Virus record (IMG/VR): IMGVR_UViG_3300033417_000005
Span: 8,617-72,616 of that record
Length of the DNA: 64,000 nt
Reading direction: 5' to 3' (one strand)
Source of the DNA: a virus
Lineage: Duplodnaviria > Caudoviricetes
Shown here: one piece after another, positions 1-64,000 of the stretch
Layout: every line of letters begins with the position of its first letter
Numbering within the stretch: position 1 is the stretch's first letter
Translations under genes and position numbers: made by a program
The notes under the pieces: generated by a model
What the model was told of the DNA's origin: nothing
Database searches by the model: none
What the model saw: only the letters and a program-made list of their open reading frames with translations

Positions 1-1249
1 AGAGTTAACAGCATCATTTAGAGGGCTAAGTACCGGCGCGAAACAGACAATTTTCGCCATCGGGGGGGTTGCAGCCTCACTAGGATTGATCGCCGCGGCT
101 ACAACGACGGTTATAAGAGCAACTCAAGGCGTTAGGGCTTTCGCTCTTGGGATCGTTTTCCTTGTGAACAAGGTTCTGGCCGCGGATGTTGCGCTCACGA
201 CTTTCAATGGTCTTTTGACGGCGACCGGGGTTACCAGTAAAGCAGCCCTTGCCGGAATCTTAGCGATGCGCGCAGGCATTCTAGGTCTCGTTGCCGCTCT
301 TTCAGCCTTTATAGGAAACCGGCTGGGAACGATTTTCACGGAATTCTTCGACCCTCAAATTAAGAGAGCTCGGGAACAGACGAGAAAACTGCTAGGGGAA
401 GCTGCGGCGCTGCAAGCTCGGGTATTTCAGCGCGACGTGTCCGAACGCGGTCTGCCGTTTGCTCAGGCCCGACTTGCTGGACAGTTTAGGAGCACGGCGG
501 AAGGCCTGAGGATGATGAAGGCCGGGCTGATCGAAGGGGCGGGAGCCGCGAAAGAGATGTCCAAGGAGCTGGAGGCTATCCTCAAAACGACGGATAAATT
601 TATACGCGACGTTGTATTCTTTGACCTGACTCCAAGACAAAGACAAATTGCTGAACTCGAAGTGGCGGCTCTCTCGCTTCAAGAAGCCGAGCAGCGAAGA
701 GCGTTTCAGGAGATTCGAATCCTCAAAGCGATGGATGCCGAGCTTACAAAGCTGGAGAGAAACAAGAAACTACGGGAGGAGATTCTACGAGCGCAGAAAA
801 TGGCGACGGAGGAGCAGGAGCGATTGAGAGAGGAGATGTTTGAGGAAGGAAAAGCCTTGGAAGAAAGCGTGTTTACTCCGGTACAAAAATTCCAAGCGGA
901 GGTCGCGAGGTTCTTGGAACTGTTTAAGGCCGGTGATCTTAGTAAGCAGGCGTTCGATAAACTGCTAGTCCGGTCACAGCGTGCTGCTTTCAGTGCTTTG
1001 CAAGGCAACGTCGTCACTACTCGGGCGGCCGCGGGTCGCGGTACGCTGGAAGCGCAGCAACGGCTGGAAGAGTTCAGGGCGCGTACGAGCGTAGATCCGG
1101 CGCGAACGAAGGAAGGCAAAGACATTGAGGCAATCTCCAAGGAAACAAAATTGATACGGGGGCTTGTTGAAAGGTTTCGGGACAGGCCCGGACAGCCCCC
1201 TGTTATCGACATACCGATAGACCTTGAACTGGCTAACTTTAACGGATAA
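1..1249 (+). CDS. Tail tape measure protein, C-terminal part (5' truncated by the window edge)
   Basis: Frame is open from position 2. Ala/Leu/Gly-rich hydrophobic stretch followed by long coiled-coil E/K/R/Q helices. Directly upstream of tail genes. Confidence 0.8.
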   Translation, partial: ELTASFRGLSTGAKQTIFAIGGVAASLGLIAAATTTVIRATQGVRAFALGIVFLVNKVLAADVALTTFNGLLTATGVTSKAALAGILAMRAGILGLVAALSAFIGNRLGTIFTEFFDPQIKRAREQTRKLLGEAAALQARVFQRDVSERGLPFAQARLAGQFRSTAEGLRMMKAGLIEGAGAAKEMSKELEAILKTTDKFIRDVVFFDLTPRQRQIAELEVAALSLQEAEQRRAFQEIRILKAMDAELTKLERNKKLREEILRAQKMATEEQERLREEMFEEGKALEESVFTPVQKFQAEVARFLELFKAGDLSKQAFDKLLVRSQRAAFSALQGNVVTTRAAAGRGTLEAQQRLEEFRARTSVDPARTKEGKDIEAISKETKLIRGLVERFRDRPGQPPVIDIPIDLELANFNG

Positions 1250-1253
1250 ACTG

Positions 1254-2273
1254 ATGGCAGGCACGCTAATCGGCAGAATATTTTGGTCCTTGTCCCGTAA
1301 TGACGAGGGACACCGAACGTATACGGTGCGGCATCGGGTGCGTACGTTGCAGACTGACGGTCCTCGTGTAGCGTTTTCTACTCTTGGTCTGCCCAACATT
1401 GGCGACACTTGGAGCTTCGGCAACGATTCGGATCCGTGGGCGTTCTGCCGTCCGGAGATGCGCGTGACGGTGGAGCAGAACACGGATATTAACCCTTCGA
1501 GCGGGGACGGAGGAGGTCCCTATACGTACTGGATTGTGGAACAGATGTTTAGTAGTCGGGCTATAGGAGGCGGGGGTGGAGGACCTGCGAGCTGTGCCGA
1601 TACAACACTCGACAATCCTCTGCTCCAGCCTGCTAGAATTCGCTGGGGCGGGCGCAACGAACGTAAGCTGCAAGAACGGGACAAGGATGGGAACGCGATT
1701 GTCAACAGCGCCTTTGAACAGGTAAAAGGCCCTGAGGTGGAATTTGACGTGAATCGCCCGCAAATCTCCATAGAGCAGAACCGGGCTGTTTTGGACAACG
1801 CCCTCCTGTTTGTAAACTTCGTAAACGATGCGACGCTGTGGGACTACGCCAGCCGCCGTGTGAAACTAGACAACGTAAGCTACGAACGTAGAGTGTTTGG
1901 AACGTGTACCTTCTACTTTGTGCGCACTTTGGAATTCAGTGTTGGAGTGTTCGATACATTCCCGATTGACGAGGGTACGAAAGTTCTCAACGGCAAATGG
2001 CCGGAAGCCGGCGGTGATTGGGAGCTTGTAGACATTGGCGGCAGTCCCCCAGACCCTACGAAACCCAACCACTTCATCCGGGCAAAGGACCTGAACGATG
2101 AAAACTTTCATACCCTTCTAGGAGGAGCCGCCGATCCCGGGGTGCCGCTGCCTGAAGCCGCCGGTGGAGTTGCTCGGGTAATTCCTCTCGCCGATCCCGA
2201 CGGAGTAAAATACTATCCGGAGTTCAATTTTGTCAGCCTTGGAATTCCCACGGACTTGGCAGCCCCGACCTAA
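1254..2273 (+). CDS. Tail protein downstream of tape measure (distal tail/hub-like)
   Basis: ATG at 1254 just after the TMP stop. Position and beta-rich composition only. Confidence 0.55.
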   Translation: MAGTLIGRIFWSLSRNDEGHRTYTVRHRVRTLQTDGPRVAFSTLGLPNIGDTWSFGNDSDPWAFCRPEMRVTVEQNTDINPSSGDGGGPYTYWIVEQMFSSRAIGGGGGGPASCADTTLDNPLLQPARIRWGGRNERKLQERDKDGNAIVNSAFEQVKGPEVEFDVNRPQISIEQNRAVLDNALLFVNFVNDATLWDYASRRVKLDNVSYERRVFGTCTFYFVRTLEFSVGVFDTFPIDEGTKVLNGKWPEAGGDWELVDIGGSPPDPTKPNHFIRAKDLNDENFHTLLGGAADPGVPLPEAAGGVARVIPLADPDGVKYYPEFNFVSLGIPTDLAAPT

Positions 2274-2316
2274 ACGATCAAGTAAGGACGTAACAATGCT
2301 TCGCAAGGAATAACGC

Positions 2317-2751
2317 ATGGCCAACGAAATTAGAATTACTTCCGGTCTTTCCATCAACACTCCAGCCTCCGGGCCTGTACTAATAGAGAACTTTTCCGAC
2401 TCATTTCAGGCGGACATGGCAGGCCGCAAGGGGCCTAGTCCAGGGGCCATTAGCGTCAGTACGGCGGGGACCGACGTTGACTTTAGCGAGCTGACTACTC
2501 CAGCGATATGCCGGATCAAAAATTTGGACGGCACCAACTTTGTGGAGTATGGAATTTGGGACCCGGACAATAGCAAGTTCTTTCCACTCGGTGAAATTCT
2601 CCCGGGCGAAGCGTACGTACTGCGCCTAAGCAGGAACTTGATGGAAGAGTTTGGGACGGGGACAGGAACCACGGGACCGGGAATAAACACATTACGGTTC
2701 AAAGCGGATACGGCTCCCGTGGTTGTCGTCGTAGACGCCTACGAACTTTAG
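2317..2751 (+). CDS. Putative virion structural protein
   Basis: AAGGA SD before ATG. Beta-rich 144 aa. Shares PxxxxIxNLxG...ILxGE with the next ORF. Confidence 0.55.
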   Translation: MANEIRITSGLSINTPASGPVLIENFSDSFQADMAGRKGPSPGAISVSTAGTDVDFSELTTPAICRIKNLDGTNFVEYGIWDPDNSKFFPLGEILPGEAYVLRLSRNLMEEFGTGTGTTGPGINTLRFKADTAPVVVVVDAYEL

Positions 2752-2762
2752 AGAGGATATCC

Positions 2763-3293
2763 ATGTCCATTGATAATTTCATAGAACAGGAAAGGGACGT
2801 GACAATGCTAGATTCTCTAGAAGCTTCGCAGCTTTGCAAGGAGGGTGAGGCGGCTACAACGGCTCCCTACACGAAGGCGAAACCGTTCGACCGTTTAACA
2901 GTGGTGGAAACCGTCTACTATCAAGCGTATGAAGAGTCGCCGGTTTCTATCGAGTCGAAGTACGAACGGATTTTGCAAACGGTTCAGGAGCAGGTGTATA
3001 TTCGTAGGTTGACGGCTACCCAAGAATGGGAGCTCCTGGAGTATGGATGGGTGGAAGATCCCGGCCTAGTTCATATCCAAAACTTAGAGGGGAAAGGGCC
3101 GAGCGATCTGCCCGAACAGGAACGGGCGGCCTTGTCTGACACTCTGCTTCTCCTCGTATCTCATAACAAAACCCTTATCAGTTCCTGGGTGATACTGGCC
3201 GGTGAATCCATGCGTGGACTGCCTCAAGGGGAATTGTTTGTCCGTTCTTTGAATAAGCCCGTACGTTTTACTCTAAGGGCAATTCCCAAATAA
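2763..3293 (+). CDS. Putative virion structural protein, paralog of 2317-2751
   Basis: GAGGA SD. PGLVHIQNLEG...ILAGES versus PAICRIKNLDG...ILPGEA. Confidence 0.5.
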   Translation: MSIDNFIEQERDVTMLDSLEASQLCKEGEAATTAPYTKAKPFDRLTVVETVYYQAYEESPVSIESKYERILQTVQEQVYIRRLTATQEWELLEYGWVEDPGLVHIQNLEGKGPSDLPEQERAALSDTLLLLVSHNKTLISSWVILAGESMRGLPQGELFVRSLNKPVRFTLRAIPK

Positions 3294-3307
3294 AGTTAAC
3301 GCAGGCA

Positions 3308-4543
3308 ATGGCCACGGCAATACTACTAAGCGAGAACGATAAGAAGTTATTGCAAAAACTCCTAGACGAGTTTCGTACAAGCCGTCTCGACCAGCTTTTT
3401 AACCCGTCGACCGTCGTAAGTCCTTCGGAGTCGGGGTTTTCGCAGCAAGCGAGTGACGTTTACGTAGTGCTGCCTCAAACGGCGGGCGGAATTCCCGGGT
3501 TGACAATGGGCAGTCCTGACGTCGCGGGCAGCGCGGTATGCGACGTCTATCGTATCAACGAATCCGACGAACTGGTGCTTTCCACGGGGGGACTCACCAA
3601 AAGGGTTTACAACCTTTCCACGACGGACATCCCTCAGGACTACACCTTGGCTAAGAAGCTGAAGGGGGGCCGGTGGGTGGCGGAATCCCTAGGCTCTTCC
3701 GAAAAGGTGAAGTGGGGGATGGCGACTGAAAACTGGACCAATTCTTCCCCCTGTCCTGGGGTGACAGTCACTCCAGTGGATGACTGTAGTGGAACAAATC
3801 CTACTCCTGGAACAAGTGACGACGTTGTCGTTTTATTGCCGCGTCGCGCCGAAGGGGATCCTAATGTAGTAGTCAACGACGTGATAGCCTACACTACAAC
3901 AACCGACGGGACCAGCGTCTGCGTCAGCGACTACCTAGACGCCAAGATTGGTTCCGTGATGCTGTGGGCCTTGGCTCAGGGGAGCATTCCTCCGGGATGG
4001 GCGGTGATGGACGGTACGGATAACGCCACCCCGCAAGGAAGCGGTTTGGACCTTAGTGACAAATTTATTCGCGCTGGAAGTGCAACAGGGGCGGAAGGCG
4101 GAACGGAAACGCACTTTCACGAGTTCGTGGTACAGATTCCGCCGCATACGATCAGTGCAAGCCAGTTGGCGCACACCCACCCGATTAGTATTAACATAGA
4201 CGACCATACGGTGGCTGACCTAGAACATACGCATCAAATCATTGAAGGCACAGCCAACCTCAATGAGGAGATTACAAGTCCCGACTTTGGCTTTCCTGAA
4301 CCGTGCGTTGGTCTGCCTCTGGACCCGGAAGGGTTGGCAGGATCATCCCTACAAGCGGATTGCGATATTCTAGGATCTTGGGGACCGCTCTCCCACGTTG
4401 TAGACGCCAGCGTACTTTCCGGAGGTCCTAGCGCTGTCACATTGGTTCATACGGGAGGAATAGGAGAGACATCTGCGGAAGAACATTTCCCCCCTTATAT
4501 CACGATGATCTTTATCGAGCGGATTGACAACAGTGAACCTTAA
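3308..4543 (+). CDS. Tail fibre/baseplate protein with tail-collar domain
   Basis: KIGSVMLWA...IPPGWAVMDG...DLSDKFIRAG...GGTETHFH and C-terminal HFPPYITMIFIERI are typical tail-collar motifs. Confidence 0.75.
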   Translation: MATAILLSENDKKLLQKLLDEFRTSRLDQLFNPSTVVSPSESGFSQQASDVYVVLPQTAGGIPGLTMGSPDVAGSAVCDVYRINESDELVLSTGGLTKRVYNLSTTDIPQDYTLAKKLKGGRWVAESLGSSEKVKWGMATENWTNSSPCPGVTVTPVDDCSGTNPTPGTSDDVVVLLPRRAEGDPNVVVNDVIAYTTTTDGTSVCVSDYLDAKIGSVMLWALAQGSIPPGWAVMDGTDNATPQGSGLDLSDKFIRAGSATGAEGGTETHFHEFVVQIPPHTISASQLAHTHPISINIDDHTVADLEHTHQIIEGTANLNEEITSPDFGFPEPCVGLPLDPEGLAGSSLQADCDILGSWGPLSHVVDASVLSGGPSAVTLVHTGGIGETSAEEHFPPYITMIFIERIDNSEP

Positions 4544-4913
4544 GATTGTAGGAGAAATCGAAGATTTGACAAACAGACCGGACATGACTCTAGCATGGAA
4601 CTGGTATAGTCCTCTTATGCTCACCGTTTTGTATTACGTTCGTCATGACCGACCTATAGAAGCCGGAGAACTTTCGAAGTCCCCGCTGGCGAACTGGAAA
4701 AACCGGGCTTGTTACCGTAGAAGGGAAGCGGACAAGCTGTGGCAATTATTTCGGTCTATCAGGGCTCGCGGATATCATCCAAGGAAAGGCGACGAGATCA
4801 AAGTGGCTTATGCAGCAAATAATCTGTGGTTTGTCAACGGCGCTCATCGTGCGGCGGTTCTAAAGGCGATGGCGAGCAAAGTTCCAGCACTGCTTTTGGA
4901 GAACGAGAAGTGA
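4524..4913 (+). CDS. Small ParB/Srx-like domain protein (start uncertain)
   Basis: LWFVNGAHRAAVL resembles the ParB-N (D/N)GxHR motif. Confidence 0.45.
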   Translation: MTTVNLKIVGEIEDLTNRPDMTLAWNWYSPLMLTVLYYVRHDRPIEAGELSKSPLANWKNRACYRRREADKLWQLFRSIRARGYHPRKGDEIKVAYAANNLWFVNGAHRAAVLKAMASKVPALLLENEK

Positions 4914-5242
4914 CAATTACTTACAAACAGCTAGGGCAGACCAGACCGGCGGGGACGACTGCTGTTACTCACTACACTTGTCCCGCACTGACTCAAACCA
5001 TTGTCACGAATCTGATCGTGGCCAATACCAGCGGAAGTCCAGCCACGTTTCGTATATTCCACGACGCAGCCGCAACTACGTTTGACGAAAGCACGGCGCT
5101 CTATTGGGACATTGCCATCGCTGCTGACGAGTCACTCACGTACGTTTTTCTCGCTAAAATGAATGCGGCGGGAAGTCTCGGAGTGCGATCTAGTGTAGGC
5201 AACGCTTTAACCTTTACCAGCTTTGGAAATGAGATCACATGA
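4910..5242 (+). CDS. Small beta-rich putative structural protein
   Basis: GTG start in a GTGA overlap with the previous stop. MTITYKQLGQTRPAGTT...TFTSFGNEIT. Confidence 0.55.
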   Translation: MTITYKQLGQTRPAGTTAVTHYTCPALTQTIVTNLIVANTSGSPATFRIFHDAAATTFDESTALYWDIAIAADESLTYVFLAKMNAAGSLGVRSSVGNALTFTSFGNEIT

Positions 5243-5976
5243 TCACTTGGGCCTACGGAGTGACAACCGTACCGAGTCGGGCATCCACGCTGTTCCCTCG
5301 TACGTTGGAGTCTCTAAAGAAATCTGGATTTGACAAACCTCACTTGTTCGTGGATGGAGCCAGTTATAGCCAAGAGATGGAACGCTATCTTACGAGGTTC
5401 GCCCTGCCCATAACCATTCGGTCTTCTCCCGTACGGTGTTTCGGCAACTGGCTGGTTGCTCTGATAGAACTCCTGATACGGTTTCCAAACTCTGATCGGT
5501 TTGCCATTTTCCAGGACGACTTTGTTACTTATCCAGGACTGCGAAAGTATTTGGACTGGTGTGGATATCCAGACAAGGGGTATCTGAATCTGTTTACGAT
5601 GCCGAGTAACAAGGAACACGTGAAAAGAGGCGAGGGCTGGCACGCGAGCAACCAGCTTGGCCGGGGAGGAGTGGCAACGGTATTCAACCGTGCGGCGGTC
5701 ACAATTCTAATGCAGCACAAAATAGTAATGGACAACCTGCTGGACGAAGCCAACGGCTGGAAACGACAGGACGGAACCGTGGTCAACGCACTAAGAAGAG
5801 AGGGCTGGACGGAGTACGTGCATCAGCCTAGTCTTGTAGAACACACGGGGTATCCATCCTCGTTTAACAACAAGAAGCAGCCTCAAAGCATTTCTTTTCG
5901 TGGAGAAGAATATGACGTCACCGCGCTCATCGATAACGTCAAGCGATGGGGACCACAAGGTAACTATTCAATTTAA
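5239..5976 (+). CDS. Glycosyltransferase, GT-A fold
   Basis: FAIFQDDF (DxD-like motif) and HQPSLVEHTG. ATGA overlap with the upstream gene. Confidence 0.7.
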   Translation: MITWAYGVTTVPSRASTLFPRTLESLKKSGFDKPHLFVDGASYSQEMERYLTRFALPITIRSSPVRCFGNWLVALIELLIRFPNSDRFAIFQDDFVTYPGLRKYLDWCGYPDKGYLNLFTMPSNKEHVKRGEGWHASNQLGRGGVATVFNRAAVTILMQHKIVMDNLLDEANGWKRQDGTVVNALRREGWTEYVHQPSLVEHTGYPSSFNNKKQPQSISFRGEEYDVTALIDNVKRWGPQGNYSI

Positions 5977-6181
5977 GGGACTGGGAGACAGGGTGGAACA
6001 AGCACTGACCTTGATGGGCGTCACCGAGGAAAGGGTGGCTCGTTGGGTGGGCGGTCCCTGTGGCTGCGACGAACGTAAGGAAAAGCTAAACCGCCTTGGA
6101 AGCTGGGCGAGTAGAATACTGGCAGGAAAAACAAAAAACGCGGTTCTATATCTTAACCAACTTTTAGGAGAAGATCGATGA
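5900..6181 (+). CDS. Conserved small phage protein (GLGD...CGC..RK..LN type)
   Basis: GLGDRVEQAL...CGCDERKEKLN. Confidence 0.55.
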   Translation: MEKNMTSPRSSITSSDGDHKVTIQFKGLGDRVEQALTLMGVTEERVARWVGGPCGCDERKEKLNRLGSWASRILAGKTKNAVLYLNQLLGEDR

Positions 6182-8046
6182 TTACCCCTCCCACGCTGCC
6201 GAATCTGCCGGAAGACTGGAATGGCGCACCTTTGGGTCTTCTTGACCTGGAAGACATCCCGGTTGACAATACAGTCAATATTCCAGATGGGGATTCCAAT
6301 GCGTTCTGGCAAGCCGTAGAAAGCTCTCCCGGAGGAACGGCGGTTGTATTGCCGCCCGGCGATTACCCATTTTCCACTTGCCGTTGGACTACGAAAAAGG
6401 CTCGGCAAGGATGGGTGGTGGTTCGGCCCACGGATTCCGCTTTGCAGGCAATTAAGAATGTGATTGGCAGCCAGGGAAGAATCAGAGAATCTTTGGCCCC
6501 TATGATGCCTCGTATTCACGCTTTTCCCGGAGCGCAAGAAGGATATTTAATTGGGCATCCGAACGCAGACGACCCGACGATCGTACATCAAAGAAGTGAG
6601 GATAGAAATTTGTTCCTCAGCCACATTAATCTAAACCTGGACATGCAAGGACAGGTGGGCCGGAACATAGGATTCGCGATGAATGGAGACGGCATCTACT
6701 GCGACCGAGTTTTATTTGGCCGCTTTCAAGCCACGACTGATATGAGAGCGCCTTTAGTGGTCACTCAAGGATACGATCAGGTTTACTACGGCTGCACGAT
6801 GACAGATGCGGCACAGCCTTTAGGGAGCGAACAGCAGGCAGTTCTTTGCCAGCCCCGAACAACTCGCATTTTAATAGACAACTCACACATTGACTTTTCC
6901 GGGGAGTCCTTGTTCATCAACGGTCACGACCGCATCAGTGGAAAAACTTCCCAGGACATTACGATCCGCAGGTCACTGATAGGAGACTGGGTCGGGAAGT
7001 ATATCGGTCATCCCAGGTGGAACTATTCCAAGGCGCTTGTGGAATGGAAGACGGGAGATCGGGTGCTGTTTGAAATGAACGTGATCGGCAAGCAGCGCAG
7101 CAATCCAGGCGACGGAGGGCAGACCGCTCGGTTTACCGTGTATCGTGCATTCAACAATGCGGGCAAGGACGCCGTGGGACGTGACTGGACCATCCGTAGG
7201 AATATGTTTCACACCTCTCCCAACGAATTCCAGCTCATGCTTCTTATCGCGTTCTTATCCAACGGAAAAAAGCCGGACGGGCTGCACCGCATCAGCATCA
7301 CGGATAATGCTTTCTTCGATATTGCGCCCGGGCACACAAAGAGATCCCCCCTAGAGGTGTTCTTTGCGCAGTGGCTAAAGCATGATCCGGACAACGATAC
7401 GGGGGATGTAGAGATTGCTAGGAATGTTTGGCACTACCCGTCGGCGAAGCCTTTTGGTGCGATGCACGCTATTGGAGATGGAGGAGGGCTGTTGGCTGCG
7501 AATCCCCTCCCAGGCCCGCTGGAAGTGTACGACAACATTATGGACGCTGGAGGCGGCAATTGCCTGCGAAGCTCTGACATGGCGACATCCAAACTAGGAG
7601 ACGCCTTGCTAGATACCATACTGGAAGATCATGACTGGCACCACAACGCCCACGTTCGGGCAAGTGACAACAACTCATTCACTAGTTCAAAGACCGTAGT
7701 TTCCATGCCCGTGGACGTGAAATTTGTGGACCCTGACAGGTTTGACTTCACCCTCCAATCCGGCTCCCCTCTAATTGGTAAAGGGTCCGATGGAGGAGAG
7801 CCTGGAATTCAGCATCCCGCAACATTCAAAACGGACGTGGACCATGCTATCGCCGGTACAGTGGACGACACCCCTATTCTTCCTCCTCCTCCGCCTCCGA
7901 GTGATTTAGAAGACAGAGTAAAAGCATTGGAGGCTGTAGTTCTTAAAATAGGGATGGACTGGATAGATTTGAAGGATACTACAGCCGCTTTGGCCCGTAA
8001 GATTATTAAAATTGAAGACTGGATCGAGGGTTTTAGGAAAGAGTAG
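6178..8046 (+). CDS. Right-handed beta-helix (pectin-lyase-like) protein with C-terminal coiled coil; possible depolymerase
   Basis: Repeating I-x-I-x-x-N/S strands, DFTLQSGSPLIGKG motif, poly-Pro linker, heptad tail. Confidence 0.65.
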   Translation: MITPPTLPNLPEDWNGAPLGLLDLEDIPVDNTVNIPDGDSNAFWQAVESSPGGTAVVLPPGDYPFSTCRWTTKKARQGWVVVRPTDSALQAIKNVIGSQGRIRESLAPMMPRIHAFPGAQEGYLIGHPNADDPTIVHQRSEDRNLFLSHINLNLDMQGQVGRNIGFAMNGDGIYCDRVLFGRFQATTDMRAPLVVTQGYDQVYYGCTMTDAAQPLGSEQQAVLCQPRTTRILIDNSHIDFSGESLFINGHDRISGKTSQDITIRRSLIGDWVGKYIGHPRWNYSKALVEWKTGDRVLFEMNVIGKQRSNPGDGGQTARFTVYRAFNNAGKDAVGRDWTIRRNMFHTSPNEFQLMLLIAFLSNGKKPDGLHRISITDNAFFDIAPGHTKRSPLEVFFAQWLKHDPDNDTGDVEIARNVWHYPSAKPFGAMHAIGDGGGLLAANPLPGPLEVYDNIMDAGGGNCLRSSDMATSKLGDALLDTILEDHDWHHNAHVRASDNNSFTSSKTVVSMPVDVKFVDPDRFDFTLQSGSPLIGKGSDGGEPGIQHPATFKTDVDHAIAGTVDDTPILPPPPPPSDLEDRVKALEAVVLKIGMDWIDLKDTTAALARKIIKIEDWIEGFRKE

Positions 8047-8160
8047 AATTGTCCTTTTTGTGGCGACGAGGTTTACGGCATAGCAAGCCGGTTATAATTT
8101 ACAGCATAGCGGCTTTGACGTCCGAAGCCGAATTGTTTTTTCTTTAAGTAAGGGAGCAAA

Positions 8161-8502
8161 GTGATGCGAATTTTAGTTTTTGTCGGCGTTGTGGCTGGTT
8201 GTCTTTACGCAGTTGGATCTAGTACGGCGCAGGAGATTCGTCCCGCTCAGCATCCGGTGAGTTTACAAGCGGACGTGGGAGGAGTTCCGCAGCCGGTGAT
8301 GGACCCCATGGATCCGGCGCAGTCGGGTAAGGACTCTCCGGTACAAAATGCCAAGCCTTCCCCCGCGCAAAATACTAAGGGCGCTGGAATTGGCTGCGCC
8401 GGGAGTGGACGCTTACTAGGCCATGGACGACTTCGGCTGCGTAATTGGCGACCGTTTCGTATCCTCCGTGAGGCGCGTGCCGCTCGTCTAGGGGCTTGTT
8501 AA
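8161..8502 (+). CDS. Secreted small protein (signal peptide, Pro/Gln middle, Arg-rich Cys-ended tail)
   Basis: N-terminal hydrophobic signal ending STA-Q. Tail GCAGSGRLLGHGRLRLRNWRPFRILR...GAC. Confidence 0.6.
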   Translation: MMRILVFVGVVAGCLYAVGSSTAQEIRPAQHPVSLQADVGGVPQPVMDPMDPAQSGKDSPVQNAKPSPAQNTKGAGIGCAGSGRLLGHGRLRLRNWRPFRILREARAARLGAC

Positions 8503-8587
8503 GGCTTTGCGCCTTGCAGGAAAGTGGTGAGGGGAGTTCTTCTAGTCTTTGCCCCTTGCCACTTTTCCTGTTTCTGTAACTATCACA

Positions 8588-9718
8588 ATGAATGGAAAAT
8601 CCAAGATGGACGGTCGTGAATTTCTTACCGCTCGCAAGTGGCTGAAGGATTATGGATATCTTCCTAACGTCTCCTACGCAAGCCTTGATGCGTTAGACCG
8701 TAAAAGCGTGGAGCTGCGTCAAGGAGCGGAGATGGCGCAGAAGTTCTATGGGACAAAATTCATTGGGGAGCCTGACGCAGTAATTGGTCCTAGAACCTTG
8801 TCAGTGATGGCTGAACCGAGATGCGGATTCCCGGACACGAATTACGATAAGGAGCTATTGCCCAATGCGGCTGGGAGCGGGAGTTGGCCTGCTGCTTGCC
8901 ACGAGACTGGAATCAGAGTCTCCATTGACACGAGAAATGCTCCTAGTTGGATGGACGTTGACGCGATATTTGAAATTAGTAAGAGAGAGTACGCCAAGGT
9001 CGGTTGTCTTTTGGTGCGGGTTCCTTATGGGGAATCGGCGCACATTCGGCAAAGTTTCCGTTCCCTTTCCGGTTCTACGATTGGTCTTGCTGAGTTCAAC
9101 AATCAAAGCTGTAGCGACAGCGTGTTCAACTATAGGGACCCTAGTTACAATGGAGGAGCTGAGCGCAACGTCAACCTAGATCTTCACGAGCTAGGGCACA
9201 ACAACAACTTGGAGCATCGTAGTCAAGGGGGGATCATGCATCCCTCCATTACTTCTTCTCCCAACATGTTTGTTGATTTCGGTCCCAACATGAACATCAT
9301 CTATCAGGACCCGAGCTATCAAGACCTGAAGAAACGATATGGAGGACTGCCTATTCCGACAATTCCAATTCCACCAGTACCACCCGTTCCACCTACACCC
9401 ATTCCTTTACCACCTGAACCACCGAGGCCTCCTATGCCACCTATTGATTGGAGAGAAATCCTAGCATTTGTTTTGGAAATGATCAGCTTATGCCGAGCAC
9501 AAGGCATGAAAGAGCAAAGGATTCGTGAGAACATTCGCAATCCTGGACCCGTGCAAAAGTTCCGGCTGGAAAACCGTGTGCGGACCGCCAATTCAATACG
9601 GATCCGGGAATGGCGTCGAGTCGCCGACGAAGTGATGGCTCCTTACTACGAATCTGCCAAGGAACTGACAGACGACGATCTGGACCGTATGTTTGCAGCC
9701 GCCGCGGAAGATGAATAG
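8588..9718 (+). CDS. Matrixin (M10/MMP-like) zinc metallopeptidase with PG-binding-like prodomain and cysteine switch
   Basis: WLKDYGYL...RTLSVMAEPRCGFPD (PRCGxPD switch), HELGHNNNLEH zinc motif, IMHP Met-turn. Confidence 0.85.
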   Translation: MNGKSKMDGREFLTARKWLKDYGYLPNVSYASLDALDRKSVELRQGAEMAQKFYGTKFIGEPDAVIGPRTLSVMAEPRCGFPDTNYDKELLPNAAGSGSWPAACHETGIRVSIDTRNAPSWMDVDAIFEISKREYAKVGCLLVRVPYGESAHIRQSFRSLSGSTIGLAEFNNQSCSDSVFNYRDPSYNGGAERNVNLDLHELGHNNNLEHRSQGGIMHPSITSSPNMFVDFGPNMNIIYQDPSYQDLKKRYGGLPIPTIPIPPVPPVPPTPIPLPPEPPRPPMPPIDWREILAFVLEMISLCRAQGMKEQRIRENIRNPGPVQKFRLENRVRTANSIRIREWRRVADEVMAPYYESAKELTDDDLDRMFAAAAEDE

Positions 9719-9738
9719 CTGAACTGAAGCTGTACTAT

Positions 9739-9821
9739 GGAGTGGATGGCGAGTAAGCCAGTGGGCTATGGAAGGGATTCCCCCCGTACCACCCATGCAG
9801 GTGAGACCCCTGCTCCACTTC
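9739..9821 (+). ncRNA. Candidate tRNA-like four-way-junction RNA
   Basis: 8-bp closing stem, 4-bp arm with GAGTAA loop, long middle arm, 5-bp arm with 7-nt TGAGACC loop stacked on the closing stem. Intergenic. Confidence 0.4.
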
Positions 9822-9837
9822 TAATTGGAAAGATAAT

Positions 9838-10125
9838 ATGGTTGATACTGGAGACTCCCCCTGCTGCGCCAATTGTTGTTATGCCTTCAAGGGGGCTGGA
9901 ATAGGCAACGCGCTGCTGGAATGCCGCTACGAACCACCGAAAGTATTCATGTTTACTATTCCGATGAAGGGGGTGGTTCCAGGACAATCCGCCGTTCAAA
10001 TGCGGTTCCAGTCCAAGTTCCCCGACGTAGATCCAACGCACGTCTGCGGCAAACACCCGCAGTATCCGAGGACAGCTCCTCCCTTTGCCAAACCTAGTCC
10101 GCCTCCACCTCCCCCGAAAAAGTAA
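9838..10125 (+). CDS. Small Cys-rich phage protein
   Basis: CANC...CRYEPP...FPDV...VCGKH pattern. Confidence 0.55.
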   Translation: MVDTGDSPCCANCCYAFKGAGIGNALLECRYEPPKVFMFTIPMKGVVPGQSAVQMRFQSKFPDVDPTHVCGKHPQYPRTAPPFAKPSPPPPPPKK

Positions 10126-10129
10126 TTCA

Positions 10130-11245
10130 ATGATCGATCAGGGAGTTCCACAAACGATTGATCAGCTTCTTGATCGGCTGGGCCGGGACAGACGGGTGAC
10201 TTTGGTTTCCCGCCCTCTCCCCGCTCCTTCTTACACTGGAACGAGTGGAGAGCGAAAGGTGTTTCTAGGCGTAGAATCTATGAGGCGTCACATGACGGAT
10301 GAAGGATGGCTGCTTACTATCGGCCTTCAATCCGCGGGATACCATCTGTGGGGCCATGGGTTCGACAACAACCTCACTGACGTAGAGCAGATAGTGCAAC
10401 TAGCCTCGCCTGACGTAGTGGCTGTACAAGACAAGCGGGAGTGGGAGGGGCTGACTGGAGACCGAGACGCGAGGAGAGCGCCTGAACGTTCGAAGGATTG
10501 CTTTACACGGATCGACGTCTTGCGATCTAGGAACGATCTATTCAAAGTCACCGTACTGAAAGACTCCCACCAACAGAACCACTATCACCGAGCCTCAGCC
10601 GAAGAAATGGGGTGTCATGCGTGGATTGTCTACTATCATCCAAGAATTGTACGCCATCTAGCTCCTTATGTACGACCGACTCACCTGATTCGCACCCACC
10701 ATTGCGTGGACGGCGAAGCGATACCCGACTACTGCAAGTATGAGCGGAAGAGCTGTCTGCTTAGTGGAGCAATCGGCGCGGTGTATCCCATCCGGCAAGC
10801 GTTGCTGAAAAAGCTGGCAACAATTCCGGAACTGGAGTATTGGCCGCATCCCGGTTATCACGCCCACGGGCCCGACACCAGCCGTTATCTACAACTGCTC
10901 TCTCAATACCGGGCGGCAATATGCACGTCGAGTATCTATGGCTATGCCATACGAAAGATTTATGAGGCCACGGCTTGCGGCTGCGTGGTAATTACGGACC
11001 TGCCAAGAGACGACTGCTTGCCGGTAATTGATGAGAATCTTATTAGAATCTCTCCCGGTACGGACAACTTGTGCGTTACTATTCGCAATCTCATCAAATG
11101 GATCGATTGTAACTACTGTCCGGTCAGGCAGCATGCTTTAGCGGAACGATGTAAAGAGTACTACGACTGGCGAGCCGTGGGAAACCGGCTGGCGGCAGAC
11201 GTCGAAGAGTTAAGAAAGGGATACTCCAGTGACGTGGATCGTTAG
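10130..11245 (+). CDS. Glycosyltransferase, GT-B fold (CgeB-like C-terminal domain)
   Basis: AAICTSSIYGYAIRKIYEATACGCVVITD. Confidence 0.7.
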   Translation: MIDQGVPQTIDQLLDRLGRDRRVTLVSRPLPAPSYTGTSGERKVFLGVESMRRHMTDEGWLLTIGLQSAGYHLWGHGFDNNLTDVEQIVQLASPDVVAVQDKREWEGLTGDRDARRAPERSKDCFTRIDVLRSRNDLFKVTVLKDSHQQNHYHRASAEEMGCHAWIVYYHPRIVRHLAPYVRPTHLIRTHHCVDGEAIPDYCKYERKSCLLSGAIGAVYPIRQALLKKLATIPELEYWPHPGYHAHGPDTSRYLQLLSQYRAAICTSSIYGYAIRKIYEATACGCVVITDLPRDDCLPVIDENLIRISPGTDNLCVTIRNLIKWIDCNYCPVRQHALAERCKEYYDWRAVGNRLAADVEELRKGYSSDVDR

Positions 11246-11825
11246 TAAACTGACGAATCGTGAGCAACTGCCTTGCCTGATAAAACACAGGCTGGACAAG
11301 GGAGTTATTGTGGAGATCGGGACCCATCAAGGTCTCTACAGCCTGCAACTGCTCAAGCAGAGCAGGGGAACAGTGTGCTGTGTCGACCCCTGGGACAATA
11401 CTTCAGAAGAGTACATTGAACAAGCACGGATGCTGCCTACTCCTTCTGTTGATCGAAGAGACGACCACAAGCTGACCGTAGAGAGACTACAGGTATTTGG
11501 CGGTCGTGCGCGCATTCTAAAAATGACTAGCTTGCAAGCCTTGGGCCACTTTAGGGACGAAAGCGTTGACCTCGTATATGTAGACGGCGATCACAGTTAC
11601 GAATCCGTGTTGTCTGACCTCACCCAATGGTGGCGGAAGATTCGGTCTGGTGGGTATCTGGCGGGACACGACATTGTTTGTCCCGGGGAACAGAAAGGCG
11701 GCTGGGGACAGACAATCCAGCCCGCCGTACGGCACTTTGTTACTGCGGCGCGGCCTCAAGAGCTTGACGTCTATCTTATCGTTGATTGTAACTTTCCTTG
11801 GTCCTTCTACATTCAGAAGCCTTAA
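11229..11825 (+). CDS. Class I SAM-dependent methyltransferase (Methyltransf_24-like)
   Basis: VEIGTHQG, DLVYVDGDHSYESV...GGYLAGHD. Confidence 0.85.
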   Translation: MTWIVSKLTNREQLPCLIKHRLDKGVIVEIGTHQGLYSLQLLKQSRGTVCCVDPWDNTSEEYIEQARMLPTPSVDRRDDHKLTVERLQVFGGRARILKMTSLQALGHFRDESVDLVYVDGDHSYESVLSDLTQWWRKIRSGGYLAGHDIVCPGEQKGGWGQTIQPAVRHFVTAARPQELDVYLIVDCNFPWSFYIQKP

Positions 11826-12782
11826 ATGAACGAAAACCAAGAACGCAAGGCAGCACTTGAAAGTATGAGATATCCTTCCACACGGCGTCCCGGAGTCTAT
11901 AGCGGAGGAGTCTTGCAAATTTGGGTAACTCGCGCGTGCGACAAATCTTGCTACGGCTGCACTCAAGGGAGCAATTTACGAGGCAAGCCGGGAATGATTA
12001 CCATCGAACAGTTTGAACAAGCCTGCATCAGCCTCATGGAGCCTGAGCCCTACTTCGGCACGATAGGAATGTTTGGGGGCAACCCCGCGGTTCATCCACA
12101 GTTCGAACTACTATGCGAAATCATGAGGGCTCACATTCCAAAGGAGAAATGCGGTTTGTGGTGCAACACCCTTATGGGCAAGGGAGCGGCGGCTCGTCGT
12201 ACGTTTAGCCCCGCCCGCAGCAACCTCAACGTTCACTTGGACGAAGCGGCATATCTTGAGTTCAAACGTGACTGGCCGGAGAGTATGCCCTTTGGTCTGA
12301 GTGACGACAGCCGACACAGCCCGCCCTACGTGGCCTTGAAAGACGTGGTCTACAACGAGGAAGAAAGGTGGAACCTGATCGCAAATTGTGACGTCAACAA
12401 GTATTGGTCGGCCATGATCTGTGTATTCCGCGGTCAGCTCCGTGGATACTTTTGCGAGATCGCCGGCGCACAAGCCATGCTCCATCAGGACGAACCGTTG
12501 TATCCAGACACTGGATTGGAGGTTACTCCGGGATGGTGGCAACGGCCGAACGTAGACTTCTACGAACAAGTATCTCACCATTGTCATAGCTGTGGAGTTC
12601 CTCTGCGCGGCTATGGTGAGTTGGCACAAGCGATTGACGGCCGCGAACAAGTAAGCATTACCCATAGCGACGTGTACCGGCCTAAAATAAAGGGCAGGCG
12701 GGTGGACCTGGTTACAAGTCGCAAGCAGCTAGGCGAGCCTTTACAGAATATGGTGGACTATCTGAGGAATGCAAAGAAATGA
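11826..12782 (+). CDS. Radical SAM protein
   Basis: CDKSCYGC (CxxxCxxC), FGGNP motif, extra C-terminal cysteines. Confidence 0.85.
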   Translation: MNENQERKAALESMRYPSTRRPGVYSGGVLQIWVTRACDKSCYGCTQGSNLRGKPGMITIEQFEQACISLMEPEPYFGTIGMFGGNPAVHPQFELLCEIMRAHIPKEKCGLWCNTLMGKGAAARRTFSPARSNLNVHLDEAAYLEFKRDWPESMPFGLSDDSRHSPPYVALKDVVYNEEERWNLIANCDVNKYWSAMICVFRGQLRGYFCEIAGAQAMLHQDEPLYPDTGLEVTPGWWQRPNVDFYEQVSHHCHSCGVPLRGYGELAQAIDGREQVSITHSDVYRPKIKGRRVDLVTSRKQLGEPLQNMVDYLRNAKK

Positions 12783-13864
12783 GACTGCTAGAAGTGGCTG
12801 TGGGAGACCTATGGCCGGGAAGCTACGACATAGACAATCAGCCTCTCTATTGGCCTGAACTGAGCCGGGAGGCGTACGACCGTGCATTCGAGCAACTAGA
12901 ACAGAATCCGAATATTGAAGACACACATTTGGAACTGTACCCTATTTGGCACGACTACCTGAGAGGCGTCTACGGAAGAGTTCCTACGAAACTAGACACC
13001 CCTATCCAGGGAAGACTTCAACGGTGGGAGTTCGCCGTTCAGAGATTTCGGGCGATGCAGCAGAGTTTTGCCGCTTACGGCTATCAGCCTGAGAGGATTG
13101 GCCGGGGAGAACAGTACCTCGCGAGAATTAGCAGTGAAGGACGAGTCTGTATTTATCAAGGCAACAAGCGCGTAGCCTTGTTACGAAGGATGAACAAAAA
13201 CTTCAAGATTCTTATGCAAGTGCTGCCGAGTCTTGGTAACTGGGAGTCTTTCAAACTGGATAAGCTGTACCCTCCGGGAAAGGACGAGATTTATCAGCCG
13301 CTTGAGCATCCAGACTTTCAGCACTACAAGCCGGCGCAGCCTTGCACGGAACGATGGAAAATGATGGCCCCTTATGTGGAAAAGAAATCTCCGGGTACTC
13401 TTTTGGACCTTGGATGTCATACGGGATGGTTTTGTAGAAGGTTCCAAGAGCTTGGATGGACTACTCTAGGTATTGATTCTTCCAAACATGAGATACGAAT
13501 GGCGAATATTATGCAGTCTTGGAGTCCTAGATGTCCCAGCGCCCGCTCTCAGTTTCTAGCGCAATCAGTACAGAACACCTTGGATTTCAAGAGAAGTGAG
13601 AAATTCGACGCGGTGTTGTGTCTTAGTCTAGTCATGCACTTATTTCCGGAAGAACCCAAGCTGCTCTACTCTTTCCTAGATACAATCAGTAAGAACAGTT
13701 CCTTGCTGTTCATGGATTGTGGGTGGGGAACGTATGCTAAGAACCTGCCTTTCACGGAAGAGGAGATGGGAGAGGCGATTGCTCGAAATACCCGATACGA
13801 GACGTTCAAGATCTTGGGGCAGTCACAACGCGAGAACCGTCCTTTGTATCTTTTCGAGAGATAA
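12779..13864 (+). CDS. ParB-like N-terminal domain fused to class I SAM methyltransferase
   Basis: IYQGNKRVALL in the N-terminal half. LLDLGCHTGW (motif I) and FDAVLCLSLVMH in the C-terminal half. Confidence 0.7.
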   Translation: MRLLEVAVGDLWPGSYDIDNQPLYWPELSREAYDRAFEQLEQNPNIEDTHLELYPIWHDYLRGVYGRVPTKLDTPIQGRLQRWEFAVQRFRAMQQSFAAYGYQPERIGRGEQYLARISSEGRVCIYQGNKRVALLRRMNKNFKILMQVLPSLGNWESFKLDKLYPPGKDEIYQPLEHPDFQHYKPAQPCTERWKMMAPYVEKKSPGTLLDLGCHTGWFCRRFQELGWTTLGIDSSKHEIRMANIMQSWSPRCPSARSQFLAQSVQNTLDFKRSEKFDAVLCLSLVMHLFPEEPKLLYSFLDTISKNSSLLFMDCGWGTYAKNLPFTEEEMGEAIARNTRYETFKILGQSQRENRPLYLFER

Positions 13865-13907
13865 ACAAACATCTAGGACGCCACATAACTTCGTTAGGAG
13901 ACCTGTG

Positions 13908-14471
13908 ATGAGAGTGTTCGTTGTTGGTACGGGCCGTTGCGGCACTTGCACGTTCTTTCAGGCTTGCAAGCATATCAGCAACTTTACCACGGATCATGAG
14001 GGGAAAAGTGGTCAGCGGGACATTGGAGAGTGGGAATACCCAGACAATCATATTGAAGTCGCCGCGCATCTAGCGATTGCCATGGGTCACTTGCGGCTCA
14101 AGTACCCAGAAGCTCGATGGGTGCATTTGATACGGAACGAGGAGAACTGTGTAAGATCGCTAGTAACCAATTCTCAGGCTCCGTTAGACTACTTCGCATT
14201 GCACTGGCTGCAAGCTTTTCAGTTTAATCCTGTCCGCTGCGCTAGAGTCTTTTACCATTTGGTCAACGACAACATCCGCGCCATGCTGCCCCGTGGAAAT
14301 TATTCCATGACCATCCAGCTTGAAAACATACAGAATGCTTGGCCCGAGTTCTGGTCCTGGATAGAGGCCTCCGGAACGTACTCCAGCAGCTTGGATACAT
14401 GGACTCGTAAATACAACAGCACGTATCAAAGGGGCAGGGACGAATGGATACCACAAGGATTCCAGTTATAA
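13908..14471 (+). CDS. Sulfotransferase-like P-loop protein
   Basis: VVGTGRCGT (5'-PSB-like loop) and LIRNEENCVRS (R-x7-S 3'-PB-like motif). AGGAG SD. Confidence 0.6.
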   Translation: MRVFVVGTGRCGTCTFFQACKHISNFTTDHEGKSGQRDIGEWEYPDNHIEVAAHLAIAMGHLRLKYPEARWVHLIRNEENCVRSLVTNSQAPLDYFALHWLQAFQFNPVRCARVFYHLVNDNIRAMLPRGNYSMTIQLENIQNAWPEFWSWIEASGTYSSSLDTWTRKYNSTYQRGRDEWIPQGFQL

Positions 14472-14516
14472 GCCCTGAACACGAGTCTATCACCAAGTTA
14501 AAGAAAGAACTGTCCT

Positions 14517-15290
14517 ATGTATCCCCCTGACCTTGATTTACGAGCGATTCTTGTTTGTGTCGACTACTCGGACATCCTTGCCTTCACCCTGCCCTACAAC
14601 CGTCATCATTTTAGCGAAGTGCTGGTGGTTACAACTCCTTGGGATTACGAGTCACAGGTCTATGCTCAGTTAAACAACTGTAGTTGGTACGCAACGGAAT
14701 CTTTCTACGACGATGGGGCATCCTTCAACAAATGGAAGGCGTTGGAAGAAGGACTGGACCATATATGCCGACACGGGTGGATTGTTATCATGGACGCCGA
14801 CATTCTATGGCCGAAGAAGATACTATGGCAAGACTTTGAATTGGAACAGGGATGTATCTACACCCCGATGCGCAGGGAAAGATGGCAGCTTAGTTTACCC
14901 GTTCCCCTGCAAGAAGACGAGTGGCATCGGTATCCACTGCATGGAAATACCACTGAATGGGCTGGCTGGACACAGATATTTCACGCGGAGGATCCCGTAC
15001 TGGGCAATCCCCCTTGGCACGAAGTGAACTGGAAGCACGCTGGAGGGGCCGACAGCTTCTTCCAGCGCAAGTGGTCCAAGGAAAATAAGAAACGTCCCCC
15101 GTTTGAAGTCCTCCACTTGGGCGAATGCGGGCGCAACTGGTACGGCCGCACTACCAACTACCTAGACGGCACAACGCCGATAGAAAAGGATCACAGACTG
15201 GCGCAGCTAGCCGCAATGCGCGTGGCGCGTAAAGCCAATCGTTACCACGACGACCCATTCAAGGATGAAAGGATCGGCAACGGTGACTAA
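14517..15290 (+). CDS. Glycosyltransferase, GT-A fold
   Basis: ILVCVDYSD...IVIMDADIL (DxD)...GGADSFF...VLHLG. Confidence 0.7.
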   Translation: MYPPDLDLRAILVCVDYSDILAFTLPYNRHHFSEVLVVTTPWDYESQVYAQLNNCSWYATESFYDDGASFNKWKALEEGLDHICRHGWIVIMDADILWPKKILWQDFELEQGCIYTPMRRERWQLSLPVPLQEDEWHRYPLHGNTTEWAGWTQIFHAEDPVLGNPPWHEVNWKHAGGADSFFQRKWSKENKKRPPFEVLHLGECGRNWYGRTTNYLDGTTPIEKDHRLAQLAAMRVARKANRYHDDPFKDERIGNGD

Positions 15291-15386
15291 TTCAATTGCC
15301 GCCTCGCCTCAACCTGAGTTAGGGCGTTGTAAGGTGAGGGTGTCTGGTGGCTCCTACCCCTCACGAGGCGGGGCGGTTTGTTGCCG

Positions 15387-15791
15387 TCAAAAAGGCAGCC
15401 GATGCTTTTCAATGCGGTCTTTCCAATGGGCGAGTTCTTGCTTGGTCCACGTTCTAGCCGCTGGATGCTTCATGCGCAGTACGGCGCAGTCGGGCTTGTA
15501 GCCACAATTCTTGTAGGTATCCCACGCCACGTTGCCACACACAAGCAATAGGTGATAGCTAATCCGCTGCAAAGTACGAGCCAGCCGTTGAGGGTCGGGG
15601 GTGCCTTTTTGCTGCGCATTGGCCACTTGTTCCACGCACGCATTGGTGACTAAGAAGTTTGAGTGGCCAATGAGATAGTACAGCCGGCGACCGCTAAAGT
15701 TATTGCGGTTGATTTGAAACAGCGAGGGAGCAATAGGCTGCTTGACGCCCCACATCACTTCCAGCACCACGAGACATTGAATGTGCATCAT
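15387..15791 (-). CDS. Divergent uracil-DNA glycosylase superfamily protein
   Basis: LVTNAC...LLVCGNVA...MKHPAAR correspond to conserved UDG-superfamily elements. Confidence 0.55.
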   Translation of the reverse strand: MMHIQCLVVLEVMWGVKQPIAPSLFQINRNNFSGRRLYYLIGHSNFLVTNACVEQVANAQQKGTPDPQRLARTLQRISYHLLLVCGNVAWDTYKNCGYKPDCAVLRMKHPAARTWTKQELAHWKDRIEKHRLPF

Positions 15792-17164
15792 TGGACAATC
15801 TCCTCATAGAGCTTCGTTACGAGAGGGGTAATTGTGTAGCGCAGTCTGCCTCGCATGGGTCTCCCTCCAAAGTCCGCGCCTGTGTGGGTCTGTACAACTT
15901 TCACCTTGACCAAGAACCGCAGCAGCTTGACCAATTCTCCTTCGCTCTGGTTTAGCCGTACTGCCAGCGCCCCCAGCTCACACCCTTCCGGATGTTCTCG
16001 AAGCAGCTGCACAATCTGTAGCGTAGCCCCACGGCTCGTATCCAAGCACACCTTGCGTATTCGTTGCATTACCTCCTCATCTACTTCTTCACGATTCAAT
16101 ACCACGGCCAAACACAGCGACATGCGTATATGCTGGCTTACCAGCCGACTAGCGCATTCACGGGTGGCAGCTTCGGTGACGTTTGCATTGGGACGCGCTC
16201 GCATGTACGCGGTAAACTTGCCGAGCCGTATACAGTAGTCCCTCGCCTTGTTGCTCATCTTTGTGCTTGCCAGCAGCTCTTCCGCATTTTCGCGCAAATA
16301 GTCCACATATCCGCCGGTAAGCCGCATGGCGTTGGCAGTGGCGGCGTCGTATACGCCGTAAGCATTAGCCTCTTCTTCTCCCCTGCTCATACTTCCCCTT
16401 GCTCGGTTGCCGACGTGCAATAGAATTTTGTCTTCTAGCACGTCGCTAATTTGGTCCATAATTACACAGTCCAAGAATCTTTCCCCCAACTCGCTCGTGT
16501 CAATGGCTCGCAGGCTGCTTGTACCGCATAGAATCCAGGTAAGGTTGATCCCCTCGTAGGTCCTACTCATCTTGTTACGATAGTGAGTACGGCTCACCCG
16601 ATCATAGATGTCACGGGCCTCGCTAAGAATCTGGCCACGGTTGGGAGCTTGCAGCAGCGTGTCACCATCCTTGACGATCAGGGTCTTGTTATGGAGTTGT
16701 ACGAGCAGGCTATTGTCTTCATCTTTCTCCGAACCAAATCCACTATGAAACCCCCGAATGGTGCTCTTGGCCATCACGTACTGACCGCTTACGCTCAGGG
16801 CTTCGGCCAGTGTGGACTTTCCACAGCTAGGAGGCCCGATAATTTTCACCCAAAGCTGATCCCCCACGGTGCGGGTGCTGGTTACGCTCGCCAGCATCAC
16901 GCTTAAGGCGCAGTCGAGTCCCCGGGTCCAGTACATGGCCTTGCGCCACGCCCCGATCAGCTCGATATAACTAGTGCAAGGGGCGGGTTGTAAGTTACCT
17001 AGTTTACCACCGTTTTTGAGGGCCTCAGGACCGCCGCCAAGCCATTTTGACGGTAACGGGTACAGGTTGCCAAGCAACCACGCCAAACGCTGCTGAGGCG
17101 TCCCTGAGGGGCTTGTTTTTGGGGCTGTATTTTGCTGGGGGGTGCCTTGGCGCACTAAGGGCAT
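15788..17164 (-). CDS. AAA+/MCM-like replicative helicase (primase partner)
   Basis: IIGPPSCGKST Walker A, LIVKDGDT Walker B variant, ELGERFL arginine finger. Adjacent to primase. Confidence 0.7.
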   Translation of the reverse strand: MPLVRQGTPQQNTAPKTSPSGTPQQRLAWLLGNLYPLPSKWLGGGPEALKNGGKLGNLQPAPCTSYIELIGAWRKAMYWTRGLDCALSVMLASVTSTRTVGDQLWVKIIGPPSCGKSTLAEALSVSGQYVMAKSTIRGFHSGFGSEKDEDNSLLVQLHNKTLIVKDGDTLLQAPNRGQILSEARDIYDRVSRTHYRNKMSRTYEGINLTWILCGTSSLRAIDTSELGERFLDCVIMDQISDVLEDKILLHVGNRARGSMSRGEEEANAYGVYDAATANAMRLTGGYVDYLRENAEELLASTKMSNKARDYCIRLGKFTAYMRARPNANVTEAATRECASRLVSQHIRMSLCLAVVLNREEVDEEVMQRIRKVCLDTSRGATLQIVQLLREHPEGCELGALAVRLNQSEGELVKLLRFLVKVKVVQTHTGADFGGRPMRGRLRYTITPLVTKLYEEIVQ

Positions 17165-17194
17165 CTATTTGGTCCTTTAGGTTAGCTGGGTAAT

Positions 17195-18061
17195 TTAGTT
17201 AAGAGGGGCTAGTAGATCGCTGAGGTCGTACCCGTCCTTCAATTCGGGGCTGTAGTTGCAGTCGAGCGTATTACCGTTCCAGCTCAAATACTGAATCTTC
17301 TTAGGTGGGTCGGGGCTGTTCTTAAGCAAGGCGGCAACACGCTTGAGACCTTCCCAAGCAGCGGGTGGAGATTTGTCCTTTGGTAGATCGTTGTCGTAGA
17401 GCAGGTTCACGGTTCCACGGGCAAACAACGCGCACCATTCACGACGAAACACGCTGCAACTCGGCACGGCGTACACGTTGCTCGTGCTAAACAATTTCTT
17501 TCGGTGCTTCTTCATTAGCTCCCAAAATCTCAGCCCGTCCCACAATCCTTCGCATACATAGTGGGCAGTCGCCGCAGGTTTGTAAAGCGGTCCAAGACCA
17601 AACAGTCCGTGGCGCAGGCCGCTCATAGGCAGCAAGAGGGTACGCTTGCGATTTTGAACGTAGCGATACAACTGTTGCAGCTTCCACTCTAGGGTATAAG
17701 CAGGGACCAGCCACTCCCCGGTGAGTACGCTTTTGCAAAGACCCCACTGTTCTAGAGTTTCAGGATTTTCGATACTACGGTGGTTACACAACGGCAAGTA
17801 ATCTTTCATGCCGGTGGCCAAACAGCTCGCATCCCACAGCCACCGAATAAAGTCGATTGGATTGCGCAGGTCGCACCCGTGCTTGCAATTGCACAGTCCG
17901 TTTTCGACGTGGATGTAGAATTTCTCACGCTGGCATACGGGACATTCAGCGCGCATCTCATCACCTGTTTGATTGATAAACTGCACCCCGTAAGCGGAGT
18001 ATACGGCGAGCCCTGGCGGCGCAGCGGTCTTGTCGCGGCGCTCCTTCACCCTTTTTCTCAT
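17195..18061 (-). CDS. DNA primase (zinc finger + TOPRIM)
   Basis: CPVC...CNCKHGC, YVCEGLWDG, LLYDND. Confidence 0.8.
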   Translation of the reverse strand: MRKRVKERRDKTAAPPGLAVYSAYGVQFINQTGDEMRAECPVCQREKFYIHVENGLCNCKHGCDLRNPIDFIRWLWDASCLATGMKDYLPLCNHRSIENPETLEQWGLCKSVLTGEWLVPAYTLEWKLQQLYRYVQNRKRTLLLPMSGLRHGLFGLGPLYKPAATAHYVCEGLWDGLRFWELMKKHRKKLFSTSNVYAVPSCSVFRREWCALFARGTVNLLYDNDLPKDKSPPAAWEGLKRVAALLKNSPDPPKKIQYLSWNGNTLDCNYSPELKDGYDLSDLLAPLN

Positions 18062-18110
18062 CTTCGTATTTTTCCCAAAATTTTGAACTCGGCCCGCTAA
18101 AACCAGATTA

Positions 18111-19559
18111 CTACGGGTGCTGCAATTGTAAGTGTTTGACGTTAACTTCGTACCTATTAGGATTTCCGGATCCAAGTTCCAGGACGTCTACCCACGTGGT
18201 ATCATATTCATCCTCAAACGGTTCGCTGACAAGCTGTGCTAAGTAGTGATCGTCTCCATCGTCGTCGCGTACCCACGCTCTATCACCCAAGCTCCATCGG
18301 TTTTCGTGGTGCTTACGCGCCTTGAACACTCTCTTCGCCTTTTTTGCCTGCGCAGCGGTGTGGCGTCCTTTAACGGCTGCTTGCGGCGCAGTCTCATTCT
18401 CATTAGCCACGAGCTCATCTTCCACCATGTCGACGCCCCCTAAGGTGGGAAGTTCATCAAGGATGCGTGCTCCCTCGTCGCTTGTGGTATAGTGAATTTC
18501 CACGTTTTGAAGGGTGCATTTGCCGGATTCAATCCAGGCGTTCCAGCCATTGCACACGACGGCCATCCTCAGAGAAGCCGGAACTACTCCTCCTTCATCG
18601 ATTAGTTCCGCGATTTTGGTTCTCACGGCGCGAACGACCCCAGCGTTCTGCGCCAAGGCTGTCACGAACTTTTTCGCCTGCTCGTATTGTTCCAAATTCA
18701 GGTTCTCTTCACGCCGGTCAAAACGGTACTTGGCGTAGTCGCTTTTGCTTGCCGCCATCAGGTACATCAGTCCCGCGGTATAGCCGCAGCTCAGCAGCTT
18801 GGCAATCGCATTGGTCTTGCCGTTTTCCACGTATACGTGACGTACACAGTCAACAAGAGTGGGGTGATTGTTCAAGAATTCCTGGCTGTCGCTATGGGTA
18901 CGAACGGGAGTCTCGTGGACTGCCTGCGCCCCACTGCGGTGCCACAAGATCTGCACGGCGAATTGCCCCAGCTTCGCCACGCGCTTACGATGGCCCTTAT
19001 TCAGGTCGGCAAAGTGTGAGGTACGAAACAGGGCGTCGGCGAAGGTGCTTTCACGAGCGGTGTCGATCGTGTTTTTGATGGCGTCCGTCTCTTCAATGCC
19101 TTTCACGATCAAGGTTTCAATCGTAGGCGGTTTGGTCAAGTGGGCGTACTTCTCCCTCTCAAGCCTCCATGTTTGCTCGGCGAGAACCAGGGCGGGCAAT
19201 ACGTGCTGTCCACTAAGAATTACTCCGTTCTTGCCGATGATGCGAGTATGGCCGTTAAACTGCCAAGCACCGCGGAGTATGTCGTGCATGTAGGTAAGAG
19301 TACGAGTGTGACTATAAGGACGGTTCGCGGTATTATAGGTACAGCGCACCTTATGCCCTTCCCGGTCCTTAAGCAAAAAGTCCTCACCAAAGGGTTGATC
19401 ACCTTCAATCTCCCACCCCAACAGCCGCTTGGCATCCTCGGCGGTAAGACTGTCCCGGCCTGTGCAAGCAACGACTTGCAGCTTGGGATAGACCGCCTTT
19501 CGCCCCGTGGACTTGCCAACGCTTCGCGAGGACTTTTTTCGGTCATTAACGATCGGCAT
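18111..19559 (-). CDS. ParB-like N-terminal domain protein
   Basis: NRPYS...YMHDILRGAWQFNG...GVILSGQHVLPAL. GGAGG SD. Confidence 0.6.
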   Translation of the reverse strand: MPIVNDRKKSSRSVGKSTGRKAVYPKLQVVACTGRDSLTAEDAKRLLGWEIEGDQPFGEDFLLKDREGHKVRCTYNTANRPYSHTRTLTYMHDILRGAWQFNGHTRIIGKNGVILSGQHVLPALVLAEQTWRLEREKYAHLTKPPTIETLIVKGIEETDAIKNTIDTARESTFADALFRTSHFADLNKGHRKRVAKLGQFAVQILWHRSGAQAVHETPVRTHSDSQEFLNNHPTLVDCVRHVYVENGKTNAIAKLLSCGYTAGLMYLMAASKSDYAKYRFDRREENLNLEQYEQAKKFVTALAQNAGVVRAVRTKIAELIDEGGVVPASLRMAVVCNGWNAWIESGKCTLQNVEIHYTTSDEGARILDELPTLGGVDMVEDELVANENETAPQAAVKGRHTAAQAKKAKRVFKARKHHENRWSLGDRAWVRDDDGDDHYLAQLVSEPFEDEYDTTWVDVLELGSGNPNRYEVNVKHLQLQHP

Positions 19560-19755
19560 GAGGTTTCCTCCTGTTCTTGGCGAGGTCTAGCATCACACCG
19601 CATACGACGGCTTTTACTGCCTTCGCGGGTTTGGAAGCAGTGGCCTCTAGCAGCAGGGGTTCATAGACTGCTTCGTCTTCGCTGTAGACAATCCCGTCGG
19701 CAAGCTCCGAGTTAGGAATTCCACAGTCCAACGGCAGGCGCAATACTTTCACCAT
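19546..19755 (-). CDS. Hypothetical protein
   Basis: Strong AGGAG SD upstream of the ATG. 69 aa. Confidence 0.5.
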   Translation of the reverse strand: MVKVLRLPLDCGIPNSELADGIVYSEDEAVYEPLLLEATASKPAKAVKAVVCGVMLDLAKNRRKPHADR

Positions 19756-19899
19756 CTTGGGCTCCTTTCATGGGGTGATTATGGCGAAGCACCGAAAGCG
19801 TTTCACGGCAGTAAGTTACCGCACGGGCATTTTACCAAAAGAGCCTTTCAAACCCTATACCCCACTTTTAGGCCAAAATAAAAAGTAACTTATGGGGTG

Positions 19900-19928
19900 T
19901 TTACAGACGGCTTCAAAAATGTTATCCT
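19900..19928 (+). promoter_or_regulatory. Sigma70-type promoter for the rightward replication operon
   Basis: TTTACA-N17-TATCCT with extended -10 TG. Confidence 0.6.
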
Positions 19929-19949
19929 GAAGGGGTTCCTGTCCGAAAA

Positions 19950-20258
19950 AATAATCATATCAATCTTATATATTAACTACTACTAACCGTATAGAGTCCC
20001 GATGAGGGACCCTACTCTCTTCGGTCAGTCTCTCTACTCATCGGTACTCCGAACGGTCACTACTCTACTCTCCTCGGTCCCTCTACTCATCTACTCTACT
20101 CTTCGTAGTATGGGTACTATGAGCCGATTTTTATCGGCCCTAAGAGGTATATACTACTCTCTATACGGTACGAGTACTCAGGTACTCTACTCTAAGGTAC
20201 TTACTAGGCGCGCGTGCGCGAAGAGGTAATCACTCATACACTCCATACGAGTCACTCT
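19950..20258. repeat. Origin-like region: AT-rich tract plus at least 12 TACTC repeats and GCGCGCGTGCGCG
   Basis: TACTC at about 20013, 20035, 20045, 20061, 20066, 20084, 20092, 20097, 20155, 20175, 20183, 20188. Lies between divergent replication operons. Confidence 0.6.
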
Positions 20259-20720
20259 ATGCCCATCATTCACTCAAAGAGATCTGTATACGCAGGGATA
20301 GACCCCGGTATGAGCGGTGGGCTCGTCTGTATCGGCCCTCAACTAATCGTTACCCCCATGCCTCCTACCGAAAGAGATATCTGGGATTGGTTCGAGGCTC
20401 TTCCGCCCGTACGTCTGGCCGTGATAGAAAAGGTGCATTCCATGCCCCGACAAGGAGTGGCGAGTACCTTCAAGTTCGGTTGCAGCTACGGAGGACTGCG
20501 CATGGCTCTGATTGCTTCTAAGATCCCATTTCAAGAAGTAACGCCCCAAACTTGGATCAAGGGACTCGGGATTCCCGGTAAGAAGAAAACTGAATCTGGG
20601 ACTCAGTGGAAAAATCGTCTCAAGGGCAAAGCGCAGCAATTCTTTCCGCAAGTAGGTGTGACGCTAAAAACGGCGGATGCACTTTTAATCGCCCGGTACT
20701 GCCAAAAAATCGGCAAGTAG
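20259..20720 (+). CDS. RuvC-like Holliday junction resolvase
   Basis: GIDPGMSGG, AVIEKVHSMP, FKFGCSYG, ADALLIA. Confidence 0.85.
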   Translation: MPIIHSKRSVYAGIDPGMSGGLVCIGPQLIVTPMPPTERDIWDWFEALPPVRLAVIEKVHSMPRQGVASTFKFGCSYGGLRMALIASKIPFQEVTPQTWIKGLGIPGKKKTESGTQWKNRLKGKAQQFFPQVGVTLKTADALLIARYCQKIGK

Positions 20721-20739
20721 CGCGGTAAAATGCGTTTAT

Positions 20740-20885
20740 GTTTTCCGCTTACGAAAAGGTGAGCGGCGGATTGAAACACGCTTATTTGCGGAAAGAATTG
20801 CTGCGCTTTGACCACACGGGGTCAATGGTTTGGATCGTGCGCCCTCTGCTTTGCCGTGCGATCTGATTTTGCGGCCCCGTGTGGT
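20740..20885 (+). CRISPR. Solitary CRISPR cassette 1: repeat (20740-20777), 36-nt spacer (20778-20813), long hairpin (20811-20885)
   Basis: Repeat GTTTTCCGCTTACGAAAAGGTGAGCGGCGGATTGAAAC with an 8-bp stem and ATTGAAAC end. Spacer matches the minus strand of 20624-20659 at 32/36. Confidence 0.8.
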
Positions 20886-20911
20886 TCTTACTAATCACCA
20901 GGAAAGTCGCG

Positions 20912-21019
20912 ATGAAACCTAGAATGATAATAGATGTGCTTTTGCTGCTGTTAACGTTTGTTTCTCTAGTGGGTATTAGTTTGTACAATGTCGTTAGGCT
21001 ATTGGAGAAATTTCGATGA
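20912..21019 (+). CDS. Small single-TM membrane protein (35 aa, not in the ORF track)
   Basis: MKPRMIIDVLLLLLTFVSLVGISLYNVVRLLEKFR. AGGA SD. ATGA overlap with the next gene. Confidence 0.55.
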   Translation: MKPRMIIDVLLLLLTFVSLVGISLYNVVRLLEKFR

Positions 21020-21237
21020 GCAATGAAAATCAAGTGACAGAGGACGAGTCGGACGAGAGTAGGTTTTTGAGAGGCTTTAGAAAGGCTTCCATCGCGGACT
21101 TGGAAAAAGTGGTCCGAAGGGCATTGGTGCTGGAGAAACATACGTACGCTGGGCGCGACACCGCAAGCTCTCTCTACCGTCTGCGGAAGAGTTTGGAGGG
21201 TATTTGGGGCCACGAGTTGCCAGAACTGAAGGAGTGA
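21016..21237 (+). CDS. Hypothetical protein
   Basis: Coupled to both neighbours in the operon. Confidence 0.55.
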   Translation: MSNENQVTEDESDESRFLRGFRKASIADLEKVVRRALVLEKHTYAGRDTASSLYRLRKSLEGIWGHELPELKE

Positions 21238-21240
21238 AAA

Positions 21241-21651
21241 ATGTGCCTGTCGGTAGCTGTTAATTATCCGGATTGTGTTTTGAGCAAGGGAGAGCACAAA
21301 GGATTTGAGTGGATGGTGGTACACAACGGCCACGGATACCGTTGCGGCTACGTGCGTCTCCCAGTCGGGCATCCGTGGCACGGTAAGTCTGATTGGGATC
21401 TCAACGCGAATGTTCATGGTGGATTGACGTTCTCCGAGCCGGATAAACCGTGTGATGGAGACCGACCGGACAATGCGTGGTGGATCGGGTTTGACTGCGC
21501 TCATGGGGGCGACGTACCTGACCCGTCCTTGCCGGGGTACACAGACCTCGGGCTTGGGCCAGAGTTTGGAATAGTCCGGACCACGGAGTACGTTGAGGAG
21601 CAATGTCGAGGCTTGTGCGATCAGGCAAAAGCGCGAGCTCGAAGAGGGTAA
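21241..21651 (+). CDS. Conserved phage hypothetical protein
   Basis: RCGYV...HPWHG...VHGGLTFS...WWIGFDCAH motif set. Confidence 0.7.
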   Translation: MCLSVAVNYPDCVLSKGEHKGFEWMVVHNGHGYRCGYVRLPVGHPWHGKSDWDLNANVHGGLTFSEPDKPCDGDRPDNAWWIGFDCAHGGDVPDPSLPGYTDLGLGPEFGIVRTTEYVEEQCRGLCDQAKARARRG

Positions 21652-21708
21652 CTAATCACCTACTTTAGCTACCACAACTTGCTTGTGTTCAGGGAGTCGG
21701 GCGGCGGT

Positions 21709-22251
21709 ATGTCTCAGTTTACGAAACATCTAGAACGGTGGGGAAACTGCGAGCAGTGTGAGCTTCACAAGGTTCGTACGAAGGTGGTGTTGTGGAGAGG
21801 ATCCAAGATTCCTTGCGACGTACTCTTTACAGGTGAAGCGCCCGGGCTGACTGAGGACATTGAAGGGCTGCCTTTCACGGGTCCAGCGGGGCGGCTGCTG
21901 GATCAGATTGTAGAGCGGTCGATACCCAATACCTTGTCGGTGGGATTTACAAATCTTATAGCCTGTATTCCGAGAGCCGTACCGGGTGGAAGCAAGGTGG
22001 GAGAACCTCCGCCTTGGGCTATTAAAGCGTGTGCTGATCGGCTGCGCGAGATTATTAAGATTGCGAATCCAGCACGGATTGTTACCGTGGGTACGCTGGC
22101 GAAGAAGTATTTGCCGAGCAGAAACCTGGAACTGCCCGCCATGGTATCGATTGTCCATCCCGCCGCGATTCTACGGAGCAATCCCGTACAAAAGGAAGCG
22201 GCGATAAGACAGTGTATCATTACTCTAACGGAAATGAGTGAAGATCTATGA
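21709..22251 (+). CDS. Uracil-DNA glycosylase, family 4 (Fe-S)
   Basis: CEQCEL, GEAPG, PFTGPAG, NLIACIP, HPAAILR. Confidence 0.9.
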   Translation: MSQFTKHLERWGNCEQCELHKVRTKVVLWRGSKIPCDVLFTGEAPGLTEDIEGLPFTGPAGRLLDQIVERSIPNTLSVGFTNLIACIPRAVPGGSKVGEPPPWAIKACADRLREIIKIANPARIVTVGTLAKKYLPSRNLELPAMVSIVHPAAILRSNPVQKEAAIRQCIITLTEMSEDL

Positions 22252-23288
22252 AAGAGAATCTGCAAACCGTATGGCGCGGTCCTCATGAAGACGGTATTAC
22301 TCAGTCCCTGCTCTCGCGGTTTCTTATGTGCCGTGAACGGTTTCGGGTATTGGTGATAGAGGGTCTGGCTCCTATGGAACAATTCAATCACCGCCTTGAG
22401 TATGGGAACTTTTGGCATATCTGTGAAGAGCATTCGTCAGGTGGAGGAAACTGGACCGCTCCTGTAACGGCTTATGCAAAACAGCTCGCCCTCAGGTTTC
22501 CCGAAAGCAGGGAACAGATTGAACATTGGTGGCGAGTTTGTCTGCGCCAGTTCGAGATCTATGAGGACCTAAAGGGACCTGTACGATGCAACAGCCTGAT
22601 GCAAGAGTTCGTGTTTTCGGTTCCCTATAAACTGCCTTCAGGTCGTACCGTGATTCTACGCGGGAAGTGGGACTCCGTGTTTGGAGAGGACGACGGTATC
22701 TGGCTGCTGGAACACAAAACCAAAGGGACCGTGGACGAGCAGACCATACGACGTCAGTTGACTTTTGATCTGCAAACCATGTTCTACGTCGTAGCCCTCA
22801 AAGAGCATATACGAACCAACACACGAAAGGAGATGAAAGGGAAGAAAGTAGCCGGGGTGCTCTACAACGTAGTGCGCAGGCCGCTAAGCGGGGGTAAAGG
22901 ATCTATCAGGCAACATAAAGCAACCAAGAACAAGCCGGGGGAGACGAAGGAACACTTCTACGATCGGGTGGCGAAGATCATTCAAGAAGACTCGGAGAAC
23001 TACTTTTTCCGGTGGAAAGTGGTGCTTACGAAGGGAGACGTGGCAGCTTTTAAAAGGAAGTTTTTGAGGCCGATCCTTGAGCAGTTGTGCGATTGGTGGC
23101 ATATTCAGGCAACGCTGACGCCTCCGCTTGCTTGGTATAATCGCAGTAATTACACGCACTGGCAAACTCCCTTTGAAGTGTGGAATGTTTTGGAGAAGGG
23201 AGGCACAACAGACTTGGATGCGTACCTTACCACGGGGAATCGTGCGGGACTTCACAAGGTGAAAACCTTGTTTGGGGAACTTGAGTAA
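22248..23288 (+). CDS. PD-(D/E)XK exonuclease (recombination)
   Basis: QSLLSRFLMCRERF, GKWD...LLEHKT, QTMFY. Confidence 0.8.
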   Translation: MKENLQTVWRGPHEDGITQSLLSRFLMCRERFRVLVIEGLAPMEQFNHRLEYGNFWHICEEHSSGGGNWTAPVTAYAKQLALRFPESREQIEHWWRVCLRQFEIYEDLKGPVRCNSLMQEFVFSVPYKLPSGRTVILRGKWDSVFGEDDGIWLLEHKTKGTVDEQTIRRQLTFDLQTMFYVVALKEHIRTNTRKEMKGKKVAGVLYNVVRRPLSGGKGSIRQHKATKNKPGETKEHFYDRVAKIIQEDSENYFFRWKVVLTKGDVAAFKRKFLRPILEQLCDWWHIQATLTPPLAWYNRSNYTHWQTPFEVWNVLEKGGTTDLDAYLTTGNRAGLHKVKTLFGELE

Positions 23289-23353
23289 CGCCACGCAGAT
23301 GGAGGAGCGTGGATAATCACCCATGGACGTTACCATTCTAAAAGGGGAAGGCT

Positions 23354-23947
23354 ATGATGGCAGTGAAGCAGCGTAAGAAGAAAGAGGGACCTTTGAGCAA
23401 GAGAGACCGGATAAGGGAGTATCTGCAAGGCTGTCCTGATCTGAGAAGTATCAACGCGAAGGAAATTGGGCGTATCTTCGGAGCGAATTCTTCCGAGATT
23501 TATAAGGTGCGGAGGGGGATCTATAAGTCTAGGGCGTTCGAGTACACCAATGCAGGTCGCGACGAGATGTTGAAAGAGACGCCCAAAGAGTTGTCTTGTC
23601 GCAAGGAGCCGACGGGTAAGAGAGGAAGAGTACTGGAATACTTGAGAAACCAGCCTGACCTGGCGAACATCAAAGCTAGGGAAATCGCGGTGAACTTCGG
23701 GGTGCATATTACGGAAGTGTATAGAGCAAGGAAGCTGCTTAGGGAGGAACCAGTCAAGCCACTTCTCCTGAGGTTGTCAGCGCAGGAACCTTCGGCAACA
23801 CTCGCGCAGCAATCTCCAGCTTTCAATGGAGCCGGTGACGACGGGGAACTGATTGGCGACCTGGTTGCACTTAACAAGATGGGTGTCGACAGAGTACGGA
23901 GGGCTGTTAAGATCCTGGACCGTTTGAGTATGGAGGATATTCAATGA
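23354..23947 (+). CDS. Protein with two tandem HTH-like repeats
   Basis: KRDRIREYL...NAKEIGRIFG...EIYKVRR and KRGRVLEYL...KAREIAVNFG...EVYRAR. Confidence 0.6.
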   Translation: MMAVKQRKKKEGPLSKRDRIREYLQGCPDLRSINAKEIGRIFGANSSEIYKVRRGIYKSRAFEYTNAGRDEMLKETPKELSCRKEPTGKRGRVLEYLRNQPDLANIKAREIAVNFGVHITEVYRARKLLREEPVKPLLLRLSAQEPSATLAQQSPAFNGAGDDGELIGDLVALNKMGVDRVRRAVKILDRLSMEDIQ

Positions 23948-24237
23948 AAAAATCCAGAAGAAGAACGGAACTGCCTAAGGACTACGAGCAGTATCTAATT
24001 CGGCTTACGGATGAGATCTTCGAACGGGCTTGCGACGAAATGAGCTGGACGTGGAACGAGCTGGCCGACCACGCCAACGTTAGCCGGAGTGCCGTAGCTC
24101 GGCTTGGCAACTACATTACTAAACTTCCTCGGCTTCAGACGTTCTACAAACTGGCAAGTGCGGTTGACATGGACTTGGAACTCGTAACCAAGCAAGTTGT
24201 TAAACTACGGACGGCGGGAAGTTTGAAAGTCGGCTAG
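23944..24237 (+). CDS. XRE/Cro-type HTH protein
   Basis: WTWNELADHANVSRSAVARLG...PRLQTFYKLA. Confidence 0.75.
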   Translation: MKKSRRRTELPKDYEQYLIRLTDEIFERACDEMSWTWNELADHANVSRSAVARLGNYITKLPRLQTFYKLASAVDMDLELVTKQVVKLRTAGSLKVG

Positions 24238-24368
24238 TTTCCGCTCGCCAATCAGCGGGCGGCGGATTGAAACAAACTACAGGCAGTGGGAAAGTTTGAA
24301 AGTCGGTTAAAACGATCCCAGCGCGGGTGGGGCGGCGTTTCCAAGCTCTCTCGCTCGCCCGTGCTGGG
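24237..24368 (+). CRISPR. Solitary CRISPR cassette 2: repeat (24237-24273), 36-nt spacer (24274-24309), hairpin (24317-24368)
   Basis: Repeat GTTTCCGCTCGCCAATCAGCGGGCGGCGGATTGAAAC (37 nt) shares its last 15 nt and its stem with repeat 1. Spacer is about 29/36 identical to 24202-24236. Confidence 0.78.
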
Positions 24369-24452
24369 TTTCACCGGGAGGGACTCGGTTTCCGTACTCT
24401 GCCGAGTTCCTCCTTTATTGACGCGAAGACTGAGAAAAGGAAAATAGGCAGA

Positions 24453-25358
24453 ATGGTGAAGATAACCAAGGACGTGACAATGGACGTTACAAGCAAGCAG
24501 CTTCGCAAAGGGTCCGTGAGCGGAAGGAAAAGGAAGTTACAAAGCTCCACGAAATCACAAAGCGTGATAGACCGTATTGCTCCGATCAACTTTGGTGAAA
24601 ACGATGGAATCAAGCTCAACCTCTATGGACGGAGCGGCACCGGGAAGACCACATTGTGGGCCACCTTTCCTAAACCGATACTGGCGGTGCTGGCTTCCGA
24701 ATCTAAGACGTCGGGGGAACTTCGGAGCATCAATACTTCCGAGTACCGTAAGACGATCAAGCAAGTGGTGCTGGAAGACTGTGACGAAATCGAGGAAATC
24801 TGCGCCCACGTGAAAGAAGCAAACTATGCTACTTTGGTATTGGACCACGCCACCGGATTGCAGCACAAGGTTTTGGCTGAAGTTCTAGGAATTGATAAAG
24901 TGCCGGAACAGCTTACTTGGGGGCTCGCCACTCAGTCGCAATACGGTCAGGTGGGGGTACGCATGAAGACTTATTTGCGCGCTCTGCTAGACGTAGAAAT
25001 CAACGTGGTGATCGTGGCACAGCAAAGAGAATTTCTTACGGAAGGGGATGAGGGGGCAAGTGAGATTTTAGCTCCGTACGTAGCGAGCGCCTTGAGCCCG
25101 AGCACGTGCGCATGGCTCAACTCCTCGTGCGACTACATTGCACAGACCTACATTAGGGAAGAAACGCTGGAAAAGAAGATCAAGATGGGAAAGAAGACAC
25201 GTATTCGCAAGGTGCGCACGGGCAGCGTACAATTCTGTTTACGGGCTGCACCTCACGCCGTGTATACCACCAAATTTCGCAGACCGAAAGGAGGAACGTA
25301 TCCGGATGTTATTGTAGACCCTGATTATGACAAGATCATGCAAGTCGTGAAAGGATAA
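24453..25358 (+). CDS. AAA_24/Sak4-like ATPase (recombination)
   Basis: LYGRSGTGKTT, TLVLDHATG, DYIAQT. Near the exonuclease and SSB-like genes. Confidence 0.8.
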   Translation: MVKITKDVTMDVTSKQLRKGSVSGRKRKLQSSTKSQSVIDRIAPINFGENDGIKLNLYGRSGTGKTTLWATFPKPILAVLASESKTSGELRSINTSEYRKTIKQVVLEDCDEIEEICAHVKEANYATLVLDHATGLQHKVLAEVLGIDKVPEQLTWGLATQSQYGQVGVRMKTYLRALLDVEINVVIVAQQREFLTEGDEGASEILAPYVASALSPSTCAWLNSSCDYIAQTYIREETLEKKIKMGKKTRIRKVRTGSVQFCLRAAPHAVYTTKFRRPKGGTYPDVIVDPDYDKIMQVVKG

Positions 25359-25371
25359 GAATAAATCTCAT

Positions 25372-25441
25372 CACCTACGGAGGAAGTAGACAAGCGACTT
25401 CACCTACGGAGCAAGGAAACGAGTTCCATGACCTATGGAGG
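25372..25441 (+). promoter_or_regulatory. Three CsrA-type ANGGA sites in the csrA leader
   Basis: CACCTACGGAGG (25372), CACCTACGGAGC (25401), GACCTATGGAGG (25430): exact 29-bp period. The third overlaps the SD. Confidence 0.7.
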
Positions 25442-25449
25442 ATAAAGAC

Positions 25450-25626
25450 ATGCTGGTGCTAAACCGGAGAAAAGGGGAAAGGATTATGATGGGTAAGGAC
25501 GTCGTAATCACGGTGGTTGACATCCGTGGCCCTGTTGTGCGGCTGGGGATTGAAGCCCCGAAGGAATTGCGGATAGACAGAGAGGAAGTCCGTGTGCAGC
25601 GTTCGAAGAGTGACAAGCCAGTCTAA
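25450..25626 (+). CDS. csrA: Carbon storage regulator CsrA/RsmA homolog
   Basis: MLVLNRRKGERIMMG...VRLGIEAPKELRIDREEV. Confidence 0.92.
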   Translation: MLVLNRRKGERIMMGKDVVITVVDIRGPVVRLGIEAPKELRIDREEVRVQRSKSDKPV

Positions 25627-25651
25627 CTAATTTTACAAAGGAAACTTGTAC

Positions 25652-26866
25652 ATGGCAAAGACAAGTGCGAAAAAGCTGTTAGGTCCTAAGTTCAAAAAGC
25701 TGTTTGCGAAGAAGCGCGTGGAGGAGATCAGCCTGGAAGACTTCGGAGGCGGTGGGAATCTCCCGGATGGGATTGAAAATGGGGTGGCCAAGCTGGTGTC
25801 CATTAAGATTGGGGCTTATGGAGAGAGCACAACTTTGGCGGGCAAGCCATTCTTCATGCTACGGGGAGTAACCGTTGCCCCTGCCACACATGAGGGACTC
25901 AAGGTGCGGGGTATCCAAGAGAGTTTCGTGCTGGAACCATTGTGCGACACTTCGGGACGTAAACGTGAGACGGAGGAGGAGCATATCGACTACATGCTTG
26001 CCGTGTTGCAGCAGTTCGGGGTGGACACCGGCGAGATTGATGCGGAAGAGCTGGAGGAGGAAGACTTTTTTGCGGAGCTGATTGCCGACGGCGTCTACTT
26101 CCGCTTCCGCACCTGGAAAGGCAGGCCCTCCGATCAGTTTCCCAACCCTCGGGTTAATATTGAATTCTTAGGAGCCTGTGAGTACGAGGAGGGAGAAGAC
26201 GACATAGTCGCGGAAGAAGTGGAGGACGACACCCCCGAGGAAGACGAGGACGAGGAACCGGATTGGGAAAAGAACGACCGAAAAGGCAAGCGAAGTGCTG
26301 GTACGTCCAAGGGTACTCCTACGAAGAAGCCCGTCAAAGGACGTGACAATGCTGCGCAAGCAAAGGGGAAAAAGAAACCGCCTCCTGAAGATGAAGATGA
26401 AGAAGAAGACGAAGAGGCTGACTATTCCGATGTAACCGACCTTGACTTGCTGTCGGAACTCGCTGAAGATCAAGACGACATAGCGGCGAGGGAGAGGCTG
26501 GTCGAGCTGGGCGTGGAAGCGGGGCTGAGTAAGAAGAAACTCGAAGCCCTCGACAGTTGGTACGACGTGGCCGCGGCGATTGATGAAGCGGGTGAAGAAG
26601 ATGAGAATGAGGATGAGGATGGGGACGATGAAGACGAAGATGAAGACGAAGATGAAGATGAAGATGAAGACGAAGATGAAGAAGAGGGCCGTGAATTAGT
26701 GCCGGAGAAGGGCCAAGGGTGGCAATACAAGCCGCCGGGAGCTCGTAAGAAGATCCCCTGCGTTGTCACCGCCGTTGCCGCACGGCGTAAAACTTGTACC
26801 CTCAAGGGAAAGGATGGAAAGATATACAAGGACGTAACGTGGGCTGCCCTCATGAGTGGCAGGTAA
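25652..26866 (+). CDS. Putative ssDNA-binding protein with very acidic linkers and SH3/KOW-like C-terminus
   Basis: Position after the AAA ATPase, beta-rich N-domain, long D/E tracts. Confidence 0.5.
   Translation: MAKTSAKKLLGPKFKKLFAKKRVEEISLEDFGGGGNLPDGIENGVAKLVSIKIGAYGESTTLAGKPFFMLRGVTVAPATHEGLKVRGIQESFVLEPLCDTSGRKRETEEEHIDYMLAVLQQFGVDTGEIDAEELEEEDFFAELIADGVYFRFRTWKGRPSDQFPNPRVNIEFLGACEYEEGEDDIVAEEVEDDTPEEDEDEEPDWEKNDRKGKRSAGTSKGTPTKKPVKGRDNAAQAKGKKKPPPEDEDEEEDEEADYSDVTDLDLLSELAEDQDDIAARERLVELGVEAGLSKKKLEALDSWYDVAAAIDEAGEEDENEDEDGDDEDEDEDEDEDEDEDEDEEEGRELVPEKGQGWQYKPPGARKKIPCVVTAVAARRKTCTLKGKDGKIYKDVTWAALMSGR
26594..26686 (+). repeat. (GAAGAY)n coding repeat encoding poly-(ED)
   Basis: Seen directly in the sequence. 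Confidence 0.85.
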
Positions 26867-27183
26867 CGCGATTTCTACGCCGTACGGCGCACTCCCAGTC
26901 TTCCGGATGAGATGGGACGGGGGATTAGGGTGATTGCCCCACCGCGCCGTACGGTTTTTTGCTGCGCCAAGGACGTTACATTGCTGCGCCAAGGTGCAAG
27001 CCTGCTTCTAAGCCCCTCAGCCGCACCGTACAGGGCCTAAACCGGCTTTGGCTGCCCCCAGCTGCCATAAACCGCCAACTAGCGCCACATGGCGGCTGAG
27101 AGGCTCTCAGGGGCTTGTAAGAGTGGGCAGTTAGGGTAAAATAGGGGGCATAGCCAGTATCCCACACATTGCGCAGGTCCACC

Positions 27184-27354
27184 ATGCCCAAGTTGCCGCC
27201 AGATAGAAACAAGCGCTCTAAGCGATGCGTCGCTTGCAGCGGTACAGGAAAAAGCAGTAAGGGTCAGGAGTGCAGGCCCTGTCAAGGAAAAGGTGTGAGG
27301 ATTGTTGTTCGATGGACGCGCGACGGTGAAGCAATAAGGAGAGAGCGGGAATGA
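27184..27354 (+). CDS. Small DnaJ-type zinc-finger protein
   Basis: CVACSGTG...CRPCQGKG (2x CxxCxGxG). Confidence 0.65.
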   Translation: MPKLPPDRNKRSKRCVACSGTGKSSKGQECRPCQGKGVRIVVRWTRDGEAIRRERE

Positions 27355-29348
27355 TGCGGTCGCTAGACACCGAGACTACGGGCGTAGACCTGTGGCATGG
27401 GGCCAAGCCGTTCTTCGTGACCTTTTGTGATGAGAAGGATCACATTACGTATTTTGAGTGGGAAGTTGATCCACATACCCGAGAGCCGCGGGTGAAGCGT
27501 AAGGACTTGACGGCAATCCAAGAGCTGATCGACGACTCGGAAACGCTCGTACTCCAAAACCCCAAGTTCGACTATCAGGCTCTGCAAACGGTGTTTGAAG
27601 GTCGGCTGCGATGGGAATGGAGCAAAGTACGCGATACGCTGCTGGCCGGTCATCTTATCAACAGTCTGGAACCCCACAACCTGACCGACATGGTTTCCAA
27701 ATACCTGGGCCTAGATATTCAACCCTACGAAAAGGATCTCCAAGCTGCTTCTGAAGAAGCGAGAAGATATGCACGCAGTCATTACCCCGAATGGAGAATC
27801 GCGAAAGCTGGCCTCGCCGAAATGCCAAGCGCCGGAGGCAAGGTGTGGAAGTTCGACACCTGGCTGCCTAAGACGCTGGCGAAATCTGAGGGGATGCTTA
27901 CAACCCATCCATATCACACGGCGCTCCGAAAATACGGAAATATCGACAGCACCTGCACTCTAGCCTTGTATAAAAGACAGCGCGCATTGTTACGAGAGAA
28001 AGGACTTTGGAAAATCTACAAGCATAGACTCAAGGTGCTTCCTATCGTAGTTCACATGGAACAGTGCGGAGTGCATCTGAGCAAGCATAGACTGCAAAAG
28101 CTGTACGAGGAATATACGCGGGAAAGTGAGAGAGCCGGAAAAACGTGCGTACGGATTGCTAAGAAGTATGGAGCTGATCTGACATTGCCTAAGAGCGGGG
28201 TGAACAACAGCCTGCGAGCCACAATCTTTGATCACCTGAAACTGAGCCCCCTGAATCTTAGCAGACGTACGGGGGAGCCGAGCCTGAACCAAACGGTGCT
28301 GGAAGAATATGGGGAACTCCTAAAGGAGGACGATCCTCGGCTAAAGTTCATCCAAGCTCTTCAAGCCAAACGCAAGCGCGATACGGCGATGGTGTATATG
28401 GAGGCTTATAAGCGATTTTGGCTTAAGGAAAGTGGAAGTTACCTACTGCATCCTAGTCTGAACCCCACGGGTACTCACACGTTGCGGTGGTCGAGCAGCC
28501 GGCCGAACGAACAGAACATCAGCAAAAAGGAGGGCTTCAACCTCCGCTATTGCTTCGGTCCCGCCCAAGGAAGAGAGTGGTGGTCCCTCGATGCGCAGAA
28601 CATAGAGCTCAGGATTCCCGCGTACGAAGCAAATGAAACCGATCTGGTATACGTATTCGATCATCCGGAGGAGGCTCCTTACTTTGGCAGCTATCATCTG
28701 GTCGTGGCTGATCTGCTGCATCCAAAACTGTTCAAAGAGTACGGCGCAGCGTTCAAAAAGAAGTTCTCCAGTACGTGGTATCAATGGCTGAAAAATGGAA
28801 ACTTTGCGGTTATCTACGGGTGTCAGCAACGGAAGGCGGATATCACGTACCACGTAGTTGGAGCGTACGAAAAGATTCGGAGAAGGTTTCCAAAGATCGC
28901 CGCGCTGGCCGACTATCAAATTCGTTATGCAAGAGAGCGCGGCTACGTGGAAACCATTCCTGACCGAAGTTTAGGGCAGCAACGGGGCTACCCGTTATAC
29001 TGCGTTCGGGGTGGTCGCACGGGGTATACGAACGATGTAAGCCCTACGTTGCCGCTTAATTACCACGTCCAAGGAACGGCCATGCAATGGATGCAGAATG
29101 GTATGATCCGATGCTACGACATCCTAAACAGGTGGAACCGTGAAGATTCAGCGGTGCAATACTTCATGATAATGCAAGTGCATGACGAGCTTGTATTCGA
29201 CTTTCCGAAAAGCACCATGGCCGAAAGCCTGAAAAGAATACAACGGATCAAGAGAGCGATGGAAAAGGGAGGAGAGGACATTGGTGTGCCCACGACGGTG
29301 GGAGTGGAATATCATCCCCATAACTGGAGTGAAGGTGAAACATGCTAG
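27351..29348 (+). CDS. polA: Family A DNA polymerase with 3'-5' exonuclease domain
   Basis: LDTETTG (ExoI), DAQNIELR (motif A), KNGNFAVIYG (motif B), QVHDELVF (motif C). Confidence 0.93.
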   Translation: MMRSLDTETTGVDLWHGAKPFFVTFCDEKDHITYFEWEVDPHTREPRVKRKDLTAIQELIDDSETLVLQNPKFDYQALQTVFEGRLRWEWSKVRDTLLAGHLINSLEPHNLTDMVSKYLGLDIQPYEKDLQAASEEARRYARSHYPEWRIAKAGLAEMPSAGGKVWKFDTWLPKTLAKSEGMLTTHPYHTALRKYGNIDSTCTLALYKRQRALLREKGLWKIYKHRLKVLPIVVHMEQCGVHLSKHRLQKLYEEYTRESERAGKTCVRIAKKYGADLTLPKSGVNNSLRATIFDHLKLSPLNLSRRTGEPSLNQTVLEEYGELLKEDDPRLKFIQALQAKRKRDTAMVYMEAYKRFWLKESGSYLLHPSLNPTGTHTLRWSSSRPNEQNISKKEGFNLRYCFGPAQGREWWSLDAQNIELRIPAYEANETDLVYVFDHPEEAPYFGSYHLVVADLLHPKLFKEYGAAFKKKFSSTWYQWLKNGNFAVIYGCQQRKADITYHVVGAYEKIRRRFPKIAALADYQIRYARERGYVETIPDRSLGQQRGYPLYCVRGGRTGYTNDVSPTLPLNYHVQGTAMQWMQNGMIRCYDILNRWNREDSAVQYFMIMQVHDELVFDFPKSTMAESLKRIQRIKRAMEKGGEDIGVPTTVGVEYHPHNWSEGETC

Positions 29349-30226
29349 CGAAGCGCTGTAACGTCCAGGATCTAAAAAGTATGTACGGGCTGAAGAATTT
29401 GGATGTCTTCTTCTATTGGATTGGTGAAAGAGAAAAGATACGCCGGGCCAAGGAAGCGGGAGAGCCTAAGCCTTGGACCGAGGATCCGATACTGCAAAAG
29501 TACAGATTCTGCAACGTCCGGAGAATGGACGACCGAGTAAGCAGGTGGCTCTTCGACCGCTGGTACGAGCCGGAATTTGATTGCTCGAATATGCTTACGG
29601 CGTGTACGATCGCTCGGCTGCTCAATCTGCCGGAGTCGTTGGAGGCTATTGGTTTTCCAAGACAGTGGAAACCGCACCGAGTAGAAAAGATACTGGAAGA
29701 GAGGAAAAAGCAGGGCTGCAAAACCTTCAACTCCGCCTACATAATCACCGGCTGCTTCGGGGGAAGTAAGATCCATCAAGTAGTCTGGTGGATTACGCAG
29801 CCTATTCACAAAGATCGCCACAAAATTGTGGATCGTACGAGCATGCGAGCTACTTGGCAAAATCTGCTGGCGTACCCCGGCATCAAGTCATTTCTAGCCG
29901 GGCAGATTGTGGCTGACCTGAGATGGGCGATCAACCACGAGTGGAAGGACCAATACACGTGGGCTCCTCTAGGACCGGGAAGCCGTAGAGGAATGAACAG
30001 GCTGCTCGAAAGACCGAAAAGTCGGGGGATGGGACAAGAAGAGTTTGATGGATACTTTGGGTCGCTGATCGAGGAAGGAAAAGACAGGGACGGGTGGGTG
30101 CTGGCTGAAACTATGGAACGGATGGAGGCGATCGACTGGCAAAACTGCTTGTGCGAATTCGACAAGTATATGAGAGCCCTGACGGGACAAGGCAAGCCGA
30201 AACAGAAATATGCGGGGGTAGAATGA
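29342..30226 (+). CDS. aGPT-Pplase clade 1-like amino acid:DNA transferase (thymidine hypermodification)
   Basis: FYWIGERE...PWTEDPILQKYRFCNVRRMDDRVS and QNCLCEFDKY. Confidence 0.85.
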   Translation: MLAKRCNVQDLKSMYGLKNLDVFFYWIGEREKIRRAKEAGEPKPWTEDPILQKYRFCNVRRMDDRVSRWLFDRWYEPEFDCSNMLTACTIARLLNLPESLEAIGFPRQWKPHRVEKILEERKKQGCKTFNSAYIITGCFGGSKIHQVVWWITQPIHKDRHKIVDRTSMRATWQNLLAYPGIKSFLAGQIVADLRWAINHEWKDQYTWAPLGPGSRRGMNRLLERPKSRGMGQEEFDGYFGSLIEEGKDRDGWVLAETMERMEAIDWQNCLCEFDKYMRALTGQGKPKQKYAGVE

Positions 30227-31224
30227 ATATCAACCTGTTCTATTTAAGCGACGCACGCTACGGGGGTCACGTCACCTTTACCGTGCATCTAATGCTCGGA
30301 CTGCGGGCTGTCGGTGCCTCGGCGTCGCTCTACAAGGTAGGTAAGAACACGGAAGACAAATGGCGTGACTTCGGTTACGGTAGATTGTATCAAAACATTT
30401 CGCTAGTGGATGCTTGCAGGCTGTGCAAAAGCAAGCGCAGCGTCACTTTGGTTGTGGCAACCAACAAGCCGTGCGCGCAGGCGATCAACGCCATGATAGA
30501 TGCGGGGGCTAGAGCGGTGATCCATGATCCTGGTGAGTTTAAGCGAGGATGGAATTGGCAGAAGGTGCAGCGGCCTATTGTAATCCGTGAGAGTATGCTC
30601 TCCTGGTTTGAGGACGCCGTGTTCCTGCTCCACCCTTACGATCCGTTGTTCGGTAAGATATTCGTAGCTCCAACGGAGGAATGGGCGGCGGTAAGCACGA
30701 GTAGAATAGATTTTGACAAGCACACGGAAATCTTGCTTGACGCGAATAGACTGCTTGATAAGAAAGACAGGATACAAATTTATGGGTTTGAAAATAGAAT
30801 CTATACACGGTTTAACGTCGTACCTAAGTACCCGGAATGGCGGCAGTCCGTATGCAAGTATCCGAGAAAACTGCGTTACGCCGTGAGGCAGCTCTGTCAC
30901 AAGGCTGCGTTCAGTTGCGACATGTCCATTATCAAAGGCGACGGTGGAGGCACGCAATATACGTTTTTGGAGGCGATAGACGCCGGGTGCGCCCTCGTTC
31001 TGAATCGCGGGTGGATTATCGACAATCACGTAATGAACCCCGACAGCAACTGTTTTGCGGTGTCCGATGGGGAACAGCTTGCCGGGCTCATCAAAGAGTA
31101 CACACGAGGCTCGAAGATAATGCGCCGTAGGGTTGAAAGAAGAAGGATCAAGGCCCGCCGATTGCTGGACAAGCACCTTGCCCGGAAAGTAGCCGTTTCT
31201 TGGAAGGAGGAGTTACATGACTGA
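30223..31224 (+). CDS. GT-B-fold glycosyltransferase-like protein of DNA-modification loci
   Basis: YGGHVTF at the N-terminus; DMSIIKGDGGGTQYTFLEAIDAG. Confidence 0.65.
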   Translation: MNINLFYLSDARYGGHVTFTVHLMLGLRAVGASASLYKVGKNTEDKWRDFGYGRLYQNISLVDACRLCKSKRSVTLVVATNKPCAQAINAMIDAGARAVIHDPGEFKRGWNWQKVQRPIVIRESMLSWFEDAVFLLHPYDPLFGKIFVAPTEEWAAVSTSRIDFDKHTEILLDANRLLDKKDRIQIYGFENRIYTRFNVVPKYPEWRQSVCKYPRKLRYAVRQLCHKAAFSCDMSIIKGDGGGTQYTFLEAIDAGCALVLNRGWIIDNHVMNPDSNCFAVSDGEQLAGLIKEYTRGSKIMRRRVERRRIKARRLLDKHLARKVAVSWKEELHD

Positions 31225-32008
31225 CGTCTACATCGCCCCGTTTTTTCGTAGATCGGGTGGACACGCCGTGCTTCATTGGCTCGGGGCGGGCTACAGCAAC
31301 TACACGCTGGTAAGCGAGATTCCAGTAACTTATCGTCCATTGAAGAGATTCAGCAATGTAGAATGGAATGTCGACGCAGTGTTCTTTGCCGTGGAGGATA
31401 AGTTTATCGCTCCTAGAAGCAAGGAGTTGACTAGTCTTTTGGACACTTACCCGATAAAGAACCCAACAAGAGTGTTTCACGTGTCCATCGTTCGGGATGC
31501 GTACAACGCCTGCGCAAGCAGAATGCGCATTAGCGACAATTGGCTATGGCGGAGAAGAAGCCGGGGGTTGCCCGACGCTCCCGACAGCTACTATCCCGTC
31601 CATGGCTACAACTCGCGGCTTCCCGCTCTGTGGCGGTCTATAGTGGAGCAGAGCATGGAGGAACTGTCTAGTCATGCCTTGATGGTAAACTTCAACAAAT
31701 GGGCTAGAAGCGACGAGTATCGTTACAATTTATGCAAATGCTTTGGGCTGAAACATCTAAAATGTGAGAAAGGAAAGGAGCGGGTTACGAGGGAAGGAGG
31801 AGGAAGCAGCTTTACGGGTACGACTAAAATGCCCGAGCATTGGGAGCTCAAAAATAGATGGCTGGGATACGCCAAGGACCCGAGGCTTTTAGAGGTCGTG
31901 CTGAATAAAGAAATCAGAGAGATAAATAAGCAAGTTTTCGGCTGGTCCCTTCGACGAAACCGCGATGGAGACATTGAGAGTGAGGAGTGGCCCTGGGCAG
32001 CCTCTTAG
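31217..32008 (+). CDS. Sulfotransferase/P-loop kinase-like protein
   Basis: RRSGGHAVLHW (PSB-like loop) and IVRDAYNACAS (R-x7-S). Confidence 0.55.
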   Translation: MTDVYIAPFFRRSGGHAVLHWLGAGYSNYTLVSEIPVTYRPLKRFSNVEWNVDAVFFAVEDKFIAPRSKELTSLLDTYPIKNPTRVFHVSIVRDAYNACASRMRISDNWLWRRRSRGLPDAPDSYYPVHGYNSRLPALWRSIVEQSMEELSSHALMVNFNKWARSDEYRYNLCKCFGLKHLKCEKGKERVTREGGGSSFTGTTKMPEHWELKNRWLGYAKDPRLLEVVLNKEIREINKQVFGWSLRRNRDGDIESEEWPWAAS

Positions 32009-32032
32009 GACACAAATGAAAGGGTCTAAAAG

Positions 32033-32236
32033 ATGATTCCAAGCCTTGATGAATTGATATTACGCCTACGCCGGGACGTGCCGCACCGGGACTCTATGTA
32101 TGAACTTGCCCGACAAGTAGCGGGCTGTGAAAGGGGAACGGATGGGCTGCCCGTAAACACCGTGCGCTTTGCGTTCCAGTGTTTGGTTGTGCTGCTTAAA
32201 CACGTTGAAAACGACCCTAAGAATCCGGAAAACTGA
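32033..32236 (+). CDS. Hypothetical protein
   Basis: In operon, 67 aa. Confidence 0.45.
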   Translation: MIPSLDELILRLRRDVPHRDSMYELARQVAGCERGTDGLPVNTVRFAFQCLVVLLKHVENDPKNPEN

Positions 32237-32237
32237 C

Positions 32238-32996
32238 ATGAAATCTAAGATTCTAATCGTGACCCGAGGCAGGCCGTGGCATAAGCAATCTACAGCTCAG
32301 GCGCTCATGGAGGCTGACATCCCTTTCACCTTTATCCGCACTTTGGGAGACGAAGTATCCTTGTTCTGCGCAAGGCGTAAGACGTCCGCCATCTGGGTCG
32401 ACGCTTCGAACATCGCGGTGAAACGACAGAAGGTGCTGCAACTCTACAAACGGTTCATCATGCTCGACGACGACCTGTCGTTCCAAAGGGTAGTTGAAGG
32501 CAAGGCGGTAAAGGCGGCCCCCGATGAGCTGGAGGCTTTATTCGCTCTCATGGATCAGTGCTTAAATACTCATGCTCTAGTCGGCCTGGAAAACCGTTTC
32601 ATGATCCAGAACAAGGAGCAGCCGTTCAACAGCAAGTGGGGGAAGATGATCCACGCAGTAGGCGTAAATAAGAAGTTCTTAAAAGGCAACGAGCGGTACA
32701 GCCGCGTACCCGGCCATGAAGACATTGACTTCTTTTTGCAAGTGGCGATGAATAAGTGCCCCGTGATCATGATCTCCAAATATACCCATAGCGACGCCGG
32801 GAACTTTTATCGGCCGGGAGGATGCAGTACGTGGAGAAACAAAGAGAATGACCACGAGCAAGCCCGCAAGCTCCAATCTCTGTGGCCGAGTATTATTACT
32901 CTCTATCCGGGAAAAGACGGAATTACTAGAGTCAAAGGAAACTGGAAAAAGGTGAGGGAACATAATGCCTCCGCTGCACAAAAAACCAAAATCTGA
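32238..32996 (+). CDS. TET/JBP-associated-type (GREB1/JGT-like) GT-A DNA glycosyltransferase
   Basis: IVTRGR, MLDDDL, EDIDFFLQ, GGCSTWR...LQSLWP. Confidence 0.75.
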   Translation: MKSKILIVTRGRPWHKQSTAQALMEADIPFTFIRTLGDEVSLFCARRKTSAIWVDASNIAVKRQKVLQLYKRFIMLDDDLSFQRVVEGKAVKAAPDELEALFALMDQCLNTHALVGLENRFMIQNKEQPFNSKWGKMIHAVGVNKKFLKGNERYSRVPGHEDIDFFLQVAMNKCPVIMISKYTHSDAGNFYRPGGCSTWRNKENDHEQARKLQSLWPSIITLYPGKDGITRVKGNWKKVREHNASAAQKTKI

Positions 32997-33942
32997 CTAC
33001 GTTCAGCATCCTCCGTTTTGTATTCAAATTGAGCTGACTGAAGGATGCAATTTACGGTGTACTTTCTGCGGCCTCAACGGAATCCGTGGCAAGGAAAACA
33101 ACTTCAAGTTCCTTTCGGTCAGTCTGGCTTCAAGAATTGCCAAGCTGATCCGTAAAGATCGGTGGACCTCCCGGATCGAGTTTGCCATGCACGGAGAGCC
33201 AAGTGTAAATCCAGACTTGGTGGAGATTCTTAGGGTCTTTCGCCGTAGACTTCCCAACCATCATCTGATGATGACCAGCAACGGGGCGGGGTTTCTAAGA
33301 GAGACCACGAAGACGGTCGATGAATGCCTACGCTATTTGAACGTGCTTGCCTTGGACGATTACGAGGGAGTGAGTATTGTGACCAAGGTGATGCGCAGCT
33401 ACAACGGCAAGCATAAGCCAGTGTACTATCCTTCCAGCAAGCATGGCAACCCGCATCGTAGGAGGAAACTGAGCGAGCATGACCTCGTGGTAGTGCAAGA
33501 CATAGAACAGGCTACGCAAGGCACTCATAGCAGCTTGAACAATCATTGTGGCTGTGGCTCACCGAAGAACGACAGTGCCATGGGCAAGCGGTGCGCTAAA
33601 CCGTTCCGGGAGATGTCGATACGGTGGGACGGCTTCGTGGCTCTGTGCTGCAACGACTGGAGGGGGTACTACAAGTGCGGTCACGTAGAAGACAAGACCT
33701 TGGAACAGATATGGCAAAGCGCGGAGTTCATGGCCGCCCGGAGAAGACTGATACTTGGGAAGAGGGACTTCGGGCCTTGCGAAGGCTGCGACGCCCTGAG
33801 CTACCGACCGGGGCTGCTGCCGGATCAGAGGGGAAAGGTGCATCTGCCTGAGCCTAGCAGGGCCGACGAAGAGACCATTGCCAAGGCGCTGTTTGGAGCT
33901 TCCTACACGCTGCCCGTACTACGAGAGTGGGAGAGCGCATAA
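32965..33942 (+). CDS. Radical SAM/SPASM protein
   Basis: CNLRCTFC; CAKPF...IRWDG...LCCNDW...IWQS...CEGC. Confidence 0.88.
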   Translation: MPPLHKKPKSDYVQHPPFCIQIELTEGCNLRCTFCGLNGIRGKENNFKFLSVSLASRIAKLIRKDRWTSRIEFAMHGEPSVNPDLVEILRVFRRRLPNHHLMMTSNGAGFLRETTKTVDECLRYLNVLALDDYEGVSIVTKVMRSYNGKHKPVYYPSSKHGNPHRRRKLSEHDLVVVQDIEQATQGTHSSLNNHCGCGSPKNDSAMGKRCAKPFREMSIRWDGFVALCCNDWRGYYKCGHVEDKTLEQIWQSAEFMAARRRLILGKRDFGPCEGCDALSYRPGLLPDQRGKVHLPEPSRADEETIAKALFGASYTLPVLREWESA

Positions 33943-33968
33943 AAATAGCCCGGCAACTCCACCGGGCT
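33942..33968 (-). terminator. Intrinsic terminator between convergent genes
   Basis: AGCCCGG-N8-CCGGGCT, followed by a T-run on the minus strand. Confidence 0.7.
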
Positions 33969-33991
33969 GTAAAACCTTGTGACGTTCCTTA

Positions 33992-34402
33992 CTACTTGGT
34001 CTTAACGCTCCTTCCTTCCTTAGTCAGAAACAACACCATGCCTCCCTCTTCCATGCTTTCCCGAGCTATCAAGCCTCGGGCTCGTAGGGAAAGACAGGGT
34101 GCTTTTGAGGCGTTGGCCCATACGTCCTCACGGGGGACGCCTCGCGCCGCGCTGAAGGCTTTCTGTTCCTTGAGGTAGGCGAGCACTTCCAGCTCACCAC
34201 TTGTCAGCTCAGCATCTTCGAGCTCGTCGGCTAAAGCGGCCACCCGATCTACACGGGGGAGAGGCTCTTTCACCGGCTGGGGCTTCTTCTTCTTTCCCTT
34301 TTTCTCCGGTACACTTTCACTTACGGGGGCGTTACTGCTCGAAGACTCGCGCTTTCTCCGTACGCGCTTTTTGTCCGTACCTGTTTCAGATCCAGTCGCC
34401 AT
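33992..34402 (-). CDS. Basic winged-helix-like DNA-binding protein, paralog of 48190-48636
   Basis: GAGGAG SD. EVLAYLKEQKAFSAARGVPREDVW...CLSLRARGL. Confidence 0.65.
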   Translation of the reverse strand: MATGSETGTDKKRVRRKRESSSSNAPVSESVPEKKGKKKKPQPVKEPLPRVDRVAALADELEDAELTSGELEVLAYLKEQKAFSAARGVPREDVWANASKAPCLSLRARGLIARESMEEGGMVLFLTKEGRSVKTK

Positions 34403-34464
34403 GATGTGGCTCCTCAAAAAAGAATAGTGGGGTGTTTAGGCTTTAGCAAGCCTTACTAATGGCC

Positions 34465-34493
34465 AGCCTACCAAGGAAGTTGTCACTTTGCAA
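34465..34493 (-). promoter_or_regulatory. Sigma70-type early promoter
   Basis: TTGCAA-N17-TAGGCT, same family as 43116 and 45005. Confidence 0.65.
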
Positions 34494-34541
34494 GGGGTAA
34501 AATGCCAAAAAAGAAAAACTTTTTAGCGAAGGAGATTTCCC

Positions 34542-35090
34542 GTGATTTCAAGGATCTTTGTGGACCTGGACGACGTACTGGTGGACTTTCGGGGAGGCGC
34601 AATTCGGCTGCATGGGTGGGATCCGGCGGATTGCCGACCCGAAATGTGGGATATGTGTGAGTCGAGAGGAGTAACACAAGAAGATTTTTGGAAACCTATT
34701 GATGAAGCCGGAGAAGACTTTTGGTACTTGCTGCAACCCCATCCTTGGATACACGAAGTCATAGAACTGGTGGAAAGGCACGTGGGTGAGGAGTGGTACA
34801 TAGTCACCTCGCCGAGCAGGCACGTTAGCTCTTACGTTGGCAAGCTAAAATGGGTCAAGGCGTGGTTTGGCGCACAGTTTGACAGGATGATTCCAATGAC
34901 GCATAAACACCTGCTGGCGGATTATGACAGAGTGCTAATCGACGACAGCCCGGATAACATTCTGGAATTTAATAATGCCGGAGGAATTGGAATTTTGTTT
35001 CCAAACGTCGGCAACAGTCTGCATGAACAGGCGCACAGTCCGATGGACCACGTTGAGGAAATCTTAACGCGGATAATGCAACAGGAGTAA
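34542..35090 (+). CDS. HAD-family 5'(3')-deoxyribonucleotidase (NT5C-like)
   Basis: FVDLDDVLVDF, IVTSP, VLIDDSPDN. Confidence 0.85.
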   Translation: MISRIFVDLDDVLVDFRGGAIRLHGWDPADCRPEMWDMCESRGVTQEDFWKPIDEAGEDFWYLLQPHPWIHEVIELVERHVGEEWYIVTSPSRHVSSYVGKLKWVKAWFGAQFDRMIPMTHKHLLADYDRVLIDDSPDNILEFNNAGGIGILFPNVGNSLHEQAHSPMDHVEEILTRIMQQE

Positions 35091-35096
35091 ATTAAA

Positions 35097-36284
35097 ATGG
35101 AACTCGTTTTTAAAGACGTAAACGATGCGTTTGCCGTGCTGGTTGAAATGGTGTTGAAAAACCAGATAGGAACCACGAAAACCACGAGCCGAGCGGGCGA
35201 CGTTATTGCCATCAACGAGCCGATGCTGATCACGTATGAAAATCCTTGCCATCGGGTGCTGTTCAACCCCTTGCGCGACTGTAACTGTTTCTTCCAGTTG
35301 TACGAAGCCCTTTGGATGCTGGCCGGTCGTAACGACGTATCACCTCTGGCGTACTACAACCGGAGAATGACTGAGTTTAGTGACGACGGCAAAACCCTCA
35401 ACGGTGCGTATGGATATCGATGGAGAACTAAGCCGAGAATGCCTTGGACCGACCTGTACGGTGCTAGTCCTGCAAAATTCGCGGAAGTTCATTGCGGTCC
35501 GGTTCGGCGAGTTGACCAGCTAGATATCTTAGTCGACCACCTGAAGAAAACTCCCAACAGCCGACGTGCGGTTCTCCAAATGTGGGACGTGGAGGACGAC
35601 CTTTTGAAAATAGATGAATCGAAGGACGTGAGTTGTAATCTCTCAGTCATGTTCAGCCTGAGGCAAGGAAGGTGTGAAGTCTGTGACGATTACCGAGGCC
35701 CGGATCAGGACTGTCCCGCATGCAACAGCGAGTCCCCCACGTTCTTGGACATGACGGTTACGAACCGCAGCAACGACATGATTTGGGGAATGCTAGGTGC
35801 TAACGTGGTACACTTTAGTTTCCTTCTTGAATACATAGCGGCGCGGCTGGGGGCGAGCGTTGGCCGGTATCACCAGTTCACCAACAACCTTCACGTCTAT
35901 ACGAGTAACTGGCTGCCTCGTAAGTGGCTGAGCGTGTACGGTCAGTATCGCACGATGTACAGTCCGCCCAATACGCGGTACGAAGACCTTGCTTCGCTCG
36001 TGCCCCTCGTTGTAGACCCGGAACGGTTTGATCGTGAACTGCCTGAGTTTGTGGAAAGGCATAGTAAGGACGCGACCGGTGTTGCTTACAAACTCAACAG
36101 TGAACCGTTCTTGCAAAACGTGGCACAGCCTCTGTGTACCGCGTTCCATTACCACAAGCGTCGTCAGTATGCGGATGCCATGAGTGTAGTTCAGGAAATC
36201 CTAGCGGACGATTGGCGGATCGTTGCTACGGATTGGATCCGGAAACGGCGCTCGAAGTATGAGAGCAAAGGTAATAATGCCTAG
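35097..36284 (+). CDS. Thymidylate synthase homolog, probable dUMP hydroxymethylase
   Basis: SRRAVLQMW, catalytic SCN, RSNDMIWG...N (Asn implies dUMP specificity), NNLHVY. Context of aGPT-Pplase and GT genes. Confidence 0.8.
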   Translation: MELVFKDVNDAFAVLVEMVLKNQIGTTKTTSRAGDVIAINEPMLITYENPCHRVLFNPLRDCNCFFQLYEALWMLAGRNDVSPLAYYNRRMTEFSDDGKTLNGAYGYRWRTKPRMPWTDLYGASPAKFAEVHCGPVRRVDQLDILVDHLKKTPNSRRAVLQMWDVEDDLLKIDESKDVSCNLSVMFSLRQGRCEVCDDYRGPDQDCPACNSESPTFLDMTVTNRSNDMIWGMLGANVVHFSFLLEYIAARLGASVGRYHQFTNNLHVYTSNWLPRKWLSVYGQYRTMYSPPNTRYEDLASLVPLVVDPERFDRELPEFVERHSKDATGVAYKLNSEPFLQNVAQPLCTAFHYHKRRQYADAMSVVQEILADDWRIVATDWIRKRRSKYESKGNNA

Positions 36285-37035
36285 ACTAGTCAAAACTTGT
36301 GAGCTATGTGGAGGGGAGTTTAAGGCTGTAAGAAGAACTAGAAGATTTTGTTCCCGAGAGTGCTCTAGCAGGCGTGCTAGACCTAAGAAGCCTAGACTAG
36401 GCAAAATTTGCGAGTTCTGTGGAGAAAAATACAAAACTCTAAACAGCGATCGAAGATTTTGTTCTCATGAGTGTGCTGGTAGGGTGAACGCTCGCGGTAA
36501 GACTAGAAGACCGCCGACTACACAAGAGATAGAAGAGAAGTTTTGGAGTAGAGCGGCCAAACGAAAGAAGGGGTGTTGGAAGTGGACAGGTGGGAAGAAC
36601 GGAGTAGGCTACGGAATATTTAGGGGCAGGTGCGCGCACCGATTTTCTTACGAACTGCTCGTAGGAGCCATCCCTGAGGGATTGTTTGTCTGCCATACCT
36701 GCGACAACCGGGAATGTGTTAATCCTAAACATCTGTTTGTCGGGACTCAGCAAGACAACATGTCCGATATGCGGGCGAAGGGACGTGGGCATTGTCATCC
36801 GAAGGGGACAGTGTGGGGGATGAGTAAGATGGTCCAAAAGAATCCAGAATTGGTACAAGGAGAGAGAAATGGAAGGCATAAGCTGACGGAAGACGACGTT
36901 AGAGAAATTAGAAAGAGATTTAGGCAGTACGCTTATAGAAGGAGTAATGCTAAGCAGTTGGCTAGGGAATTTGGTGTTTGTAAAAACGCGATTTATCAGA
37001 TTATAAGAAAGGCAGCATGGGGTCATGTCAAATAA
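36277..37035 (+). CDS. Free-standing HNH homing endonuclease
   Basis: Two CxxC...RRFCSxEC zinc repeats, AHRFSY...VCHTCDNRECVNPKHL...N, C-terminal HTH. Confidence 0.85.
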   Translation: MPRLVKTCELCGGEFKAVRRTRRFCSRECSSRRARPKKPRLGKICEFCGEKYKTLNSDRRFCSHECAGRVNARGKTRRPPTTQEIEEKFWSRAAKRKKGCWKWTGGKNGVGYGIFRGRCAHRFSYELLVGAIPEGLFVCHTCDNRECVNPKHLFVGTQQDNMSDMRAKGRGHCHPKGTVWGMSKMVQKNPELVQGERNGRHKLTEDDVREIRKRFRQYAYRRSNAKQLAREFGVCKNAIYQIIRKAAWGHVK

Positions 37036-37576
37036 GCAATATGCGCCGGTAAAGACAAAGCGTGACTTCGTAAGGCGCTATCAAAATCACGAATTCGGCA
37101 ACCGCGCCCCTACTTGGGATACGATAGAAGAGTTTAAGAAAAGCGATTGCAAGGGACTGGTGCATATCCGAAACCGTAATGCGGGCGGGATTACTTTTTA
37201 CGACTTAACTAGAGAGGAAGCCATACGGCGGTGGAGTATTCTTGAGCCGAAAGAATTTTATATTTCTTTGATGGCCCCCACGAAAAAGACAATTCTTCAG
37301 GGAGAGTTGACTATCTCGGATTCCGAAGGTTTAACAGGACTGGTTACCACGGTTGCCAAGCCAATGCGAATTGCTCTAGCGGAGAAGGCTACGCAGGTGC
37401 GGGGTGTTTTTGTGAATGCTTTGCTAAGGACAATGCTCTGTCCGAACTCCTATGACTGGACAATGACACTGCTCGACCGCTATCCAGGTCACGTGATCGA
37501 ATTCACTACGTTCTCTTGCGACTGGGGTACTCTGCCCGGATTCAACACGGTGTGGTGGGAAGTGAGAGACTTTTAG
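37025..37576 (+). CDS. Hypothetical protein (possibly degenerate ATP-grasp-like)
   Basis: C-terminal VIEF...G...NTVWWEVR. Fold guess is weak. Confidence 0.45.
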   Translation: MSNKQYAPVKTKRDFVRRYQNHEFGNRAPTWDTIEEFKKSDCKGLVHIRNRNAGGITFYDLTREEAIRRWSILEPKEFYISLMAPTKKTILQGELTISDSEGLTGLVTTVAKPMRIALAEKATQVRGVFVNALLRTMLCPNSYDWTMTLLDRYPGHVIEFTTFSCDWGTLPGFNTVWWEVRDF

Positions 37577-37593
37577 TCTAACCGGAGAGGAAG

Positions 37594-37845
37594 ATGAACA
37601 TTGAAAAGAAAAAGCTGTTTGATCCAGTTTATCAGGAGATTGAATTGAAATCAAGAAAGATGGCGAGGGAAATTCGCTGCCTGTGCCCGGAGTGCAAGAC
37701 GGTCGTAAATGATCAAATTGTGAAGAATCTAGCGGCTGCTGAATTGAGCGGCACTGATTTGTTAGGACAATGTCCCGCTTGTTTGGCGAGCTTTACGCTG
37801 CGGGCGACTATTAAATGCAGAAAAACCTCAAGAGTGGATTATTGA
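37594..37845 (+). CDS. Zinc-ribbon protein
   Basis: CPEC...CPAC. Confidence 0.6.
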   Translation: MNIEKKKLFDPVYQEIELKSRKMAREIRCLCPECKTVVNDQIVKNLAAAELSGTDLLGQCPACLASFTLRATIKCRKTSRVDY

Positions 37846-37848
37846 TTG

Positions 37849-37888
37849 TTTCGGTCCATTTCGGTCCATTTCGGTCGGTTTCGGTCGG
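37849..37888 (+). repeat. 4 x 10-bp tandem TTTCGGTC(CA/GG)
   Basis: Seen directly. The same decamer recurs at 47218-47970. Confidence 0.85.
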
Positions 37889-37968
37889 TATTGGTGTGAC
37901 GAGTGGCCCGAACTCGTGGAGTATGCGAACGTGGTTGACGCCGATTGACAAATTAAAAGGAGCGTAAC

Positions 37969-38256
37969 GTGGCAGAAGACCGCATTAAAAATACCGAAGA
38001 TGCGATGGCGACTATCGAAGACGCGATGGCGACTATCGAAGACGCGATGGCGATTCTTGACGGCATAGTGAAGGTTTTTCCGTCGATTGAAAACCGCTTG
38101 GCCGCATCGGAGTGGGCAATTGGAATACTCAAAGCAGAAATGGTTGACGTTACGTCACAAGTTGTGCTTTCGATGGGCCGGATAACCGATATCGATAGGA
38201 CGCATCAAATTATCGCGCAGCAGCTCCGTCTTGTGGCGGATTCGTTGGAACAATGA
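37969..38256 (+). CDS. Coiled-coil hypothetical protein with 3 x 21-bp internal repeat (EDAMATI)
   Basis: AAGGAG SD. Repeats at 37996-38058. Confidence 0.6.
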   Translation: MAEDRIKNTEDAMATIEDAMATIEDAMAILDGIVKVFPSIENRLAASEWAIGILKAEMVDVTSQVVLSMGRITDIDRTHQIIAQQLRLVADSLEQ

Positions 38257-38278
38257 ACGTCAGTGATCTTTGCAATCA

Positions 38279-38610
38279 GGTTTAAGGGCCGTAGGTGCGT
38301 GCTAGCGCTAGGGGGCCTCAGTGGCCCTTAGCCGTACACACCGGGCTAGGGCAGTGTTACCTGCCCCCACAAGCAAGCGCAGCGCTGTAACGCCCCTAGC
38401 GTAGGGCAGGGCGTAAATGGGGCCGCCTCAGTGGCCCTCAGCCGTACGCGCCTAGGGGCAGGCGTGGTATTACTGCCCCTTAGCAAACGTGCGTTAGGGC
38501 GCAAATGAGGGGCCGTGAGGGGCAAGCACCTTGCGCAGCAATTGTTACGCCCTTTGGCGCATAAAAACACCCCCACGGGCACTACTACATAAGGGGGTAT
38601 ATTAACGGTG
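38279..38610. other. GA/TC-depleted intergenic island between convergent gene blocks
   Basis: Only 5 GA/TC in about 330 bp, all in CCTCA/TGAGG context. Confidence 0.85.
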
Positions 38611-38874
38611 TCAGATAATGTTCTCTTCTACAAACTCAACAAAGCCTAGCCGTTGGGCGATCTTTCCCAGGTCGAAGTGATCCTTGTGCCGGTCCCAAAA
38701 CCCACGGCAACAAAGAGCCTTGGAGTGATGGCAAATACGCCAGCCGTTGAAGTGTCCTTTCATGAGTGGATTAGCGATCTGTTTCTCCAAGGCTTGTAGG
38801 TCTAGAGGGGAATCTGCACGGTAGATGCAGGTGGCGCACTGTTTAGCTTGAACTTTCATAGATTTCTGTTTCAT
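38611..38874 (-). CDS. Cys/His-rich hypothetical early protein
   Basis: CATC...ICH...CRG. Coupled to the upstream gene. Confidence 0.6.
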   Translation of the reverse strand: MKQKSMKVQAKQCATCIYRADSPLDLQALEKQIANPLMKGHFNGWRICHHSKALCCRGFWDRHKDHFDLGKIAQRLGFVEFVEENII

Positions 38875-39065
38875 CCAATAGCCTTGCTGGCGCGTACGTG
38901 TTCTTCTGGATCCAATGATCGCAGGTGCCGAATGCGTTGGGAAAAATACTCTCCCGATTCATCTTGGAAGATCGGGTCGCCGACAGGGGCGAATCTCCAC
39001 TTGTAGAGTAGTTGCTCGTACGACATTGCGTCAATATACATCTTCAGTTCGTCAGTCAGTTTCAT
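38871..39065 (-). CDS. Hypothetical early protein
   Basis: Operon coupling. Confidence 0.6.
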   Translation of the reverse strand: MKLTDELKMYIDAMSYEQLLYKWRFAPVGDPIFQDESGEYFSQRIRHLRSLDPEEHVRASKAIG

Positions 39066-39354
39066 TGGTCGAGTCCTCGCGTAGTGGCATGGGAAAGAAG
39101 GATACTGATGCCGTTGGCGTAAAACCCCACTCTTCTTTCCAGGCTATGAGCTCTTCTTCGGAATTCATTACTCTTGCCCCATGCAGTCCGCTGTTAAGTC
39201 GTCCCGCTTGCCAATCAGCGTGTTTCGCGGGACCGAATATAATAATCACGTGGTCGTCGAATTTTGTCTTTCCTCGTTCCACTTCCTTCCATCCAAAGCC
39301 ATAGTAGTCTTGGCATGCTTCCGGGTGACGGGTAATAATTGTGATCCATGTCAT
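39052..39354 (-). CDS. Hypothetical early protein
   Basis: AAGGAG SD before ATG 39354. Confidence 0.6.
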   Translation of the reverse strand: MTWITIITRHPEACQDYYGFGWKEVERGKTKFDDHVIIIFGPAKHADWQAGRLNSGLHGARVMNSEEELIAWKEEWGFTPTASVSFFPMPLREDSTNETD

Positions 39355-39373
39355 GGTTTGAAACTCCTTGTCT

Positions 39374-39607
39374 TTAAGCGGATTCTTCTTGGAAGGAGAA
39401 CAGTACACGTTTTGTAATGGCGCAATAATTCCTGGGTTCCCTCGTTTCGGAAATCAGATCGCTGATTACCTCCATAGCTTGCCAAGGATGGGAGATGGGT
39501 TTGGTGATGAGGCGGTAACTAAGTCCGTTCATCGATTCTCGTCGAGCTACAGCGTATTGCTTTTCACTGATCTGCACGATAATGAGTGGTTGGAGTACAT
39601 TGTTCAT
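39374..39607 (-). CDS. Hypothetical early protein
   Basis: Fills the gap in the minus-strand operon. Confidence 0.5.
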   Translation of the reverse strand: MNNVLQPLIIVQISEKQYAVARRESMNGLSYRLITKPISHPWQAMEVISDLISETREPRNYCAITKRVLFSFQEESA

Positions 39608-39782
39608 AGCTAAATACTCTTAGGGTGGTGATTAGGACGTGACAAGCTAAAGCAGGACGTGTGCACTATGACGTTACAATTCGAAGACTCATGCTTCGTT
39701 AGGAAATGGCCGGTTTTAATGGGACCGGCCGAACCCCAAGCTGACAGCCCTACGAGGCGTCCTGCCTTGGCTTGATGACCCC

Positions 39783-40031
39783 TTAGGGGGCGTCCTTGCT
39801 GCCGACCACGGTTAGGATGACGTTGGCCTGCGCCTTTACGGGGACGTCACCTACCATGACGACGAACTTGTCGTTGGTGAACCAGCCGAAAGAACCAGAG
39901 CTGAATTCCTTGGGGCTGGCAATGGCCTCTTTACCACTGATTGAGAGCAGCAGCGGCTTGGCCTGTTCGGCAAACTCCGCATGGGTAAGGGGGCATTTGT
40001 TCTCCTTCTTCACTTCACTTTTCTTTGCCAT
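39783..40031 (-). CDS. Small conserved protein resembling a family recalled from Planctomycetes
   Basis: CPLT...AKPL...KEFSSGSFGW...TVVGSK. GGAG SD. Recognition from memory, not searched. Confidence 0.6.
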   Translation of the reverse strand: MAKKSEVKKENKCPLTHAEFAEQAKPLLLSISGKEAIASPKEFSSGSFGWFTNDKFVVMVGDVPVKAQANVILTVVGSKDAP

Positions 40032-40081
40032 GTTATGGCTCCTTCTAAAGGGAGGTTAGGGGTGTACTGCGTTATTGTACC

Positions 40082-40342
40082 TTAGTACCTAGTGATGAGA
40101 TAAATGGTGATTGTGGGCACCAAGAGTATGAGGGCCGCCCAGAATACAAAACCCACGATCAGGCACGCAATATCGGCACGTCGTGAGGCTCGCTTCCGCA
40201 CCAGCTGGCGATACTCTTCGGTTATCTCGCCAACAATGGCCTTCTGCTCGGCAACGTACTTCTCGAACTCGGCGCTGGTTATCCGAGGGCCTTGCACGGG
40301 GGGAGGTGTTACGGTCGTGGACGTTACAATTCGAGGACTCAT
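40082..40342 (-). CDS. Membrane protein with C-terminal TM helix
   Basis: AAGGAG SD; hydrophobic C-terminus. Confidence 0.6.
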   Translation of the reverse strand: MSPRIVTSTTVTPPPVQGPRITSAEFEKYVAEQKAIVGEITEEYRQLVRKRASRRADIACLIVGFVFWAALILLVPTITIYLITRY

Positions 40343-40492
40343 GGCGTTACTCCTTCGTTAAGGGCTTTGGAACAGGCAAGGAAGAACAAGAACAAATGGT
40401 ATCCTAACCATAGCATGAGGACGGCTAGGGTAAGATTTGCACCTGCGCCGATTAACTGGAGCATGACCTCAAGAAGGTTGGGTTCCTCGTGT

Positions 40493-40864
40493 TTACTTTC
40501 CATCTTTCTTCTCCGATACTACTTTAGGGTGATTGCCCGACCTGTCTTGAAACGCATAGAACCTGCGGGCTTGCCTGGCTCTTGCGAAGTGCTTCGTTAC
40601 TCTTTTTCCGTTTTGGCTGTATTCCACCGTTACCGCCGGAGCGCGGGTGCTGATGGGGAGGCGTGGAGTTCCACGAGGCCATCCTGTGAGTTTGCGCTTG
40701 GCATAAGCGAGGACGCTCCGCCGCTCGATTTGCCAGCACTCCATACCTAGTTCGTCCACCCAGACGAGCTCCGCTTGAATGTGGCCCTGCTTAATGAGCC
40801 ACCGTACGTGACGGGGGTGGCTGTTGAGTAAGCGGGCGGCCATGACTGCGGTAATCGTTTTCAC
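40493..40864 (-). CDS. Excisionase/MerR-like HTH protein
   Basis: GTG start with GGAG SD. TAVMAARLLNSHPRHVRWLIKQGHI...WQI. Confidence 0.6.
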   Translation of the reverse strand: MKTITAVMAARLLNSHPRHVRWLIKQGHIQAELVWVDELGMECWQIERRSVLAYAKRKLTGWPRGTPRLPISTRAPAVTVEYSQNGKRVTKHFARARQARRFYAFQDRSGNHPKVVSEKKDGK

Positions 40865-41205
40865 GTGACTTCTCCTTTCTGCGAAGCAATCTTTAGCTTT
40901 TCTTGAATGGGATATACGACGCCTCGTATTTTCAGTTCGAGCACGGCGTCGAGTGGAATGCTGCGGTACGCCTGTTTTTGTACGTCCCACACGGTAAGCA
41001 GGTTGTGCTCTTCAGGGTTGTAGGCCAGCCCTTTTCCTTGCGCAGCATTGTCACGTCCTTTGAGGTCCTTGGCCACCCCCAAACGGCATACCATGCGCCG
41101 AGGCTGCCCGTCAGTCCGCTTGATAAACAGGCAGCTGAATATCGTGGCTCCTGCTTTGTTGACAATCAGCCGTTTGGCTTTGGAGGTTTTACTTTTCTTC
41201 TTCAT
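40861..41205 (-). CDS. SH3-like beta-barrel phage protein (WYL-like)
   Basis: FIKRTDGQPRRM...LLTVWDVQKQAYRSIPL. Confidence 0.65.
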   Translation of the reverse strand: MKKKSKTSKAKRLIVNKAGATIFSCLFIKRTDGQPRRMVCRLGVAKDLKGRDNAAQGKGLAYNPEEHNLLTVWDVQKQAYRSIPLDAVLELKIRGVVYPIQEKLKIASQKGEVT

Positions 41206-41518
41206 TGATCATCTCCCTAGTTATCCACCTGCCAAGCCAGCCTTTTCGACCATCGAATAGGTCACCTAGAAATTCACTGAGTTCCTGTAACGGCGGATCC
41301 TGTTTCACCAGCGCTTCGAGTTCACTATGCTCTCCCGCGGCAAGAGTACAGATTGCCTCCTTGTCGGGCAGCCGGTCCGCCAACTTACTGAGGCGAGTGG
41401 TAAGTAGCTCAGGCAAGGCATGCACGATGGAATGGTAAGGGTTTACGCCACGCACGAGGTCGCCGTAGTTGTCCTCGCATAGCTCTTCTAGCAGCAGCAG
41501 CAGATTTTCACTAATCAT
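41189..41518 (-). CDS. Hypothetical protein, paralog of 41780-42109
   Basis: About 50% identity to the upstream paralog by eye. Confidence 0.7.
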   Translation of the reverse strand: MISENLLLLLEELCEDNYGDLVRGVNPYHSIVHALPELLTTRLSKLADRLPDKEAICTLAAGEHSELEALVKQDPPLQELSEFLGDLFDGRKGWLGRWITREMINEEEK

Positions 41519-41796
41519 TATTTCTCTCCTTTTTCTAAAACGCGGTATAGGTCCTCCGCCCATTGGTCGTAGGTTTGGTTCCTTGGTACGCCGATCCAGA
41601 TCCATAGGGTGCGCATTGTTTGGGCAACCGCCTTCGTGCTTAGGTGGTCGTCTACAACAGCGGTTACGATGCGTTCTAAAATCTCTTCTTTGGGGGTACG
41701 CATACCAGCTTTGCTCATTTGTTGCAGCACCGTGCGCCTTACGCGACTGCGTGAGGACGTTACAACGCTGCGCGAGGTTTTACTTTTCTTCTTCAT
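41518..41796 (-). CDS. Hypothetical protein
   Basis: Shares its MKKKSKTS start with 40861-41205. Confidence 0.6.
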   Translation of the reverse strand: MKKKSKTSRSVVTSSRSRVRRTVLQQMSKAGMRTPKEEILERIVTAVVDDHLSTKAVAQTMRTLWIWIGVPRNQTYDQWAEDLYRVLEKGEK

Positions 41797-42109
41797 TGAG
41801 AATCTCCGGGGTTATCCACTTGCTAAGCCAGCCTTCCTCTCCATCGAATAGATCATTTAGAAAGTCATTGAGTTGCCGCAATGGCGGATCCTGCTTAATC
41901 ACCTCTTCCTGTTCGCTATACTCTCCCCAGGCGAGGGTTAATACCGTGGCCGTGTCTGGCATCCGGTCCGCCAACGTACTGAGATGCGTGGTAAGTGGAT
42001 CAGGCAAGGCGTACATGACGAAAAAGTAAGGATTTACGTGAGGCGAGAGGTCGCCCCATTGTTCTTTGTATAACTCTTCTATTATCAGTTGCAGGTTTTT
42101 ACTAATCAT
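41780..42109 (-). CDS. Hypothetical protein, paralog of 41189-41518
   Basis: VNPY...ALP...LTT.LS.LADR...KQDPPL...LFDG..GWL..WIT shared. Confidence 0.7.
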   Translation of the reverse strand: MISKNLQLIIEELYKEQWGDLSPHVNPYFFVMYALPDPLTTHLSTLADRMPDTATVLTLAWGEYSEQEEVIKQDPPLRQLNDFLNDLFDGEEGWLSKWITPEILNEEEK

Positions 42110-42315
42110 GATTGGGTTTCCAGTCTGTGGCAAATGTGCTCTACTATAGACGCTAGCCGTTCTAGTGTCTCGTCGTCAGTATACTCTTGCATCACCTTGG
42201 CTATACTGTGTACACTCAGCCCGTCCTCGATGCCGTTTGCTATGGGCTTGCAAGGTATTGTCACACCAGCTCGCTGTAGTTCTTCTCGTATCACTGTATA
42301 CGTTCTAATATCCAT
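42106..42315 (-). CDS. Hypothetical protein
   Basis: Operon coupling. C-terminal HRLET is shared with the upstream gene. Confidence 0.55.
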   Translation of the reverse strand: MDIRTYTVIREELQRAGVTIPCKPIANGIEDGLSVHSIAKVMQEYTDDETLERLASIVEHICHRLETQS

Positions 42316-42712
42316 TTGAGGTCTCCAGTCGGTGGTAAATGCGTTCAGCCAATTCCGTGCAAGTTATTTCTAGCGGCTGGCCGATTATGCCGCTCCACTT
42401 TTGAATAAAGCACCCCACGTCGCAGGCCGATAAATGGTCTTCAATTAACTGTGCCACTTCTTCTATTGGGTTGGGGTACCGGTGGTCTAACCCGGCAAGT
42501 TTGAACTCTTTCTTGACTGCTTTTCTAATTTTCCTGTTCATCTTTACTCTCTCTCTTTCTAAGGTGCGTTCTTCGGGACGTGACATGACTTCGTCAGGAT
42601 GGCGCTCCAAGTAACAAGCGTGGCAATCCTGTTCGTGCCGTTTGCCTTCCGCGTAGGTGCTAAAGGGCTCGCCACAGGCGGCCACATAAACGTCGGTGTA
42701 ATTCCAGCTCAT
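42305..42712 (-). CDS. Hypothetical protein
   Basis: AGGAG SD; N-terminal CxxH...C motif. Confidence 0.6.
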   Translation of the reverse strand: MSWNYTDVYVAACGEPFSTYAEGKRHEQDCHACYLERHPDEVMSRPEERTLERERVKMNRKIRKAVKKEFKLAGLDHRYPNPIEEVAQLIEDHLSACDVGCFIQKWSGIIGQPLEITCTELAERIYHRLETSNGY

Positions 42713-42747
42713 AATTGTGTCTCCTGTAAAGGGTGTTGTGGAGGGGG

Positions 42748-43035
42748 CTAGGTAACGGGGTCGTCAGTTCCTTCGTAGCACCAATATCCTTTGTCGTCGT
42801 CGCCCATGGTGTAAAGATATAGGCGTTCGGCAACGGTGTCGTAGACGTGTACGTTGTCGTAGTCGTACCATGTTTTGTCGTCCATCATACGGTTTATGTG
42901 GGCGTCACACTCACTCAGCGTATCGTACATGGCGAGTACCTCGCGATTAGGGCCGAGGTGCCCGATTACCGCAAAGCGTTTTGCTTTGTCAACATTGGCG
43001 GGGCTGGTGTTAAACCTAATCATTTTCTTCGACAT
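42748..43035 (-). CDS. Acidic hypothetical protein, paralog of 43186-43449
   Basis: KRFAV.G...EVLAMY.TLSECDA.I...YDNV..YD...WCYE.T..PV. Confidence 0.7.
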   Translation of the reverse strand: MSKKMIRFNTSPANVDKAKRFAVIGHLGPNREVLAMYDTLSECDAHINRMMDDKTWYDYDNVHVYDTVAERLYLYTMGDDDKGYWCYEGTDDPVT

Positions 43036-43115
43036 TTCATTTCTCCTTTGTGCGTGGGGGTGTTTTGGGGCGGCCTACACTCCGTCCCCGTGGGGGCGCT
43101 TTTGGCCCTACATAT

Positions 43116-43144
43116 AGCCTAGCACAGCGGCTAAAGGAATGCAA
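43116..43144 (-). promoter_or_regulatory. Sigma70-type early promoter
   Basis: TTGCAT-N17-TAGGCT with extended -10 TG. Confidence 0.7.
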
Positions 43145-43185
43145 GGGGTGAAATGCAGTTTTTTGCATGCGATAAATGGGGGTAA

Positions 43186-43449
43186 TTATTCGATAACGGG
43201 TTCGTTGGTGTCTTCGTAGCACCACCCTCCTCCCCCCTTATCATAGAGGCATAGATGTTCGGTAAGGCAGTCGTATAGGTTTACATTGTCGTATTCCTGG
43301 ATTTCACCGTCCTCACACATGCCCTCTATATAGGCGTCACACTCACTTAGAGTTTCGTACATGGCGAGTACCTCGCAATCAGTGTCGATGTAGCCGAGGA
43401 CTGCAAAGCGTTTTGTGGGTTCCACGGTTTCGCCTTCAAGCCTGATCAT
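43186..43449 (-). CDS. Acidic hypothetical protein, paralog of 42748-43035
   Basis: Shares the motif set listed for 42748-43035. AAGGA SD. Confidence 0.7.
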   Translation of the reverse strand: MIRLEGETVEPTKRFAVLGYIDTDCEVLAMYETLSECDAYIEGMCEDGEIQEYDNVNLYDCLTEHLCLYDKGGGGWCYEDTNEPVIE

Positions 43450-43476
43450 TAGGCTGTCCTTTCTTTAAGTTGGATG

Positions 43477-44112
43477 TTACAGCGCTGCGCTTGGTACGTT
43501 TCGTAAAGCAGCCTCAAATACTTGATAGAGATATTCTTTGACGTCGTTGCGGTTTGGCCCGCTGATCTTTAACTCAAAGTCATTGGTCAGGCTGGGGCGC
43601 ACCGTGCAGACATGGAAAGTCCATCCGTCGTACATGCCCACTTCATTCGTATGATGATAGCCGAAGCGCAGTACGAGTTTGTTGGCGTTGCTGCGTTCCA
43701 GGTCGAAAACAACCTCGTCGTCGACACCACTGCCATGAGGCAGCCACTCAGCAACTAGCTCTTTGATTTCTTGTTCATGCTTCTCCTTCCATTCAAGGTT
43801 GTTGGACTCGACACAGGTAAGGCGCGCCTGGCAAAGGATGGCCAGTGCTTGGTACAGGGGGCCTGTCTTCTTGGGGGAAGCGTAAAAGAGTTTGTTTCCA
43901 TTCATAATTCGTGCAACAACGTGCCAGTTGTATTCAATGGAGGGAATGGTGACGTCAATAGGTGCAATCGTCGCGAATGTGTTTTTTCTTCCGGTGACTC
44001 TTGCGGGATATTCAATTCCACCGATAGTAAGCCAGCATTCTTGTCCTGCAAACTTTTTCGCAAGATTTCTGGTTTCGTAAACCGTTGGCCGCAGTCTTGT
44101 GTTCCAGCTCAT
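43477..44112 (-). CDS. Hypothetical early protein
   Basis: LPHGSGVD...YHHTNEVGMYDGWT...ISGPNRNDVKEYL. Confidence 0.65.
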   Translation of the reverse strand: MSWNTRLRPTVYETRNLAKKFAGQECWLTIGGIEYPARVTGRKNTFATIAPIDVTIPSIEYNWHVVARIMNGNKLFYASPKKTGPLYQALAILCQARLTCVESNNLEWKEKHEQEIKELVAEWLPHGSGVDDEVVFDLERSNANKLVLRFGYHHTNEVGMYDGWTFHVCTVRPSLTNDFELKISGPNRNDVKEYLYQVFEAALRNVPSAAL

Positions 44113-44414
44113 TGTTCTTTCCTTTCAAGAGAGACCTCAATAACTATTCGATCGATACATACGGGCCAGCGCTGCGATTGCCCTGCTTTCCACGAGTTTT
44201 CGAGTTGTAACCCCCACCTTCGTATCAACGGCGGCACGAGTCTCCAAGCCGACCTTTCCACGCCTTCGTGCCCCCAAGCGATAAAGTTTCCTCGGTGAAT
44301 TAAAACACCCTCGGAGGTGGAGGCGGTGGCGACATAGTCAAGCTGACGCGGTCCTTCGACAAATATGTCCTCGGGCCACGAATCTGGATCGATATAATTA
44401 ACTTTCACTTCCAT
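44109..44414 (-). CDS. Hypothetical early protein
   Basis: Operon coupling. Confidence 0.55.
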   Translation of the reverse strand: MEVKVNYIDPDSWPEDIFVEGPRQLDYVATASTSEGVLIHRGNFIAWGHEGVERSAWRLVPPLIRRWGLQLENSWKAGQSQRWPVCIDRIVIEVSLERKEQ

Positions 44415-44424
44415 GGGGGGTTCC

Positions 44425-44643
44425 TTAATAGTTGACGTTCACGGTTTTCGTGAGCTTGGCATAGCGAATGCTGTACCGTTCGCCTTTGTTGGACTTCCGG
44501 GCATCTTCGATAGAGGTGTACCGGCCGTCGTCCGGGTGGAAGGCGCAAGCAATTATGAAGTCCTTGTTTTCTTGCCAATCCTTCTTTACGGCGGCGGCGT
44601 TCGTGTAATCACGGTTGTAGGCGGGTATTAAGGTCACGTACAT
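44425..44643 (-). CDS. Conserved small phage protein (PAY.RDY...KDF)
   Basis: AAGGAG SD. Confidence 0.65.
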   Translation of the reverse strand: MYVTLIPAYNRDYTNAAAVKKDWQENKDFIIACAFHPDDGRYTSIEDARKSNKGERYSIRYAKLTKTVNVNY

Positions 44644-44668
44644 GATTTCATTTCTCCTTTGTGTTAAA

Positions 44669-44902
44669 TCAGTCTTCGTGGCGGCCCCAGGCATTTTCGT
44701 ATTCCGCTAGGGTGTCCTCCAGTCTTACAAACAGCTCTTCGACCTCCGTAGTATCCATTCGTACGAGCAGGTCCTTGGCGCGCGTGCCTGCGATAGGCCA
44801 GCGTTCCGATGGAAGCTGCTGCTTGATCATGGCTGTTAATAGGTCGTCGATCGCCACGGCCATGGGGGCGGTTTGTGCGAATTTACCAGGGTTTGTACTC
44901 AT
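44669..44902 (-). CDS. Hypothetical early protein
   Basis: AAGGAG SD; first gene after the 45005 promoter. Confidence 0.6.
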   Translation of the reverse strand: MSTNPGKFAQTAPMAVAIDDLLTAMIKQQLPSERWPIAGTRAKDLLVRMDTTEVEELFVRLEDTLAEYENAWGRHED

Positions 44903-45004
44903 TTCATTTCTCCTTGTGGGTGTTACAACGCTTCGCGAGGTGTTGTGTACTCCGTCCCCGTGGGTGCCACATTGTGTGGCGGCCAAGGCACGGGGCCAAC
45001 CTAT

Positions 45005-45033
45005 AGCCTAGCATACCGGCTAAAGGGATACAA
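45005..45033 (-). promoter_or_regulatory. Sigma70-type early promoter
   Basis: TTGTAT-N17-TAGGCT with extended -10 TG. Flanks are near-identical to those of the 43116 promoter. Confidence 0.7.
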
Positions 45034-45138
45034 GGGGTAAAATGGCGGTATATAATGGTATTGGGTGTAAAACAAAATTGGATGCGGACGTAAGGTAAAT
45101 AGTGATAAAACCCTGAAACAAGATTGGAGAATTGTAGA

Positions 45139-45396
45139 ATGCGAGACATCCAGCCTAATGTGGAAGAAGACCAAATTTTGGAGCGGTTGCGTAACGTGGA
45201 AGAAGACCGAATGATGAAATGGTTTGCGTACGTGCATCTGCCGGATAATCTCCGGATCATTAGCAGCCCGTTCCACGATCTAGCTCATGATCTTTGCAGG
45301 AGGATCGATCCTGGCCCGGAACGTACCGTCATGCTGCGGAAACTGTTGGAGTCGAAAGACGCGGCTGTCCGGGCCGTGGTGCATCCGGGAGGATAA
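45139..45396 (+). CDS. Conserved small phage protein
   Basis: FAYVHLP...SSPFHDLA...GPERTVMLRKLLESKDAAVRA. Confidence 0.7.
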   Translation: MRDIQPNVEEDQILERLRNVEEDRMMKWFAYVHLPDNLRIISSPFHDLAHDLCRRIDPGPERTVMLRKLLESKDAAVRAVVHPGG

Positions 45397-45439
45397 GAGC
45401 GAGTCTTCTAATTGTTTTTCATGATCTACGGAGGAAGTC

Positions 45440-45709
45440 ATGGGTCGTATTAAATGGCACGGTTCGTGTGATGCCAAGCGTCAAAGTCCCCTTGCTAAAC
45501 ACATTGGATCGCAGCTGCTTAGGGCTCGAGAAAAACATCAATTGACAATTCGGGAAACTGCGAAGAGAGTGGGCATATCCAACGCATTTGTCTGCCAAAT
45601 CGAAAATGGCCAAAGCGTCCCAGGCGCCGAGATTCTTTGGAAGCTGTCGAGAACGTTTGACGTTCCGGTAACTTATTGGTTTCGTGGATTCACGGACGAT
45701 AATGGCTAA
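45440..45709 (+). CDS. XRE-family HTH transcriptional regulator
   Basis: LLRAREKHQLTIRETAKRVGISNAFVCQIENG...P. Confidence 0.85.
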   Translation: MGRIKWHGSCDAKRQSPLAKHIGSQLLRAREKHQLTIRETAKRVGISNAFVCQIENGQSVPGAEILWKLSRTFDVPVTYWFRGFTDDNG

Positions 45710-45727
45710 TTACCCCGGAGGCTGATA

Positions 45728-46045
45728 ATGGTCCGCGAAACTATGGTGTGGGAACCAGAATATCCACTGCCGAAATTGACAGCCGAAGACCGTCAAGCCT
45801 TGAATGAAATTGATATCAACAAAATAATTGCCAGCGTGGTGGCGGAGATGCCGCCCGAGGACGTTACAACGCTTCGCGAACAACAAAAACCATGGAAGGT
45901 GACCGATACGTTCGGTAACACAATTCAGCGATACAAAACTAAATCGGATGCATTAGCGTCGTGCATTGCTAGAAATCTACTCGCGAGGGAGATGGGATTG
46001 TGGATGAGGTATCGCGTTGCGAGAGATCAAGGGTGGGACGAGTGA
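45728..46045 (+). CDS. Hypothetical protein
   Basis: GGAGG SD. Confidence 0.55.
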   Translation: MVRETMVWEPEYPLPKLTAEDRQALNEIDINKIIASVVAEMPPEDVTTLREQQKPWKVTDTFGNTIQRYKTKSDALASCIARNLLAREMGLWMRYRVARDQGWDE

Positions 46046-46094
46046 TCTAAATAATGCTGCGCGACGCGATTTTTTGTCGTAAAAAGGTGCAATA

Positions 46095-46445
46095 ATGACA
46101 GACTCAGAAAACTTAAGGAGTTTTAAAATGACTGATTTGCAACGAGGTTTTCGCGACGCGATTCACGTTCCGTTCATAATCGTTTCTTGCGACAGCGAAT
46201 TGCAGCCCGGCGACAAAATTTCTTTGCGGCACGATGATAAGTGCGTGCTTTGGCAAGGATCTAACTACGAACCTGATTGGCACGGCGTGGCTGAACCGTT
46301 TCGGCTCACGAAAATACCTGCGGGCGAATTGTTTGCCTGCTTTATCCGCAAGGACTGTTTTTCAGGACTGACGCACAACTTTAAAATCGAGGTCAACGAC
46401 CACGGAGGGACCGACACGTGCCACAAAGTTTGCGACATCTTTTAA
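46095..46445 (+). CDS. Hypothetical protein
   Basis: DAIHVP...GVAEPF...ITH-like segment; SD present. Confidence 0.55.
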   Translation: MTDSENLRSFKMTDLQRGFRDAIHVPFIIVSCDSELQPGDKISLRHDDKCVLWQGSNYEPDWHGVAEPFRLTKIPAGELFACFIRKDCFSGLTHNFKIEVNDHGGTDTCHKVCDIF

Positions 46446-46460
46446 AAAGGAGTCAGGAAA

Positions 46461-46772
46461 ATGAACAAACTCCCAACCGGAAAGCTGACTCCTAGATCGA
46501 ATGAATTTGTCAGCGGAATCCGTATGACCGGAGCATTCGGCCAGCCCGACGGATTCGGTTCTGTACTGCGGTGCATAGTCACGAAAGATGGCAGCGCGCA
46601 ATTTACGATGTATATTCGGAACGAACACCGAGACGGTGAACAAGGGATCGATTTTTGGACGGTTGCTCTGGACAACGAGCAAAGGGGCATTTTGGCGCGA
46701 TGGCTGAGCACAACGGGGCACGATCCAACGTTGGTGGAATATATTCACGACGAGGAATCTGTCAAGGGATGA
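46461..46772 (+). CDS. Hypothetical protein
   Basis: AGGAG SD. Confidence 0.5.
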   Translation: MNKLPTGKLTPRSNEFVSGIRMTGAFGQPDGFGSVLRCIVTKDGSAQFTMYIRNEHRDGEQGIDFWTVALDNEQRGILARWLSTTGHDPTLVEYIHDEESVKG

Positions 46773-46949
46773 TCACGATCTTACGGGTGGCGCGACGAGA
46801 TTTTTTGGCGCAAAAAGTTGAATATGTGACTCATTGACTCATGGAAAAACCAAAACTTACTTCGCGAGAAATGCTTCGTCGTGACAACGCTCCACGTGGA
46901 AGACGGATTTTAAAAAATCGTGGTGCCCCACCCGCACACCACCCTTCTT

Positions 46950-47200
46950 AGGATAAAGAAAAGAATATTCTTTGTAAAGTATAGAGAATCTAATCTTAAG
47001 CATAAGTTCTTATTCTCTCTAGAAAGAGAAAGAAAAGAAGAGATACGATTTTATTCAGTAAAAAGAAGACTTCTTCTCTTAGAAAGATCAAAGAATCTTT
47101 GTAAAAAGTAAGACTTCTTCTTTTAGAAAGAAAAGAAATTTGAGTTCTTCTTTTGAAAAGAAAAAAGTTTCCGTCTTGGGTGTGCGCGTACGCGCGAGGA
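46950..47200. repeat. AT-rich AAGA/TCTT low-complexity tract ending in GTGCGCGTACGCGCG
   Basis: AAGACTTCTTC-T(C/T)TTAGAAAG repeated. Non-coding. Confidence 0.75.
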
Positions 47201-47217
47201 ATCCGCTTTTGATTTCG

Positions 47218-47460
47218 TTTCGGTCCATGAACTTTGATTTCCGTTCGTTCCTAGATTCTTATCTTCGATTCAGTTTACCTGGATCCTAGATTCTTATCTT
47301 CGATTCAGTTTATCTGGATCCATCTTTTCGGTTCTTATGTTTTGATTTCCATTCGTTCCAAAGTTTCGGTCCAAAGTTTTTGATTTCGTTTCGTTCTTAG
47401 CCTTGGAATTTGGATCATCCATCTTTTCGGTTCTTGAGTTTTGATTTCCATTCGTTCGCG
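47218..47460 (+). repeat. Nested direct repeats (two 37-bp copies, two 38-bp copies) with TTTCGGTCCA
   Basis: CCTAGATTCTTATCTTCGATTCAGTTTA(C/T)CTGGATCC x2; CATCTTTTCGGTTCTT...TTTTGATTTCCATTCGTTC x2. Confidence 0.8.
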
Positions 47461-47520
47461 TTCCAAGATGTGGAAAGAATTTGAACTTCCACTTTTGCGA
47501 AACGTGCCCGCAACGATTTG

Positions 47521-47565
47521 GATTGGATTGGATTGGATTGGATTGGATTGGATTGGATTGGATTG
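47521..47565 (+). repeat. (GATTG)9 microsatellite
   Basis: Seen directly. Confidence 0.95.
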
Positions 47566-47930
47566 GAAATGGAAGATGAATGAAAACCCTTGGCCGGAAA
47601 ACGATTTGTGAATGCAAGCGCAGCGCTGTAACGTCCAAGAAACGGGGTACTTCTAAATACCTCAAAAGTGGCAAATAATCTACCAGTTTGTTAAGCTAGG
47701 CAAACCTAGGCTGAGGGGCCCAAATTTGCGACCTCACGCACTTTGCCGGGTTTTGGCATAAAACTAGCCACTTGCCATTTTAGGACGTCAGATCCTAAAT
47801 TTGGGTCCCTGAGGACAAATTAAAAAGCAAACCGCATTGCCAATTGCCAAACCTGAATTTTCAAAACGCTCTGTACAGCGTACCCTTCGCCTCGTAGCGA
47901 CATAGCCCCATTGCCCCGTATGTCGGCTCG

Positions 47931-47975
47931 TTTCGGTCCAATTCTTTTCGGTCCAATTCTTTTCGGTCCAATTCT
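47931..47975 (+). repeat. 3 x 15-bp tandem TTTCGGTCCAATTCT
   Basis: Seen directly. Confidence 0.9.
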
Positions 47976-48139
47976 TCATACTTGGCTTTCTCATCCACGC
48001 CCCTGCACATACTTCCATTTTTCAGCTACACTCTTTATACCACTTCTAGGGGGTTAGGTACCCCCACCTCAGGGGGGCCACTACTAGGGGGTATGCCACC
48101 CCCACTAGGGTAGTGTACGTTTGTACAAAGCAGGTGCAT

Positions 48140-48166
48140 AAAAAACCCGGCCCGCCTTGGCCGGGT
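48140..48166 (-). terminator. Intrinsic terminator of the 48190-48636 gene
   Basis: ACCCGGCC-N6-GGCCGGGT followed by T6 on the minus strand. Confidence 0.75.
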
Positions 48167-48189
48167 AGTGTACCAACGTACACTAGGGG

Positions 48190-48636
48190 TTAGCTGATTG
48201 TTGGCCCCCAATTAGGCGCCGCGCTTTTGGTGGCAGCACCAGCACCAGCACCAGCACCAGCACCAGCCGTTGCCTTAGGTGCTTTAGCCTTACGCGCGGC
48301 CTTGGCTTTGGGGGCTTTGCCTGTTAGGTACAACCCCATTTGCGGCGTACGGCCAACCACGCCCATGGCCCGCAGCGTTAGGCAAGCTACTTGGCTGGTG
48401 CCCGGTGCCAGCCATACTTGGGTGCGTGTAACCGCCTTGGCCGCGTTAACTGCCCCCTGCGCCTTTAAGTACGCCAACACGGCGGTTTGTGCCGCCAGTA
48501 GCTTGGCACTAGGCTTGGCCGTTAGCGTGCCTACCAAATCCAGCTGCTTGGCCGTAATGCCATTACCCGCCACCGTAGCCGCCGCCTTGCCTACAACCGC
48601 CGTACCCGTACCCTTACTTTGCTTTGCGTTAGCCAT
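48190..48636 (-). CDS. Basic Ala/Lys-rich winged-helix-like protein with almost no acidic residues; paralog of 33992-34402
   Basis: 148 aa with 1 Asp and 0 Glu. AGGGGT SD, its own promoter and terminator, homology to 33992-34402. Confidence 0.75.
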   Translation of the reverse strand: MANAKQSKGTGTAVVGKAAATVAGNGITAKQLDLVGTLTAKPSAKLLAAQTAVLAYLKAQGAVNAAKAVTRTQVWLAPGTSQVACLTLRAMGVVGRTPQMGLYLTGKAPKAKAARKAKAPKATAGAGAGAGAGAATKSAAPNWGPTIS

Positions 48637-48760
48637 TTTGCTAACCCCTATAGCAACGTGTGGTGCATGGCCAACCATAGCCAGCCCACAACAACCACGG
48701 CCAGCCCGCCGTGGCCAGCCCCACACACGGTTGGCCAACACAGCCAACCCACACACATAA

Positions 48761-48788
48761 AGTATAGCCTACCCCGCGGCTAGTGCAA
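48761..48788 (-). promoter_or_regulatory. Early promoter variant
   Basis: TTGCAC-N16-TATACT. Shares TAGGCTATA and TAGCCG with the 43116 and 45005 promoters. Confidence 0.55.
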
Positions 48789-49332
48789 GGGGTACGCACA
48801 AAATTTTACAAAAAAGATTTTGGAAGTTTGGCATAAGGAATGCGTACCATAGTGTACGGCTATACAGTGTACACAATTACATCTAGGTATACAGCTGTGC
48901 ACTACTGTACGGATGTACTTGGATTGGATTTGGCGGTTCGCGGCTGGTGCGGAGAATCGTGGTCTTGCCCCTACCCTACGTCGTGCATTTTTGGATCAAA
49001 ATCTGCCCCTTAGCCACGTCGTGTATTCATGAGTCTTCGAATTGTAACGTCCTAGCGAAGCTATGTTACGTCCTTGGATCAAGATCAGCCCATTTCACTC
49101 ACTCTTTCGTTCACTGAGGGAAAAATTTGCTCCTATTTCGCGAGTCCTTGAAAATCTAGCGAAGCTAGCTCGAGCGAAATGAGGGACCGGTTGTGAGTTG
49201 TTTTTCACTAAAAAATCGCGATCTCGAAAATTTTCTCTCGTACCCGAGGGCTTTTTATAGTGTACGAATGTATACTGTTGTTGAACCGAAGATTCTGTGT
49301 AAAATGGGGGTATTTACGCTCTGGAGCAAGGT

Positions 49333-49980
49333 ATGGCGAAGAAATTGAAGTTTCTATCTAAAGCTCACAAACAAGAGCTTCGGCACAAGCAATACGCCGA
49401 CGAGTACCTCGCCAACGGGATGAACGCTCTCAAAGCCGCCAAATCCTGTCGGTACAAAGGTCTCGGTCCTATCAACAGTTCTTCCGTAGTCGAGTACATC
49501 GAGGAGCAGTTGCAAAACCGCAGCGAACACAACATCCTCCGTAGACGTCAAATCATCGCCAAACTGCGCCGGGTCGTAGACTTCAACCTCATGTCGGCGA
49601 TATCTGCTTCCAAACGCAAACGTGGATTCATAGAAATTACTCCGGAAGCTTATGATACAATAGCTGAGGAAATCGGGGATTGCGTAACGGAAGTAGAAAC
49701 AGTCACAAAACAAAACGGAGACGTTGAAACTTCAATCGTGCGCATTAAACTGATGTCCAAGGAGAAAATGCTCGAACTCGAAATGAAATACTTGGGCATG
49801 CTGGTTGAAAGACACGAAGTAGATCAAAGAGTCACCATCGACTGGGAGCAGCTCCTTGCGCCCACGGAACAGCTTAGGGAAATGGAAAACACGGTGGAAG
49901 GTCGGGTATTGGCCTACGAAACCCTAACGGCGGACGACCCCCACGGCGACGTCAACAAATCGCTCTTGGAGGACAAATAG
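49333..49980 (+). CDS. terS: Terminase small subunit
   Basis: YADEYLANGMNALKAA HTH; RIKLMSKEKMLEL...YLGM; upstream of TerL. Confidence 0.8.
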   Translation: MAKKLKFLSKAHKQELRHKQYADEYLANGMNALKAAKSCRYKGLGPINSSSVVEYIEEQLQNRSEHNILRRRQIIAKLRRVVDFNLMSAISASKRKRGFIEITPEAYDTIAEEIGDCVTEVETVTKQNGDVETSIVRIKLMSKEKMLELEMKYLGMLVERHEVDQRVTIDWEQLLAPTEQLREMENTVEGRVLAYETLTADDPHGDVNKSLLEDK

Positions 49981-50081
49981 CGCGAGTCTTCGAGCTTATT
50001 CCGAAGGACGTGACATAACTTCGTTAGGAACTCGTAATTGACAAGTGTGAATAACAACAACAACAAAAGCAGGAGACCGTC

Positions 50082-50195
50082 ATGCAAAAAGCATTAGAAA
50101 ATTTTCTGTTTGGACTGTGTTTTGGGATGGGATTCCTTGTCGCGCAGGCGGTGTTGAATTTTATCGTGTCGCTGTTAGGTGGTGGGAGGACGTAA
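50082..50195 (+). CDS. Small membrane protein (37 aa, not in the ORF track)
   Basis: AGGAG SD. MQKALENFLFGLCFGMGFLVAQAVLNFIVSLLGGGRT. Confidence 0.6.
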   Translation: MQKALENFLFGLCFGMGFLVAQAVLNFIVSLLGGGRT

Positions 50196-50241
50196 CAATA
50201 GGCGCAGGTTTTTAGGGTAAAAAATCGCCTCGCGCCAAAAA

Positions 50242-51771
50242 ATGAGCGATCAGTGTAAAATCGTCGATCCCATTCGCTTCGCCAAGCTGCTGTGGCCTCA
50301 CGTGACCTTTTACAGGGAACAGCGGGAGATCATCTACAGCGTAGCTAGGAATGACGAAACATTCTGCGTAGCTGGCAACGCCCTGGGTAAGGACTTCGTG
50401 GCGGCCTTTATCGCCCTTTGGTGGATGTGCTCACGTCGTCCCGCACGGGCGGTGACCACAAGCGTCAAGTACGAACAACTGAATGACGTGCTGTGGGGTG
50501 AAATCCGATGGTTCCTTCGTACGGCCAAGTACCCGCTCCCAATCGAGTACACGCACAATTGCATTTATCAAGTCGACGGCAACGGAAAACGTCTTCCTAA
50601 AAGCGAACTCGTGGCTCAAGTGGCGGCGAAGGGCGAAGGTCTCCTCGGTCGTCACCTCCCGATGGTCCAAAACGTTCCAAGAACCCTCGCCATATTCGAT
50701 GAAGCCAGCGGCATTGACGACGTGACGTACAACTCATGCCTTACTTGGGCTCACACGCGCCTCGTAATCGGCAATCCGTGGCCCTGCACCAACTTCTTCT
50801 ACAAGGGAATCAAGGAGGGAGATCAAAAGAGCACCACTCACGAAAAGCTCTGGCGCAGGGTGATCAAGGTGAAGGCCGAACACAGTCCCAACGTGCTGCT
50901 CGCCCAAAAGGAGATCAACGAAGGAAAGAAGCCTTCCCACACCATACTCATCCCAGGAGTCAAGTCGTACGCCGACTACGTAAAGCATCGGGCTACCTGG
51001 GACAAGATCATGCAGTGTATCGGTCTTGACGCTGAGTTCTATGAAGGGGCGGAGAACCTGATGTTTCCACCGGAATGGCTCAACCAAGCCGAGATCAATG
51101 CCACGAATAGAACCCTAAGGCCCGACACTCGTAAGACCATGGGGGTAGACCCTGCCGAAGGAGGAGACGAGACGGTATGGACAGTAATCGATGAAACGGG
51201 AATACTAGAAATCCAGGCCCAACGGACAAGCGACACCACGCAAGTTCCGAATGTTACCCAAGCCCTGATTGTCAAGTACCGGATAGAGCCGGAAGACGTG
51301 GTATTCGACCGTGGTGGAGGAGGCAAGGAACATGCGGACGTACTCCGCGCAAGGGATCTGGCCGTACGCACCGTGGCATTCGGTGAGAGCGCCAGCGCCC
51401 CCGACCGGTTCAGTAGATACCTGCGAGCTCCAGAACAGAAGGTTAAGGAAGCCGAGCACTTCTATGTGTACAAAAACAGAAGATCGGAAATGTACGGCCT
51501 TTTACGCCTGTTCCTCAATCCCAATTCCGGGTATAATTTTAGCATCCCGGCTAGGTACGGCGAGCTTCGCAAGCAATTGAGTCCGCTGCCTCTGCTCTAC
51601 GACGGAGAGGGTCGTCTGGCTTTGCCGCCGAAACGAATTGTGCAACAAAACAGCACCCGCCCGAGTATGACCAAGATATGCGGGGGAAGCCCCGATCATG
51701 CCGACAGCCTCGTGCTCGCTCTCTACTCCCTCGTGTATGAAGAGAATGCCTTTGAAGTTACGATGATGTAA
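50242..51771 (+). CDS. terL: Terminase large subunit
   Basis: AGNALGKD (Walker A), IFDEASG (Walker B), GVDPAEGGDETV and SPDHADS (nuclease domain). Confidence 0.92.
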   Translation: MSDQCKIVDPIRFAKLLWPHVTFYREQREIIYSVARNDETFCVAGNALGKDFVAAFIALWWMCSRRPARAVTTSVKYEQLNDVLWGEIRWFLRTAKYPLPIEYTHNCIYQVDGNGKRLPKSELVAQVAAKGEGLLGRHLPMVQNVPRTLAIFDEASGIDDVTYNSCLTWAHTRLVIGNPWPCTNFFYKGIKEGDQKSTTHEKLWRRVIKVKAEHSPNVLLAQKEINEGKKPSHTILIPGVKSYADYVKHRATWDKIMQCIGLDAEFYEGAENLMFPPEWLNQAEINATNRTLRPDTRKTMGVDPAEGGDETVWTVIDETGILEIQAQRTSDTTQVPNVTQALIVKYRIEPEDVVFDRGGGGKEHADVLRARDLAVRTVAFGESASAPDRFSRYLRAPEQKVKEAEHFYVYKNRRSEMYGLLRLFLNPNSGYNFSIPARYGELRKQLSPLPLLYDGEGRLALPPKRIVQQNSTRPSMTKICGGSPDHADSLVLALYSLVYEENAFEVTMM

Positions 51772-51772
51772 T

Positions 51773-52072
51773 ATGGCTCGCTCAACAAAAAACGAATGTT
51801 CGACACGAATCGGTGAAGAGATCGGGGTTGTCCGCGCCCCACGGGAGGTGATCGAACGGGTTATGCTCACTAGTATTACTCACCAGGGAAAGGCGGCGAT
51901 CCTTCTTACGGAGAGTGAACTCAACGAGCTGATCCGGCTGCTCGGCGGCTACCACGGTCCCGACATGGCGTTGAAGAGGCAGTGGGTGGAAGATCTACAA
52001 TCTCTCAACAAACAAACTTTCAAAAAACGAAAGAAGAAGGAAGCAAATCGTGAAAACTCAAATACGAGATAA
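51773..52072 (+). CDS. Hypothetical protein (start uncertain)
   Basis: Fills the gap between terL and portal. Confidence 0.4.
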   Translation: MARSTKNECSTRIGEEIGVVRAPREVIERVMLTSITHQGKAAILLTESELNELIRLLGGYHGPDMALKRQWVEDLQSLNKQTFKKRKKKEANRENSNTR

Positions 52073-53675
52073 GAAAACAGGTCGTTTTACTGATGACGGG
52101 AACGGGCATTATGGGATCAAGTTCGACTCGGCAAAGGAACTGCAACAATTCGAGGAGATTGTAGCAAATGCTCTGGTAAGCCGTCAAGAGTTCTTCAAGT
52201 CGTTCACTGATCCGAGAAGGGATATCGACGACGAATGCGGGTATCCTCGTACGGAAACCTTGGAGGTCGAAGACTACCGGGAAATGTACGACAAGGAAAG
52301 CGTGGCTGCGCGAACGGTGAACGTGCTTCCCGAGGAGAGCTGGCAAGTACAGCCCCGAGTGTTTGAAACCGAAGACGTGGATAACATAACTCCATTTGAG
52401 GAAGACTGGGCGGAGCTTCCCAAGTCGCTGCGAGGGAGAAGCTGGTATCAGGATGAAGAAGGAAACCCGGTATGGGAACTGCTCAAACGAGTAGACATCC
52501 TGAGTGGTATCGGTTCTTACGGCATCCTGCTGTTTGGTCTCGACGACCTCGACGTCAATCAGCCTCTGACGACCCCCGTTGCCGGTGTGGAAGAGATGAT
52601 GGTTGATCCTGAAAGCAAAATATCTCCTTCGCGGCATAGGCTTCTGTTTGTAAGAGCATTCGATCAGTCCCTCGTACGAATAAGTCGCTTTAACACCGAT
52701 CGGTCGCACCCTCGGCACGGATTGCCTGAGATTTATGCCGTAACGCTCAACGATCCTAGGAACAACGTACAAGGAGCGATCGGTATCGACACGGCTACCG
52801 TTGACGTGCATTGGACCCGGGTGTTGCACGTCGCCGACAACCTCGGAAGCAGCGAAGTCTTTGGCGTCCCGCGTCAGCAGCAAGTATTCAATCGGCTGTA
52901 CGATTTACGGAAAACCTACGGCGGCAGCGCCGAAATGTATTGGCGAGGAGCATTTCCCGGCCTCTCTATCGAATCCCATCCTCAATTGGGAGCCTCAGTT
53001 TCTCTGAACAAAGATGCGATTCGCAGCCAAATGGAACAATACTTTAATGGACTTCAAAGATATCTGGCGGTGGTGGGGGCAAGCGTCAAGTCCATCGCTC
53101 CTCAAGTTGTGGAGCCGAGTAAGCATATCGACCAATACATCACGGCGATCTGCATCCTTCTCGGGGTTCCCAAGCGTGTGTTCATGGGGACTGAACGTGG
53201 GCAGCTGGCATCCGGCCAAGACGACAAGACCTGGAATGACCGACTGATGAAAAGGCACAAGTCCTATCTTACGCCCAAGCTCACTGTACCTTTCATAGAT
53301 CGTCTTATCGCTTATGGGGTGCTGCGGGAACCGGAGGGATATAGCGTGGTATGGCCCGATCTCAACAATCTCACCGATCAAGAGAAAGCTGAAGTGGCCG
53401 GTAAACGAACCGAGAGCTTGGCCAAGTACGTGGCGGGCGACGTGGAAACCATCATCACTCCCGTCGATTATCTAGTTCGTATCATAGGCTTCAGTCCGGA
53501 AGAAGCTCATGCCATCGTGGAAGCGGCGGAGGAAGCGGCCGAAGAAAAAGCGATTGAAGAGGGACGTGACAATGCTTTGCAAGAAGATGAAGTTCGTGTT
53601 AGAGGCTTCAATCCGGAAGATGAAGAAGGTGATGAAACAGGTGAAGAAGATGAAGATGAAGAAGATGAAGAATAA
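52050..53675 (+). CDS. Portal protein (DUF1073-like)
   Basis: After terL. ARTVNVLPEESW, HWTRVLH, GVPKRVFMG...D..TWN; acidic tail. Confidence 0.88.
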   Translation: MKTQIRDKKTGRFTDDGNGHYGIKFDSAKELQQFEEIVANALVSRQEFFKSFTDPRRDIDDECGYPRTETLEVEDYREMYDKESVAARTVNVLPEESWQVQPRVFETEDVDNITPFEEDWAELPKSLRGRSWYQDEEGNPVWELLKRVDILSGIGSYGILLFGLDDLDVNQPLTTPVAGVEEMMVDPESKISPSRHRLLFVRAFDQSLVRISRFNTDRSHPRHGLPEIYAVTLNDPRNNVQGAIGIDTATVDVHWTRVLHVADNLGSSEVFGVPRQQQVFNRLYDLRKTYGGSAEMYWRGAFPGLSIESHPQLGASVSLNKDAIRSQMEQYFNGLQRYLAVVGASVKSIAPQVVEPSKHIDQYITAICILLGVPKRVFMGTERGQLASGQDDKTWNDRLMKRHKSYLTPKLTVPFIDRLIAYGVLREPEGYSVVWPDLNNLTDQEKAEVAGKRTESLAKYVAGDVETIITPVDYLVRIIGFSPEEAHAIVEAAEEAAEEKAIEEGRDNALQEDEVRVRGFNPEDEEGDETGEEDEDEEDEE

Positions 53676-53976
53676 GAGTCTAAGACTTCGGCAAGCCGCC
53701 GTTTTCGCTTACGTGCAAGGCACCCTCGAAGAATTAAGCGAGGCGCGCATGGTAGTTTTGGAAGGGGTGGAGCTGACCCCTTTTGGAAGAACGCTGTTTG
53801 AAGAGTTGAGGAGATGCGGCTTTAGTCCAACGGACGAAGAGATCAACGCGGCGTTTGCCACAGCTTATGCGGGATTTGCCGACGAGGAACAGTGGCGACT
53901 TGGGGCAAAGCTAGTACGAAACTGTAGAGACAACCCAAAGCTGATCGAGATGTATACGGCCTACAAATACAACTAG
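53665..53976 (+). CDS. Hypothetical protein (start uncertain)
   Basis: Between portal and head morphogenesis genes. Confidence 0.45.
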   Translation: MKNKSLRLRQAAVFAYVQGTLEELSEARMVVLEGVELTPFGRTLFEELRRCGFSPTDEEINAAFATAYAGFADEEQWRLGAKLVRNCRDNPKLIEMYTAYKYN

Positions 53977-53991
53977 GCGAAAGCAGCAATC

Positions 53992-54786
53992 ATGCCAATC
54001 ATGCGTTGTAAGAAAGAAGGTACGCTCGGCTGGAAGTTCGGCAGCGGCGGCAAATGCTACACCGGAGCCGGTGCCAAGGCGAAAGCAAAGCAGCAAGGCC
54101 GAGCGATACAAGCGAGCGGATTTGTCGATAACGCGAAACGAAGCAGCAATACAAACCTGCTACGCGCCGACCCTACTCGTAGCGCTGGTCTGCGCCGTAG
54201 GGCTCGTAGTAAGATAAAGAAGGCAATGGCCGATCTAGAATTTTCAAATTTACTCGGTCATTCCTCTGTCTATCTATTAAACGACCCCATTACCAAAGCG
54301 TACACGAAAGGAGTTACCCGTTCGTTCGATCAAGTACGGTTATTCCAAAGTATCCATCACGAAATTGAACGTGAAGAGTTCATGCGGTTTGTGCCGTACA
54401 ATTCAGCCATTCAAAGACTTCACGCTCGCGTTTCCAACGAGCTTCGAGGAATCTTTCAATCCTTGCAGCACATCCAAGTGCGTACGGAAATTGAGGCCGA
54501 AGAGAAAGATCAATCAGAATCTAAGCAGCGAGCGATTCTGCGCCGAAGGATCAGAAAACTGCAAACCCGAGCTATGACAGTTGTGGATACGGAAATCGTG
54601 CGCGCCTTTGTACGAGGGCAGCTTGATGGCTTTGTACCTCTCCAAGTACAAAAGGTCAGGATCCGTCCGGAACAAGGATGCAGAGAGTGCGCCAAAGCAT
54701 CCAAATCGGTGTTTACCCTCAAACAAGCTCAAGACGTTCTTCCACTCCATCCTCTTTGTCGCTGCATCTTCACACCCCATGACTAA
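53992..54786 (+). CDS. Head morphogenesis/minor head protein (SPP1 gp7/Mu gpF-like, shortened)
   Basis: DPTRS, TEIVRAF...G, CRECA, PLHPLCRC. Confidence 0.75.
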   Translation: MPIMRCKKEGTLGWKFGSGGKCYTGAGAKAKAKQQGRAIQASGFVDNAKRSSNTNLLRADPTRSAGLRRRARSKIKKAMADLEFSNLLGHSSVYLLNDPITKAYTKGVTRSFDQVRLFQSIHHEIEREEFMRFVPYNSAIQRLHARVSNELRGIFQSLQHIQVRTEIEAEEKDQSESKQRAILRRRIRKLQTRAMTVVDTEIVRAFVRGQLDGFVPLQVQKVRIRPEQGCRECAKASKSVFTLKQAQDVLPLHPLCRCIFTPHD

Positions 54787-55033
54787 AAACGGCCATACAA
54801 AAACCGAAGCTGCGATTTTCAACATGCTAAGCGACGGTCTGTCGCATAGTCGTAAAGAGTTGATGACCTGTTTGTGGGATGAACTCGCCGGTCGTTGTTC
54901 GCTGCAAGTGCATATCTACAATCTGCGCAGAAAACTGCCTCCGGGGGAAGCCATTATCTGCACAGCTCGGGGAGGCACGTATGGGTATCAGCACGTGAGG
55001 CTTCTGCACAATCCGTATGACGGGAAGAATTAA
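54779..55033 (+). CDS. OmpR/PhoB-type winged-helix DNA-binding protein (no receiver domain)
   Basis: SRKEL...LW...SLQVHIYNLRRKL...GY. Confidence 0.7.
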   Translation: MTKNGHTKTEAAIFNMLSDGLSHSRKELMTCLWDELAGRCSLQVHIYNLRRKLPPGEAIICTARGGTYGYQHVRLLHNPYDGKN

Positions 55034-55099
55034 ACGCATTCGGTTAAACTCTCTAGTATTCCCTTGCAGATAGAATCTTCAATGACTAGATTGAGGGGC

Positions 55100-56776
55100 A
55101 TGCTCAATCTAACGGTAAACCTCGTCGGCAAAGCGCGCCGCGCCACCTTGCACGGAAGGGAATACCTCGTAGCTCCCGCAGTCATGATTGTGCCGGGAGT
55201 GCTCGACGGCAGCAAGGGTCCCCTCCTCTACGAGCTCGAAGAGATTAGGAACAGCACTCCTCGGTGGAACTACATTCCTATCACGTATAACCACCCGTTT
55301 GACGAGCAAGGGCAGGCGATCAGCGCCCGCAGCCCTGGAGTTCTCGACAAGATAGGACTGGGAGTGGTGCTCAACTCTCACACGAACGGCAAGCTAAGAG
55401 CGGAGACCTGGTTTGACGTGGAGATAACGAGGAGTATCGATCCAAGAATTATTGACCGTCTGATCAAAGGCGATCCGATTGAGCTTAGTACGGGGCTGGG
55501 GAGCAGCACCATTCCGGCTTCTAAAGGGGCTCTCCACAACGGCGTCCCCTACAAAGGAATCGCCAAAGAGTTTGAGCCCGACCATTTGGCGGTACTGGTC
55601 GACGGAGTGGGAGCTTGCGGGCTGCGCGACGGCTGCGGGGTCTTGGTCAACGAAAAGGGTAAGAGCGTGATAAAGAACGCCAGCCTTTACGGTGCCACGG
55701 GTCCTGGTCCAAGAGACGGACACGTTCACAGCGTCGTATTGAACACGGCTGGAGATGGTAACACTACGACAGAAGACGGCCATAATCACCAGATTGTGAA
55801 CTTTGTGGTGCAAGAGGCGGATGGCCATACTCATACTCTTATTCGTGACGGCCTAGTAGAAAACCAAAACGACCTGAGCCACGAGCAGATGCGGAATGCT
55901 CTGGAAACCCTGCTGCGGAAAAGGTTCACGCAAGACGAACCCACGGCGTACGTGGAAAACGTGTTTGACGACTTTGTGATCTTCAGCCAGTTCGACAAGC
56001 TGATGAAGATGAAGTTCAATCGTGACGGGGATGAGGTTTCTCTATCCGACGAAGATCCAGTTCCTGTCGTGCGTAAGACCAGTTTTGTCGCCCTCACGGG
56101 TGAAGACGATTTAGAAAAGGAGGAAGAAATGGCTAAGATGACTGATAATGAGAAGAAGACACTGGTGGACGGACTTATCGCAAACTGCCCCTGCTGGGCG
56201 GAGGCCGATCGGGACGTGCTCAACAAGTTCGACGACGCCAAGCTGACGGCGATTAAGAAACACGTTGAGGACGAGGCGAGCAAGGACAGGATCCTCAACG
56301 CCGCCAAACAGGGATTCAAGGCGGGTAACGACCAGTACGTTTTGAACGACAAGGGTGAGTGGGAGAAGAAGGAAGGAAAGAAGGAAGAGAAGAAGAAAGA
56401 TTCAGTCGTCAATGAAGAAAAGAAGCCTCAAACCGACGAGGATTGGCTGGCCAGCGCTCCACCGAAAATTCAAAGTGCGGTGCGCAACGCGATGGCGATC
56501 GAGGCGGGGGAAAAGGAGCAGCTTATCAATCAGCTAACGGTGAATACTCCAGCCGCTAAGAAAGAAGCGGTGCTCAACCGACTAAACCGGATGGATCTGG
56601 AAACGCTGCGTGACCTGAGCGCGGTTGCGCCCAAGGAGGAAGAGAAGCCTCGAACGGTTAATTATCTTGGAGCGTCGGTCCCTTCAAGAGGACACACTGT
56701 TCCAGACGACGATCCGGACGATGTACTTCCACTGCCTACGGTCAATTGGAAAGAGGCCGCTAGCGAAGTTATGTAA
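55100..56776 (+). CDS. Prohead protease (DUF2213-like) fused to scaffold
   Basis: PITYNHP, ELSTG, DHLAVL...GACG...GCG; charged coiled-coil C-terminal half. Confidence 0.82.
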   Translation: MLNLTVNLVGKARRATLHGREYLVAPAVMIVPGVLDGSKGPLLYELEEIRNSTPRWNYIPITYNHPFDEQGQAISARSPGVLDKIGLGVVLNSHTNGKLRAETWFDVEITRSIDPRIIDRLIKGDPIELSTGLGSSTIPASKGALHNGVPYKGIAKEFEPDHLAVLVDGVGACGLRDGCGVLVNEKGKSVIKNASLYGATGPGPRDGHVHSVVLNTAGDGNTTTEDGHNHQIVNFVVQEADGHTHTLIRDGLVENQNDLSHEQMRNALETLLRKRFTQDEPTAYVENVFDDFVIFSQFDKLMKMKFNRDGDEVSLSDEDPVPVVRKTSFVALTGEDDLEKEEEMAKMTDNEKKTLVDGLIANCPCWAEADRDVLNKFDDAKLTAIKKHVEDEASKDRILNAAKQGFKAGNDQYVLNDKGEWEKKEGKKEEKKKDSVVNEEKKPQTDEDWLASAPPKIQSAVRNAMAIEAGEKEQLINQLTVNTPAAKKEAVLNRLNRMDLETLRDLSAVAPKEEEKPRTVNYLGASVPSRGHTVPDDDPDDVLPLPTVNWKEAASEVM

Positions 56777-56829
56777 CGTTCTAGCGCAAGCACCTATCAA
56801 TCCACTTCAATTCAATAGGAGAGAACACG

Positions 56830-57315
56830 ATGGCACGAGGCACTGAAATCATTGTTAGTGCTAATCCCCGTGGAGTAATGCACGAAGGACCGATTACCGG
56901 CACTCCCAAGCCCGGAACGATTATGCAAATCGACGTCAGCGAAGGGATCAATGGCGACGGTCGTTTTACGTGGGAAGCCTACAACCGGGACGCTGATGGC
57001 AACAGACCAGCCGGACCGCTCGCGATCCTTCTTCCCGACCGTCTTCAGGGCAAGCTGCACACGGACGCCTACGCCGCTGGGGACCACGGGTTCCTTTACA
57101 CTCCAATCGCCGGGGAAGAATTCAACTGTCTGCTGCTGGACGTCTCCGGCACGGGTGACGATCACGCTTTTGGTGAGATCCTCATAGTGGACGACGGTAC
57201 GGGTAAGTTGGTTGCTACTACAGGCACCCCGGAAACGGAACCGTTTATGCTCTTGGAGGCAGTTACCGATCCAATAGCGGATACCTTGCTGCACGTGATC
57301 TACAACGGATACTAA
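56830..57315 (+). CDS. Head decoration/cement protein
   Basis: Between scaffold and MCP; typical size; AGGAG SD. Confidence 0.7.
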   Translation: MARGTEIIVSANPRGVMHEGPITGTPKPGTIMQIDVSEGINGDGRFTWEAYNRDADGNRPAGPLAILLPDRLQGKLHTDAYAAGDHGFLYTPIAGEEFNCLLLDVSGTGDDHAFGEILIVDDGTGKLVATTGTPETEPFMLLEAVTDPIADTLLHVIYNGY

Positions 57316-57448
57316 TCCACGGGTTTTCGAGTTGTAACGTTCAGACTGAAACTATTCAAACCAACAAGGTCCGAAACTACCGTCGCTGTCGCCAATGGCC
57401 TGCAGGACGTAACTTAGCATTTCATTTCCAGTAAGGAGGAAAACACAA

Positions 57449-58621
57449 ATGTACGTCGACTACATCCTCAACGGAGAAGGTCATGGGGCAGTAGGCGAGG
57501 CAATGGCTGAATGCCGATTTGACGCTGGCCTATTGCGCCCCTTCAAAGACAAGAGAGGAATTCCATGCGTCATGGTCAATACGGGCCGTGCGGAATTCAA
57601 CAAGGAAAAGGGCGGATACGTCCCCATCCTTGAAAAGATGACAATTCACCAAGCGCAGTCCGTGCTCGGTATTAACAATCCGGTTCTTAATGCCACGTCC
57701 CTGCGCAAGGACGAGTGGCTTATGCTGGACCAAGTGGTGATTCTTGCCGCACGAAGACGCCTGCGCGCATGGGCAGACCTCGCCGCCTCGAACACGTTTG
57801 GCGGCTTTAACGGGATGGGAAAGACCGTTCTGGAATACGAAACCATGTCCGATCCGGGTGAGGCCGTGGTGGATATGGATGGTTTGACCGACGGTCGCAC
57901 CGACGCTCCTCGCTATCAGCTAGAAGGGCTGCCTCTTCCTATCATCCATAGTGACTTCTGGTTCAGCGAACGGCGTCTGGCAACCAGCCGTAATACCGGA
58001 ATGCCTTTAGACAGCGTAATGGCTGAGGCCGCTGGCCGTAGAGTTGGTGAAAAGATCGAGCAACTGGTTATCGGCACGGCAACCGGCATGATCTATGGAG
58101 ATGGATCAGGAGTCTATGGTCGTACGAATCTCAGCTCCGGTACGGCTCCGCAAATCTACGGATATACGAACTTTCCGCAGCGCAATACGGTTACCACGAT
58201 GACCGCTCCAGATGGTACGAATGGCACTACTGTACTCAGCGACTGGCTTACGCTGCGAGAAGCCGCTTTTAACGACAACTTTTTCGGTCCGTTTATTGCC
58301 TACACGTCGTCAAACTACGATCAATACTTGGACAACGAGTTCAAGACGAACAGCGACAAGTCACTGCGAAATCGGCTGTTGGAAATCGACGGCATCACGG
58401 CAATTCGCCGGTTGGATTTCCTGACCACGGACAACGTCGTGGTTCTAGTGCAAATGACGCCGGAGGTTGCACGGGCGGTTGTCGGGATGGATATCACCAC
58501 GGTCCAGTGGGAAAGCAGCGGCGGTCTTCGAAAGAACTTCAAAGTGATGGCAATTCACGTGCCCCAGCTACGAAGTGACTTTGACGGCCGATGCGGTATC
58601 GTTCACGGAACCACCTCGTAA
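57449..58621 (+). CDS. Major capsid protein (HK97 fold, linocin/encapsulin-like type)
   Basis: Strong AAGGAGG SD. LRKDEW..LD..V...ARRRL, PLPIIHSDF...R.LATSR. Confidence 0.88.
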   Translation: MYVDYILNGEGHGAVGEAMAECRFDAGLLRPFKDKRGIPCVMVNTGRAEFNKEKGGYVPILEKMTIHQAQSVLGINNPVLNATSLRKDEWLMLDQVVILAARRRLRAWADLAASNTFGGFNGMGKTVLEYETMSDPGEAVVDMDGLTDGRTDAPRYQLEGLPLPIIHSDFWFSERRLATSRNTGMPLDSVMAEAAGRRVGEKIEQLVIGTATGMIYGDGSGVYGRTNLSSGTAPQIYGYTNFPQRNTVTTMTAPDGTNGTTVLSDWLTLREAAFNDNFFGPFIAYTSSNYDQYLDNEFKTNSDKSLRNRLLEIDGITAIRRLDFLTTDNVVVLVQMTPEVARAVVGMDITTVQWESSGGLRKNFKVMAIHVPQLRSDFDGRCGIVHGTTS

Positions 58622-58632
58622 CGTAAACATCT

Positions 58633-58723
58633 CCGTCGGCGTCTGCCCGACGGTTGTGGGGGAGTGGTGCAGCTAGACCGTTCTTCAGAACGCCCCAATA
58701 CTGGAGAGCGGTCTGGCTCCCAC
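58633..58723 (+). other. Structured RNA element after the MCP gene
   Basis: 7-bp hairpin 58633-58653, then an 18-bp stem (58671-58688/58701-58718) whose only three non-WC pairs are G-U. Confidence 0.6.
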
Positions 58724-58765
58724 GTTACTAGTCATCGATTGTCGGGGCAATGGTTAGGAGCCAAA

Positions 58766-59194
58766 ATGATTTTCAGACTGAACATCGGCAAGCACTACGC
58801 CAAGGGACCGGAAGGATGTACGTGTGATCGATGCGAATATGATCGGGTCAACGCAACAAATCCAGATCGTGGCGCTAAGGGTCATAAGTATGGTCCGGGG
58901 GATTTGGTGGTAACGGATATAGATTTGAATCGGTTTAACGCCGGTTCCGGTCCAAAGAAGTTCGATCGCCTGCCGGACAACACTCCTATTCCCAAAGCGG
59001 GCCAGAAAAAGAAGACTCAAGCTTCTGCCTCAGTTCAATCCTCACCTAAACTTCCCATGGAGGAAGATACGCTGCAAGGGATGTCGGTGGAAGAGCTGCG
59101 TCACTTGGCGGAACAGGAGGAAATCGATCTAGGAGAGGCTCGTCGTAAGGACAAGATAATTGAGATCATTCTGGAGGCAACGCTGGTAGGGTAG
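58766..59194 (+). CDS. Head-associated protein with C-terminal Rho-N/HeH-like domain
   Basis: AGGAG SD. MSVEELRHLAEQEEIDL...KDKIIEII. Confidence 0.65.
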   Translation: MIFRLNIGKHYAKGPEGCTCDRCEYDRVNATNPDRGAKGHKYGPGDLVVTDIDLNRFNAGSGPKKFDRLPDNTPIPKAGQKKKTQASASVQSSPKLPMEEDTLQGMSVEELRHLAEQEEIDLGEARRKDKIIEIILEATLVG

Positions 59195-59233
59195 TCGGCA
59201 CGAGCGGAGATAAACATCCTGTGGAGCGGTAGA

Positions 59234-59632
59234 ATGGCAAGAATCACTGAAGCCGAAGTCAGGCTTATAGCCAGCACCGATGCAAACATTGCCTTGGACG
59301 TGTTTATCGACGTCGCGTCGCTGCTGGTAGATCAGGTTGTGGATTGTGCCACGGATCGAGGAGTAACACTTCCAGCCGCTTTGCTGCAAATGATGGAAGC
59401 GCTGATCGCCGCCCACTTTTACCACCTGAGAGATCAGCGGTACAAGAGCAAAAAGACGGGAGACGCCGCAGCCTCCTTCTTTGACGACAAGGACACGGAG
59501 ACCTACTGGGGGATGGCCAAGGCCCTTGATTCAAGTGGGTGTTTGGCTCAGCTCAGCGAAGGGGCTGTGATCACTGTCGACTGGCTAGGCAAACCCCCTA
59601 GCAGCCAGATTGCCTACGTGGACAGAGACTAA
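59234..59632 (+). CDS. Head-tail adaptor/connector
   Basis: FIDVASLLVD...EALIAAHF...TYWGMAKALD.SG.L. Confidence 0.75.
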   Translation: MARITEAEVRLIASTDANIALDVFIDVASLLVDQVVDCATDRGVTLPAALLQMMEALIAAHFYHLRDQRYKSKKTGDAAASFFDDKDTETYWGMAKALDSSGCLAQLSEGAVITVDWLGKPPSSQIAYVDRD

Positions 59633-59679
59633 GAAAGAGGAGAATTTCTAAGGAACGTTTAGGCCGCCGGTGACTTACC

Positions 59680-61458
59680 ATGCAAGAACCGTCCGATGGG
59701 CTGGAGTTAGGAATTGAAGCTAACTTGCTGTGGGACTCCGCAGCCGCGATGCCTGTTCCAGGAGTTGAATCTGAAATGCGATGGCTAATTGATCCCGGTG
59801 ATTACGGCGGAGTATATGGGAGCGTAAGCGGCGCTCAGCGGACGGCAAACAAAACGCTGCTCGATGATATCCGAGACGCGATAGTAGCCGCTTCTCCTAT
59901 TTACGGGGGAGGAATTATCCTGACTGGCCCCCAGATTGGCAGCGGCGATTATACCGATGAGCATACCGGGGCGCTGTTCCAGATCGATACTTCTGCGGAA
60001 GCGTTTCTGTTTCCTACGGGGACTCCTTTTGAACTACGGGGAGTGGGAGGCAGCCAGCTTCAGTGCGTCGGGTCTGCCACCAACGCCGACCAAGCTGGAG
60101 TTAAGGTAGAGCGCGTCAGCGAACCGCAAGGTTCATGGGGCTCGGTGAAATTGTCCCAGAGGATCACTGACTTGAAGATTCGTAGCTTCAGTCGTGCAGT
60201 GTACCTCAAGAGCACCGGGCGCGGCCTCAGGATAGCGGGCTGCCAGTTTTTCAACAGCGACACTTCGCCCAACCCGACGAAAGCAGCGCTCTACGACCTC
60301 GATGAGCCGTTTACGAGCGACCCCGCGGATTTGGATAATCCGTGCGCCCTGCTGATCGAGAACGCCGACAACGGCTACATTGACGTGGAACTATCAGGTT
60401 CTGGATACCACGGAATGATCGTGAAGCGGTGGCACGCTGGTTCAGGGTCTATCCGTGTGAGCGGAGCGCGTGGGGCGGGAATGAAAGGACGGGAGTTCAA
60501 CGGTTTCAACGGTGACATTACTGCCGAGTCTTGCGGGCAGTATGGGCTCTACTTAGTGCGCAGCGAACTATCGACGCTTGGGCAGTTGTGGTGCGAAAAC
60601 AATCTCCAGTACCACTACACAACAAACACCAATCTAGGCCGTACAGTCAGCGTCGGCTCACGGTACCGCCAGATCAAACTGCGCCGCTCCTTTTTCAACC
60701 GGATACTAGGGCACTCGGGATGGTCTGACAACCAGTTCGACGTCGACTGGGGAAGCCGTAACGCGAACCGTTTTAGCCAGCATGAGACTCCGCGCACTGC
60801 AAGCGACGCCGTGATAACCACTGATTTTGCGTGGAATACGGATAGTTTAGTACAGGCTGACTTAGATGATAACAACAACCATGCAACGGTTTGGACGAAT
60901 GCGGCTTTCCGGCCGGCGCTCACTCTTGTATCAGGCTCGCCGAATTCGATAACGATTGAAATTCCTGCCAGCTGCTATAACAATGCTAGCGCGCAGTCTT
61001 CGCTAACCCCCTTCGGTTCTTTTTCTCAGCCTTCAGGTGCTGGTACTACGCCAGACTTTGAGGCCGGAGACGTAATCCATTGGGAAGCAGAAGTATCGGT
61101 AGACCAAGCGGGCGTAGACCACGCCACCCGTAACGACGCACCGCACGCCGACAGCCAGAACGCAGGAGGGACTATCGACGGTCGTCCTCGCCAGTTGATT
61201 ATCAAGTTTGCGGCTGCCGGAGCTGAAGATACCGGCAAAGGTCAGTCCACGGTAAACCTCTGGGATACCGAAAGGCGTAAATTCAGCAGTGAATACACCA
61301 TAGAATCTGGTGATACGTCTTTTCCTTCGCCTGTTCTAATCATCTATGCAGTGGGTCAAGAGGTTATGGCTACAAACCCTCAGGCTGATTTTATCTTGAC
61401 TGTCCACTCTTACGAGATACGCTTACGGCGTAAGCAAACCACCGTCCCCCATACTTAG
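59680..61458 (+). CDS. Beta-helix (pectate-lyase-like) spike/depolymerase candidate
   Basis: IDPGDYGG...DAI.AA...GG.I.L start motif followed by beta-helix rungs. Confidence 0.6.
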   Translation: MQEPSDGLELGIEANLLWDSAAAMPVPGVESEMRWLIDPGDYGGVYGSVSGAQRTANKTLLDDIRDAIVAASPIYGGGIILTGPQIGSGDYTDEHTGALFQIDTSAEAFLFPTGTPFELRGVGGSQLQCVGSATNADQAGVKVERVSEPQGSWGSVKLSQRITDLKIRSFSRAVYLKSTGRGLRIAGCQFFNSDTSPNPTKAALYDLDEPFTSDPADLDNPCALLIENADNGYIDVELSGSGYHGMIVKRWHAGSGSIRVSGARGAGMKGREFNGFNGDITAESCGQYGLYLVRSELSTLGQLWCENNLQYHYTTNTNLGRTVSVGSRYRQIKLRRSFFNRILGHSGWSDNQFDVDWGSRNANRFSQHETPRTASDAVITTDFAWNTDSLVQADLDDNNNHATVWTNAAFRPALTLVSGSPNSITIEIPASCYNNASAQSSLTPFGSFSQPSGAGTTPDFEAGDVIHWEAEVSVDQAGVDHATRNDAPHADSQNAGGTIDGRPRQLIIKFAAAGAEDTGKGQSTVNLWDTERRKFSSEYTIESGDTSFPSPVLIIYAVGQEVMATNPQADFILTVHSYEIRLRRKQTTVPHT

Positions 61459-61474
61459 TAAGGAATAACCTAGC

Positions 61475-61798
61475 ATGGCTTTAACTCAAGGACTAGCTGG
61501 TTTTGGCACTACTAACGATACGGGTGACGCCGACGTACTAGGTTCTCCGGCTGAGGAGGTAATGAGTATCTGGCTGCGGTGCGATACTGCTAGCGCGAAT
61601 AGCCTGCTCTTCCGCTGCCACGAGCTTCACGGAGCGACCGGTCCTTACGCCAAACTAGAGGCAGGCGCGGCTGTTGTTCTCCGCGCTAGCTCGTATAGCG
61701 ACGCCGACAACCTGAAGACAGTCGACGTAAAGGCGCTAGACAACACGAACGTAGCGAGCGTAAGCTGGGCGGTCTGCGCTAAGAACGTTAGAACGTAA
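61475..61798 (+). CDS. Small beta-sandwich structural protein candidate
   Basis: AAGGA SD; composition. Confidence 0.5.
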   Translation: MALTQGLAGFGTTNDTGDADVLGSPAEEVMSIWLRCDTASANSLLFRCHELHGATGPYAKLEAGAAVVLRASSYSDADNLKTVDVKALDNTNVASVSWAVCAKNVRT

Positions 61799-61816
61799 CA
61801 GGATGGCAGTGTTCGT

Positions 61817-62137
61817 ATGACGGTATTTTGCAAACACTTCGTCGGTGATTTAGGGACCATATTCCGGTTTACCATTAAAGACCAGGACGACGCTGTGGTC
61901 GATATATCGTCAGCAACTCTCAAGCAGGTCAAATTTAGAAAGAGTGACGGTTCCACTGAGACTCAAACCGCCTCATTTACTACGGACGGGACTGACGGGA
62001 AGATGGAAGTAGCTACGACAGCCGCCGACTTAGATATAAGCGGCCCATCCCAGGCTCAGCCGTACTTAGAGGGAGTGAGCGGATTCAGTGGCCACGGCAG
62101 CGAATACTCATTCCGGATTTACGACCCCATTAGCTAG
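61817..62137 (+). CDS. BppU N-terminal-like domain protein
   Basis: FRFTIKDQD.AVVDIS.AT...KFRKSDG...GKM...DLD..G. Confidence 0.6.
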   Translation: MTVFCKHFVGDLGTIFRFTIKDQDDAVVDISSATLKQVKFRKSDGSTETQTASFTTDGTDGKMEVATTAADLDISGPSQAQPYLEGVSGFSGHGSEYSFRIYDPIS

Positions 62138-62160
62138 ACTGGCGAGGGGATTACAAATAC

Positions 62161-64000
62161 ATGGCTGACAACGTAACAACTCGTGAAGATACCGCTCTTA
62201 GCTTAGGCCCGATATTTGCCACAGACCAGATCGGCAGTACCCACTACCCGCTGAGCAAGATTGGGTTCGGCGCGCTCGACTCTTTTACGATAGTTACTGC
62301 TAGCGCCGGCCTGCCTGTAGAGCAGCAAACTGGGTCTAGCTGGACTGTGAGCAACGCAGGAACGTTTGCAGTACAGGAAAGCGGGGGCGTCCTTACCGCC
62401 CTCCAGCTAATCGATAACGTAGTACGGGCGGAAGACGATGCAAGCGCAGGCGGACATAATGGTAACGTTGTTCTCGTAGTGCGCGACGACGCCCTAATTG
62501 CAGGGGCGGGGGTTAGTGCAGACGGGGATTATACGTTTCTCCGCGTGAATAATGAGGGCGCGCTGTGGACGAAGATAAGCGGGACAGTTACTGTAGACGG
62601 TTCGGGCGTTACTCAGCCTGTGAGTGGGACGGTTACTGCCAACGCAGGCACAAACCTGAACACAAGTCTATTAGCTTTAGAAACGGGTGGCAACCTCGCA
62701 GTTTTGGCGAGTACGGTGTCGGGTGCGGAAGTACAAGTAGATATTGTAGCCGTAACGCCCGATCTAATGCTTGGCACCGATTTCAGCAGCGTGTTCGGGA
62801 CTGTTTCGCTGGTGCTCGCTACGCAGGCCGATGACGTCGCCAATACGTCAGACGGGCTACAGGCTACTGCGTTTGGCTATATGTTTGACGGTACCGCATG
62901 GGACCGGATGCGAGGCACGTCTGTTGATGGTTTATTGGTCAATCTCGGCGCGAATAACGACGTTACGGTAACCAGTGGCAGCATAACCGCCAATGCTGGC
63001 ACGAATCTAAACACGTCAGCATTGGCTTTGGAAGCAGGCGGCAACCTTGCAACCATAGCCGGAGCGGTTGCGGGCGCGGAAATGCAGGTTGACGTTGTCG
63101 CTGCGCTTCCGGCTGGCGCTAACAATATCGGAGACGTGGATGTACTGTCAGTTATTCCTGGCGTCGGGGCCACAAATCTTGGCAAGGCCGTCGATGATGC
63201 GTCAGGCGCAACTGACACAGGCGTTGCTTTGCTCGTTGTCCGAGACGACGCGCTAACCACGCTCACACCGATTGACGGCGACTACACTCAACTCCGCGTC
63301 AATAGCACGGGCGCTCTCCATGTGACAGGCGGTGGCGGTGGAACCGAATACACAGAAGACGATGCGGCTCCGGCTAATCCGGTGGCAGCGGCATTGTCGT
63401 TGGTTCGGCAAGATACACCTGCTGGCCTTACGACTGCCGACGGTGATATTGTAACCGCCCGCGGAACCAATTTCGGTGCGATGTTTTGCCAGATCATCGA
63501 TTCAGCAGGAGCTTTTATCGACACGTTTGGCGGCGGAGTGCAATACACTGAAGGAGCAGTGGACGCGAGCATCACCGGCACGGCGATAATGCTGGAGGGG
63601 GCTGCCGATACGCTTGTGGCCGCGCCCGGAACGGCGGCGGATGGGATGCTGGTGAATCTCGGAACGAACAATGACGTGACGGTGACGGGGACCGTGACGG
63701 CCAATGCGGGGACTAATCTGAATACGAGCCTCTTGGCTCTTGAAACCGGAGGCAATCTCGCTACGCTGGCCGGTACGGTCGGGGGCACGGAACTGCAAGT
63801 AGATATCGTGGCCGTGACGCCGGACCTGATGCTCGGGACTGATTTCAGCAGTGTGCTAGGCACGTCCTCCCTAGTGCTGGCTACGCAGGCCGACGACGTG
63901 GCGAACACGTCCGACGGTTTGCAGACGACCAGTTTCGGCTACATGTTTGACGGGACCACGTGGGACCGGGTACGAGGCACTAGCGTCGACGGATTGCTAG
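62161..64000 (+). CDS. Long Gly/Ala/Thr/Asp-rich repetitive fibre-like protein (3' truncated; not in the ORF track)
   Basis: Frame is open from ATG 62161 to the window end. TANAGTNLNTS.LALE.GGNLA occurs three times. A block of about 104 aa is duplicated (62629 vs 63691). Confidence 0.75.
   Translation, partial: MADNVTTREDTALSLGPIFATDQIGSTHYPLSKIGFGALDSFTIVTASAGLPVEQQTGSSWTVSNAGTFAVQESGGVLTALQLIDNVVRAEDDASAGGHNGNVVLVVRDDALIAGAGVSADGDYTFLRVNNEGALWTKISGTVTVDGSGVTQPVSGTVTANAGTNLNTSLLALETGGNLAVLASTVSGAEVQVDIVAVTPDLMLGTDFSSVFGTVSLVLATQADDVANTSDGLQATAFGYMFDGTAWDRMRGTSVDGLLVNLGANNDVTVTSGSITANAGTNLNTSALALEAGGNLATIAGAVAGAEMQVDVVAALPAGANNIGDVDVLSVIPGVGATNLGKAVDDASGATDTGVALLVVRDDALTTLTPIDGDYTQLRVNSTGALHVTGGGGGTEYTEDDAAPANPVAAALSLVRQDTPAGLTTADGDIVTARGTNFGAMFCQIIDSAGAFIDTFGGGVQYTEGAVDASITGTAIMLEGAADTLVAAPGTAADGMLVNLGTNNDVTVTGTVTANAGTNLNTSLLALETGGNLATLAGTVGGTELQVDIVAVTPDLMLGTDFSSVLGTSSLVLATQADDVANTSDGLQTTSFGYMFDGTTWDRVRGTSVDGLL

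Follow-up and report, generated by a model that had tools for sequence, protein, structure and literature searches.

A dispersed box-and-hairpin motif in a phage genome is probably a structure-read DNA signal, possibly for priming

The DNA mini-hairpin GCGNAGC, described as "extraordinarily stable" and poorly bound by single-strand binding protein (SSB), occurs in the G4 primase site, in ssiA and in the promoters of phage N4 (PMC13037366). Primers at ssi- and G4-type signals start 3' of the hairpin and extend into it, and SSB is excluded by the hairpin (PMC13037366, PMC8567376). In ssiA a specific 5' tract is followed by the hairpin, 3' of which priming starts at T32; the hairpin tip is probably where the primer ends (PMC8567376). 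The N4 promoter hairpin contains a sheared G:A pair, is extruded from duplex phage DNA and is read on one strand (PMC4496689). Other dispersed phage repeats, the SAS/ESAS elements of Cluster K mycobacteriophages, are confined to the non-structural half of the genome, some with an adjacent inverted repeat (PMC3203893).

We analyzed a 64,000-nt stretch of the genome of an uncultured phage (the window; IMGVR_UViG_3300033417_000005:8617-72616) within its 72.6-kb record; positions are those of the window unless marked as genome positions. A first-pass annotation had reported a dispersed asymmetric motif in more than 20 copies, and the counts bear this out. Exact matches to the core GGACGTNACA number 19 in the window, where 0.37 are expected, a count that none of 100 shuffles reach, and 21 in the whole record, in which the reversed control pattern has none. 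An iterated weight matrix (threshold 12 bits) detected 28 sites in the 72.6-kb genome, compared with a mean of 0.3 and a maximum of 2 in Markov nulls; 22 of the 28 are canonical (23 bits or more). With the degenerate copies of the first-pass annotation the total is about 34 (24 plus, 10 minus; Table 1). Copies are present at all 27 positions it had listed, some of them partial: 24470 and 50188 have the box only, and 39635 has an unrelated 3' part. Beyond that list we found 18368(-) and 26308(-), weak copies at 23325(+), 24532(+) and 46877(+), and copies at genome 7657 and 7782, just 5' of the window start. The 19-bp consensus was right as given, but the motif is longer, with about 25 informative positions (-1 to +24) and high conservation at about 20 of them. 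It consists of a fixed 10-base box followed, in the 3' half, by a small hairpin of the GCGNAGC type, which had been overlooked. Sub-families with a longer extension do exist: at 39670, 40319 and 49052 the 3' part is different and longer, and these copies were duplicated together with a gene's 5' end.

Table 1. Motif copies and genes for candidate readers and related proteins (window positions)
Feature	Position	Strand	Remarks
Canonical copy, intergenic	2286..2310	+	AGGA is Shine-Dalgarno for ATG at 2317
Variant, in gene (frame 2)	2795..2826	+	Box plus longer CTAGA-TTC-TCTAG hairpin
Canonical copy, intergenic	13876..13900	+	AGGAG is Shine-Dalgarno for ATG at 13908
P-loop helicase half of gp4-like primase-helicase	15788..17164	-	
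DnaG-type primase, separate gene, candidate reader	17195..18175	-	Zinc ribbon and TOPRIM-like acidic motifs
482-aa protein, candidate reader	18111..19559	-	Weakly ParB/Srx-like N-terminal domain; first large gene of primase-helicase operon
Canonical copy, new, disordered linker of 482-aa gene	18344..18368	-	About 170 nt upstream of primase start
Canonical copy, antisense, disordered N-terminal tail of 482-aa gene	19509..19533	+	2 box mismatches
Weak copy (19 bits), intergenic	23325..23349	+	Just upstream of ATG at 23354
Two overlapping boxes (24470, 24482), 5' end of AAA_24 (Sak4-like) gene	24470..24506	+	Altered hairpin after second box
Weak copy (21 bits)	24532..24556	+	
DUF669-like single-strand DNA binding protein (lead only)	25652..26866	+	Adjoins AAA_24 gene
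Canonical copy, new, antisense, charged linker of SSB-like gene	26284..26308	-	Head-to-head with 26339 copy
Canonical copy, linker of SSB-like gene, frame 1	26339..26363	+	GRDNAAQ
Canonical copy, 484-bp non-coding region upstream of DNA polymerase gene	26971..26995	+	Half-copy of hairpin directly 5' of its box
Canonical copy, antisense	29342..29366	-	Spans polymerase stop / hmdU-kinase start junction
HNH_3 endonuclease, C-terminal HTH	36484..37035	+	Candidate only, for nick sites
Canonical copy, convergent non-coding region past early-cluster 3' end	38371..38395	-	Outer inverted repeat around copy
Copy with 1-nt insertion in hairpin	38527..38552	-	Same non-coding region as 38371 copy
Box plus unrelated/divergent 3' part, intergenic	39635..39659	+	28 nt from minus-strand gene's ATG
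Sub-family copy	39670..39708	+	Box minus first G; CGAAG...CTTCG hairpin, 7-nt loop; then TTAGGA
Sub-family copy	40319..40343	+	Contains ATG of minus-strand gene 40082-40342
Canonical copy, in 114-aa gene, frame 1	41034..41058	-	GRDNAAQ
Canonical copy, intergenic, antisense	41755..41779	+	Box end 25 nt from minus-strand start codon
Canonical copy, antisense, within ORF 42305-42712	42576..42600	+	
Canonical copy, intergenic/gene edge, antisense	43472..43496	+	23 nt from minus-strand ATG
Canonical copy, divergent non-coding region (44903-45138)	44918..44942	+	16 nt from first early-cluster ATG; toward plus-strand cluster
Canonical copy, in 105-aa gene, frame 2	45859..45883	+	DVTT
Weak copy (21 bits)	46877..46901	+	
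Canonical copy, intergenic	47612..47636	-	
Tandem pair, 574-bp divergent non-coding region	49028..49073	-	Canonical 49049-49073, directly then sub-family 49028-49052
Canonical copy, between small and large terminase genes	50006..50030	+	
Box only	50188..50197	+	45 nt upstream of large terminase ATG
Canonical copy, non-conserved acidic C-terminal tail of portal gene, frame 1	53562..53586	+	GRDNALQ; loop on hairpin strand GCAAAGC
Canonical copy, antisense	56757..56781	-	Across stop codon of gene 55100-56776

The 3' half of the motif is a covarying hairpin structure. Motif pair 12-20 is Watson-Crick in 15 of 22 sites, as T-A, A-T, C-G or G-C, versus 5.8 expected (0 of 20,000 shuffles equal this), and pair 13-19 is paired in 20 of 22 (P = 0.006); shifted-register controls gave no signal. 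By an independent tool, 78.6% of stem cells are paired versus 62.5% in shuffles, and the covariation score is 0.383 versus 0.141 (0 of 500 shuffles reach the observed value; slid controls are all ≤0.117). Folded with DNA parameters, the motif sites were better than all 300 arm-swapped controls. On the strand opposite the consensus the invariant core is GCGAAGC or GCGCAGC; 16 of the 22 sites match GCGMAGC exactly, and 21 match C(GMA)G. The hairpin comprises a C:G-closed G-N-A triloop and one or two further base pairs of any sequence, provided they pair. Heptamers elsewhere in the genome lack extended stems and common flanks. The first-pass annotation had pictured ordinary binding to duplex DNA; because the stem covaries and the loop is, on the complementary strand, that of a GNA-triloop mini-hairpin, the evidence points instead to recognition of unwound or extruded DNA. 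We put the probability that a phage-encoded protein recognizes this DNA motif in a structure-dependent way at about 75%, the reader probably acting on unwound DNA.

Selection on the motif acts at the DNA level, as had been proposed, because copies are found on either strand, independently of transcription, occupy two reading frames and sit in disordered linkers and tails when inside genes. Relative to transcription, 14 canonical sites are sense and 7 antisense (P = 0.19), and in-gene sense copies are in frame 1 (GRDNAAQ in two proteins, GRDNALQ in the portal, GRHTAAQ) or frame 2 (DVTM, DVTT), so the first-pass remarks on orientation and frame both hold. Fully non-coding sites make up 9 of the 22 canonical ones against an expected 12.6% (P = 8e-4). 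Half of the copies (17 of 34) fall within a 12-kb early region (P = 7e-6), and some gaps between copies measure 9 to 14.6 kb. Larger regulatory non-coding regions hold same-orientation pairs (38257-38610, 39608-39782 and 48759-49332).

Both enrichments and these pairs would suit a set of operators like the Cluster A mycobacteriophage stoperators or the KorB sites on plasmid RK2, with a phage-encoded regulator at some 30 sites that silences early and middle transcription units or sets their timing, serving in either orientation as a roadblock or repressor. So would the scattering of about 30 high-information asymmetric sites over one genome, some directly 5' of ribosome-binding sites in both gene orientations. 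Conservation in related phages, proposed earlier as a check, was not found: relatives of ~50% protein identity lack the motif. Such lineage-specific presence is usual for regulator-operator pairs. The possible binders are a ParB/Srx-like 482-aa protein, an XRE-type HTH protein or an early-region orphan protein. The first-pass annotation had suggested three ParB-like binders, but a Pfam scan of ~60 proteins gave no ParB domain; a weak ParB/Srx-like fold is seen in the 482-aa protein only (Z 5.3 to PadC and 4.2 to KorB), which also has an LSGQHRL signature. HTH proteins, also suggested, are encoded (XRE-type at 23944-24237 and 45440-45709, and the HNH-HTH protein), but nothing ties them to the motif. 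The box has no palindromic parS-like form, neither an integrase nor a clear immunity repressor was found in the phage, and a duplex binder explains neither the stem covariation nor the G-N-A mini-hairpin loop. In addition, stoperators mostly hold one orientation to transcription (PMC6550527), which is not the case here. We regard operators as a possible but doubtful account.

The loop and the free but paired stem bases also recall N4, where the loop of the promoter heptamer is G-N-A, 3 nt long, and complementarity is all that the non-conserved stem bases require (PMC4496689). The motif could thus be a phage-specific hairpin promoter, either N4-like or used in middle or late transcription by host RNA polymerase with a phage factor, with transcription in the sense of GGACGTNACA, toward the hairpin and AGGA. 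Sense copies, which stand ahead of the primase, the Sak4-like gene, the polymerase, the terminase and the tail genes, would then drive replication, packaging and tail genes; copies in the minus-strand early cluster would yield antisense RNA and turn early genes off. The copies at 44918 and 49073 do point into the units they precede. However, a third of the copies would fire antisense, and no RNA polymerase or sigma factor was detected by Pfam or PHROGs in ~70 proteins; the 1,450-aa protein, with two ORFs of chaperone size ahead of it, resembles a tape-measure protein. The conserved box lies on the mini-hairpin strand on the opposite side from that in N4, N4 spacing would put the start past the AGGA that serves the ATGs at 2317 and 13908, the stems have 3 to 4 bp rather than 5 to 7, and the alignment of copies has no conserved -10-like element outside the motif. 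A promoter is therefore unlikely in our judgment.

At three copies, genome 7782 (834 nt 5' of the window start), 2286 and 13876, the AGGA of the motif is the Shine-Dalgarno, placed 7 to 8 nt upstream of the ATG; the copy at 23325 plays this part weakly. The mRNAs of these genes must hence contain the motif, and the hairpin would form in RNA too. An RNA element acting in transcripts as a processing, stability or translational-operator site is nevertheless the least probable account that we considered: a third of the copies are antisense to local genes, the Cluster A genes of this phage are firmly minus-strand coding, in most copies the strand that obeys the C:G-closed G-N-A loop rule is the antisense one, and no Rfam family matches the motif.

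Partial relics (box-only and hairpin-only), both orientations, the duplicated sub-family, the motif-free relatives and the choice of tolerant spots (non-coding DNA, linkers, tails, gene junctions) would be expected of a selfish or recombination-spread mini-repeat, REP- or MITE-like, that is functionless for the phage or co-opted, for example as a Shine-Dalgarno. We consider this very unlikely. The ~20 highly conserved positions argue for ongoing selection, a mobile unit of 25 bp would be very small, neither a Y1/HUH transposase nor another mobilizing enzyme was found in the phage, and no host genome with multiple copies appeared among the matches listed in genome and metagenome scans.

A further account is strand-specific nick sites in virion DNA, cut by a phage nickase such as the HNH_3-HTH endonuclease, on the models of T5, phiKMV-like phages and the tf/Rembedalsseter group. 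Nick-associated motifs are likewise dispersed, asymmetric, phage-specific and also found inside genes, but they are 9 bp long and on one strand only (PMC11780129), as against 25 bp plus a hairpin on both strands here. GTGAC is common to the box and the tf-group motif WACTRTGAC, and the phage does encode an HTH-tailed HNH endonuclease. When such HNH genes stand alone, however, the product is usually a homing endonuclease with one target, and comparison with solved nickases gave no sequence match. Nicking seems improbable.

Among structure-read functions, we tentatively propose, by analogy, that the copies are ssi-like landing and start signals for the phage's DnaG-type primase, a candidate reader that the first-pass annotation had overlooked. 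The phage encodes a split DnaG-type primase: the 326-aa ORF aligns to residues 8-289 of a fused homolog, P0031 (E = 2e-53), which has Zn_ribbon_DnaG at its N-terminus. Among the enzymes identified in the phage, it alone has a known precedent for reading box-plus-mini-hairpin signals. When a helicase, replication fork, transcription or recombination opens the duplex in vivo, the hairpin would form, resist coating by SSB and mark the landing and start site; the primer would begin at the conserved 3' box, which holds 5'-GTC-3', and run toward the hairpin, as for RepB' on ssiA of RSF1010 and DnaG at the G4 complementary-strand origin. The complementary strand reads 5'-TCCT, the mini-hairpin, then TGTNACGTCC-3', with the motif parts in the same order as in ssiA (PMC8567376). 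Stem covariation, folding, the GCGMAGC core, DNA-level selection and the encoded primase are all consistent with priming. GTC is the kind of trinucleotide on which T7-type primases start, although within a 10-mer it is weak evidence, easily there by chance.

Several observations weigh against priming. The stems are short and weak by ordinary nearest-neighbor energies (3 to 4 bp, mean -1.3 kcal/mol). Two relatives with a homologous primase-helicase (G001 and G002) lack the motif and any shared box beside their mini-hairpin heptamers, so the primase family has no general need of it. Strong early-region clustering suits regulation better than general lagging-strand priming, and strand choice shows no clean switch of the kind that an origin and a terminus of replication would give. 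A replicon has one or two of the known ssi signals rather than some 30, and the readers known to us are RepB', a primase of the archaeo-eukaryotic type, and, on single-stranded phages, the host's DnaG; a gp4-like primase from a phage with double-stranded DNA is not known to be among them. Operators and a phage-specific promoter are close rivals of priming.

Compared with known systems, the motif resembles SAS/ESAS as a dispersed, conserved, asymmetric repeat that can include the ribosome-binding site just upstream of start codons (PMC3203893), but almost all SAS share an orientation and accompany start codons, whereas only 3 or 4 of the ~34 copies here are so placed and many are antisense or in genes. 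The nick-associated motifs of tf, Rembedalsseter, phiKMV and T5 are also dispersed, asymmetric, lineage-specific words that occur in genes (PMC11780129); those are ~9 bp, lack a hairpin and keep strictly to one strand. Stoperators, the L5 gp71 repressor sites, are similarly asymmetric, phage-specific and mostly intergenic, in a few dozen dispersed copies, with no hairpin part reported and mainly one orientation to transcription (PMC9283540, PMC6550527). Here the element has 25 bp, a covarying hairpin, no significant orientation rule and a candidate repressor only. Stoperators are 13 bp long. With N4 virion RNA polymerase promoters the motif has in common a GC-rich heptamer, a 3-nt G-N-A loop and stem bases that are free if paired (PMC4496689), but N4 has three promoters at one genome end, all sense, with 5-7 bp stems, conservation from -17 to +1 and a start on the 5' side of the hairpin; this phage has ~30 copies in both orientations, shorter stems, the conserved box on the 3' side and no N4-type polymerase gene among those found. 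The ssi/G4 signals act at an origin, on single-stranded phages or a strand-displacement plasmid, and span 40 nt; the element here, known from sequence alone, spans 25 nt with a 3-4 bp stem, and the 72-kb double-stranded phage has ~30 copies of it, dispersed over both strands and crowded in the early region. Like ssiA/ssiB of RSF1010 (RepB') and the G4/St-1/alpha3 origins (DnaG), it combines a mini-hairpin of the GCGNAGC/CCGAAGG class with specific single-stranded flanks (PMC13037366, PMC8567376), and an enzyme of the cognate type, a DnaG-like primase, is encoded by the phage.

The dispersed motif is real. The window contains 19 copies of its core, GGACGTNACA, where 0.37 are expected, and the whole genome contains 21 but no copy of the reversed control pattern. 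The first-pass annotation had left statistical significance to a motif search. An iterated weight matrix now recovers 28 sites scoring >12 bits, compared with 0.3 in Markov nulls, and each place at which that annotation had put a copy does contain one. Counting its degenerate copies as well gives a family of about 34, of which 22 are canonical. Judged by information content, the motif covers about 25 positions: an A, the box GGACGT-N-ACA, two variable bases, G-C-T-K-C-G-C, one variable base and A-G-(G/C)-A. A palindromic form (TGTNACGTNACA) gave 2 near-matches for 1.5 expected, so the element is not a palindrome of the parS or KorB type. A target-site duplication (AGGA on both sides) was rejected because it is inconsistent across copies. 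The 10-mers had no phage-related match in the literature. Rfam contains no family matching the element, and an RNA element is among the less likely explanations.

What had been overlooked is a hairpin in the variable part of the motif, where the bases covary. Positions 12 and 20 form a Watson-Crick pair in 15 of the 22 canonical sites (5.8 expected), with T-A, A-T, C-G and G-C all used; positions 13 and 19 are paired in 20 of 22, and pair 14-18 is an invariant C-G. Shifted pairing registers gave no signal. For a 21-site alignment, a pair-counting tool reported 78.6% of cells paired (62.5% in shuffles) and a covariation score of 0.383 (0.141 in shuffles and ≤0.117 in slid controls); none of 500 shuffles reached either value. 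Folding with DNA energy parameters predicts a 3-4 bp stem with a 3-nt loop in about 17 of the 22 sites. The predicted stability of the site set exceeds that of all 300 arm-swapped controls, with small energies (mean -1.3 kcal/mol) from standard parameters that do not include the sheared G:A bonus. In the five GCG-type sites the pairing register is off by one base. Two outlier copies carry a hairpin there too, but one that differs in size: CTAGA-TTC-TCTAG at 2795 and CGAAG-(7 nt)-CTTCG at 39670.

The hairpin strand, which is the complement of the motif consensus, carries the heptamer of the d(GCGNAGC) mini-hairpin, with its G-N-A loop, C:G closure and additional G:C pair. GCGAAGC (seven sites) and GCGCAGC (nine sites) together account for 16 of the 22 canonical copies, and C(GMA)G is present in 21. 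The heptamer is known as an "extraordinarily stable mini-hairpin DNA", with a sheared G:A pair closing the loop. A 2026 review describes it as poorly bound by SSB and as present at the G4 primase start, at RSF1010 ssiA (the reader there being the primase RepB') and in N4 virion RNA polymerase hairpin promoters (PMC13037366). Another 39 occurrences of the heptamer in the phage lie elsewhere than in the scored sites. Because these mostly lack extended stems and share no common flanks (a few are incomplete versions of the element), the link between heptamer and motif is specific. Since the stem covaries and the loop is G-N-A, recognition of unwound or extruded DNA is indicated, and we consider it probable, at roughly three chances in four, that a protein encoded by the phage recognizes the element as DNA, in a structure-dependent way.

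We also noted two local variants. One is a hairpin without the box, in which GCGAAGC is extended by three base pairs and the stem is TAGC/GCTA, as in the neighboring copy at 49073. The other is the copy at 38395, which lies inside an outer inverted repeat of 7-8 bp (CCTGCCC...GGGGCAGG) in the non-coding DNA where the replication/modification cluster and the early cluster converge.

The IMG/VR virus record is 72,616 bp long, and the window covers its final 64 kb. The first 25 bases of the record are found again at position 72,343, and because the record ends thus overlap by 273 bp, the genome is complete. The phage is siphovirus-like. We derived the gene map from codon statistics and cross-checked it with a model trained solely on homology-supported genes (see the table). 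No tRNAs were found in the phage DNA. Two small ORFs followed by a long one, as seen here with the ORF that crosses the record junction, are typical of tail chaperone genes and a tape-measure gene.

Features of the phage genome and of the element (window coordinates; cells are empty where no value applies)
Feature	Position	Strand	Remark
Gene cluster	49.3 kb, across record junction, to 15.3 kb	+	
Gene cluster	15.4-19.8 kb	-	
Gene cluster	20.3-38.3 kb	+	
Gene cluster A	38.6-44.9 kb	-	small early-type genes
Gene cluster	45.1-46.8 kb	+	
Gene cluster	46.9-48.8 kb	-	
Split gp4-like primase-helicase	15788-18175	-	two genes
Helicase half	15788-17164	-	458 aa
DnaG-type primase	17195-18175	-	326 aa
482-aa protein	18111-19559	-	
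DUF669-like SSB	25652-26866	+	
HNH_3 endonuclease with C-terminal HTH	36484-37035	+	
Gene starting MSPRIVTS...	40082-40342		ATG inside copy 40319
Small terminase	49333-49980		
Junction-crossing ORF	from 62161		~1,450 aa in all; two ~106-aa ORFs before it
Large terminase, portal, head protein			
Family-A DNA polymerase			
AAA_24 (Sak4-like) protein, PD-(D/E)XK nuclease, UDG-family protein, 5-hmdU DNA kinase			
TET-associated glycosyltransferase-like protein, radical-SAM/SPASM enzyme, nucleotidase, thymidylate-synthase homolog			
RuvC-like resolvase			
Sub-family copy	39670-39708	+	
Sub-family copy	40319-40343	+	
Sub-family copy	49028-49052	-	
Outer inverted repeat	38355-38410		around copy 38395
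Hairpin-only copy	about 49155-49170	+	
Sigma-70-like promoter, near-consensus	46738-46765	-	TTGACA, 16 nt, TATATT
In-gene copies, 482-aa protein			disordered N-terminal tail and inter-domain linker; low-confidence in model, unalignable among homologs
In-gene copies, SSB-like protein			charged linker
In-gene copy, portal			non-conserved acidic tail
In-gene copy, Sak4-like protein			N-terminus
In-gene copies, gene junctions			

The first-pass annotation had argued that copies lie in unrelated genes in different frames and that selection is on the DNA, and both points hold up. Sense in-gene copies are read in frame 1 or 2 (in frame 3 a stop codon would arise if the free box base is A or G), and all in-gene copies occupy places that the protein tolerates. 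The use of two frames together with these tolerant regions is strong evidence that the DNA is the target of selection. The pattern also shows that keeping the copies costs the phage. A DNA-level signal can shape proteins strongly: the same 8-9 codons recur in disordered linkers or tails of at least five unrelated proteins.

Conservation in related phages had been suggested as a further check, and here the outcome was negative. The element is absent from five related contigs (portal about 50% identical), including two complete genomes. In none of the five did we detect core enrichment, a comparable over-represented word, an extended motif around GACGTNAY or a common box beside GCGNAGC. No closer relative was found: the best helicase match in a collection of 5.8 billion proteins is 54-56% identical, and megablast against a phage collection returned nothing. 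By exact-pattern scan, no other contig in the viral collection has more than one exact copy, and the genome and metagenome collections gave single chance matches alone among the matches listed. On the matches listed in these three scans, we rejected a host repeat or uptake signal. The two complete relatives, G001 and G002, retain both the hmdU kinase and a homologous primase-helicase. Because they have both without the element, we regard it as a lineage-specific addition that is needed neither by hypermodified DNA nor by the primase family. A tie to thymidine hypermodification fails because the hmdU-kinase family is shared with these motif-less genomes, and a tie to the split primase gene fails because the G001 gene is interrupted too, yet the motif is missing, so that the two do not correlate. 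G001 has a modestly over-represented word of its own, AAGTGCTCCGG (loci L019-L021), with 5 copies for about 0.3 expected.

Copies are unevenly placed along the genome. Of the 22 canonical copies, nine lie wholly in non-coding DNA and another four across gene ends, in a genome of which 12.6% is non-coding (P = 8e-4). A 12-kb early region contains half of all copies (P = 7e-6); copy-free gaps of 9, 11 and 14.6 kb fall in the modification, tail and head-to-tail modules, and pairs of copies in the same orientation occur in several larger non-coding regions. When a phage has its own DNA word in dispersed copies, the word is usually a promoter or a repressor site that is read as duplex. A set of operators for a phage regulator would fit the distribution, the pairing of copies and the restriction to one lineage better than priming of DNA synthesis does, but would leave the hairpin unexplained, and we consider this a rather doubtful reading. 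Orientation had been described as independent of transcription, in agreement with the 14 sense and 7 antisense copies (P = 0.19). No single switch point, as a replication-direction rule would produce, was seen in the strands of the copies. In phage nick-site motifs all copies lie on one strand, whereas the element has 24 plus and 10 minus copies overall (P = 0.02) and 14 and 8 among the canonical ones; nick sites are a less likely explanation.

In plus-strand clusters the element often stands immediately ahead of a gene, and three times (genome 7782, window 2286 and window 13876) its AGGA forms the Shine-Dalgarno sequence 7-8 nt before the ATG. Most copies in cluster A are reversed, with the reverse complement 16-38 nt upstream of minus-strand start codons. 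A hairpin promoter would account for these positions and for the hairpin, but no polymerase for it was found, the box is at the wrong side and a third of the copies would fire antisense, which makes it unlikely. A sigma-70 promoter was rejected: no -10 element is conserved beyond the motif itself, and the early region shows no enrichment of promoter-like sites (16 for 12.3 expected). So was a sigma-54 promoter, for which the GG-N10-GC fit is likely chance, no enhancer-binding ATPase was found and the predicted start would come after the Shine-Dalgarno sequence. Separately, a near-consensus sigma-70-like promoter points leftward at the 3' end of the plus-strand cluster at 45.1-46.8 kb. In the sub-family copies, the strand opposite the element carries a mini-ORF, MSLRIVTS-stop (two copies), that corresponds to the N-terminus of the gene starting MSPRIVTS; the sub-family looks like duplicated gene 5' ends.

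We searched the phage proteins for a reader of the element. The proteins scanned included no recognizable RNA polymerase or sigma factor. Pfam, PHROGs and PDB sequence searches with the large proteins detected no N4-type (T7-like) RNA polymerase, although a very divergent enzyme could escape them. An N4-like giant polymerase was rejected because the junction-crossing ORF is of limited length, comes after two ORFs of chaperone size and matches nothing in PDB or Pfam. The primase is a separate gene that aligns to residues 8-289 of fused homologs of ~740 aa (E = 2e-53), which have Zn_ribbon_DnaG at the N-terminus, and the adjoining gene aligns to their helicase half (53% identity). The two genes are in one reading frame, with three stop codons and a new ribosome-binding site between them; in G002 and a third relative, G003, primase and helicase form one 899-aa frame, and in G001 a single in-frame TAA lies between the halves. 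The 482-aa protein is encoded upstream of the primase and heads the primase-helicase operon. Its structure model, a confident one (mean pLDDT 80), suggests an N-terminal domain that is weakly ParB/Srx-like (Z scores of 5.3 for PadC and 4.2 for both pNOB8 ParB-N and KorB, together with an LSGQHRL signature), a helical domain without clear match in the middle, and a disordered linker followed by a small beta-barrel C-terminus. Foldseek with this model gave no match at E ≤ 0.001. Other candidates are the DUF669-like SSB, a lead only, with very long Asp/Glu tracts and a lysine-rich linker hosting two head-to-head copies of the element; two XRE-type HTH proteins, for which no link to the motif could be made; and the free-standing HNH_3 endonuclease (PHROG HNH families, E down to 6e-31), which sits within the cluster of thymidine-modification genes. 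Querying PDB sequences directly with the primase, helicase and HNH proteins gave nothing informative.

For the function of the recognition site, our tentative first choice is an ssi-like priming signal, because the parts stand in the same order as in ssiA, a primase is present and no polymerase was found. On the mini-hairpin strand, the conserved TCCT tract, the hairpin and the 10-nt box would form an ssiA-like arrangement for priming. The choice is weak because motif-less relatives have the same primase family, the copies bunch in the early region rather than being evenly spread, and their strands have no replication-like pattern. It is conceivable, with lower confidence, that some 30 scattered box-plus-mini-hairpin signals, some in genes, hard-wire the starts of DNA synthesis, or of another single-strand-dependent process, for the DnaG-type primase of the phage.

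We compared the element with known systems of dispersed or hairpin-forming sites. The Cluster A mycobacteriophage stoperators are described as short asymmetric duplex sites in tens of copies, mainly in one orientation to transcription (PMC6550527); the element fits in copy number, but differs in its mixed orientation and covarying hairpin. Cluster K start-associated sequences lie 3-8 bp upstream of start codons in gene orientation, an arrangement seen in only 3 or 4 of the ~34 copies. REP elements with RAYT have a Y1 (HUH) gene and many cellular copies, whereas no Y1 transposase gene was found among the phage proteins scanned and the matches listed for the genome collection were single chance ones; a selfish mini-repeat is less likely. 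The N4 virion RNA polymerase promoters combine a GC-rich heptamer and a 3-nt loop with stem bases that are free to differ provided they pair (PMC4496689). The element has such a heptamer, with a 3-nt G-N-A loop and pairing-only stem bases. N4 promoters have stems of 5-7 bp, conservation from -17 to +1 and a start 5' of the hairpin on the template strand, whereas the element has 3-4 bp stems, a box 3' of the hairpin on the G-N-A strand and no conservation past +24.

At ssiA, the 5' tract is bound by RepB', which begins synthesis at T32, 3' of the hairpin, and makes a primer of 11-12 nt that probably extends to the hairpin tip (PMC8567376). The element resembles ssiA/ssiB and G4 ori-c in the order of its parts (TCCT, hairpin and 10-nt box with GTC), and a putative start site would lie 3' of the hairpin. 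The phage has a primase of the cognate type, a split DnaG-type enzyme, although RepB' is of another family; ssi-type signals occur in one or two copies at a replication origin, in contrast to about 30 copies dispersed on both strands. GTC is the kind of trinucleotide at which T7-type primases start, and its presence in the box is a weak hint. To our knowledge, the G-N-A mini-hairpin has so far been linked only to a few initiation signals, those of G4, RSF1010 ssiA and N4. If our reading is correct, the element offers a defined 25-nt substrate for a family of uncharacterized gp4-like primases or regulators of uncultured phages, and if some 30 such signals work in a dsDNA siphophage, structure-specific reading of unwound DNA would be more widespread than these isolated textbook cases suggest.

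Follow-up and report, generated by a model that had tools for sequence, protein, structure and literature searches.

Two dispersed units of one layout in a phage genome (R1-S1 and R2-S2; each a repeat, a 36-nt segment and a hairpin) are best explained, with a confidence that we set no higher than even, as virus-borne mini-CRISPRs without cas genes. Each retains a single repeat and a single spacer, closed by a hairpin, and would borrow the Cas proteins of the host against related phages. The source record is a complete virus genome of 72.6 kb, and the window is the 64,000-nt stretch of it that was analysed. The sequence-only reading had proposed two intergenic units sharing one architecture, and all of their elements were located as it described them:

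20259-20720, plus strand: RuvC-like Holliday junction resolvase gene, 153 aa (phrog_1770 Holliday junction resolvase, 2.8e-19), which holds T1
20624-20659, minus strand: T1, the phage's own mismatched copy of S1 (32/36 identity; minus-strand 5' flank GTC)
20740-20777, plus strand: R1, solitary CRISPR repeat of 38 nt (8-bp stem, 6-nt loop, 11-nt tail CGGATTGAAAC; covariance model 50.9 bits)
20778-20813, plus strand: S1, 36-nt spacer that matches T1 in inverted orientation (32 of 36 against the reverse complement of 20624-20659)
20810-20886, plus strand: long G+C-rich hairpin, then TTCTT (-41.7 kcal/mol, z -5.15), overlapping the last 4 nt of S1
23354-23947, plus strand: gene for a 197-aa protein with weak HTH matches (PF13518, E 0.0032, below cut-off), the first gene of the insertion bearing unit 2
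23944-24237, plus strand: XRE-type HTH gene, 97 aa (PF01381, 23.1 bits)
24202-24236, plus strand: T2, the phage's own mismatched copy of S2 (30/36; 5' flank GTT)
24237-24273, plus strand: R2, solitary CRISPR repeat of 37 nt (8-bp stem, 11-nt tail CGGATTGAAAC; covariance model 56.7 bits)
24274-24309, plus strand: S2, 36-nt spacer that matches T2 in direct orientation, adjacent to and downstream of R2
24317-24368, plus strand: G+C-rich hairpin, then TTTCACC (-36.1 kcal/mol, z -1.7, unexceptional for its G+C content)

Cas7, Cas5d and Cas3 had no match anywhere in the whole 72.6-kb genome, in agreement with the earlier statement that cas genes are absent. The final 15 nt are common to R1 and R2 (GCGGCGGATTGAAAC), with no further exact copies in the window or the whole genome, and the family covariance model picks out R1 and R2 only in the phage. 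The stem arms are CCGCTTAC/GTGAGCGG in R1 and CCGCTCGC/GCGGGCGG in R2. Comparison of the two stems revealed one full compensatory change from A-U to G-C, together with two one-sided changes in which pairing is kept by a G-U wobble; the shared 3' end and the compensated 8-bp stem noticed earlier were both seen again. Across seven family sequences, 100% of the 56 stem cells are paired, with compensatory changes in five of the eight pairs, compared with 41-75% of cells paired in slid controls. The family stem ends 11 nt before the 3' end of the repeat, as in type I-C repeats. The geometry likewise matches that of type I-C, a stem-loop and then an 11-nt single-stranded 3' tail ending ATTGAAAC; this is the Cas5d cleavage geometry, and cleavage is predicted. 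Type I-C repeats are usually about 32 nt long, a length from which the 37-38 nt of R1 and R2 depart.

Similarity search and the covariance model detected no significant second repeat or repeat fragment 3' of S1 or S2. A hairpin stands in place of the second intact repeat, as had been claimed. Unit 1 probably ends, or is terminated, at the hairpin of 20810-20886, which shows no likeness to the repeat, and unit 2 probably ends at that of 24317-24368, whose likeness to the repeat is not significant. No promoter came to light immediately 5' of R1; a promoter-like site is present at 23330-23358, by the start of the 23354-23947 gene.

The repeats had been expected to lead to bacterial arrays, which held for the repeat family and failed for an identical repeat. 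The nearest bacterial array belongs to a Pirellulaceae genome; its 37-nt repeat occurs 38 times, and its spacers measure 33-39 nt. Its repeat is identical to R2 at 30 of 37 positions and has in common with it the GTTTCC start, the stem position and the 15-nt 3' end. The identity of R1 and R2 to the closest host repeat known is 76-81%, and no bacterial array with a repeat identical to either was found. The neighbours of the Pirellulaceae array are Cas2, Cas1c (TIGR03640, 483 bits; cut-off 385), Cas4 and a Cas7/Csd2 fragment, and a second Pirellulaceae genome with the same repeat family encodes Cas7, Cas3, Cas4 and Cas1c (501 bits; cut-off 385). The Pirellulaceae Cas7 and Cas3 do not reach the cut-off scores of the subtype, and no large subunit was recognised, indicating a divergent type I-C variant. 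The linkage to Cas1c, Cas4 and Csd2-type Cas7, and a stem that ends 11 nt short of the 3' end, speak for type I-C rather than I-D, and R1 and R2 look type I-C-like and not I-D. The flanks GTC and GTT, which had been taken to fit either an I-D or a mutated I-C PAM, are present. The system is a type I-C-like variant, probably from Planctomycetota. The spacers of seven retrieved host-type array loci showed no match to the phage.

Further viral contigs also carry solitary repeats of the R1/R2 family. In one, about 27 nt separate the repeat from a perfect terminator hairpin; another, in viral contig L021, is identical to R2 at 32 of 37 nt. The family also includes, in L016 and L030, a unit that is clearly spacer-less and decoy-like, with a reiterated handle. 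The latter favours an alternative that we consider unlikely, namely that the phage units are Racr decoys, in which transcribed solitary repeats would sequester host Cas5d and Cas7 and blunt immunity, the 36-nt segments being relics of old mini-arrays. As in Racr (Camara-Wilpert et al. 2023, PMC10651486), a phage without cas genes carries a lone repeat that imitates the hairpin of the host repeat, and one of the units follows immediately on a protein gene of its operon. Solitary repeats with intact hairpin and handle, lacking a second repeat and cas genes, are by definition solitary repeat units. R2 begins at the HTH stop codon in a two-HTH operon, which resembles an acr-racr bicistron (RacrIC1 is located 11 nt after acrIC5; PMC10651486), and the 1-nt indel in S2 would also suit a decoy. 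However, Racr is defined by the repeat alone, whereas here a spacer-sized homologue of a phage gene follows, which a decoy does not need, and the exact spacer-size homology of both segments to the adjacent gene is left unexplained. Racr units often adjoin acr genes; no known Acr family was found among the neighbouring ORFs, which are HTH proteins and small ORFs without family match. The decoy and guide roles are not mutually exclusive.

Each spacer matches the gene upstream of it, in opposite orientations as previously stated, S1 being inverted at 32/36 and S2 direct at 30/36 with a gap. We judge, in line with the earlier reading, that this arrangement fits targeting at the DNA level and not at the RNA level. 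The local alignment score of the spacer against its own target is 28 for S1 and 22 for S2, compared with a maximum of 15 over 2000 shuffled spacers. In both units the similarity begins at the first base past the repeat and ends after 36 nt.

The RuvC-like protein has 514 homologues, the best 69% identical and several named RuvC by JGI, and T1 codes for a conserved K-A-Q-Q-F-F-P block. The R1-S1 unit lies 80 nt from T1. The mismatches between S1 and T1 fall at spacer positions 3, 5, 8 and 34; all four are on family-variable residues, the conserved 25-nt core is identical, and translation of S1 in the frame of ruvC runs open and yields a peptide typical of the family. Three of the four mismatches lie within positions 1-8, as CRISPR escape would lead one to expect, and S1 has just 2 contiguous PAM-proximal matches to T1. 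Sequestration of Cas proteins by the repeats would not explain why the S1 differences lie on variable codons and in the seed. For unit 1 only, an RNA-level element was also considered, in which co-transcribed S1 and T1 would form a duplex of about 34 bp as an RNase III site or stabiliser, or in which S1, if transcribed alone, would be antisense to the ruvC mRNA. In a 301-nt fold (-141 kcal/mol, z -10.9) 20627-20660 is paired to 20777-20810, and three of the four mismatches turn into G-U wobbles in RNA, although three such outcomes from three transitions are a 1 in 8 chance. The duplex arm begins exactly at the repeat boundary and has exactly spacer length, and the explanation is inapplicable to unit 2, a direct copy that nevertheless has the same design of repeat, 36-nt segment and hairpin. 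We regard it as extremely improbable.

In unit 2, T2 forms the last 11 codons of the HTH gene at 23944-24237, whose stop codon extends over the first base of R2, and T2 abuts R2 with zero gap. The sole homologue found for this gene, P0122 on a 589-nt contig, is 80% identical and has the same K-V-G ending. Relatives lack the 23354-23947 gene between their exonuclease and Sak4 genes. S2 and T2 agree at 30 positions and differ by five substitutions, all of them transitions, and by a 1-nt gap inside a run of A, and S2 has 7 contiguous PAM-proximal matches to T2. In the 3' part of S2, the single in-spacer difference is synonymous (GGC to GGT), and S2 with the next base changes TAG to TAA and retains the stop, which points to an origin of S2 in a functional allele. 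S2 carries one nucleotide more than any in-frame allele modelled, and may thus be a decaying relic.

The numbers of PAM-proximal matches bear on whether the units encode regulatory guide-like RNAs in the style of CreA, CreR or Cracr, by which a non-cleaving Cascade would repress ruvC and the HTH genes of the phage itself, or else host cas or toxin promoters. These RNAs (bioRxiv 10.1101/2023.03.03.530964, 10.1101/2024.10.29.618823) resemble the phage units in their compact repeat and pseudo-spacer and are sometimes phage-encoded. Partial complementarity to a nearby gene is their hallmark, and viral examples, including I-C ones, have been reported (bioRxiv 10.1101/2024.10.29.618823). However, the viral Cracr screen demanded at least 9 matched PAM-proximal pairs (bioRxiv 10.1101/2024.10.29.618823), and S1 and S2, with 2 and 7 contiguous matches, fall short of this number. 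The matching part is PAM-distal in both units and lies in phage structural genes, the reverse of the regulatory pattern of PAM-proximal complementarity to cas or toxin promoters. No seed match of S1 or S2 was found in other arrays or in the cas loci of two Pirellulaceae genomes, which are only stand-ins for the true host. We regard a regulatory role as very improbable.

Units 1 and 2 each sit in hypervariable insertion slots of a conserved module, and the phage has its own recombination genes (exonuclease, Sak4-like annealing protein and RuvC). Both features suit the idea that the units are non-functional scars, neutral leftovers of recombination or adaptation, with the phage later escaping by mutation. 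Recombination of a protospacer with the host spacer that matches it could have captured a piece of a host array, or host Cas1-Cas2 could have inserted a spacer of phage DNA beside a phage-borne repeat. Recombination between phages and arrays is documented (Varble et al. 2019, as cited in PMC7099407), the gapless T2-R2 junction is expected from a crossover inside a spacer-protospacer pair, and the seed-biased mismatches fit escape from a host spacer equally well. We still hold this origin to be decidedly unlikely. A crossover cannot yield the inverted unit 1, 80 nt from its target, and the T2 end (K-V-G, stop) is native, since P0122 ends alike. Moreover, two independent units have one architecture and are both closed by strong hairpins. 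The stems have diverged by compensatory and wobble changes, yet the hairpin and handle are perfect in both repeats, which argues for selection on the RNA.

Ordinary local duplication in relatives without the repeat, named beforehand as the opposing case, was not seen. None of 74 such related phages has a local duplicate of the target, so local duplication is not a family habit. The predictions that related phages would hold perfect protospacers and would carry the cassette beside its target were not borne out: no spacer-perfect protospacer for S1 or S2 was found in IMG/VR or JGI metagenome contigs, and no relatives bearing the R1/R2 cassettes were found.

The designation of the units as a candidate new system is not supported, because cas-less mini-arrays with a mutated carrier copy were already described in 2019 (PMC6858448). 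In the portogloboviruses SPV1 and SPV2, the spacers of such virus-borne mini-arrays match nearby genes of relatives (Medvedeva et al. 2019, PMC6858448). For phages that show this pattern these authors refer to Faure et al. 2019 (PMC6858448), whose phage and prophage mini-arrays we compare here as summarised in PMC8616872, PMC7099407 and PMC11656645. The mini-arrays likewise lie on a virus genome without cas genes and have host-family repeats and a single spacer with homology to a viral gene close by; in them, point mutations set the carrier's own locus apart and prevent self-targeting, and the proposed role is to exclude close relatives through host Cas proteins. They differ in having two repeats, or one complete and one truncated, whereas here one repeat is closed by an unrelated hairpin, and in forming one array instead of two dispersed units with diverged stems. 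[quoted passage not shown] We see about an equal chance for and against the units being a stripped-down, one-repeat form of this known strategy.

As one-repeat mini-CRISPRs, each unit would be transcribed at the 3' end of its own operon (ruvC; the two HTH genes), and a host Cas5d-type nuclease would cut at the base of the repeat stem to yield an 11-nt 5' handle and the spacer. The closing hairpin would define or protect the 3' end of the guide, which would enter host Cascade and aim Cas3 at co-infecting related phages with the spacer-matching allele. The carrier allele would be spared at T1 by three mismatches in the PAM-proximal seed, and at T2 by four mismatches within positions 8-14 together with a bulge of 1 nt. 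Several points count against this scheme. The nearest ruvC relative is only 69% identical, which weighs together with the lack of a spacer-perfect protospacer in the searches above. If the PAM is the canonical I-C TTC, conserved Val-Thr codons beside T1 force GTN in relatives also, so that these would escape cutting. In canonical I-C guide maturation the 3' end is set using the next repeat, and this route is missing without a second repeat. The phage encodes a thymidine hypermodification cluster, and such modification could make this phage lineage poor Cascade substrates. The extra nucleotide of S2, the negative outcome for a promoter directly before R1, and the lack of a match among the bacterial arrays, both of a repeat identical to R1 or R2 and of spacers from the seven retrieved loci to the phage, weigh the same way.

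The putative guide and its immune allele would lie within 160 bp of each other in each unit. In recombining phages, a guide parted from the immune allele would be self-destructive, and tight linkage would therefore be favoured, as in a poison-antidote pair. Homing endonuclease genes and poison-antidote cassettes similarly encode the cutter of a sensitive allele beside the resistant version, and with the agent placed beside the resistant allele, repair from the carrier would copy both. Here the nuclease would be host Cascade-Cas3 programmed by phage RNA, and neither a sensitive allele nor a conversion event was seen; the likeness is an analogy only, and homing or gene conversion by the cassettes is no more than an inference.

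The two units have the architecture described in the sequence-only reading: at R1 and at R2, a target is followed by a solitary repeat, a 36-nt spacer and a hairpin, without cas genes. Unit 1 lies at a ruvC-like gene and unit 2 at a gene for a helix-turn-helix (HTH) protein. T1 and T2 are the phage's own mismatched copies of the spacers S1 and S2.

20740-20777: R1, solitary CRISPR repeat of unit 1
20778-20813: S1, reverse complement of 20624-20659 (T1, within the upstream gene), identity 32/36
24237-24273: R2, solitary CRISPR repeat of unit 2
24274-24309: S2, direct copy of 24202-24236 (T2, the last codons of the upstream gene)

R1 and R2 have in common a GTTTCC 5' start and their last 15 nt (GCGGCGGATTGAAAC), a 15-mer with no other exact copy in the genome. 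Both repeats form an 8-bp stem that ends 11 nt before the 3' end of the repeat. A covariance model of the repeat family recovered R1 and R2 from the phage genome and nothing further, and Rfam at gathering thresholds gave no match across the whole window. S2 and T2 share 30 identities and differ by five transitions and one extra A inside an A run. The local alignment scores are 28 for S1 and 22 for S2, against a maximum of 15 among 2000 shuffles. In both units the similarity starts at the first base past the repeat and ends after 36 nt; the nearest bacterial array has spacers of 33-39 nt, a range that includes this length. No significant match to a second repeat or repeat fragment was found downstream of S1 or S2, and a degenerate second repeat 3' of the spacers was rejected because the similarity was not significant. 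Both units close with a long, G+C-rich hairpin, of -41.7 kcal/mol (z -5.15) in unit 1 and -36.1 kcal/mol in unit 2, the latter unexceptional for its composition.

Bacterial arrays were sought with the 15-mer in one genome per prokaryotic species, requiring two copies at array spacing, and were recovered in four MAGs. The closest array, in a Pirellulaceae MAG, contains 38 copies of GTTTCCGCTTGCTCACGAGCAAGCGGCGGATTGAAAC and 37 spacers. The expectation that the repeats would occur in bacterial arrays thus held for the family, the closest member being only 30/37 identical to R2 (29/38 to R1). The array adjoins genes for Cas2, Cas1c, Cas4 and a 96-aa Cas7/Csd2 fragment (L004/L097, contig 67, 193900-200800). 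The Cas7 piece is C-terminal and is followed by unrelated membrane genes (DUF2254 and MscS), so this MAG seems to have lost its effector module while retaining the array and intact Cas2, Cas1c and Cas4. Among 201 Pirellulaceae genomes sampled, one further genome had arrays of the family with about 20 spacers, together with Cas7 (PF05107, 184 bits), Cas3, Cas4 and Cas1c (501 bits). The host context of both the repeat family and the phage is probably Planctomycetota.

The stem was examined in an alignment of R1, R2, three bacterial repeats and two viral solitary repeats. All 56 cells of the 8-bp stem are paired, with both-sided changes in five of the eight pairs, whereas slid-control stems pair in only 41-75% of cells. 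The stem is followed by an 11-nt tail, CGGATTGAAAC, a geometry that matches Cas5d-processed type I-C repeats (Nam 2012 and Garside 2012, as cited in PMC10651486). R1 and R2 are true CRISPR repeats and belong to a type I-C-like family, whose 37-nt length and weak Cas7/Cas3 subtype scores mark it as a divergent variant. Type I-D, which the sequence-only reading had kept beside I-C, is disfavoured: Cas1c next to the 38-repeat array scores 483 bits (I-C cut-off 385) and only 285 bits with the I-D model, below its cut-off, and the stem lies 11 nt from the repeat end, not 8. What remains of the I-D argument is that the flanks GTC and GTT both fit GTH.

The gene upstream of R1 encodes a RuvC-like Holliday junction resolvase (phrog_1770) that has 514 homologues, the best of them 69% identical, and T1 codes for K-A-Q-Q-(L/F)-F-P, the most conserved block of the RuvC family. 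S1 and T1 share an identical 25-nt core, synonymous sites included, and all four differences hit flanking residues that vary among RuvC homologues. Read in the ruvC frame, S1 is open and gives a peptide typical of the family. Three of the four differences occupy spacer positions 3, 5 and 8, within the type I seed, and the remaining one position 34; for at least three of four mismatches in the first 8 of 36 positions, the calculated probability under uniform placement is about 0.04. The 5' flank of T1 is GTC. Because conserved Val-Thr codons fix GT beside T1, relatives would also have GTN there and not the canonical I-C TTC. R1 is preceded by a small hairpin after the ruvC stop codon, and a promoter search for R1 gave no convincing candidate. 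If T1 and S1 lie on one transcript, an RNA duplex between them is predicted: folding of positions 20600-20900 gave 34 bp around the repeat (-141 kcal/mol, z -10.9), with three of the four DNA mismatches turned into G-U pairs. Such a duplex cannot account for unit 2.

In unit 2, the upstream gene encodes a 97-aa XRE-type HTH protein with one known homologue (80% identity). Both proteins end in K-V-G, which identifies the T2 coding sequence as native. S2 differs from T2 by five substitutions, every one a transition, and four of these fall at positions 8-14. At its 3' end, S2 still encodes S-L-K-V-G, with GGC changed to GGT within the spacer, and S2 plus the next base changes the stop codon from TAG to TAA. 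The sequence of S2 points to its derivation from a functional allele. The extra A puts S2 out of register with every in-frame allele modelled. The 5' flank of T2 is GTT. R2 begins at the HTH stop codon and would therefore be co-transcribed with the HTH gene.

We read R1 and R2 and their spacers, with doubt and confidence about evenly matched, as a pair of minimal virus-borne mini-CRISPR units that guide a host type I-C-like Cascade against related phages. The guides of the units would be fed to the host complex, each consisting of the 11-nt handle CGGAUUGAAAC and the spacer, with its 3' end at or inside the hairpin, and the adjacent carrier alleles T1 and T2 would be immune through their mismatches. 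This reading draws support from the exact spacer geometry, from a hairpin and handle that are conserved, from an origin of both spacers that is compatible with coding and from the seed-biased differences; it is weakened by the lack of a sampled target, of a PAM from array spacers and of a second repeat, and by the indel in S2. Guide-like RNAs could instead regulate the phage's own genes or host cas genes. Viral RNAs of this kind repress host cas or toxin promoters via PAM-proximal matches, and the screen of the study concerned required at least nine matched pairs (bioRxiv 10.1101/2024.10.29.618823). Here, the complementarity is PAM-distal and stand-in cas loci contain no seed match, and we regard regulation as very unlikely.

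Targets and further carriers were sought in viral and metagenomic collections. No perfect protospacer was found in IMG/VR, where the 19-nt core of S1 had one chance match only, in a lysozyme-like gene, and an exact-word scan with the core shared by S2 and T2 had none. JGI metagenome contigs matched neither the 25-nt S1/T1 core nor the 3' half of R2. As to whether relatives carry the cassette next to the target, 83 related viral loci that have a ruvC homologue all lacked the repeat. By these searches, neither the phage that would be attacked nor a second carrier has been sampled. From the bacterial side, 152 spacers of seven host-type array loci compared with the phage genome, and 146 array spacers compared with the viral loci, gave nothing above chance and hence no PAM for the repeat family. 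A self-array search of the Pirellulaceae genome found no self-target. Against the cultured-phage collection, the Pirellulaceae array had only chance 32-nt matches in mycobacteriophages and the phage cassette region had no match. The units might also be a neutral scar of recombination or adaptation, which we consider rather improbable. A local duplicate of the ruvC block occurred in none of 74 testable related loci, so that the ordinary local duplication named as a refuting case in the sequence-only reading was not seen; an apparent duplicate in one locus, L139, was produced by faulty assembly around an N.

Solitary repeats of the R1/R2 family also occur on about ten other viral contigs, including the following.

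L189 820-855 and 3332-3440; L223 1579-1614 and 4091-4126; L228 3785-3820 and 6297-6332: paired solitary repeats
L016 1231-1308; L030 4184-4263: decoy-like repeat, handle GGCGGATTGAAAC twice, then TGAAAC, no spacer
L021 503-556 (IMGVR_UViG_3300036768_000632): solitary repeat, last 23 nt common with R2

None of the segments downstream of these roughly ten repeats matches nearby DNA in the stretches compared. Adjacency to a self-copy is thus not general in the repeat family, and among the phages examined it is particular to this one. The design of one repeat plus hairpin does recur in other viral contigs. In the phage group of L189, L223 and L228, the two repeats are exactly 2512 nt apart; one lies just 5' of a terS-like ORF, and about 27 nt separate the other from a perfect terminator hairpin downstream. 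L223 differs from the group in the downstream segment at the terminator-hairpin site, which suggests spacer turnover there. The L021 repeat has a perfectly paired version of the R2 stem. Its metagenome is also that of another phage with a ruvC homologue (L081). Solitary repeats are known as RNA anti-CRISPRs, one of them of type I-C and transcribed with a neighbouring acr gene (PMC10651486), and the repeat of L016 and L030 looks like a pure decoy. A decoy role for the solitary repeats R1 and R2 is unlikely, though with the neutral scar it is one of the two main rivals of the guide reading, and it could coexist with guiding.

The window covers positions 8617-72616 of a single IMG/VR virus record of 72,616 bp, with 52% G+C and a CheckV completeness of 100% for the record. 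The first 100 nt reappear about 273 nt from the opposite end, and the genome, labelled linear in IMG/VR, may have a terminal repeat of roughly 273 nt. Cas7, Cas5d and Cas3 were not found in it. Three further regions of the window are relevant here.

20721-21678 and 23289-24455: hypervariable slots with the cassettes
29342-37035: thymidine hypermodification cluster

The cluster encodes a 5-hmdU DNA kinase (PF18723, 151 bits), a TAGT-like glycosyltransferase, a radical SAM/SPASM enzyme, an NT5C nucleotidase, a thymidylate synthase homologue and an HNH endonuclease. No tyrosine integrase was found in the phage genome and no tRNA genes within the window; given also the family A DNA polymerase and the hypermodification genes, this appears to be a lytic phage whose DNA is modified. 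The modification could affect Cascade binding to the phage or its relatives.

Both units lie within a conserved recombination module encoding RuvC, a UDG-like protein, a PD-(D/E)XK exonuclease and a Sak4-like annealing protein, and each forms the 3' end of a gene string. Syntenic relatives (ruvC 56-61% identical) have the same module backbone, with unrelated small ORFs or nothing at the two cassette sites. The linkage of guide and allele and the flanking recombination genes make it attractive to view each unit as a selfish pair of guide and immune allele, an RNA-programmed homing element, an idea that is speculative and rather unlikely. In a co-infecting relative, the phage guide would direct host Cascade-Cas3 to destroy the sensitive allele; the break would be repaired from the carrier by the phage exonuclease, Sak4-like protein and RuvC, whose genes flank the cassettes, and the repair would copy the resistant allele together with the neighbouring cassette. 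CAST-like guided insertion was rejected, as transposase genes are absent and the geometry of target and cassette is unequal (80 nt on the PAM side in unit 1, 0 nt on the PAM-distal side in unit 2).

The sequence-only reading had proposed a candidate new system. Cas-less mini-arrays have already been described in archaeal viruses, where the spacers match close relatives, and where point mutations or deletions at the orthologous loci of the carrier keep it from targeting itself (Medvedeva et al. 2019, PMC6858448). According to the same paper's account of Faure et al. 2019, phage mini-arrays target adjacent genes of close relatives and not of the carrier. The present units are therefore not a new system but a variant form of virus-borne mini-arrays. 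Known mini-arrays enclose their single spacer either by two repeats or by a complete and a truncated one (PMC8616872, PMC11656645), whereas each unit here has a single repeat and a closing hairpin, and the two units are dispersed, each beside its own immune allele.

Why the spacers of virus mini-arrays so often aim at genes beside the array, and by what route a unit on a phage matures in the absence of a full array, are open questions in the field, and the two independent and very clear examples in this genome bear on both. They add to the known range of mini-arrays a divergent and poorly studied I-C-like repeat family and an apparently lytic phage with hypermodified DNA. Should they prove to be no more than decoys or relics, they are an ordinary addition to the known list. 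A reconstituted type I-C system would allow a concrete test of the idea that guide and immune allele are linked, and homing, if true, would explain why viral mini-array spacers lie so near their targets.

Follow-up and report, generated by a model that had tools for sequence, protein, structure and literature searches.

Two solitary type I-C CRISPR repeats in a cas-less phage, each followed by a variant of the neighbouring gene, as candidate guide-RNA cassettes

A phage genome represented by an IMG/VR virus record of 72.6 kb, rated complete by CheckV, carries two solitary CRISPR-type repeats (R1 and R2), each of which is positioned at the 3′ end of an operon and is followed directly by a spacer-length variant of the neighbouring gene, beyond which lies a hairpin. 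We give about an even chance to the interpretation that each unit is a type I-C guide-RNA cassette borne by the phage, with a single repeat and no cas genes, that serves in conflict between related phages. The window, by which we mean the whole stretch of DNA that was analysed, comprises 64 kb of this record, and all coordinates given here are those of the window. No cas genes lie alongside either repeat, and Cas5c, Cas7c and Cas3 are not encoded anywhere in the 72.6-kb record. A search of the window for the conserved 3′ handle of the repeats, allowing up to two mismatches, recovered R1 and R2 alone, and no Rfam family matches the region 20400–24600. The two cassettes flank the recombination module of the phage, which consists of a resolvase, a PD-(D/E)XK exonuclease and a Sak4-like annealing protein.

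Cassette 1 follows a gene for a Holliday-junction resolvase of 153 aa (20259–20720, plus strand; phrog_1770, E 2e-19; RuvC-like phrog_159, E 4e-8). Repeat R1 (20740–20777, plus strand, 38 nt) starts 19 nt 3′ of the resolvase stop codon and consists of an 8-bp stem-loop and an 11-nt handle ending ATTGAAAC (−14.3 kcal/mol, z −3.5). Spacer 1 (20778–20813, plus strand), the guide part of the predicted crRNA, abuts R1, and a two-tier hairpin (20806–20889, plus strand; −41.7 kcal/mol, z −5.2) begins in its last 4 nt. The stem of this hairpin starts with those same 4 nt, so that a guide length anywhere from 32 to 36 nt is possible.

The sequence-only reading that preceded this analysis had described spacer 1 as antisense to the adjacent gene, and the alignment bears this out. 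Spacer 1 matches the minus strand of 20624–20659, within the resolvase gene, at 32 of 36 positions, with mismatches at positions 3, 5, 8 and 34, and the matching segment ends at 20659, 80 nt before R1 begins at 20740. The next best 36-mer match to spacer 1 within the window reaches 22/36, and the chance of finding at least 32/36 on both strands of the window is about 1e-10. The proposed in-frame relationship likewise holds, as the reverse-complemented spacer reads VKAQQFFPQIS where the gene reads GKAQQFFPQVG. The phage's own copy of spacer 1 spans a conserved KAQQFFP motif together with variable codons.

The same reading had interpreted the mismatches as seed mutations of an escape type. Since the repeat family belongs to type I, as described below, the PAM-proximal seed lies at the 5′ end of the spacer, and the orientation assumed for the seed is therefore correct. 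When the type I seed is taken as spacer positions 1–5, 7 and 8, three of the four mismatches fall within it (P 0.018, a post-hoc figure), and the central 25 nt contain none (P 0.0056); if the guide is shorter than 36 nt, the mismatch at position 34 may fall outside it. All four differences are non-synonymous and reside in three codons that vary across the resolvase family and surround its conserved KAQQ(L/F)FP motif, so that protein constraint alone could have placed the mismatches where they are. The changes affect 3 of 11 codons, and four random changes would alter a similar number; the differences in spacer 1 therefore bear no signature of coding divergence. The clustering of mismatches fits selection for seed mismatches, and protein constraint could also account for it. 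Thus, the concentration of mismatches in the seed stands, whereas the escape pattern does not follow from it, as codon variability could suffice. The 25-nt identical core of spacer 1 encodes KAQQFFP, in which the FF pair occurs in this phage alone among 40 homologues, the others having LF. Because this pair is unique to the phage, spacer 1 would have come from the phage's own lineage or from a relative very close to it.

The hairpin 3′ of spacer 1 proved to have the structure that had been described for it, with arms at 20811–20821 and 20875–20885 that are 11 nt long and 100% complementary, and with G-U pairs in the inner stem. At 26880–26954 another gene ends, with no repeat nearby, in a hairpin that likewise has an 11-bp base and an interior of 53 nt and precedes a T run. 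Given that a terminator hairpin of like geometry exists without a repeat, the hairpins that follow the spacers are most simply the operons' own terminators. In cassette 1 the hairpin probably terminates the transcription unit and also forms the 3′ end of the guide RNA. On reading the sequence, we noticed no second or degenerate repeat 3′ of either spacer.

The 15-nt 3′ end of R1 recurs once in the phage, at 24259–24273, where it forms part of R2 in a second cassette (24237–24310) of the same build. The upstream gene in this case encodes an HTH_3 (XRE-type) protein of 97 aa (23944–24237, plus strand; PF01381, E 8e-5), and R2 (24237–24273, plus strand, 37 nt) begins at the G of its TAG stop codon. 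Spacer 2 (24274–24310, plus strand, 37 nt) is a direct sense copy of the last 36 nt of the gene (24202–24237), with 30 of 37 alignment columns identical, six mismatches and one gap. The local alignment score of this pair is 40, and shuffled sequences reach at most 27; the self-copies of spacers 1 and 2 both lie far above their shuffled controls. The 3′ half of spacer 2 differs from the end of the gene just by synonymous GGC/GGT and TAG/TAA exchanges, a pattern that suggests a coding origin for the spacer. The HTH protein has one 80% relative, with an indel in the same C-terminal stretch. Two successive hairpins lie 3′ of spacer 2 (24317–24417, plus strand), the second of which is followed by TTTATT and is terminator-like, and the region 24306–24440 that contains them folds at −60.6 kcal/mol (z −4.0). 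The order within cassette 2 is accordingly own copy, repeat, copy and terminator.

R1 and R2 each fold into an 8-bp stem followed by the 11-nt handle, and their last 15 nt are identical to each other and to the repeats of a 39-repeat Pirellulaceae array with spacers of 33–39 nt. R2 and the repeat of the Lake Mendota Pirellulaceae MAG (G001) have their first 9 and last 15 nt in common, and R1 carries an extra T in its 5′ part. An exact-pattern scan for arrays, covering one genome per GTDB species, yielded full arrays in two MAGs, one from the Pirellulaceae (39 repeats, Lake Mendota) and one from the Actinomycetota, and arrays of the same 37-nt repeat family are present in several of 401 Pirellulales genomes. 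In one Pirellulales genome (G087) the array adjoins cas3, cas5c (TIGR01876), cas8c (TIGR01863), cas7c (TIGR02589), cas4 and cas1c, and in G001 it adjoins cas4, cas1c and cas2.

To characterize the family as a whole, 20 members were aligned, comprising R1, R2, seven host repeats and eleven viral solitary repeats. The 9-bp repeat stem is 92.8% paired across these members, with six pairs changed on both sides, and its covariation score of 0.547 was reached by none of 500 shuffles (0.214 in shuffles). The 11-nt stretch directly 3′ of the stem is invariant in all 20 members. This arrangement corresponds to the geometry of type I-C, where the Cas5c cleavage site lies at the stem base, before an 11-nt handle. 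The covarying stem, the invariant handle and the membership in a type I-C repeat family of the Pirellulales together support the earlier identification of these elements as a CRISPR-type repeat and spacer. Because the family resides beside type I-C operons and the phage lacks Cas5c, Cas7c and Cas3, the cassettes would depend on the type I-C system of the host.

By the sequence of its repeats, the phage most likely infects a member of the Pirellulales (Planctomycetota), an assignment that we make at the level of the order. Neither the scan of one genome per GTDB species nor that of the 401 Pirellulales genomes found an array with the exact R1 or R2. When about 160 spacers, drawn from six arrays of Pirellulales and one of Actinomycetota, were compared with the phage there was no match, and the same spacers likewise matched nothing in 1.17 Mb of viral loci. 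Since neither comparison yielded a match, it is the repeat that carries the host assignment.

The same repeat family recurs in other viral contigs. A scan with the 3′ handle identified at least 10 distinct IMG/VR contigs with solitary repeats of the family whose stems are well formed, and none of the seven of these that were compared with the phage by tblastx proved to be related to it. The layout of stop codon, repeat, 25–43 nt and terminator hairpin is found in at least six cassettes, and for most of the family's solitary repeats in other viral contigs the surrounding sequence contains no self-similar copy. Two contigs are 99% identical upstream of a common solitary repeat and unrelated from the first base after it, a break in identity whose exact placement implies that the module of spacer and terminator has been exchanged at the repeat. 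Among the viral contigs with solitary repeats that were compared here, no cross-targeting was detected.

One contig of this set, IMGVR_UViG_3300050821_016964 (L111; 69.8 kb), is not related to the phage and carries its cassette 3′ of the large terminase gene (phrog_2). The L111 spacer is antisense to the terminase gene, and the corresponding copy, at 26/36 identity, is separated from the downstream repeat by 90 nt. Nine nucleotide changes are distributed over 11 codons, of which 10 residues are kept (P 4e-5), and these changes include a switch of serine codons from AGT to TCC. Since this recoding is synonymous, the L111 spacer derives from a real, diverged terminase allele. A 20-mer of this spacer matches its own contig alone in IMG/VR. 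Drift of a local duplicate was considered as a general origin of the spacers and rejected for L111, on account of the synonymous recoding; it is a possible origin for spacer 1. The stretches 3′ of the family's solitary repeats thus behave as spacers rather than as filler.

The sequence-only reading had further considered spacer 1 consistent with a homologous allele, to be sought in related phages. The spacer is in frame, as such an allele would be, and the allele itself is absent from the databases searched. In IMG/VR, the 25-nt core common to spacer 1 and its own copy returned no matches, and the resolvase relatives found there, at most 62% identical, include none with the spacer allele and none with a cassette downstream. 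A set of 5.8 billion proteins contained 487 homologues, the best of them other than the phage's own being 69% identical, and none with the matching allele; relatives of the resolvase in cultured phages are at most 44% identical. A 20-mer specific to the allele retrieved from JGI metagenome contigs a single chance match of 21 nt, on an unrelated low-GC contig. With the nearest resolvase just 69% identical, such a search is powerless, and the missing allele of spacer 1 says nothing either way.

The sequences that occupy the PAM position are GTC for the own copy of spacer 1, GTT for that of spacer 2 and GCT for that of L111. [quoted passage not shown] None of the three flanks is among these most efficient PAMs, and neither of the phage's own copies bears a PAM of the TTC type. 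For own copy 1, the GTC flank is set by a conserved Val-Thr codon pair, and its GT stems from a Thr codon that is kept in at least 90% of resolvase homologues. Because the GT is set by this conserved codon, the allele of a relative would probably lack TTC as well. It is possible that this variant of type I-C, with its 37-nt repeat, reads another PAM, that the source allele differs at the Thr codon, or that the spacer was not gained by canonical adaptation.

On the guide-cassette interpretation, the cassette would occupy the 3′ untranslated end of an operon, between stop codon and terminator, and would be co-transcribed with the upstream gene. Host Cas5c would cut at the 3′ base of the repeat stem (for Cas5 processing, see PMC10651486), releasing an RNA that consists of the 11-nt handle and the spacer, in which the terminator hairpin would serve as the 3′ end of the guide and so replace the missing second repeat. 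This guide would then be loaded into the type I-C Cascade of the host. Each spacer would represent the allele of the neighbouring phage gene found in a close relative, and the infected cell would thereby attack co-infecting or superinfecting relatives that bear the spacer's allele. In both cassettes the carrier's own site is mutated relative to the guide (32/36 with three seed mismatches; 30/37 with a gap). The carrier would accordingly be spared in cassette 1 by its three seed mismatches and in cassette 2 by its six mismatches and 1-nt gap, and in both cases by the lack of a canonical PAM at its own copy. We know of no demonstration that a single type I-C repeat yields a working guide when a second is absent.

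Solitary repeats are also capable of acting against the CRISPR machinery itself. RacrIC1, a type I-C solitary repeat that occurs 11 nt after a phage gene and is co-transcribed with it, inhibits type I-C (Camara-Wilpert 2023, PMC10651486), and the corresponding distances are 19 nt for R1 and 0 nt for R2. R1 and R2 might be decoys of the Racr kind, lone transcribed repeats that host Cas5c and Cas7c bind and cut and that draw Cas proteins off host guides; we regard this alternative as a serious one, albeit less likely than that of guide cassettes. The spacer-like stretches would then be relics of recombination between phage and host array at spacer and protospacer, in which one repeat was kept. 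The host would once have had spacers against the phage lineage, and the mismatches would be escape mutations in the literal sense, to which the non-PAM flanks and the mismatched seed conform. A decoy origin is also in keeping with the scarcity of nearby self-similar copies among the family's other solitary repeats, and with the placement of R2 directly 3′ of a small HTH gene. Small HTH genes often mark anti-CRISPR loci. The arrangement of own copy, repeat and copy in cassette 2 is what would be expected from a crossover between spacer and protospacer followed by excision between repeats. Recombination between spacer and protospacer is known (Varble 2019, in the account given by PMC7099407). 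In the case of cassette 2, a circular or concatemeric phage genome would have crossed over with a host array, at a spacer with homology to the end of the HTH gene, and would have exited by recombination between the two flanking repeats, so that the second copy would run on into the native terminator of the HTH gene, matching the observed layout. A simple crossover cannot, however, produce cassette 1 or the L111 cassette, which are inverted and 80–90 nt from the repeat, and the L111 spacer, synonymously recoded and at 26/36, has diverged beyond what homologous capture, or escape through a few mutations, would allow. Moreover, a decoy needs no conserved gap of 25–43 nt before the terminator, and the swap of spacers between near-identical contigs is left unexplained by it. 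Decoy and guide functions are compatible, and both could hold at once. If the units are instead inert leftovers, fragments of repeat and spacer from illegitimate or homologous recombination with host arrays, this would accord with the failure to find the exact repeats in a host and with the extra T of R1; such an origin seems to us very unlikely, because both repeats keep their stems through compensatory differences together with an unchanged 15-nt 3′ end, because the precise layout recurs in unrelated viral contigs, and because two cassettes occupy equivalent positions at operon ends in one genome.

A special case of the guide-cassette interpretation is that the unit acts as a CRISPR-guided homing element, a possibility that we judge unlikely. 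Here the guide would send host Cas3 to a rival's allele by the insertion site, and recombinational repair from the carrier genome would copy the cassette along with the resistant allele into the rival, so that the unit would spread in the manner of free-standing homing endonuclease genes. All three cassettes with self-copies lie within 0–90 nt of the resistant allele, the inverted ones among them are inexplicable as a by-product of capture, and the cassettes adjoin, on both sides, the phage's recombination module. Proximity of targets to arrays is, in addition, a recurrent pattern that has been called unexplained for viral mini-arrays (PMC6858448). Close linkage between a weapon and its immunity allele is nevertheless favoured even when there is no homing, processive degradation by Cas3 might destroy the rival instead of converting it, and the travel of Cas3 expected for cassette 2, if the type I-E model applies, would point away from the cassette. 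An improbable but specific form of this proposal is that of protein-free homing elements, whose repair would be aided by the module of resolvase, exonuclease and annealase, with the layout of cassette 2 being the founding scar of its capture from a host array. As two of the cassettes are inverted and removed by 80–90 nt, and that of L111 is too diverged, capture cannot explain proximity in general. We infer that proximity in all three cases reflects either selection for linkage of guide and resistant allele or homing by repair, which are inseparable here. Two other functions were considered and rejected: regulation of the phage's own genes by a partially matching guide, given that the mismatches occur on the PAM-proximal side and that the targets are 3′ ends of genes, and RNA targeting of the type III kind, given that the two spacers are of opposite sense relative to their genes and that the family accompanies type I-C operons.

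The closest precedents are the mini-arrays of viruses. The mini-arrays of the portogloboviruses SPV1 and SPV2 are directed against one another (Medvedeva 2019, PMC6858448), and phage mini-arrays target adjacent genes of close relatives (Faure 2019, as summarised in PMC6858448). More generally, viral mini-arrays target related viruses at sites that are near the array or in an adjacent gene and whose orthologues in the carrier have point mutations or deletions (PMC6858448, PMC11656645). The cassettes described here resemble these mini-arrays (Medvedeva 2019, and those of phages and prophages in Faure 2019, summarised in PMC6858448 and PMC11656645) in having no cas genes, a repeat of the presumed host's family and one spacer, in which a gene of the carrier's own type appears in variant form, with the carrier's own site mutated and the putative target close or adjacent. 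The core of the present finding, including self-sparing mutations and the targeting of adjacent genes, is thus already known from that work. Unlike those mini-arrays, in which at least two repeats bracket one or two spacers, the cassettes have a single repeat, with a terminator hairpin in place of the second; they occupy the 3′ end of an operon and have no leader; and they belong to type I-C of the Planctomycetota rather than to archaeal type I-A or I-D. What differs from known systems is therefore the absence of a second repeat, the position between stop codon and terminator, the presence of two units per genome and the assignment to type I-C of the Planctomycetota. For the question of proximity that was left unexplained in PMC6858448, the cassettes provide three clean cases, two in this phage and one in the unrelated L111. 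Cassette 2, in which the copy abuts the repeat, fits capture by recombination, and the two inverted cases point to linkage selection or homing.

Other stand-alone units of repeat and guide, some with partial matches, are the delocalised or atypical crRNAs of CRISPR-associated transposons and the crRNA-like regulators; such units act as guides in transposition, or they silence cas or toxin genes by partial matches on the PAM-proximal side (PMC11656645; bioRxiv 10.1101/2023.03.03.530964). Our cassettes share with both the combination of a repeat and a guide outside an array. In contrast, their mismatches are PAM-proximal and their match PAM-distal, which is the opposite of a repressor design, and they concern the 3′ ends of genes and not promoters. 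A parallel of another kind is offered by the free-standing homing endonuclease genes of T-even phages (segG, mobE), where a small mobile unit lies beside a cut-resistant allele and the alleles of relatives would be sensitive. In the cassettes there is no nuclease gene, and cutting would be performed by the Cascade and Cas3 of the host.

With no second repeat, the cassettes are formally solitary repeat units, a class that has been shown to act as RNA anti-CRISPRs. As in the RacrIC1 kind of solitary repeat, a lone type I-C repeat is situated just 3′ of a phage gene, with which it is probably co-transcribed, in a phage without cas genes; it differs from RacrIC1 in that the repeat is followed first by a spacer-length stretch clearly homologous to the neighbouring gene and next by a hairpin. 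This homology and the hairpin point to a guide function, either in place of that of a decoy or alongside it. The repeats also provide an uncultured phage of 72.6 kb with a host at the level of the order (Pirellulales). If one repeat with a terminator suffices for a type I-C guide to work, many of the "solitary repeats" may serve as weapons and not as decoys, and no natural guide-RNA gene of a type I system would be smaller than these cassettes. They thereby blur the boundary between solitary repeats, regarded as RNA anti-CRISPRs, and viral mini-arrays, two categories that are usually kept apart.

A read-through transcript spanning the resolvase gene and the first lone type I-C repeat of the window would allow 35 of the 36 nt of spacer 1 (20778-20813) to pair with the resolvase mRNA (20624-20659): of the four mismatches between spacer 1 and its target, three become G-U wobbles. 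Given that the changes are transitions, the probability of this three-wobble outcome is 1/8. Such pairing would leave the repeat inside a loop of about 118 nt. For the HTH protein, the end of whose gene is copied by spacer 2, the only relative is encoded on a 589-bp ENA contig (P0122; 98 aa, 80% identity), and it carries a one-residue indel within the C-terminal stretch that spacer 2 copies.

Solitary repeats of the same family also occur in other viral contigs. Two IMG/VR contigs, L092 (3180-3432) and L161 (3939-4188), are 99% identical upstream of a common solitary type I-C repeat, the loop of which differs by 2 nt; the similarity ends exactly after the repeat, and the sequences beyond are unrelated. 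The spacer-plus-terminator module has thus been swapped between these contigs. The 69.8-kb contig L111 (IMGVR_UViG_3300050821_016964) bears two single-repeat cassettes on its minus strand (987-1059 and 3463-3535), separated by about 2.5 kb. One is placed after the terminase gene and holds, in antisense orientation, a copy of this gene recoded by synonymous changes; for the other, no self-copy is present within 1.5 kb. On the minus strand of L032 (IMGVR_UViG_3300036768_000632), the final 30 nt of a solitary repeat (about 541-577) match R2, the second lone repeat of the window, at 28 of 30 positions, and the 10-kb stretch of this contig that was compared has no similarity to the phage examined here. 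The sequence 3′ of the L032 repeat corresponds to the 3′ end of a gene read in antisense, a second copy of which was not found nearby.

Several solitary repeats of the family immediately precede a ribosome-binding site with its start codon, the repeat ends (oriented coordinates) being at 855 in L092, 1695 in L142, 5689 in L151 and 5474 in L157; the "spacer" in these instances would coincide with the beginning of the gene that comes next in the phage itself. A single element represented in both L115 (4195-4262) and L089 contains a hairpin and, after it, a tandem series of three copies, nested or truncated and 16, 13 and 6 nt long, of the handle (the invariant 11-nt 3′ end of the repeat family that follows the stem). 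These tandem handles are an odd degenerate form of the repeat 3′ end.

A long two-tier hairpin also occurs 3′ of a gene end at window positions 26880-26954, where an 11-bp perfect base encloses a 53-nt interior and is accompanied by a T run. Since its geometry is that of the hairpin after spacer 1 but it lacks a repeat, this structure looks like the ordinary terminator type of the phage. Long GAA/GAT/GAC codon runs (repeat family D1; 26185-26710 and 53603-53687) encode acidic low-complexity protein segments. Repeat families D4, D5, D10 and D12 correspond to an asymmetric motif, GGACGTNACAAYGCT..CGC..G, which is roughly 22 nt long and is dispersed in at least 20 copies on both strands between 2286 and 56785 (for example, 26339-26360, 41755-41776 and 45859-45880, and on the minus strand 29342-29370 and 47612-47640). 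Some copies reside within coding regions, and the motif may represent a phage promoter or other recognition site.

In the Pirellulaceae metagenome-assembled genome that carries an array of the same repeat family (G001:C67:193901-196677; 39 repeats), effector genes are absent within about 16 kb on each side, and the only cas genes adjoining the array are cas4, cas1 and cas2.
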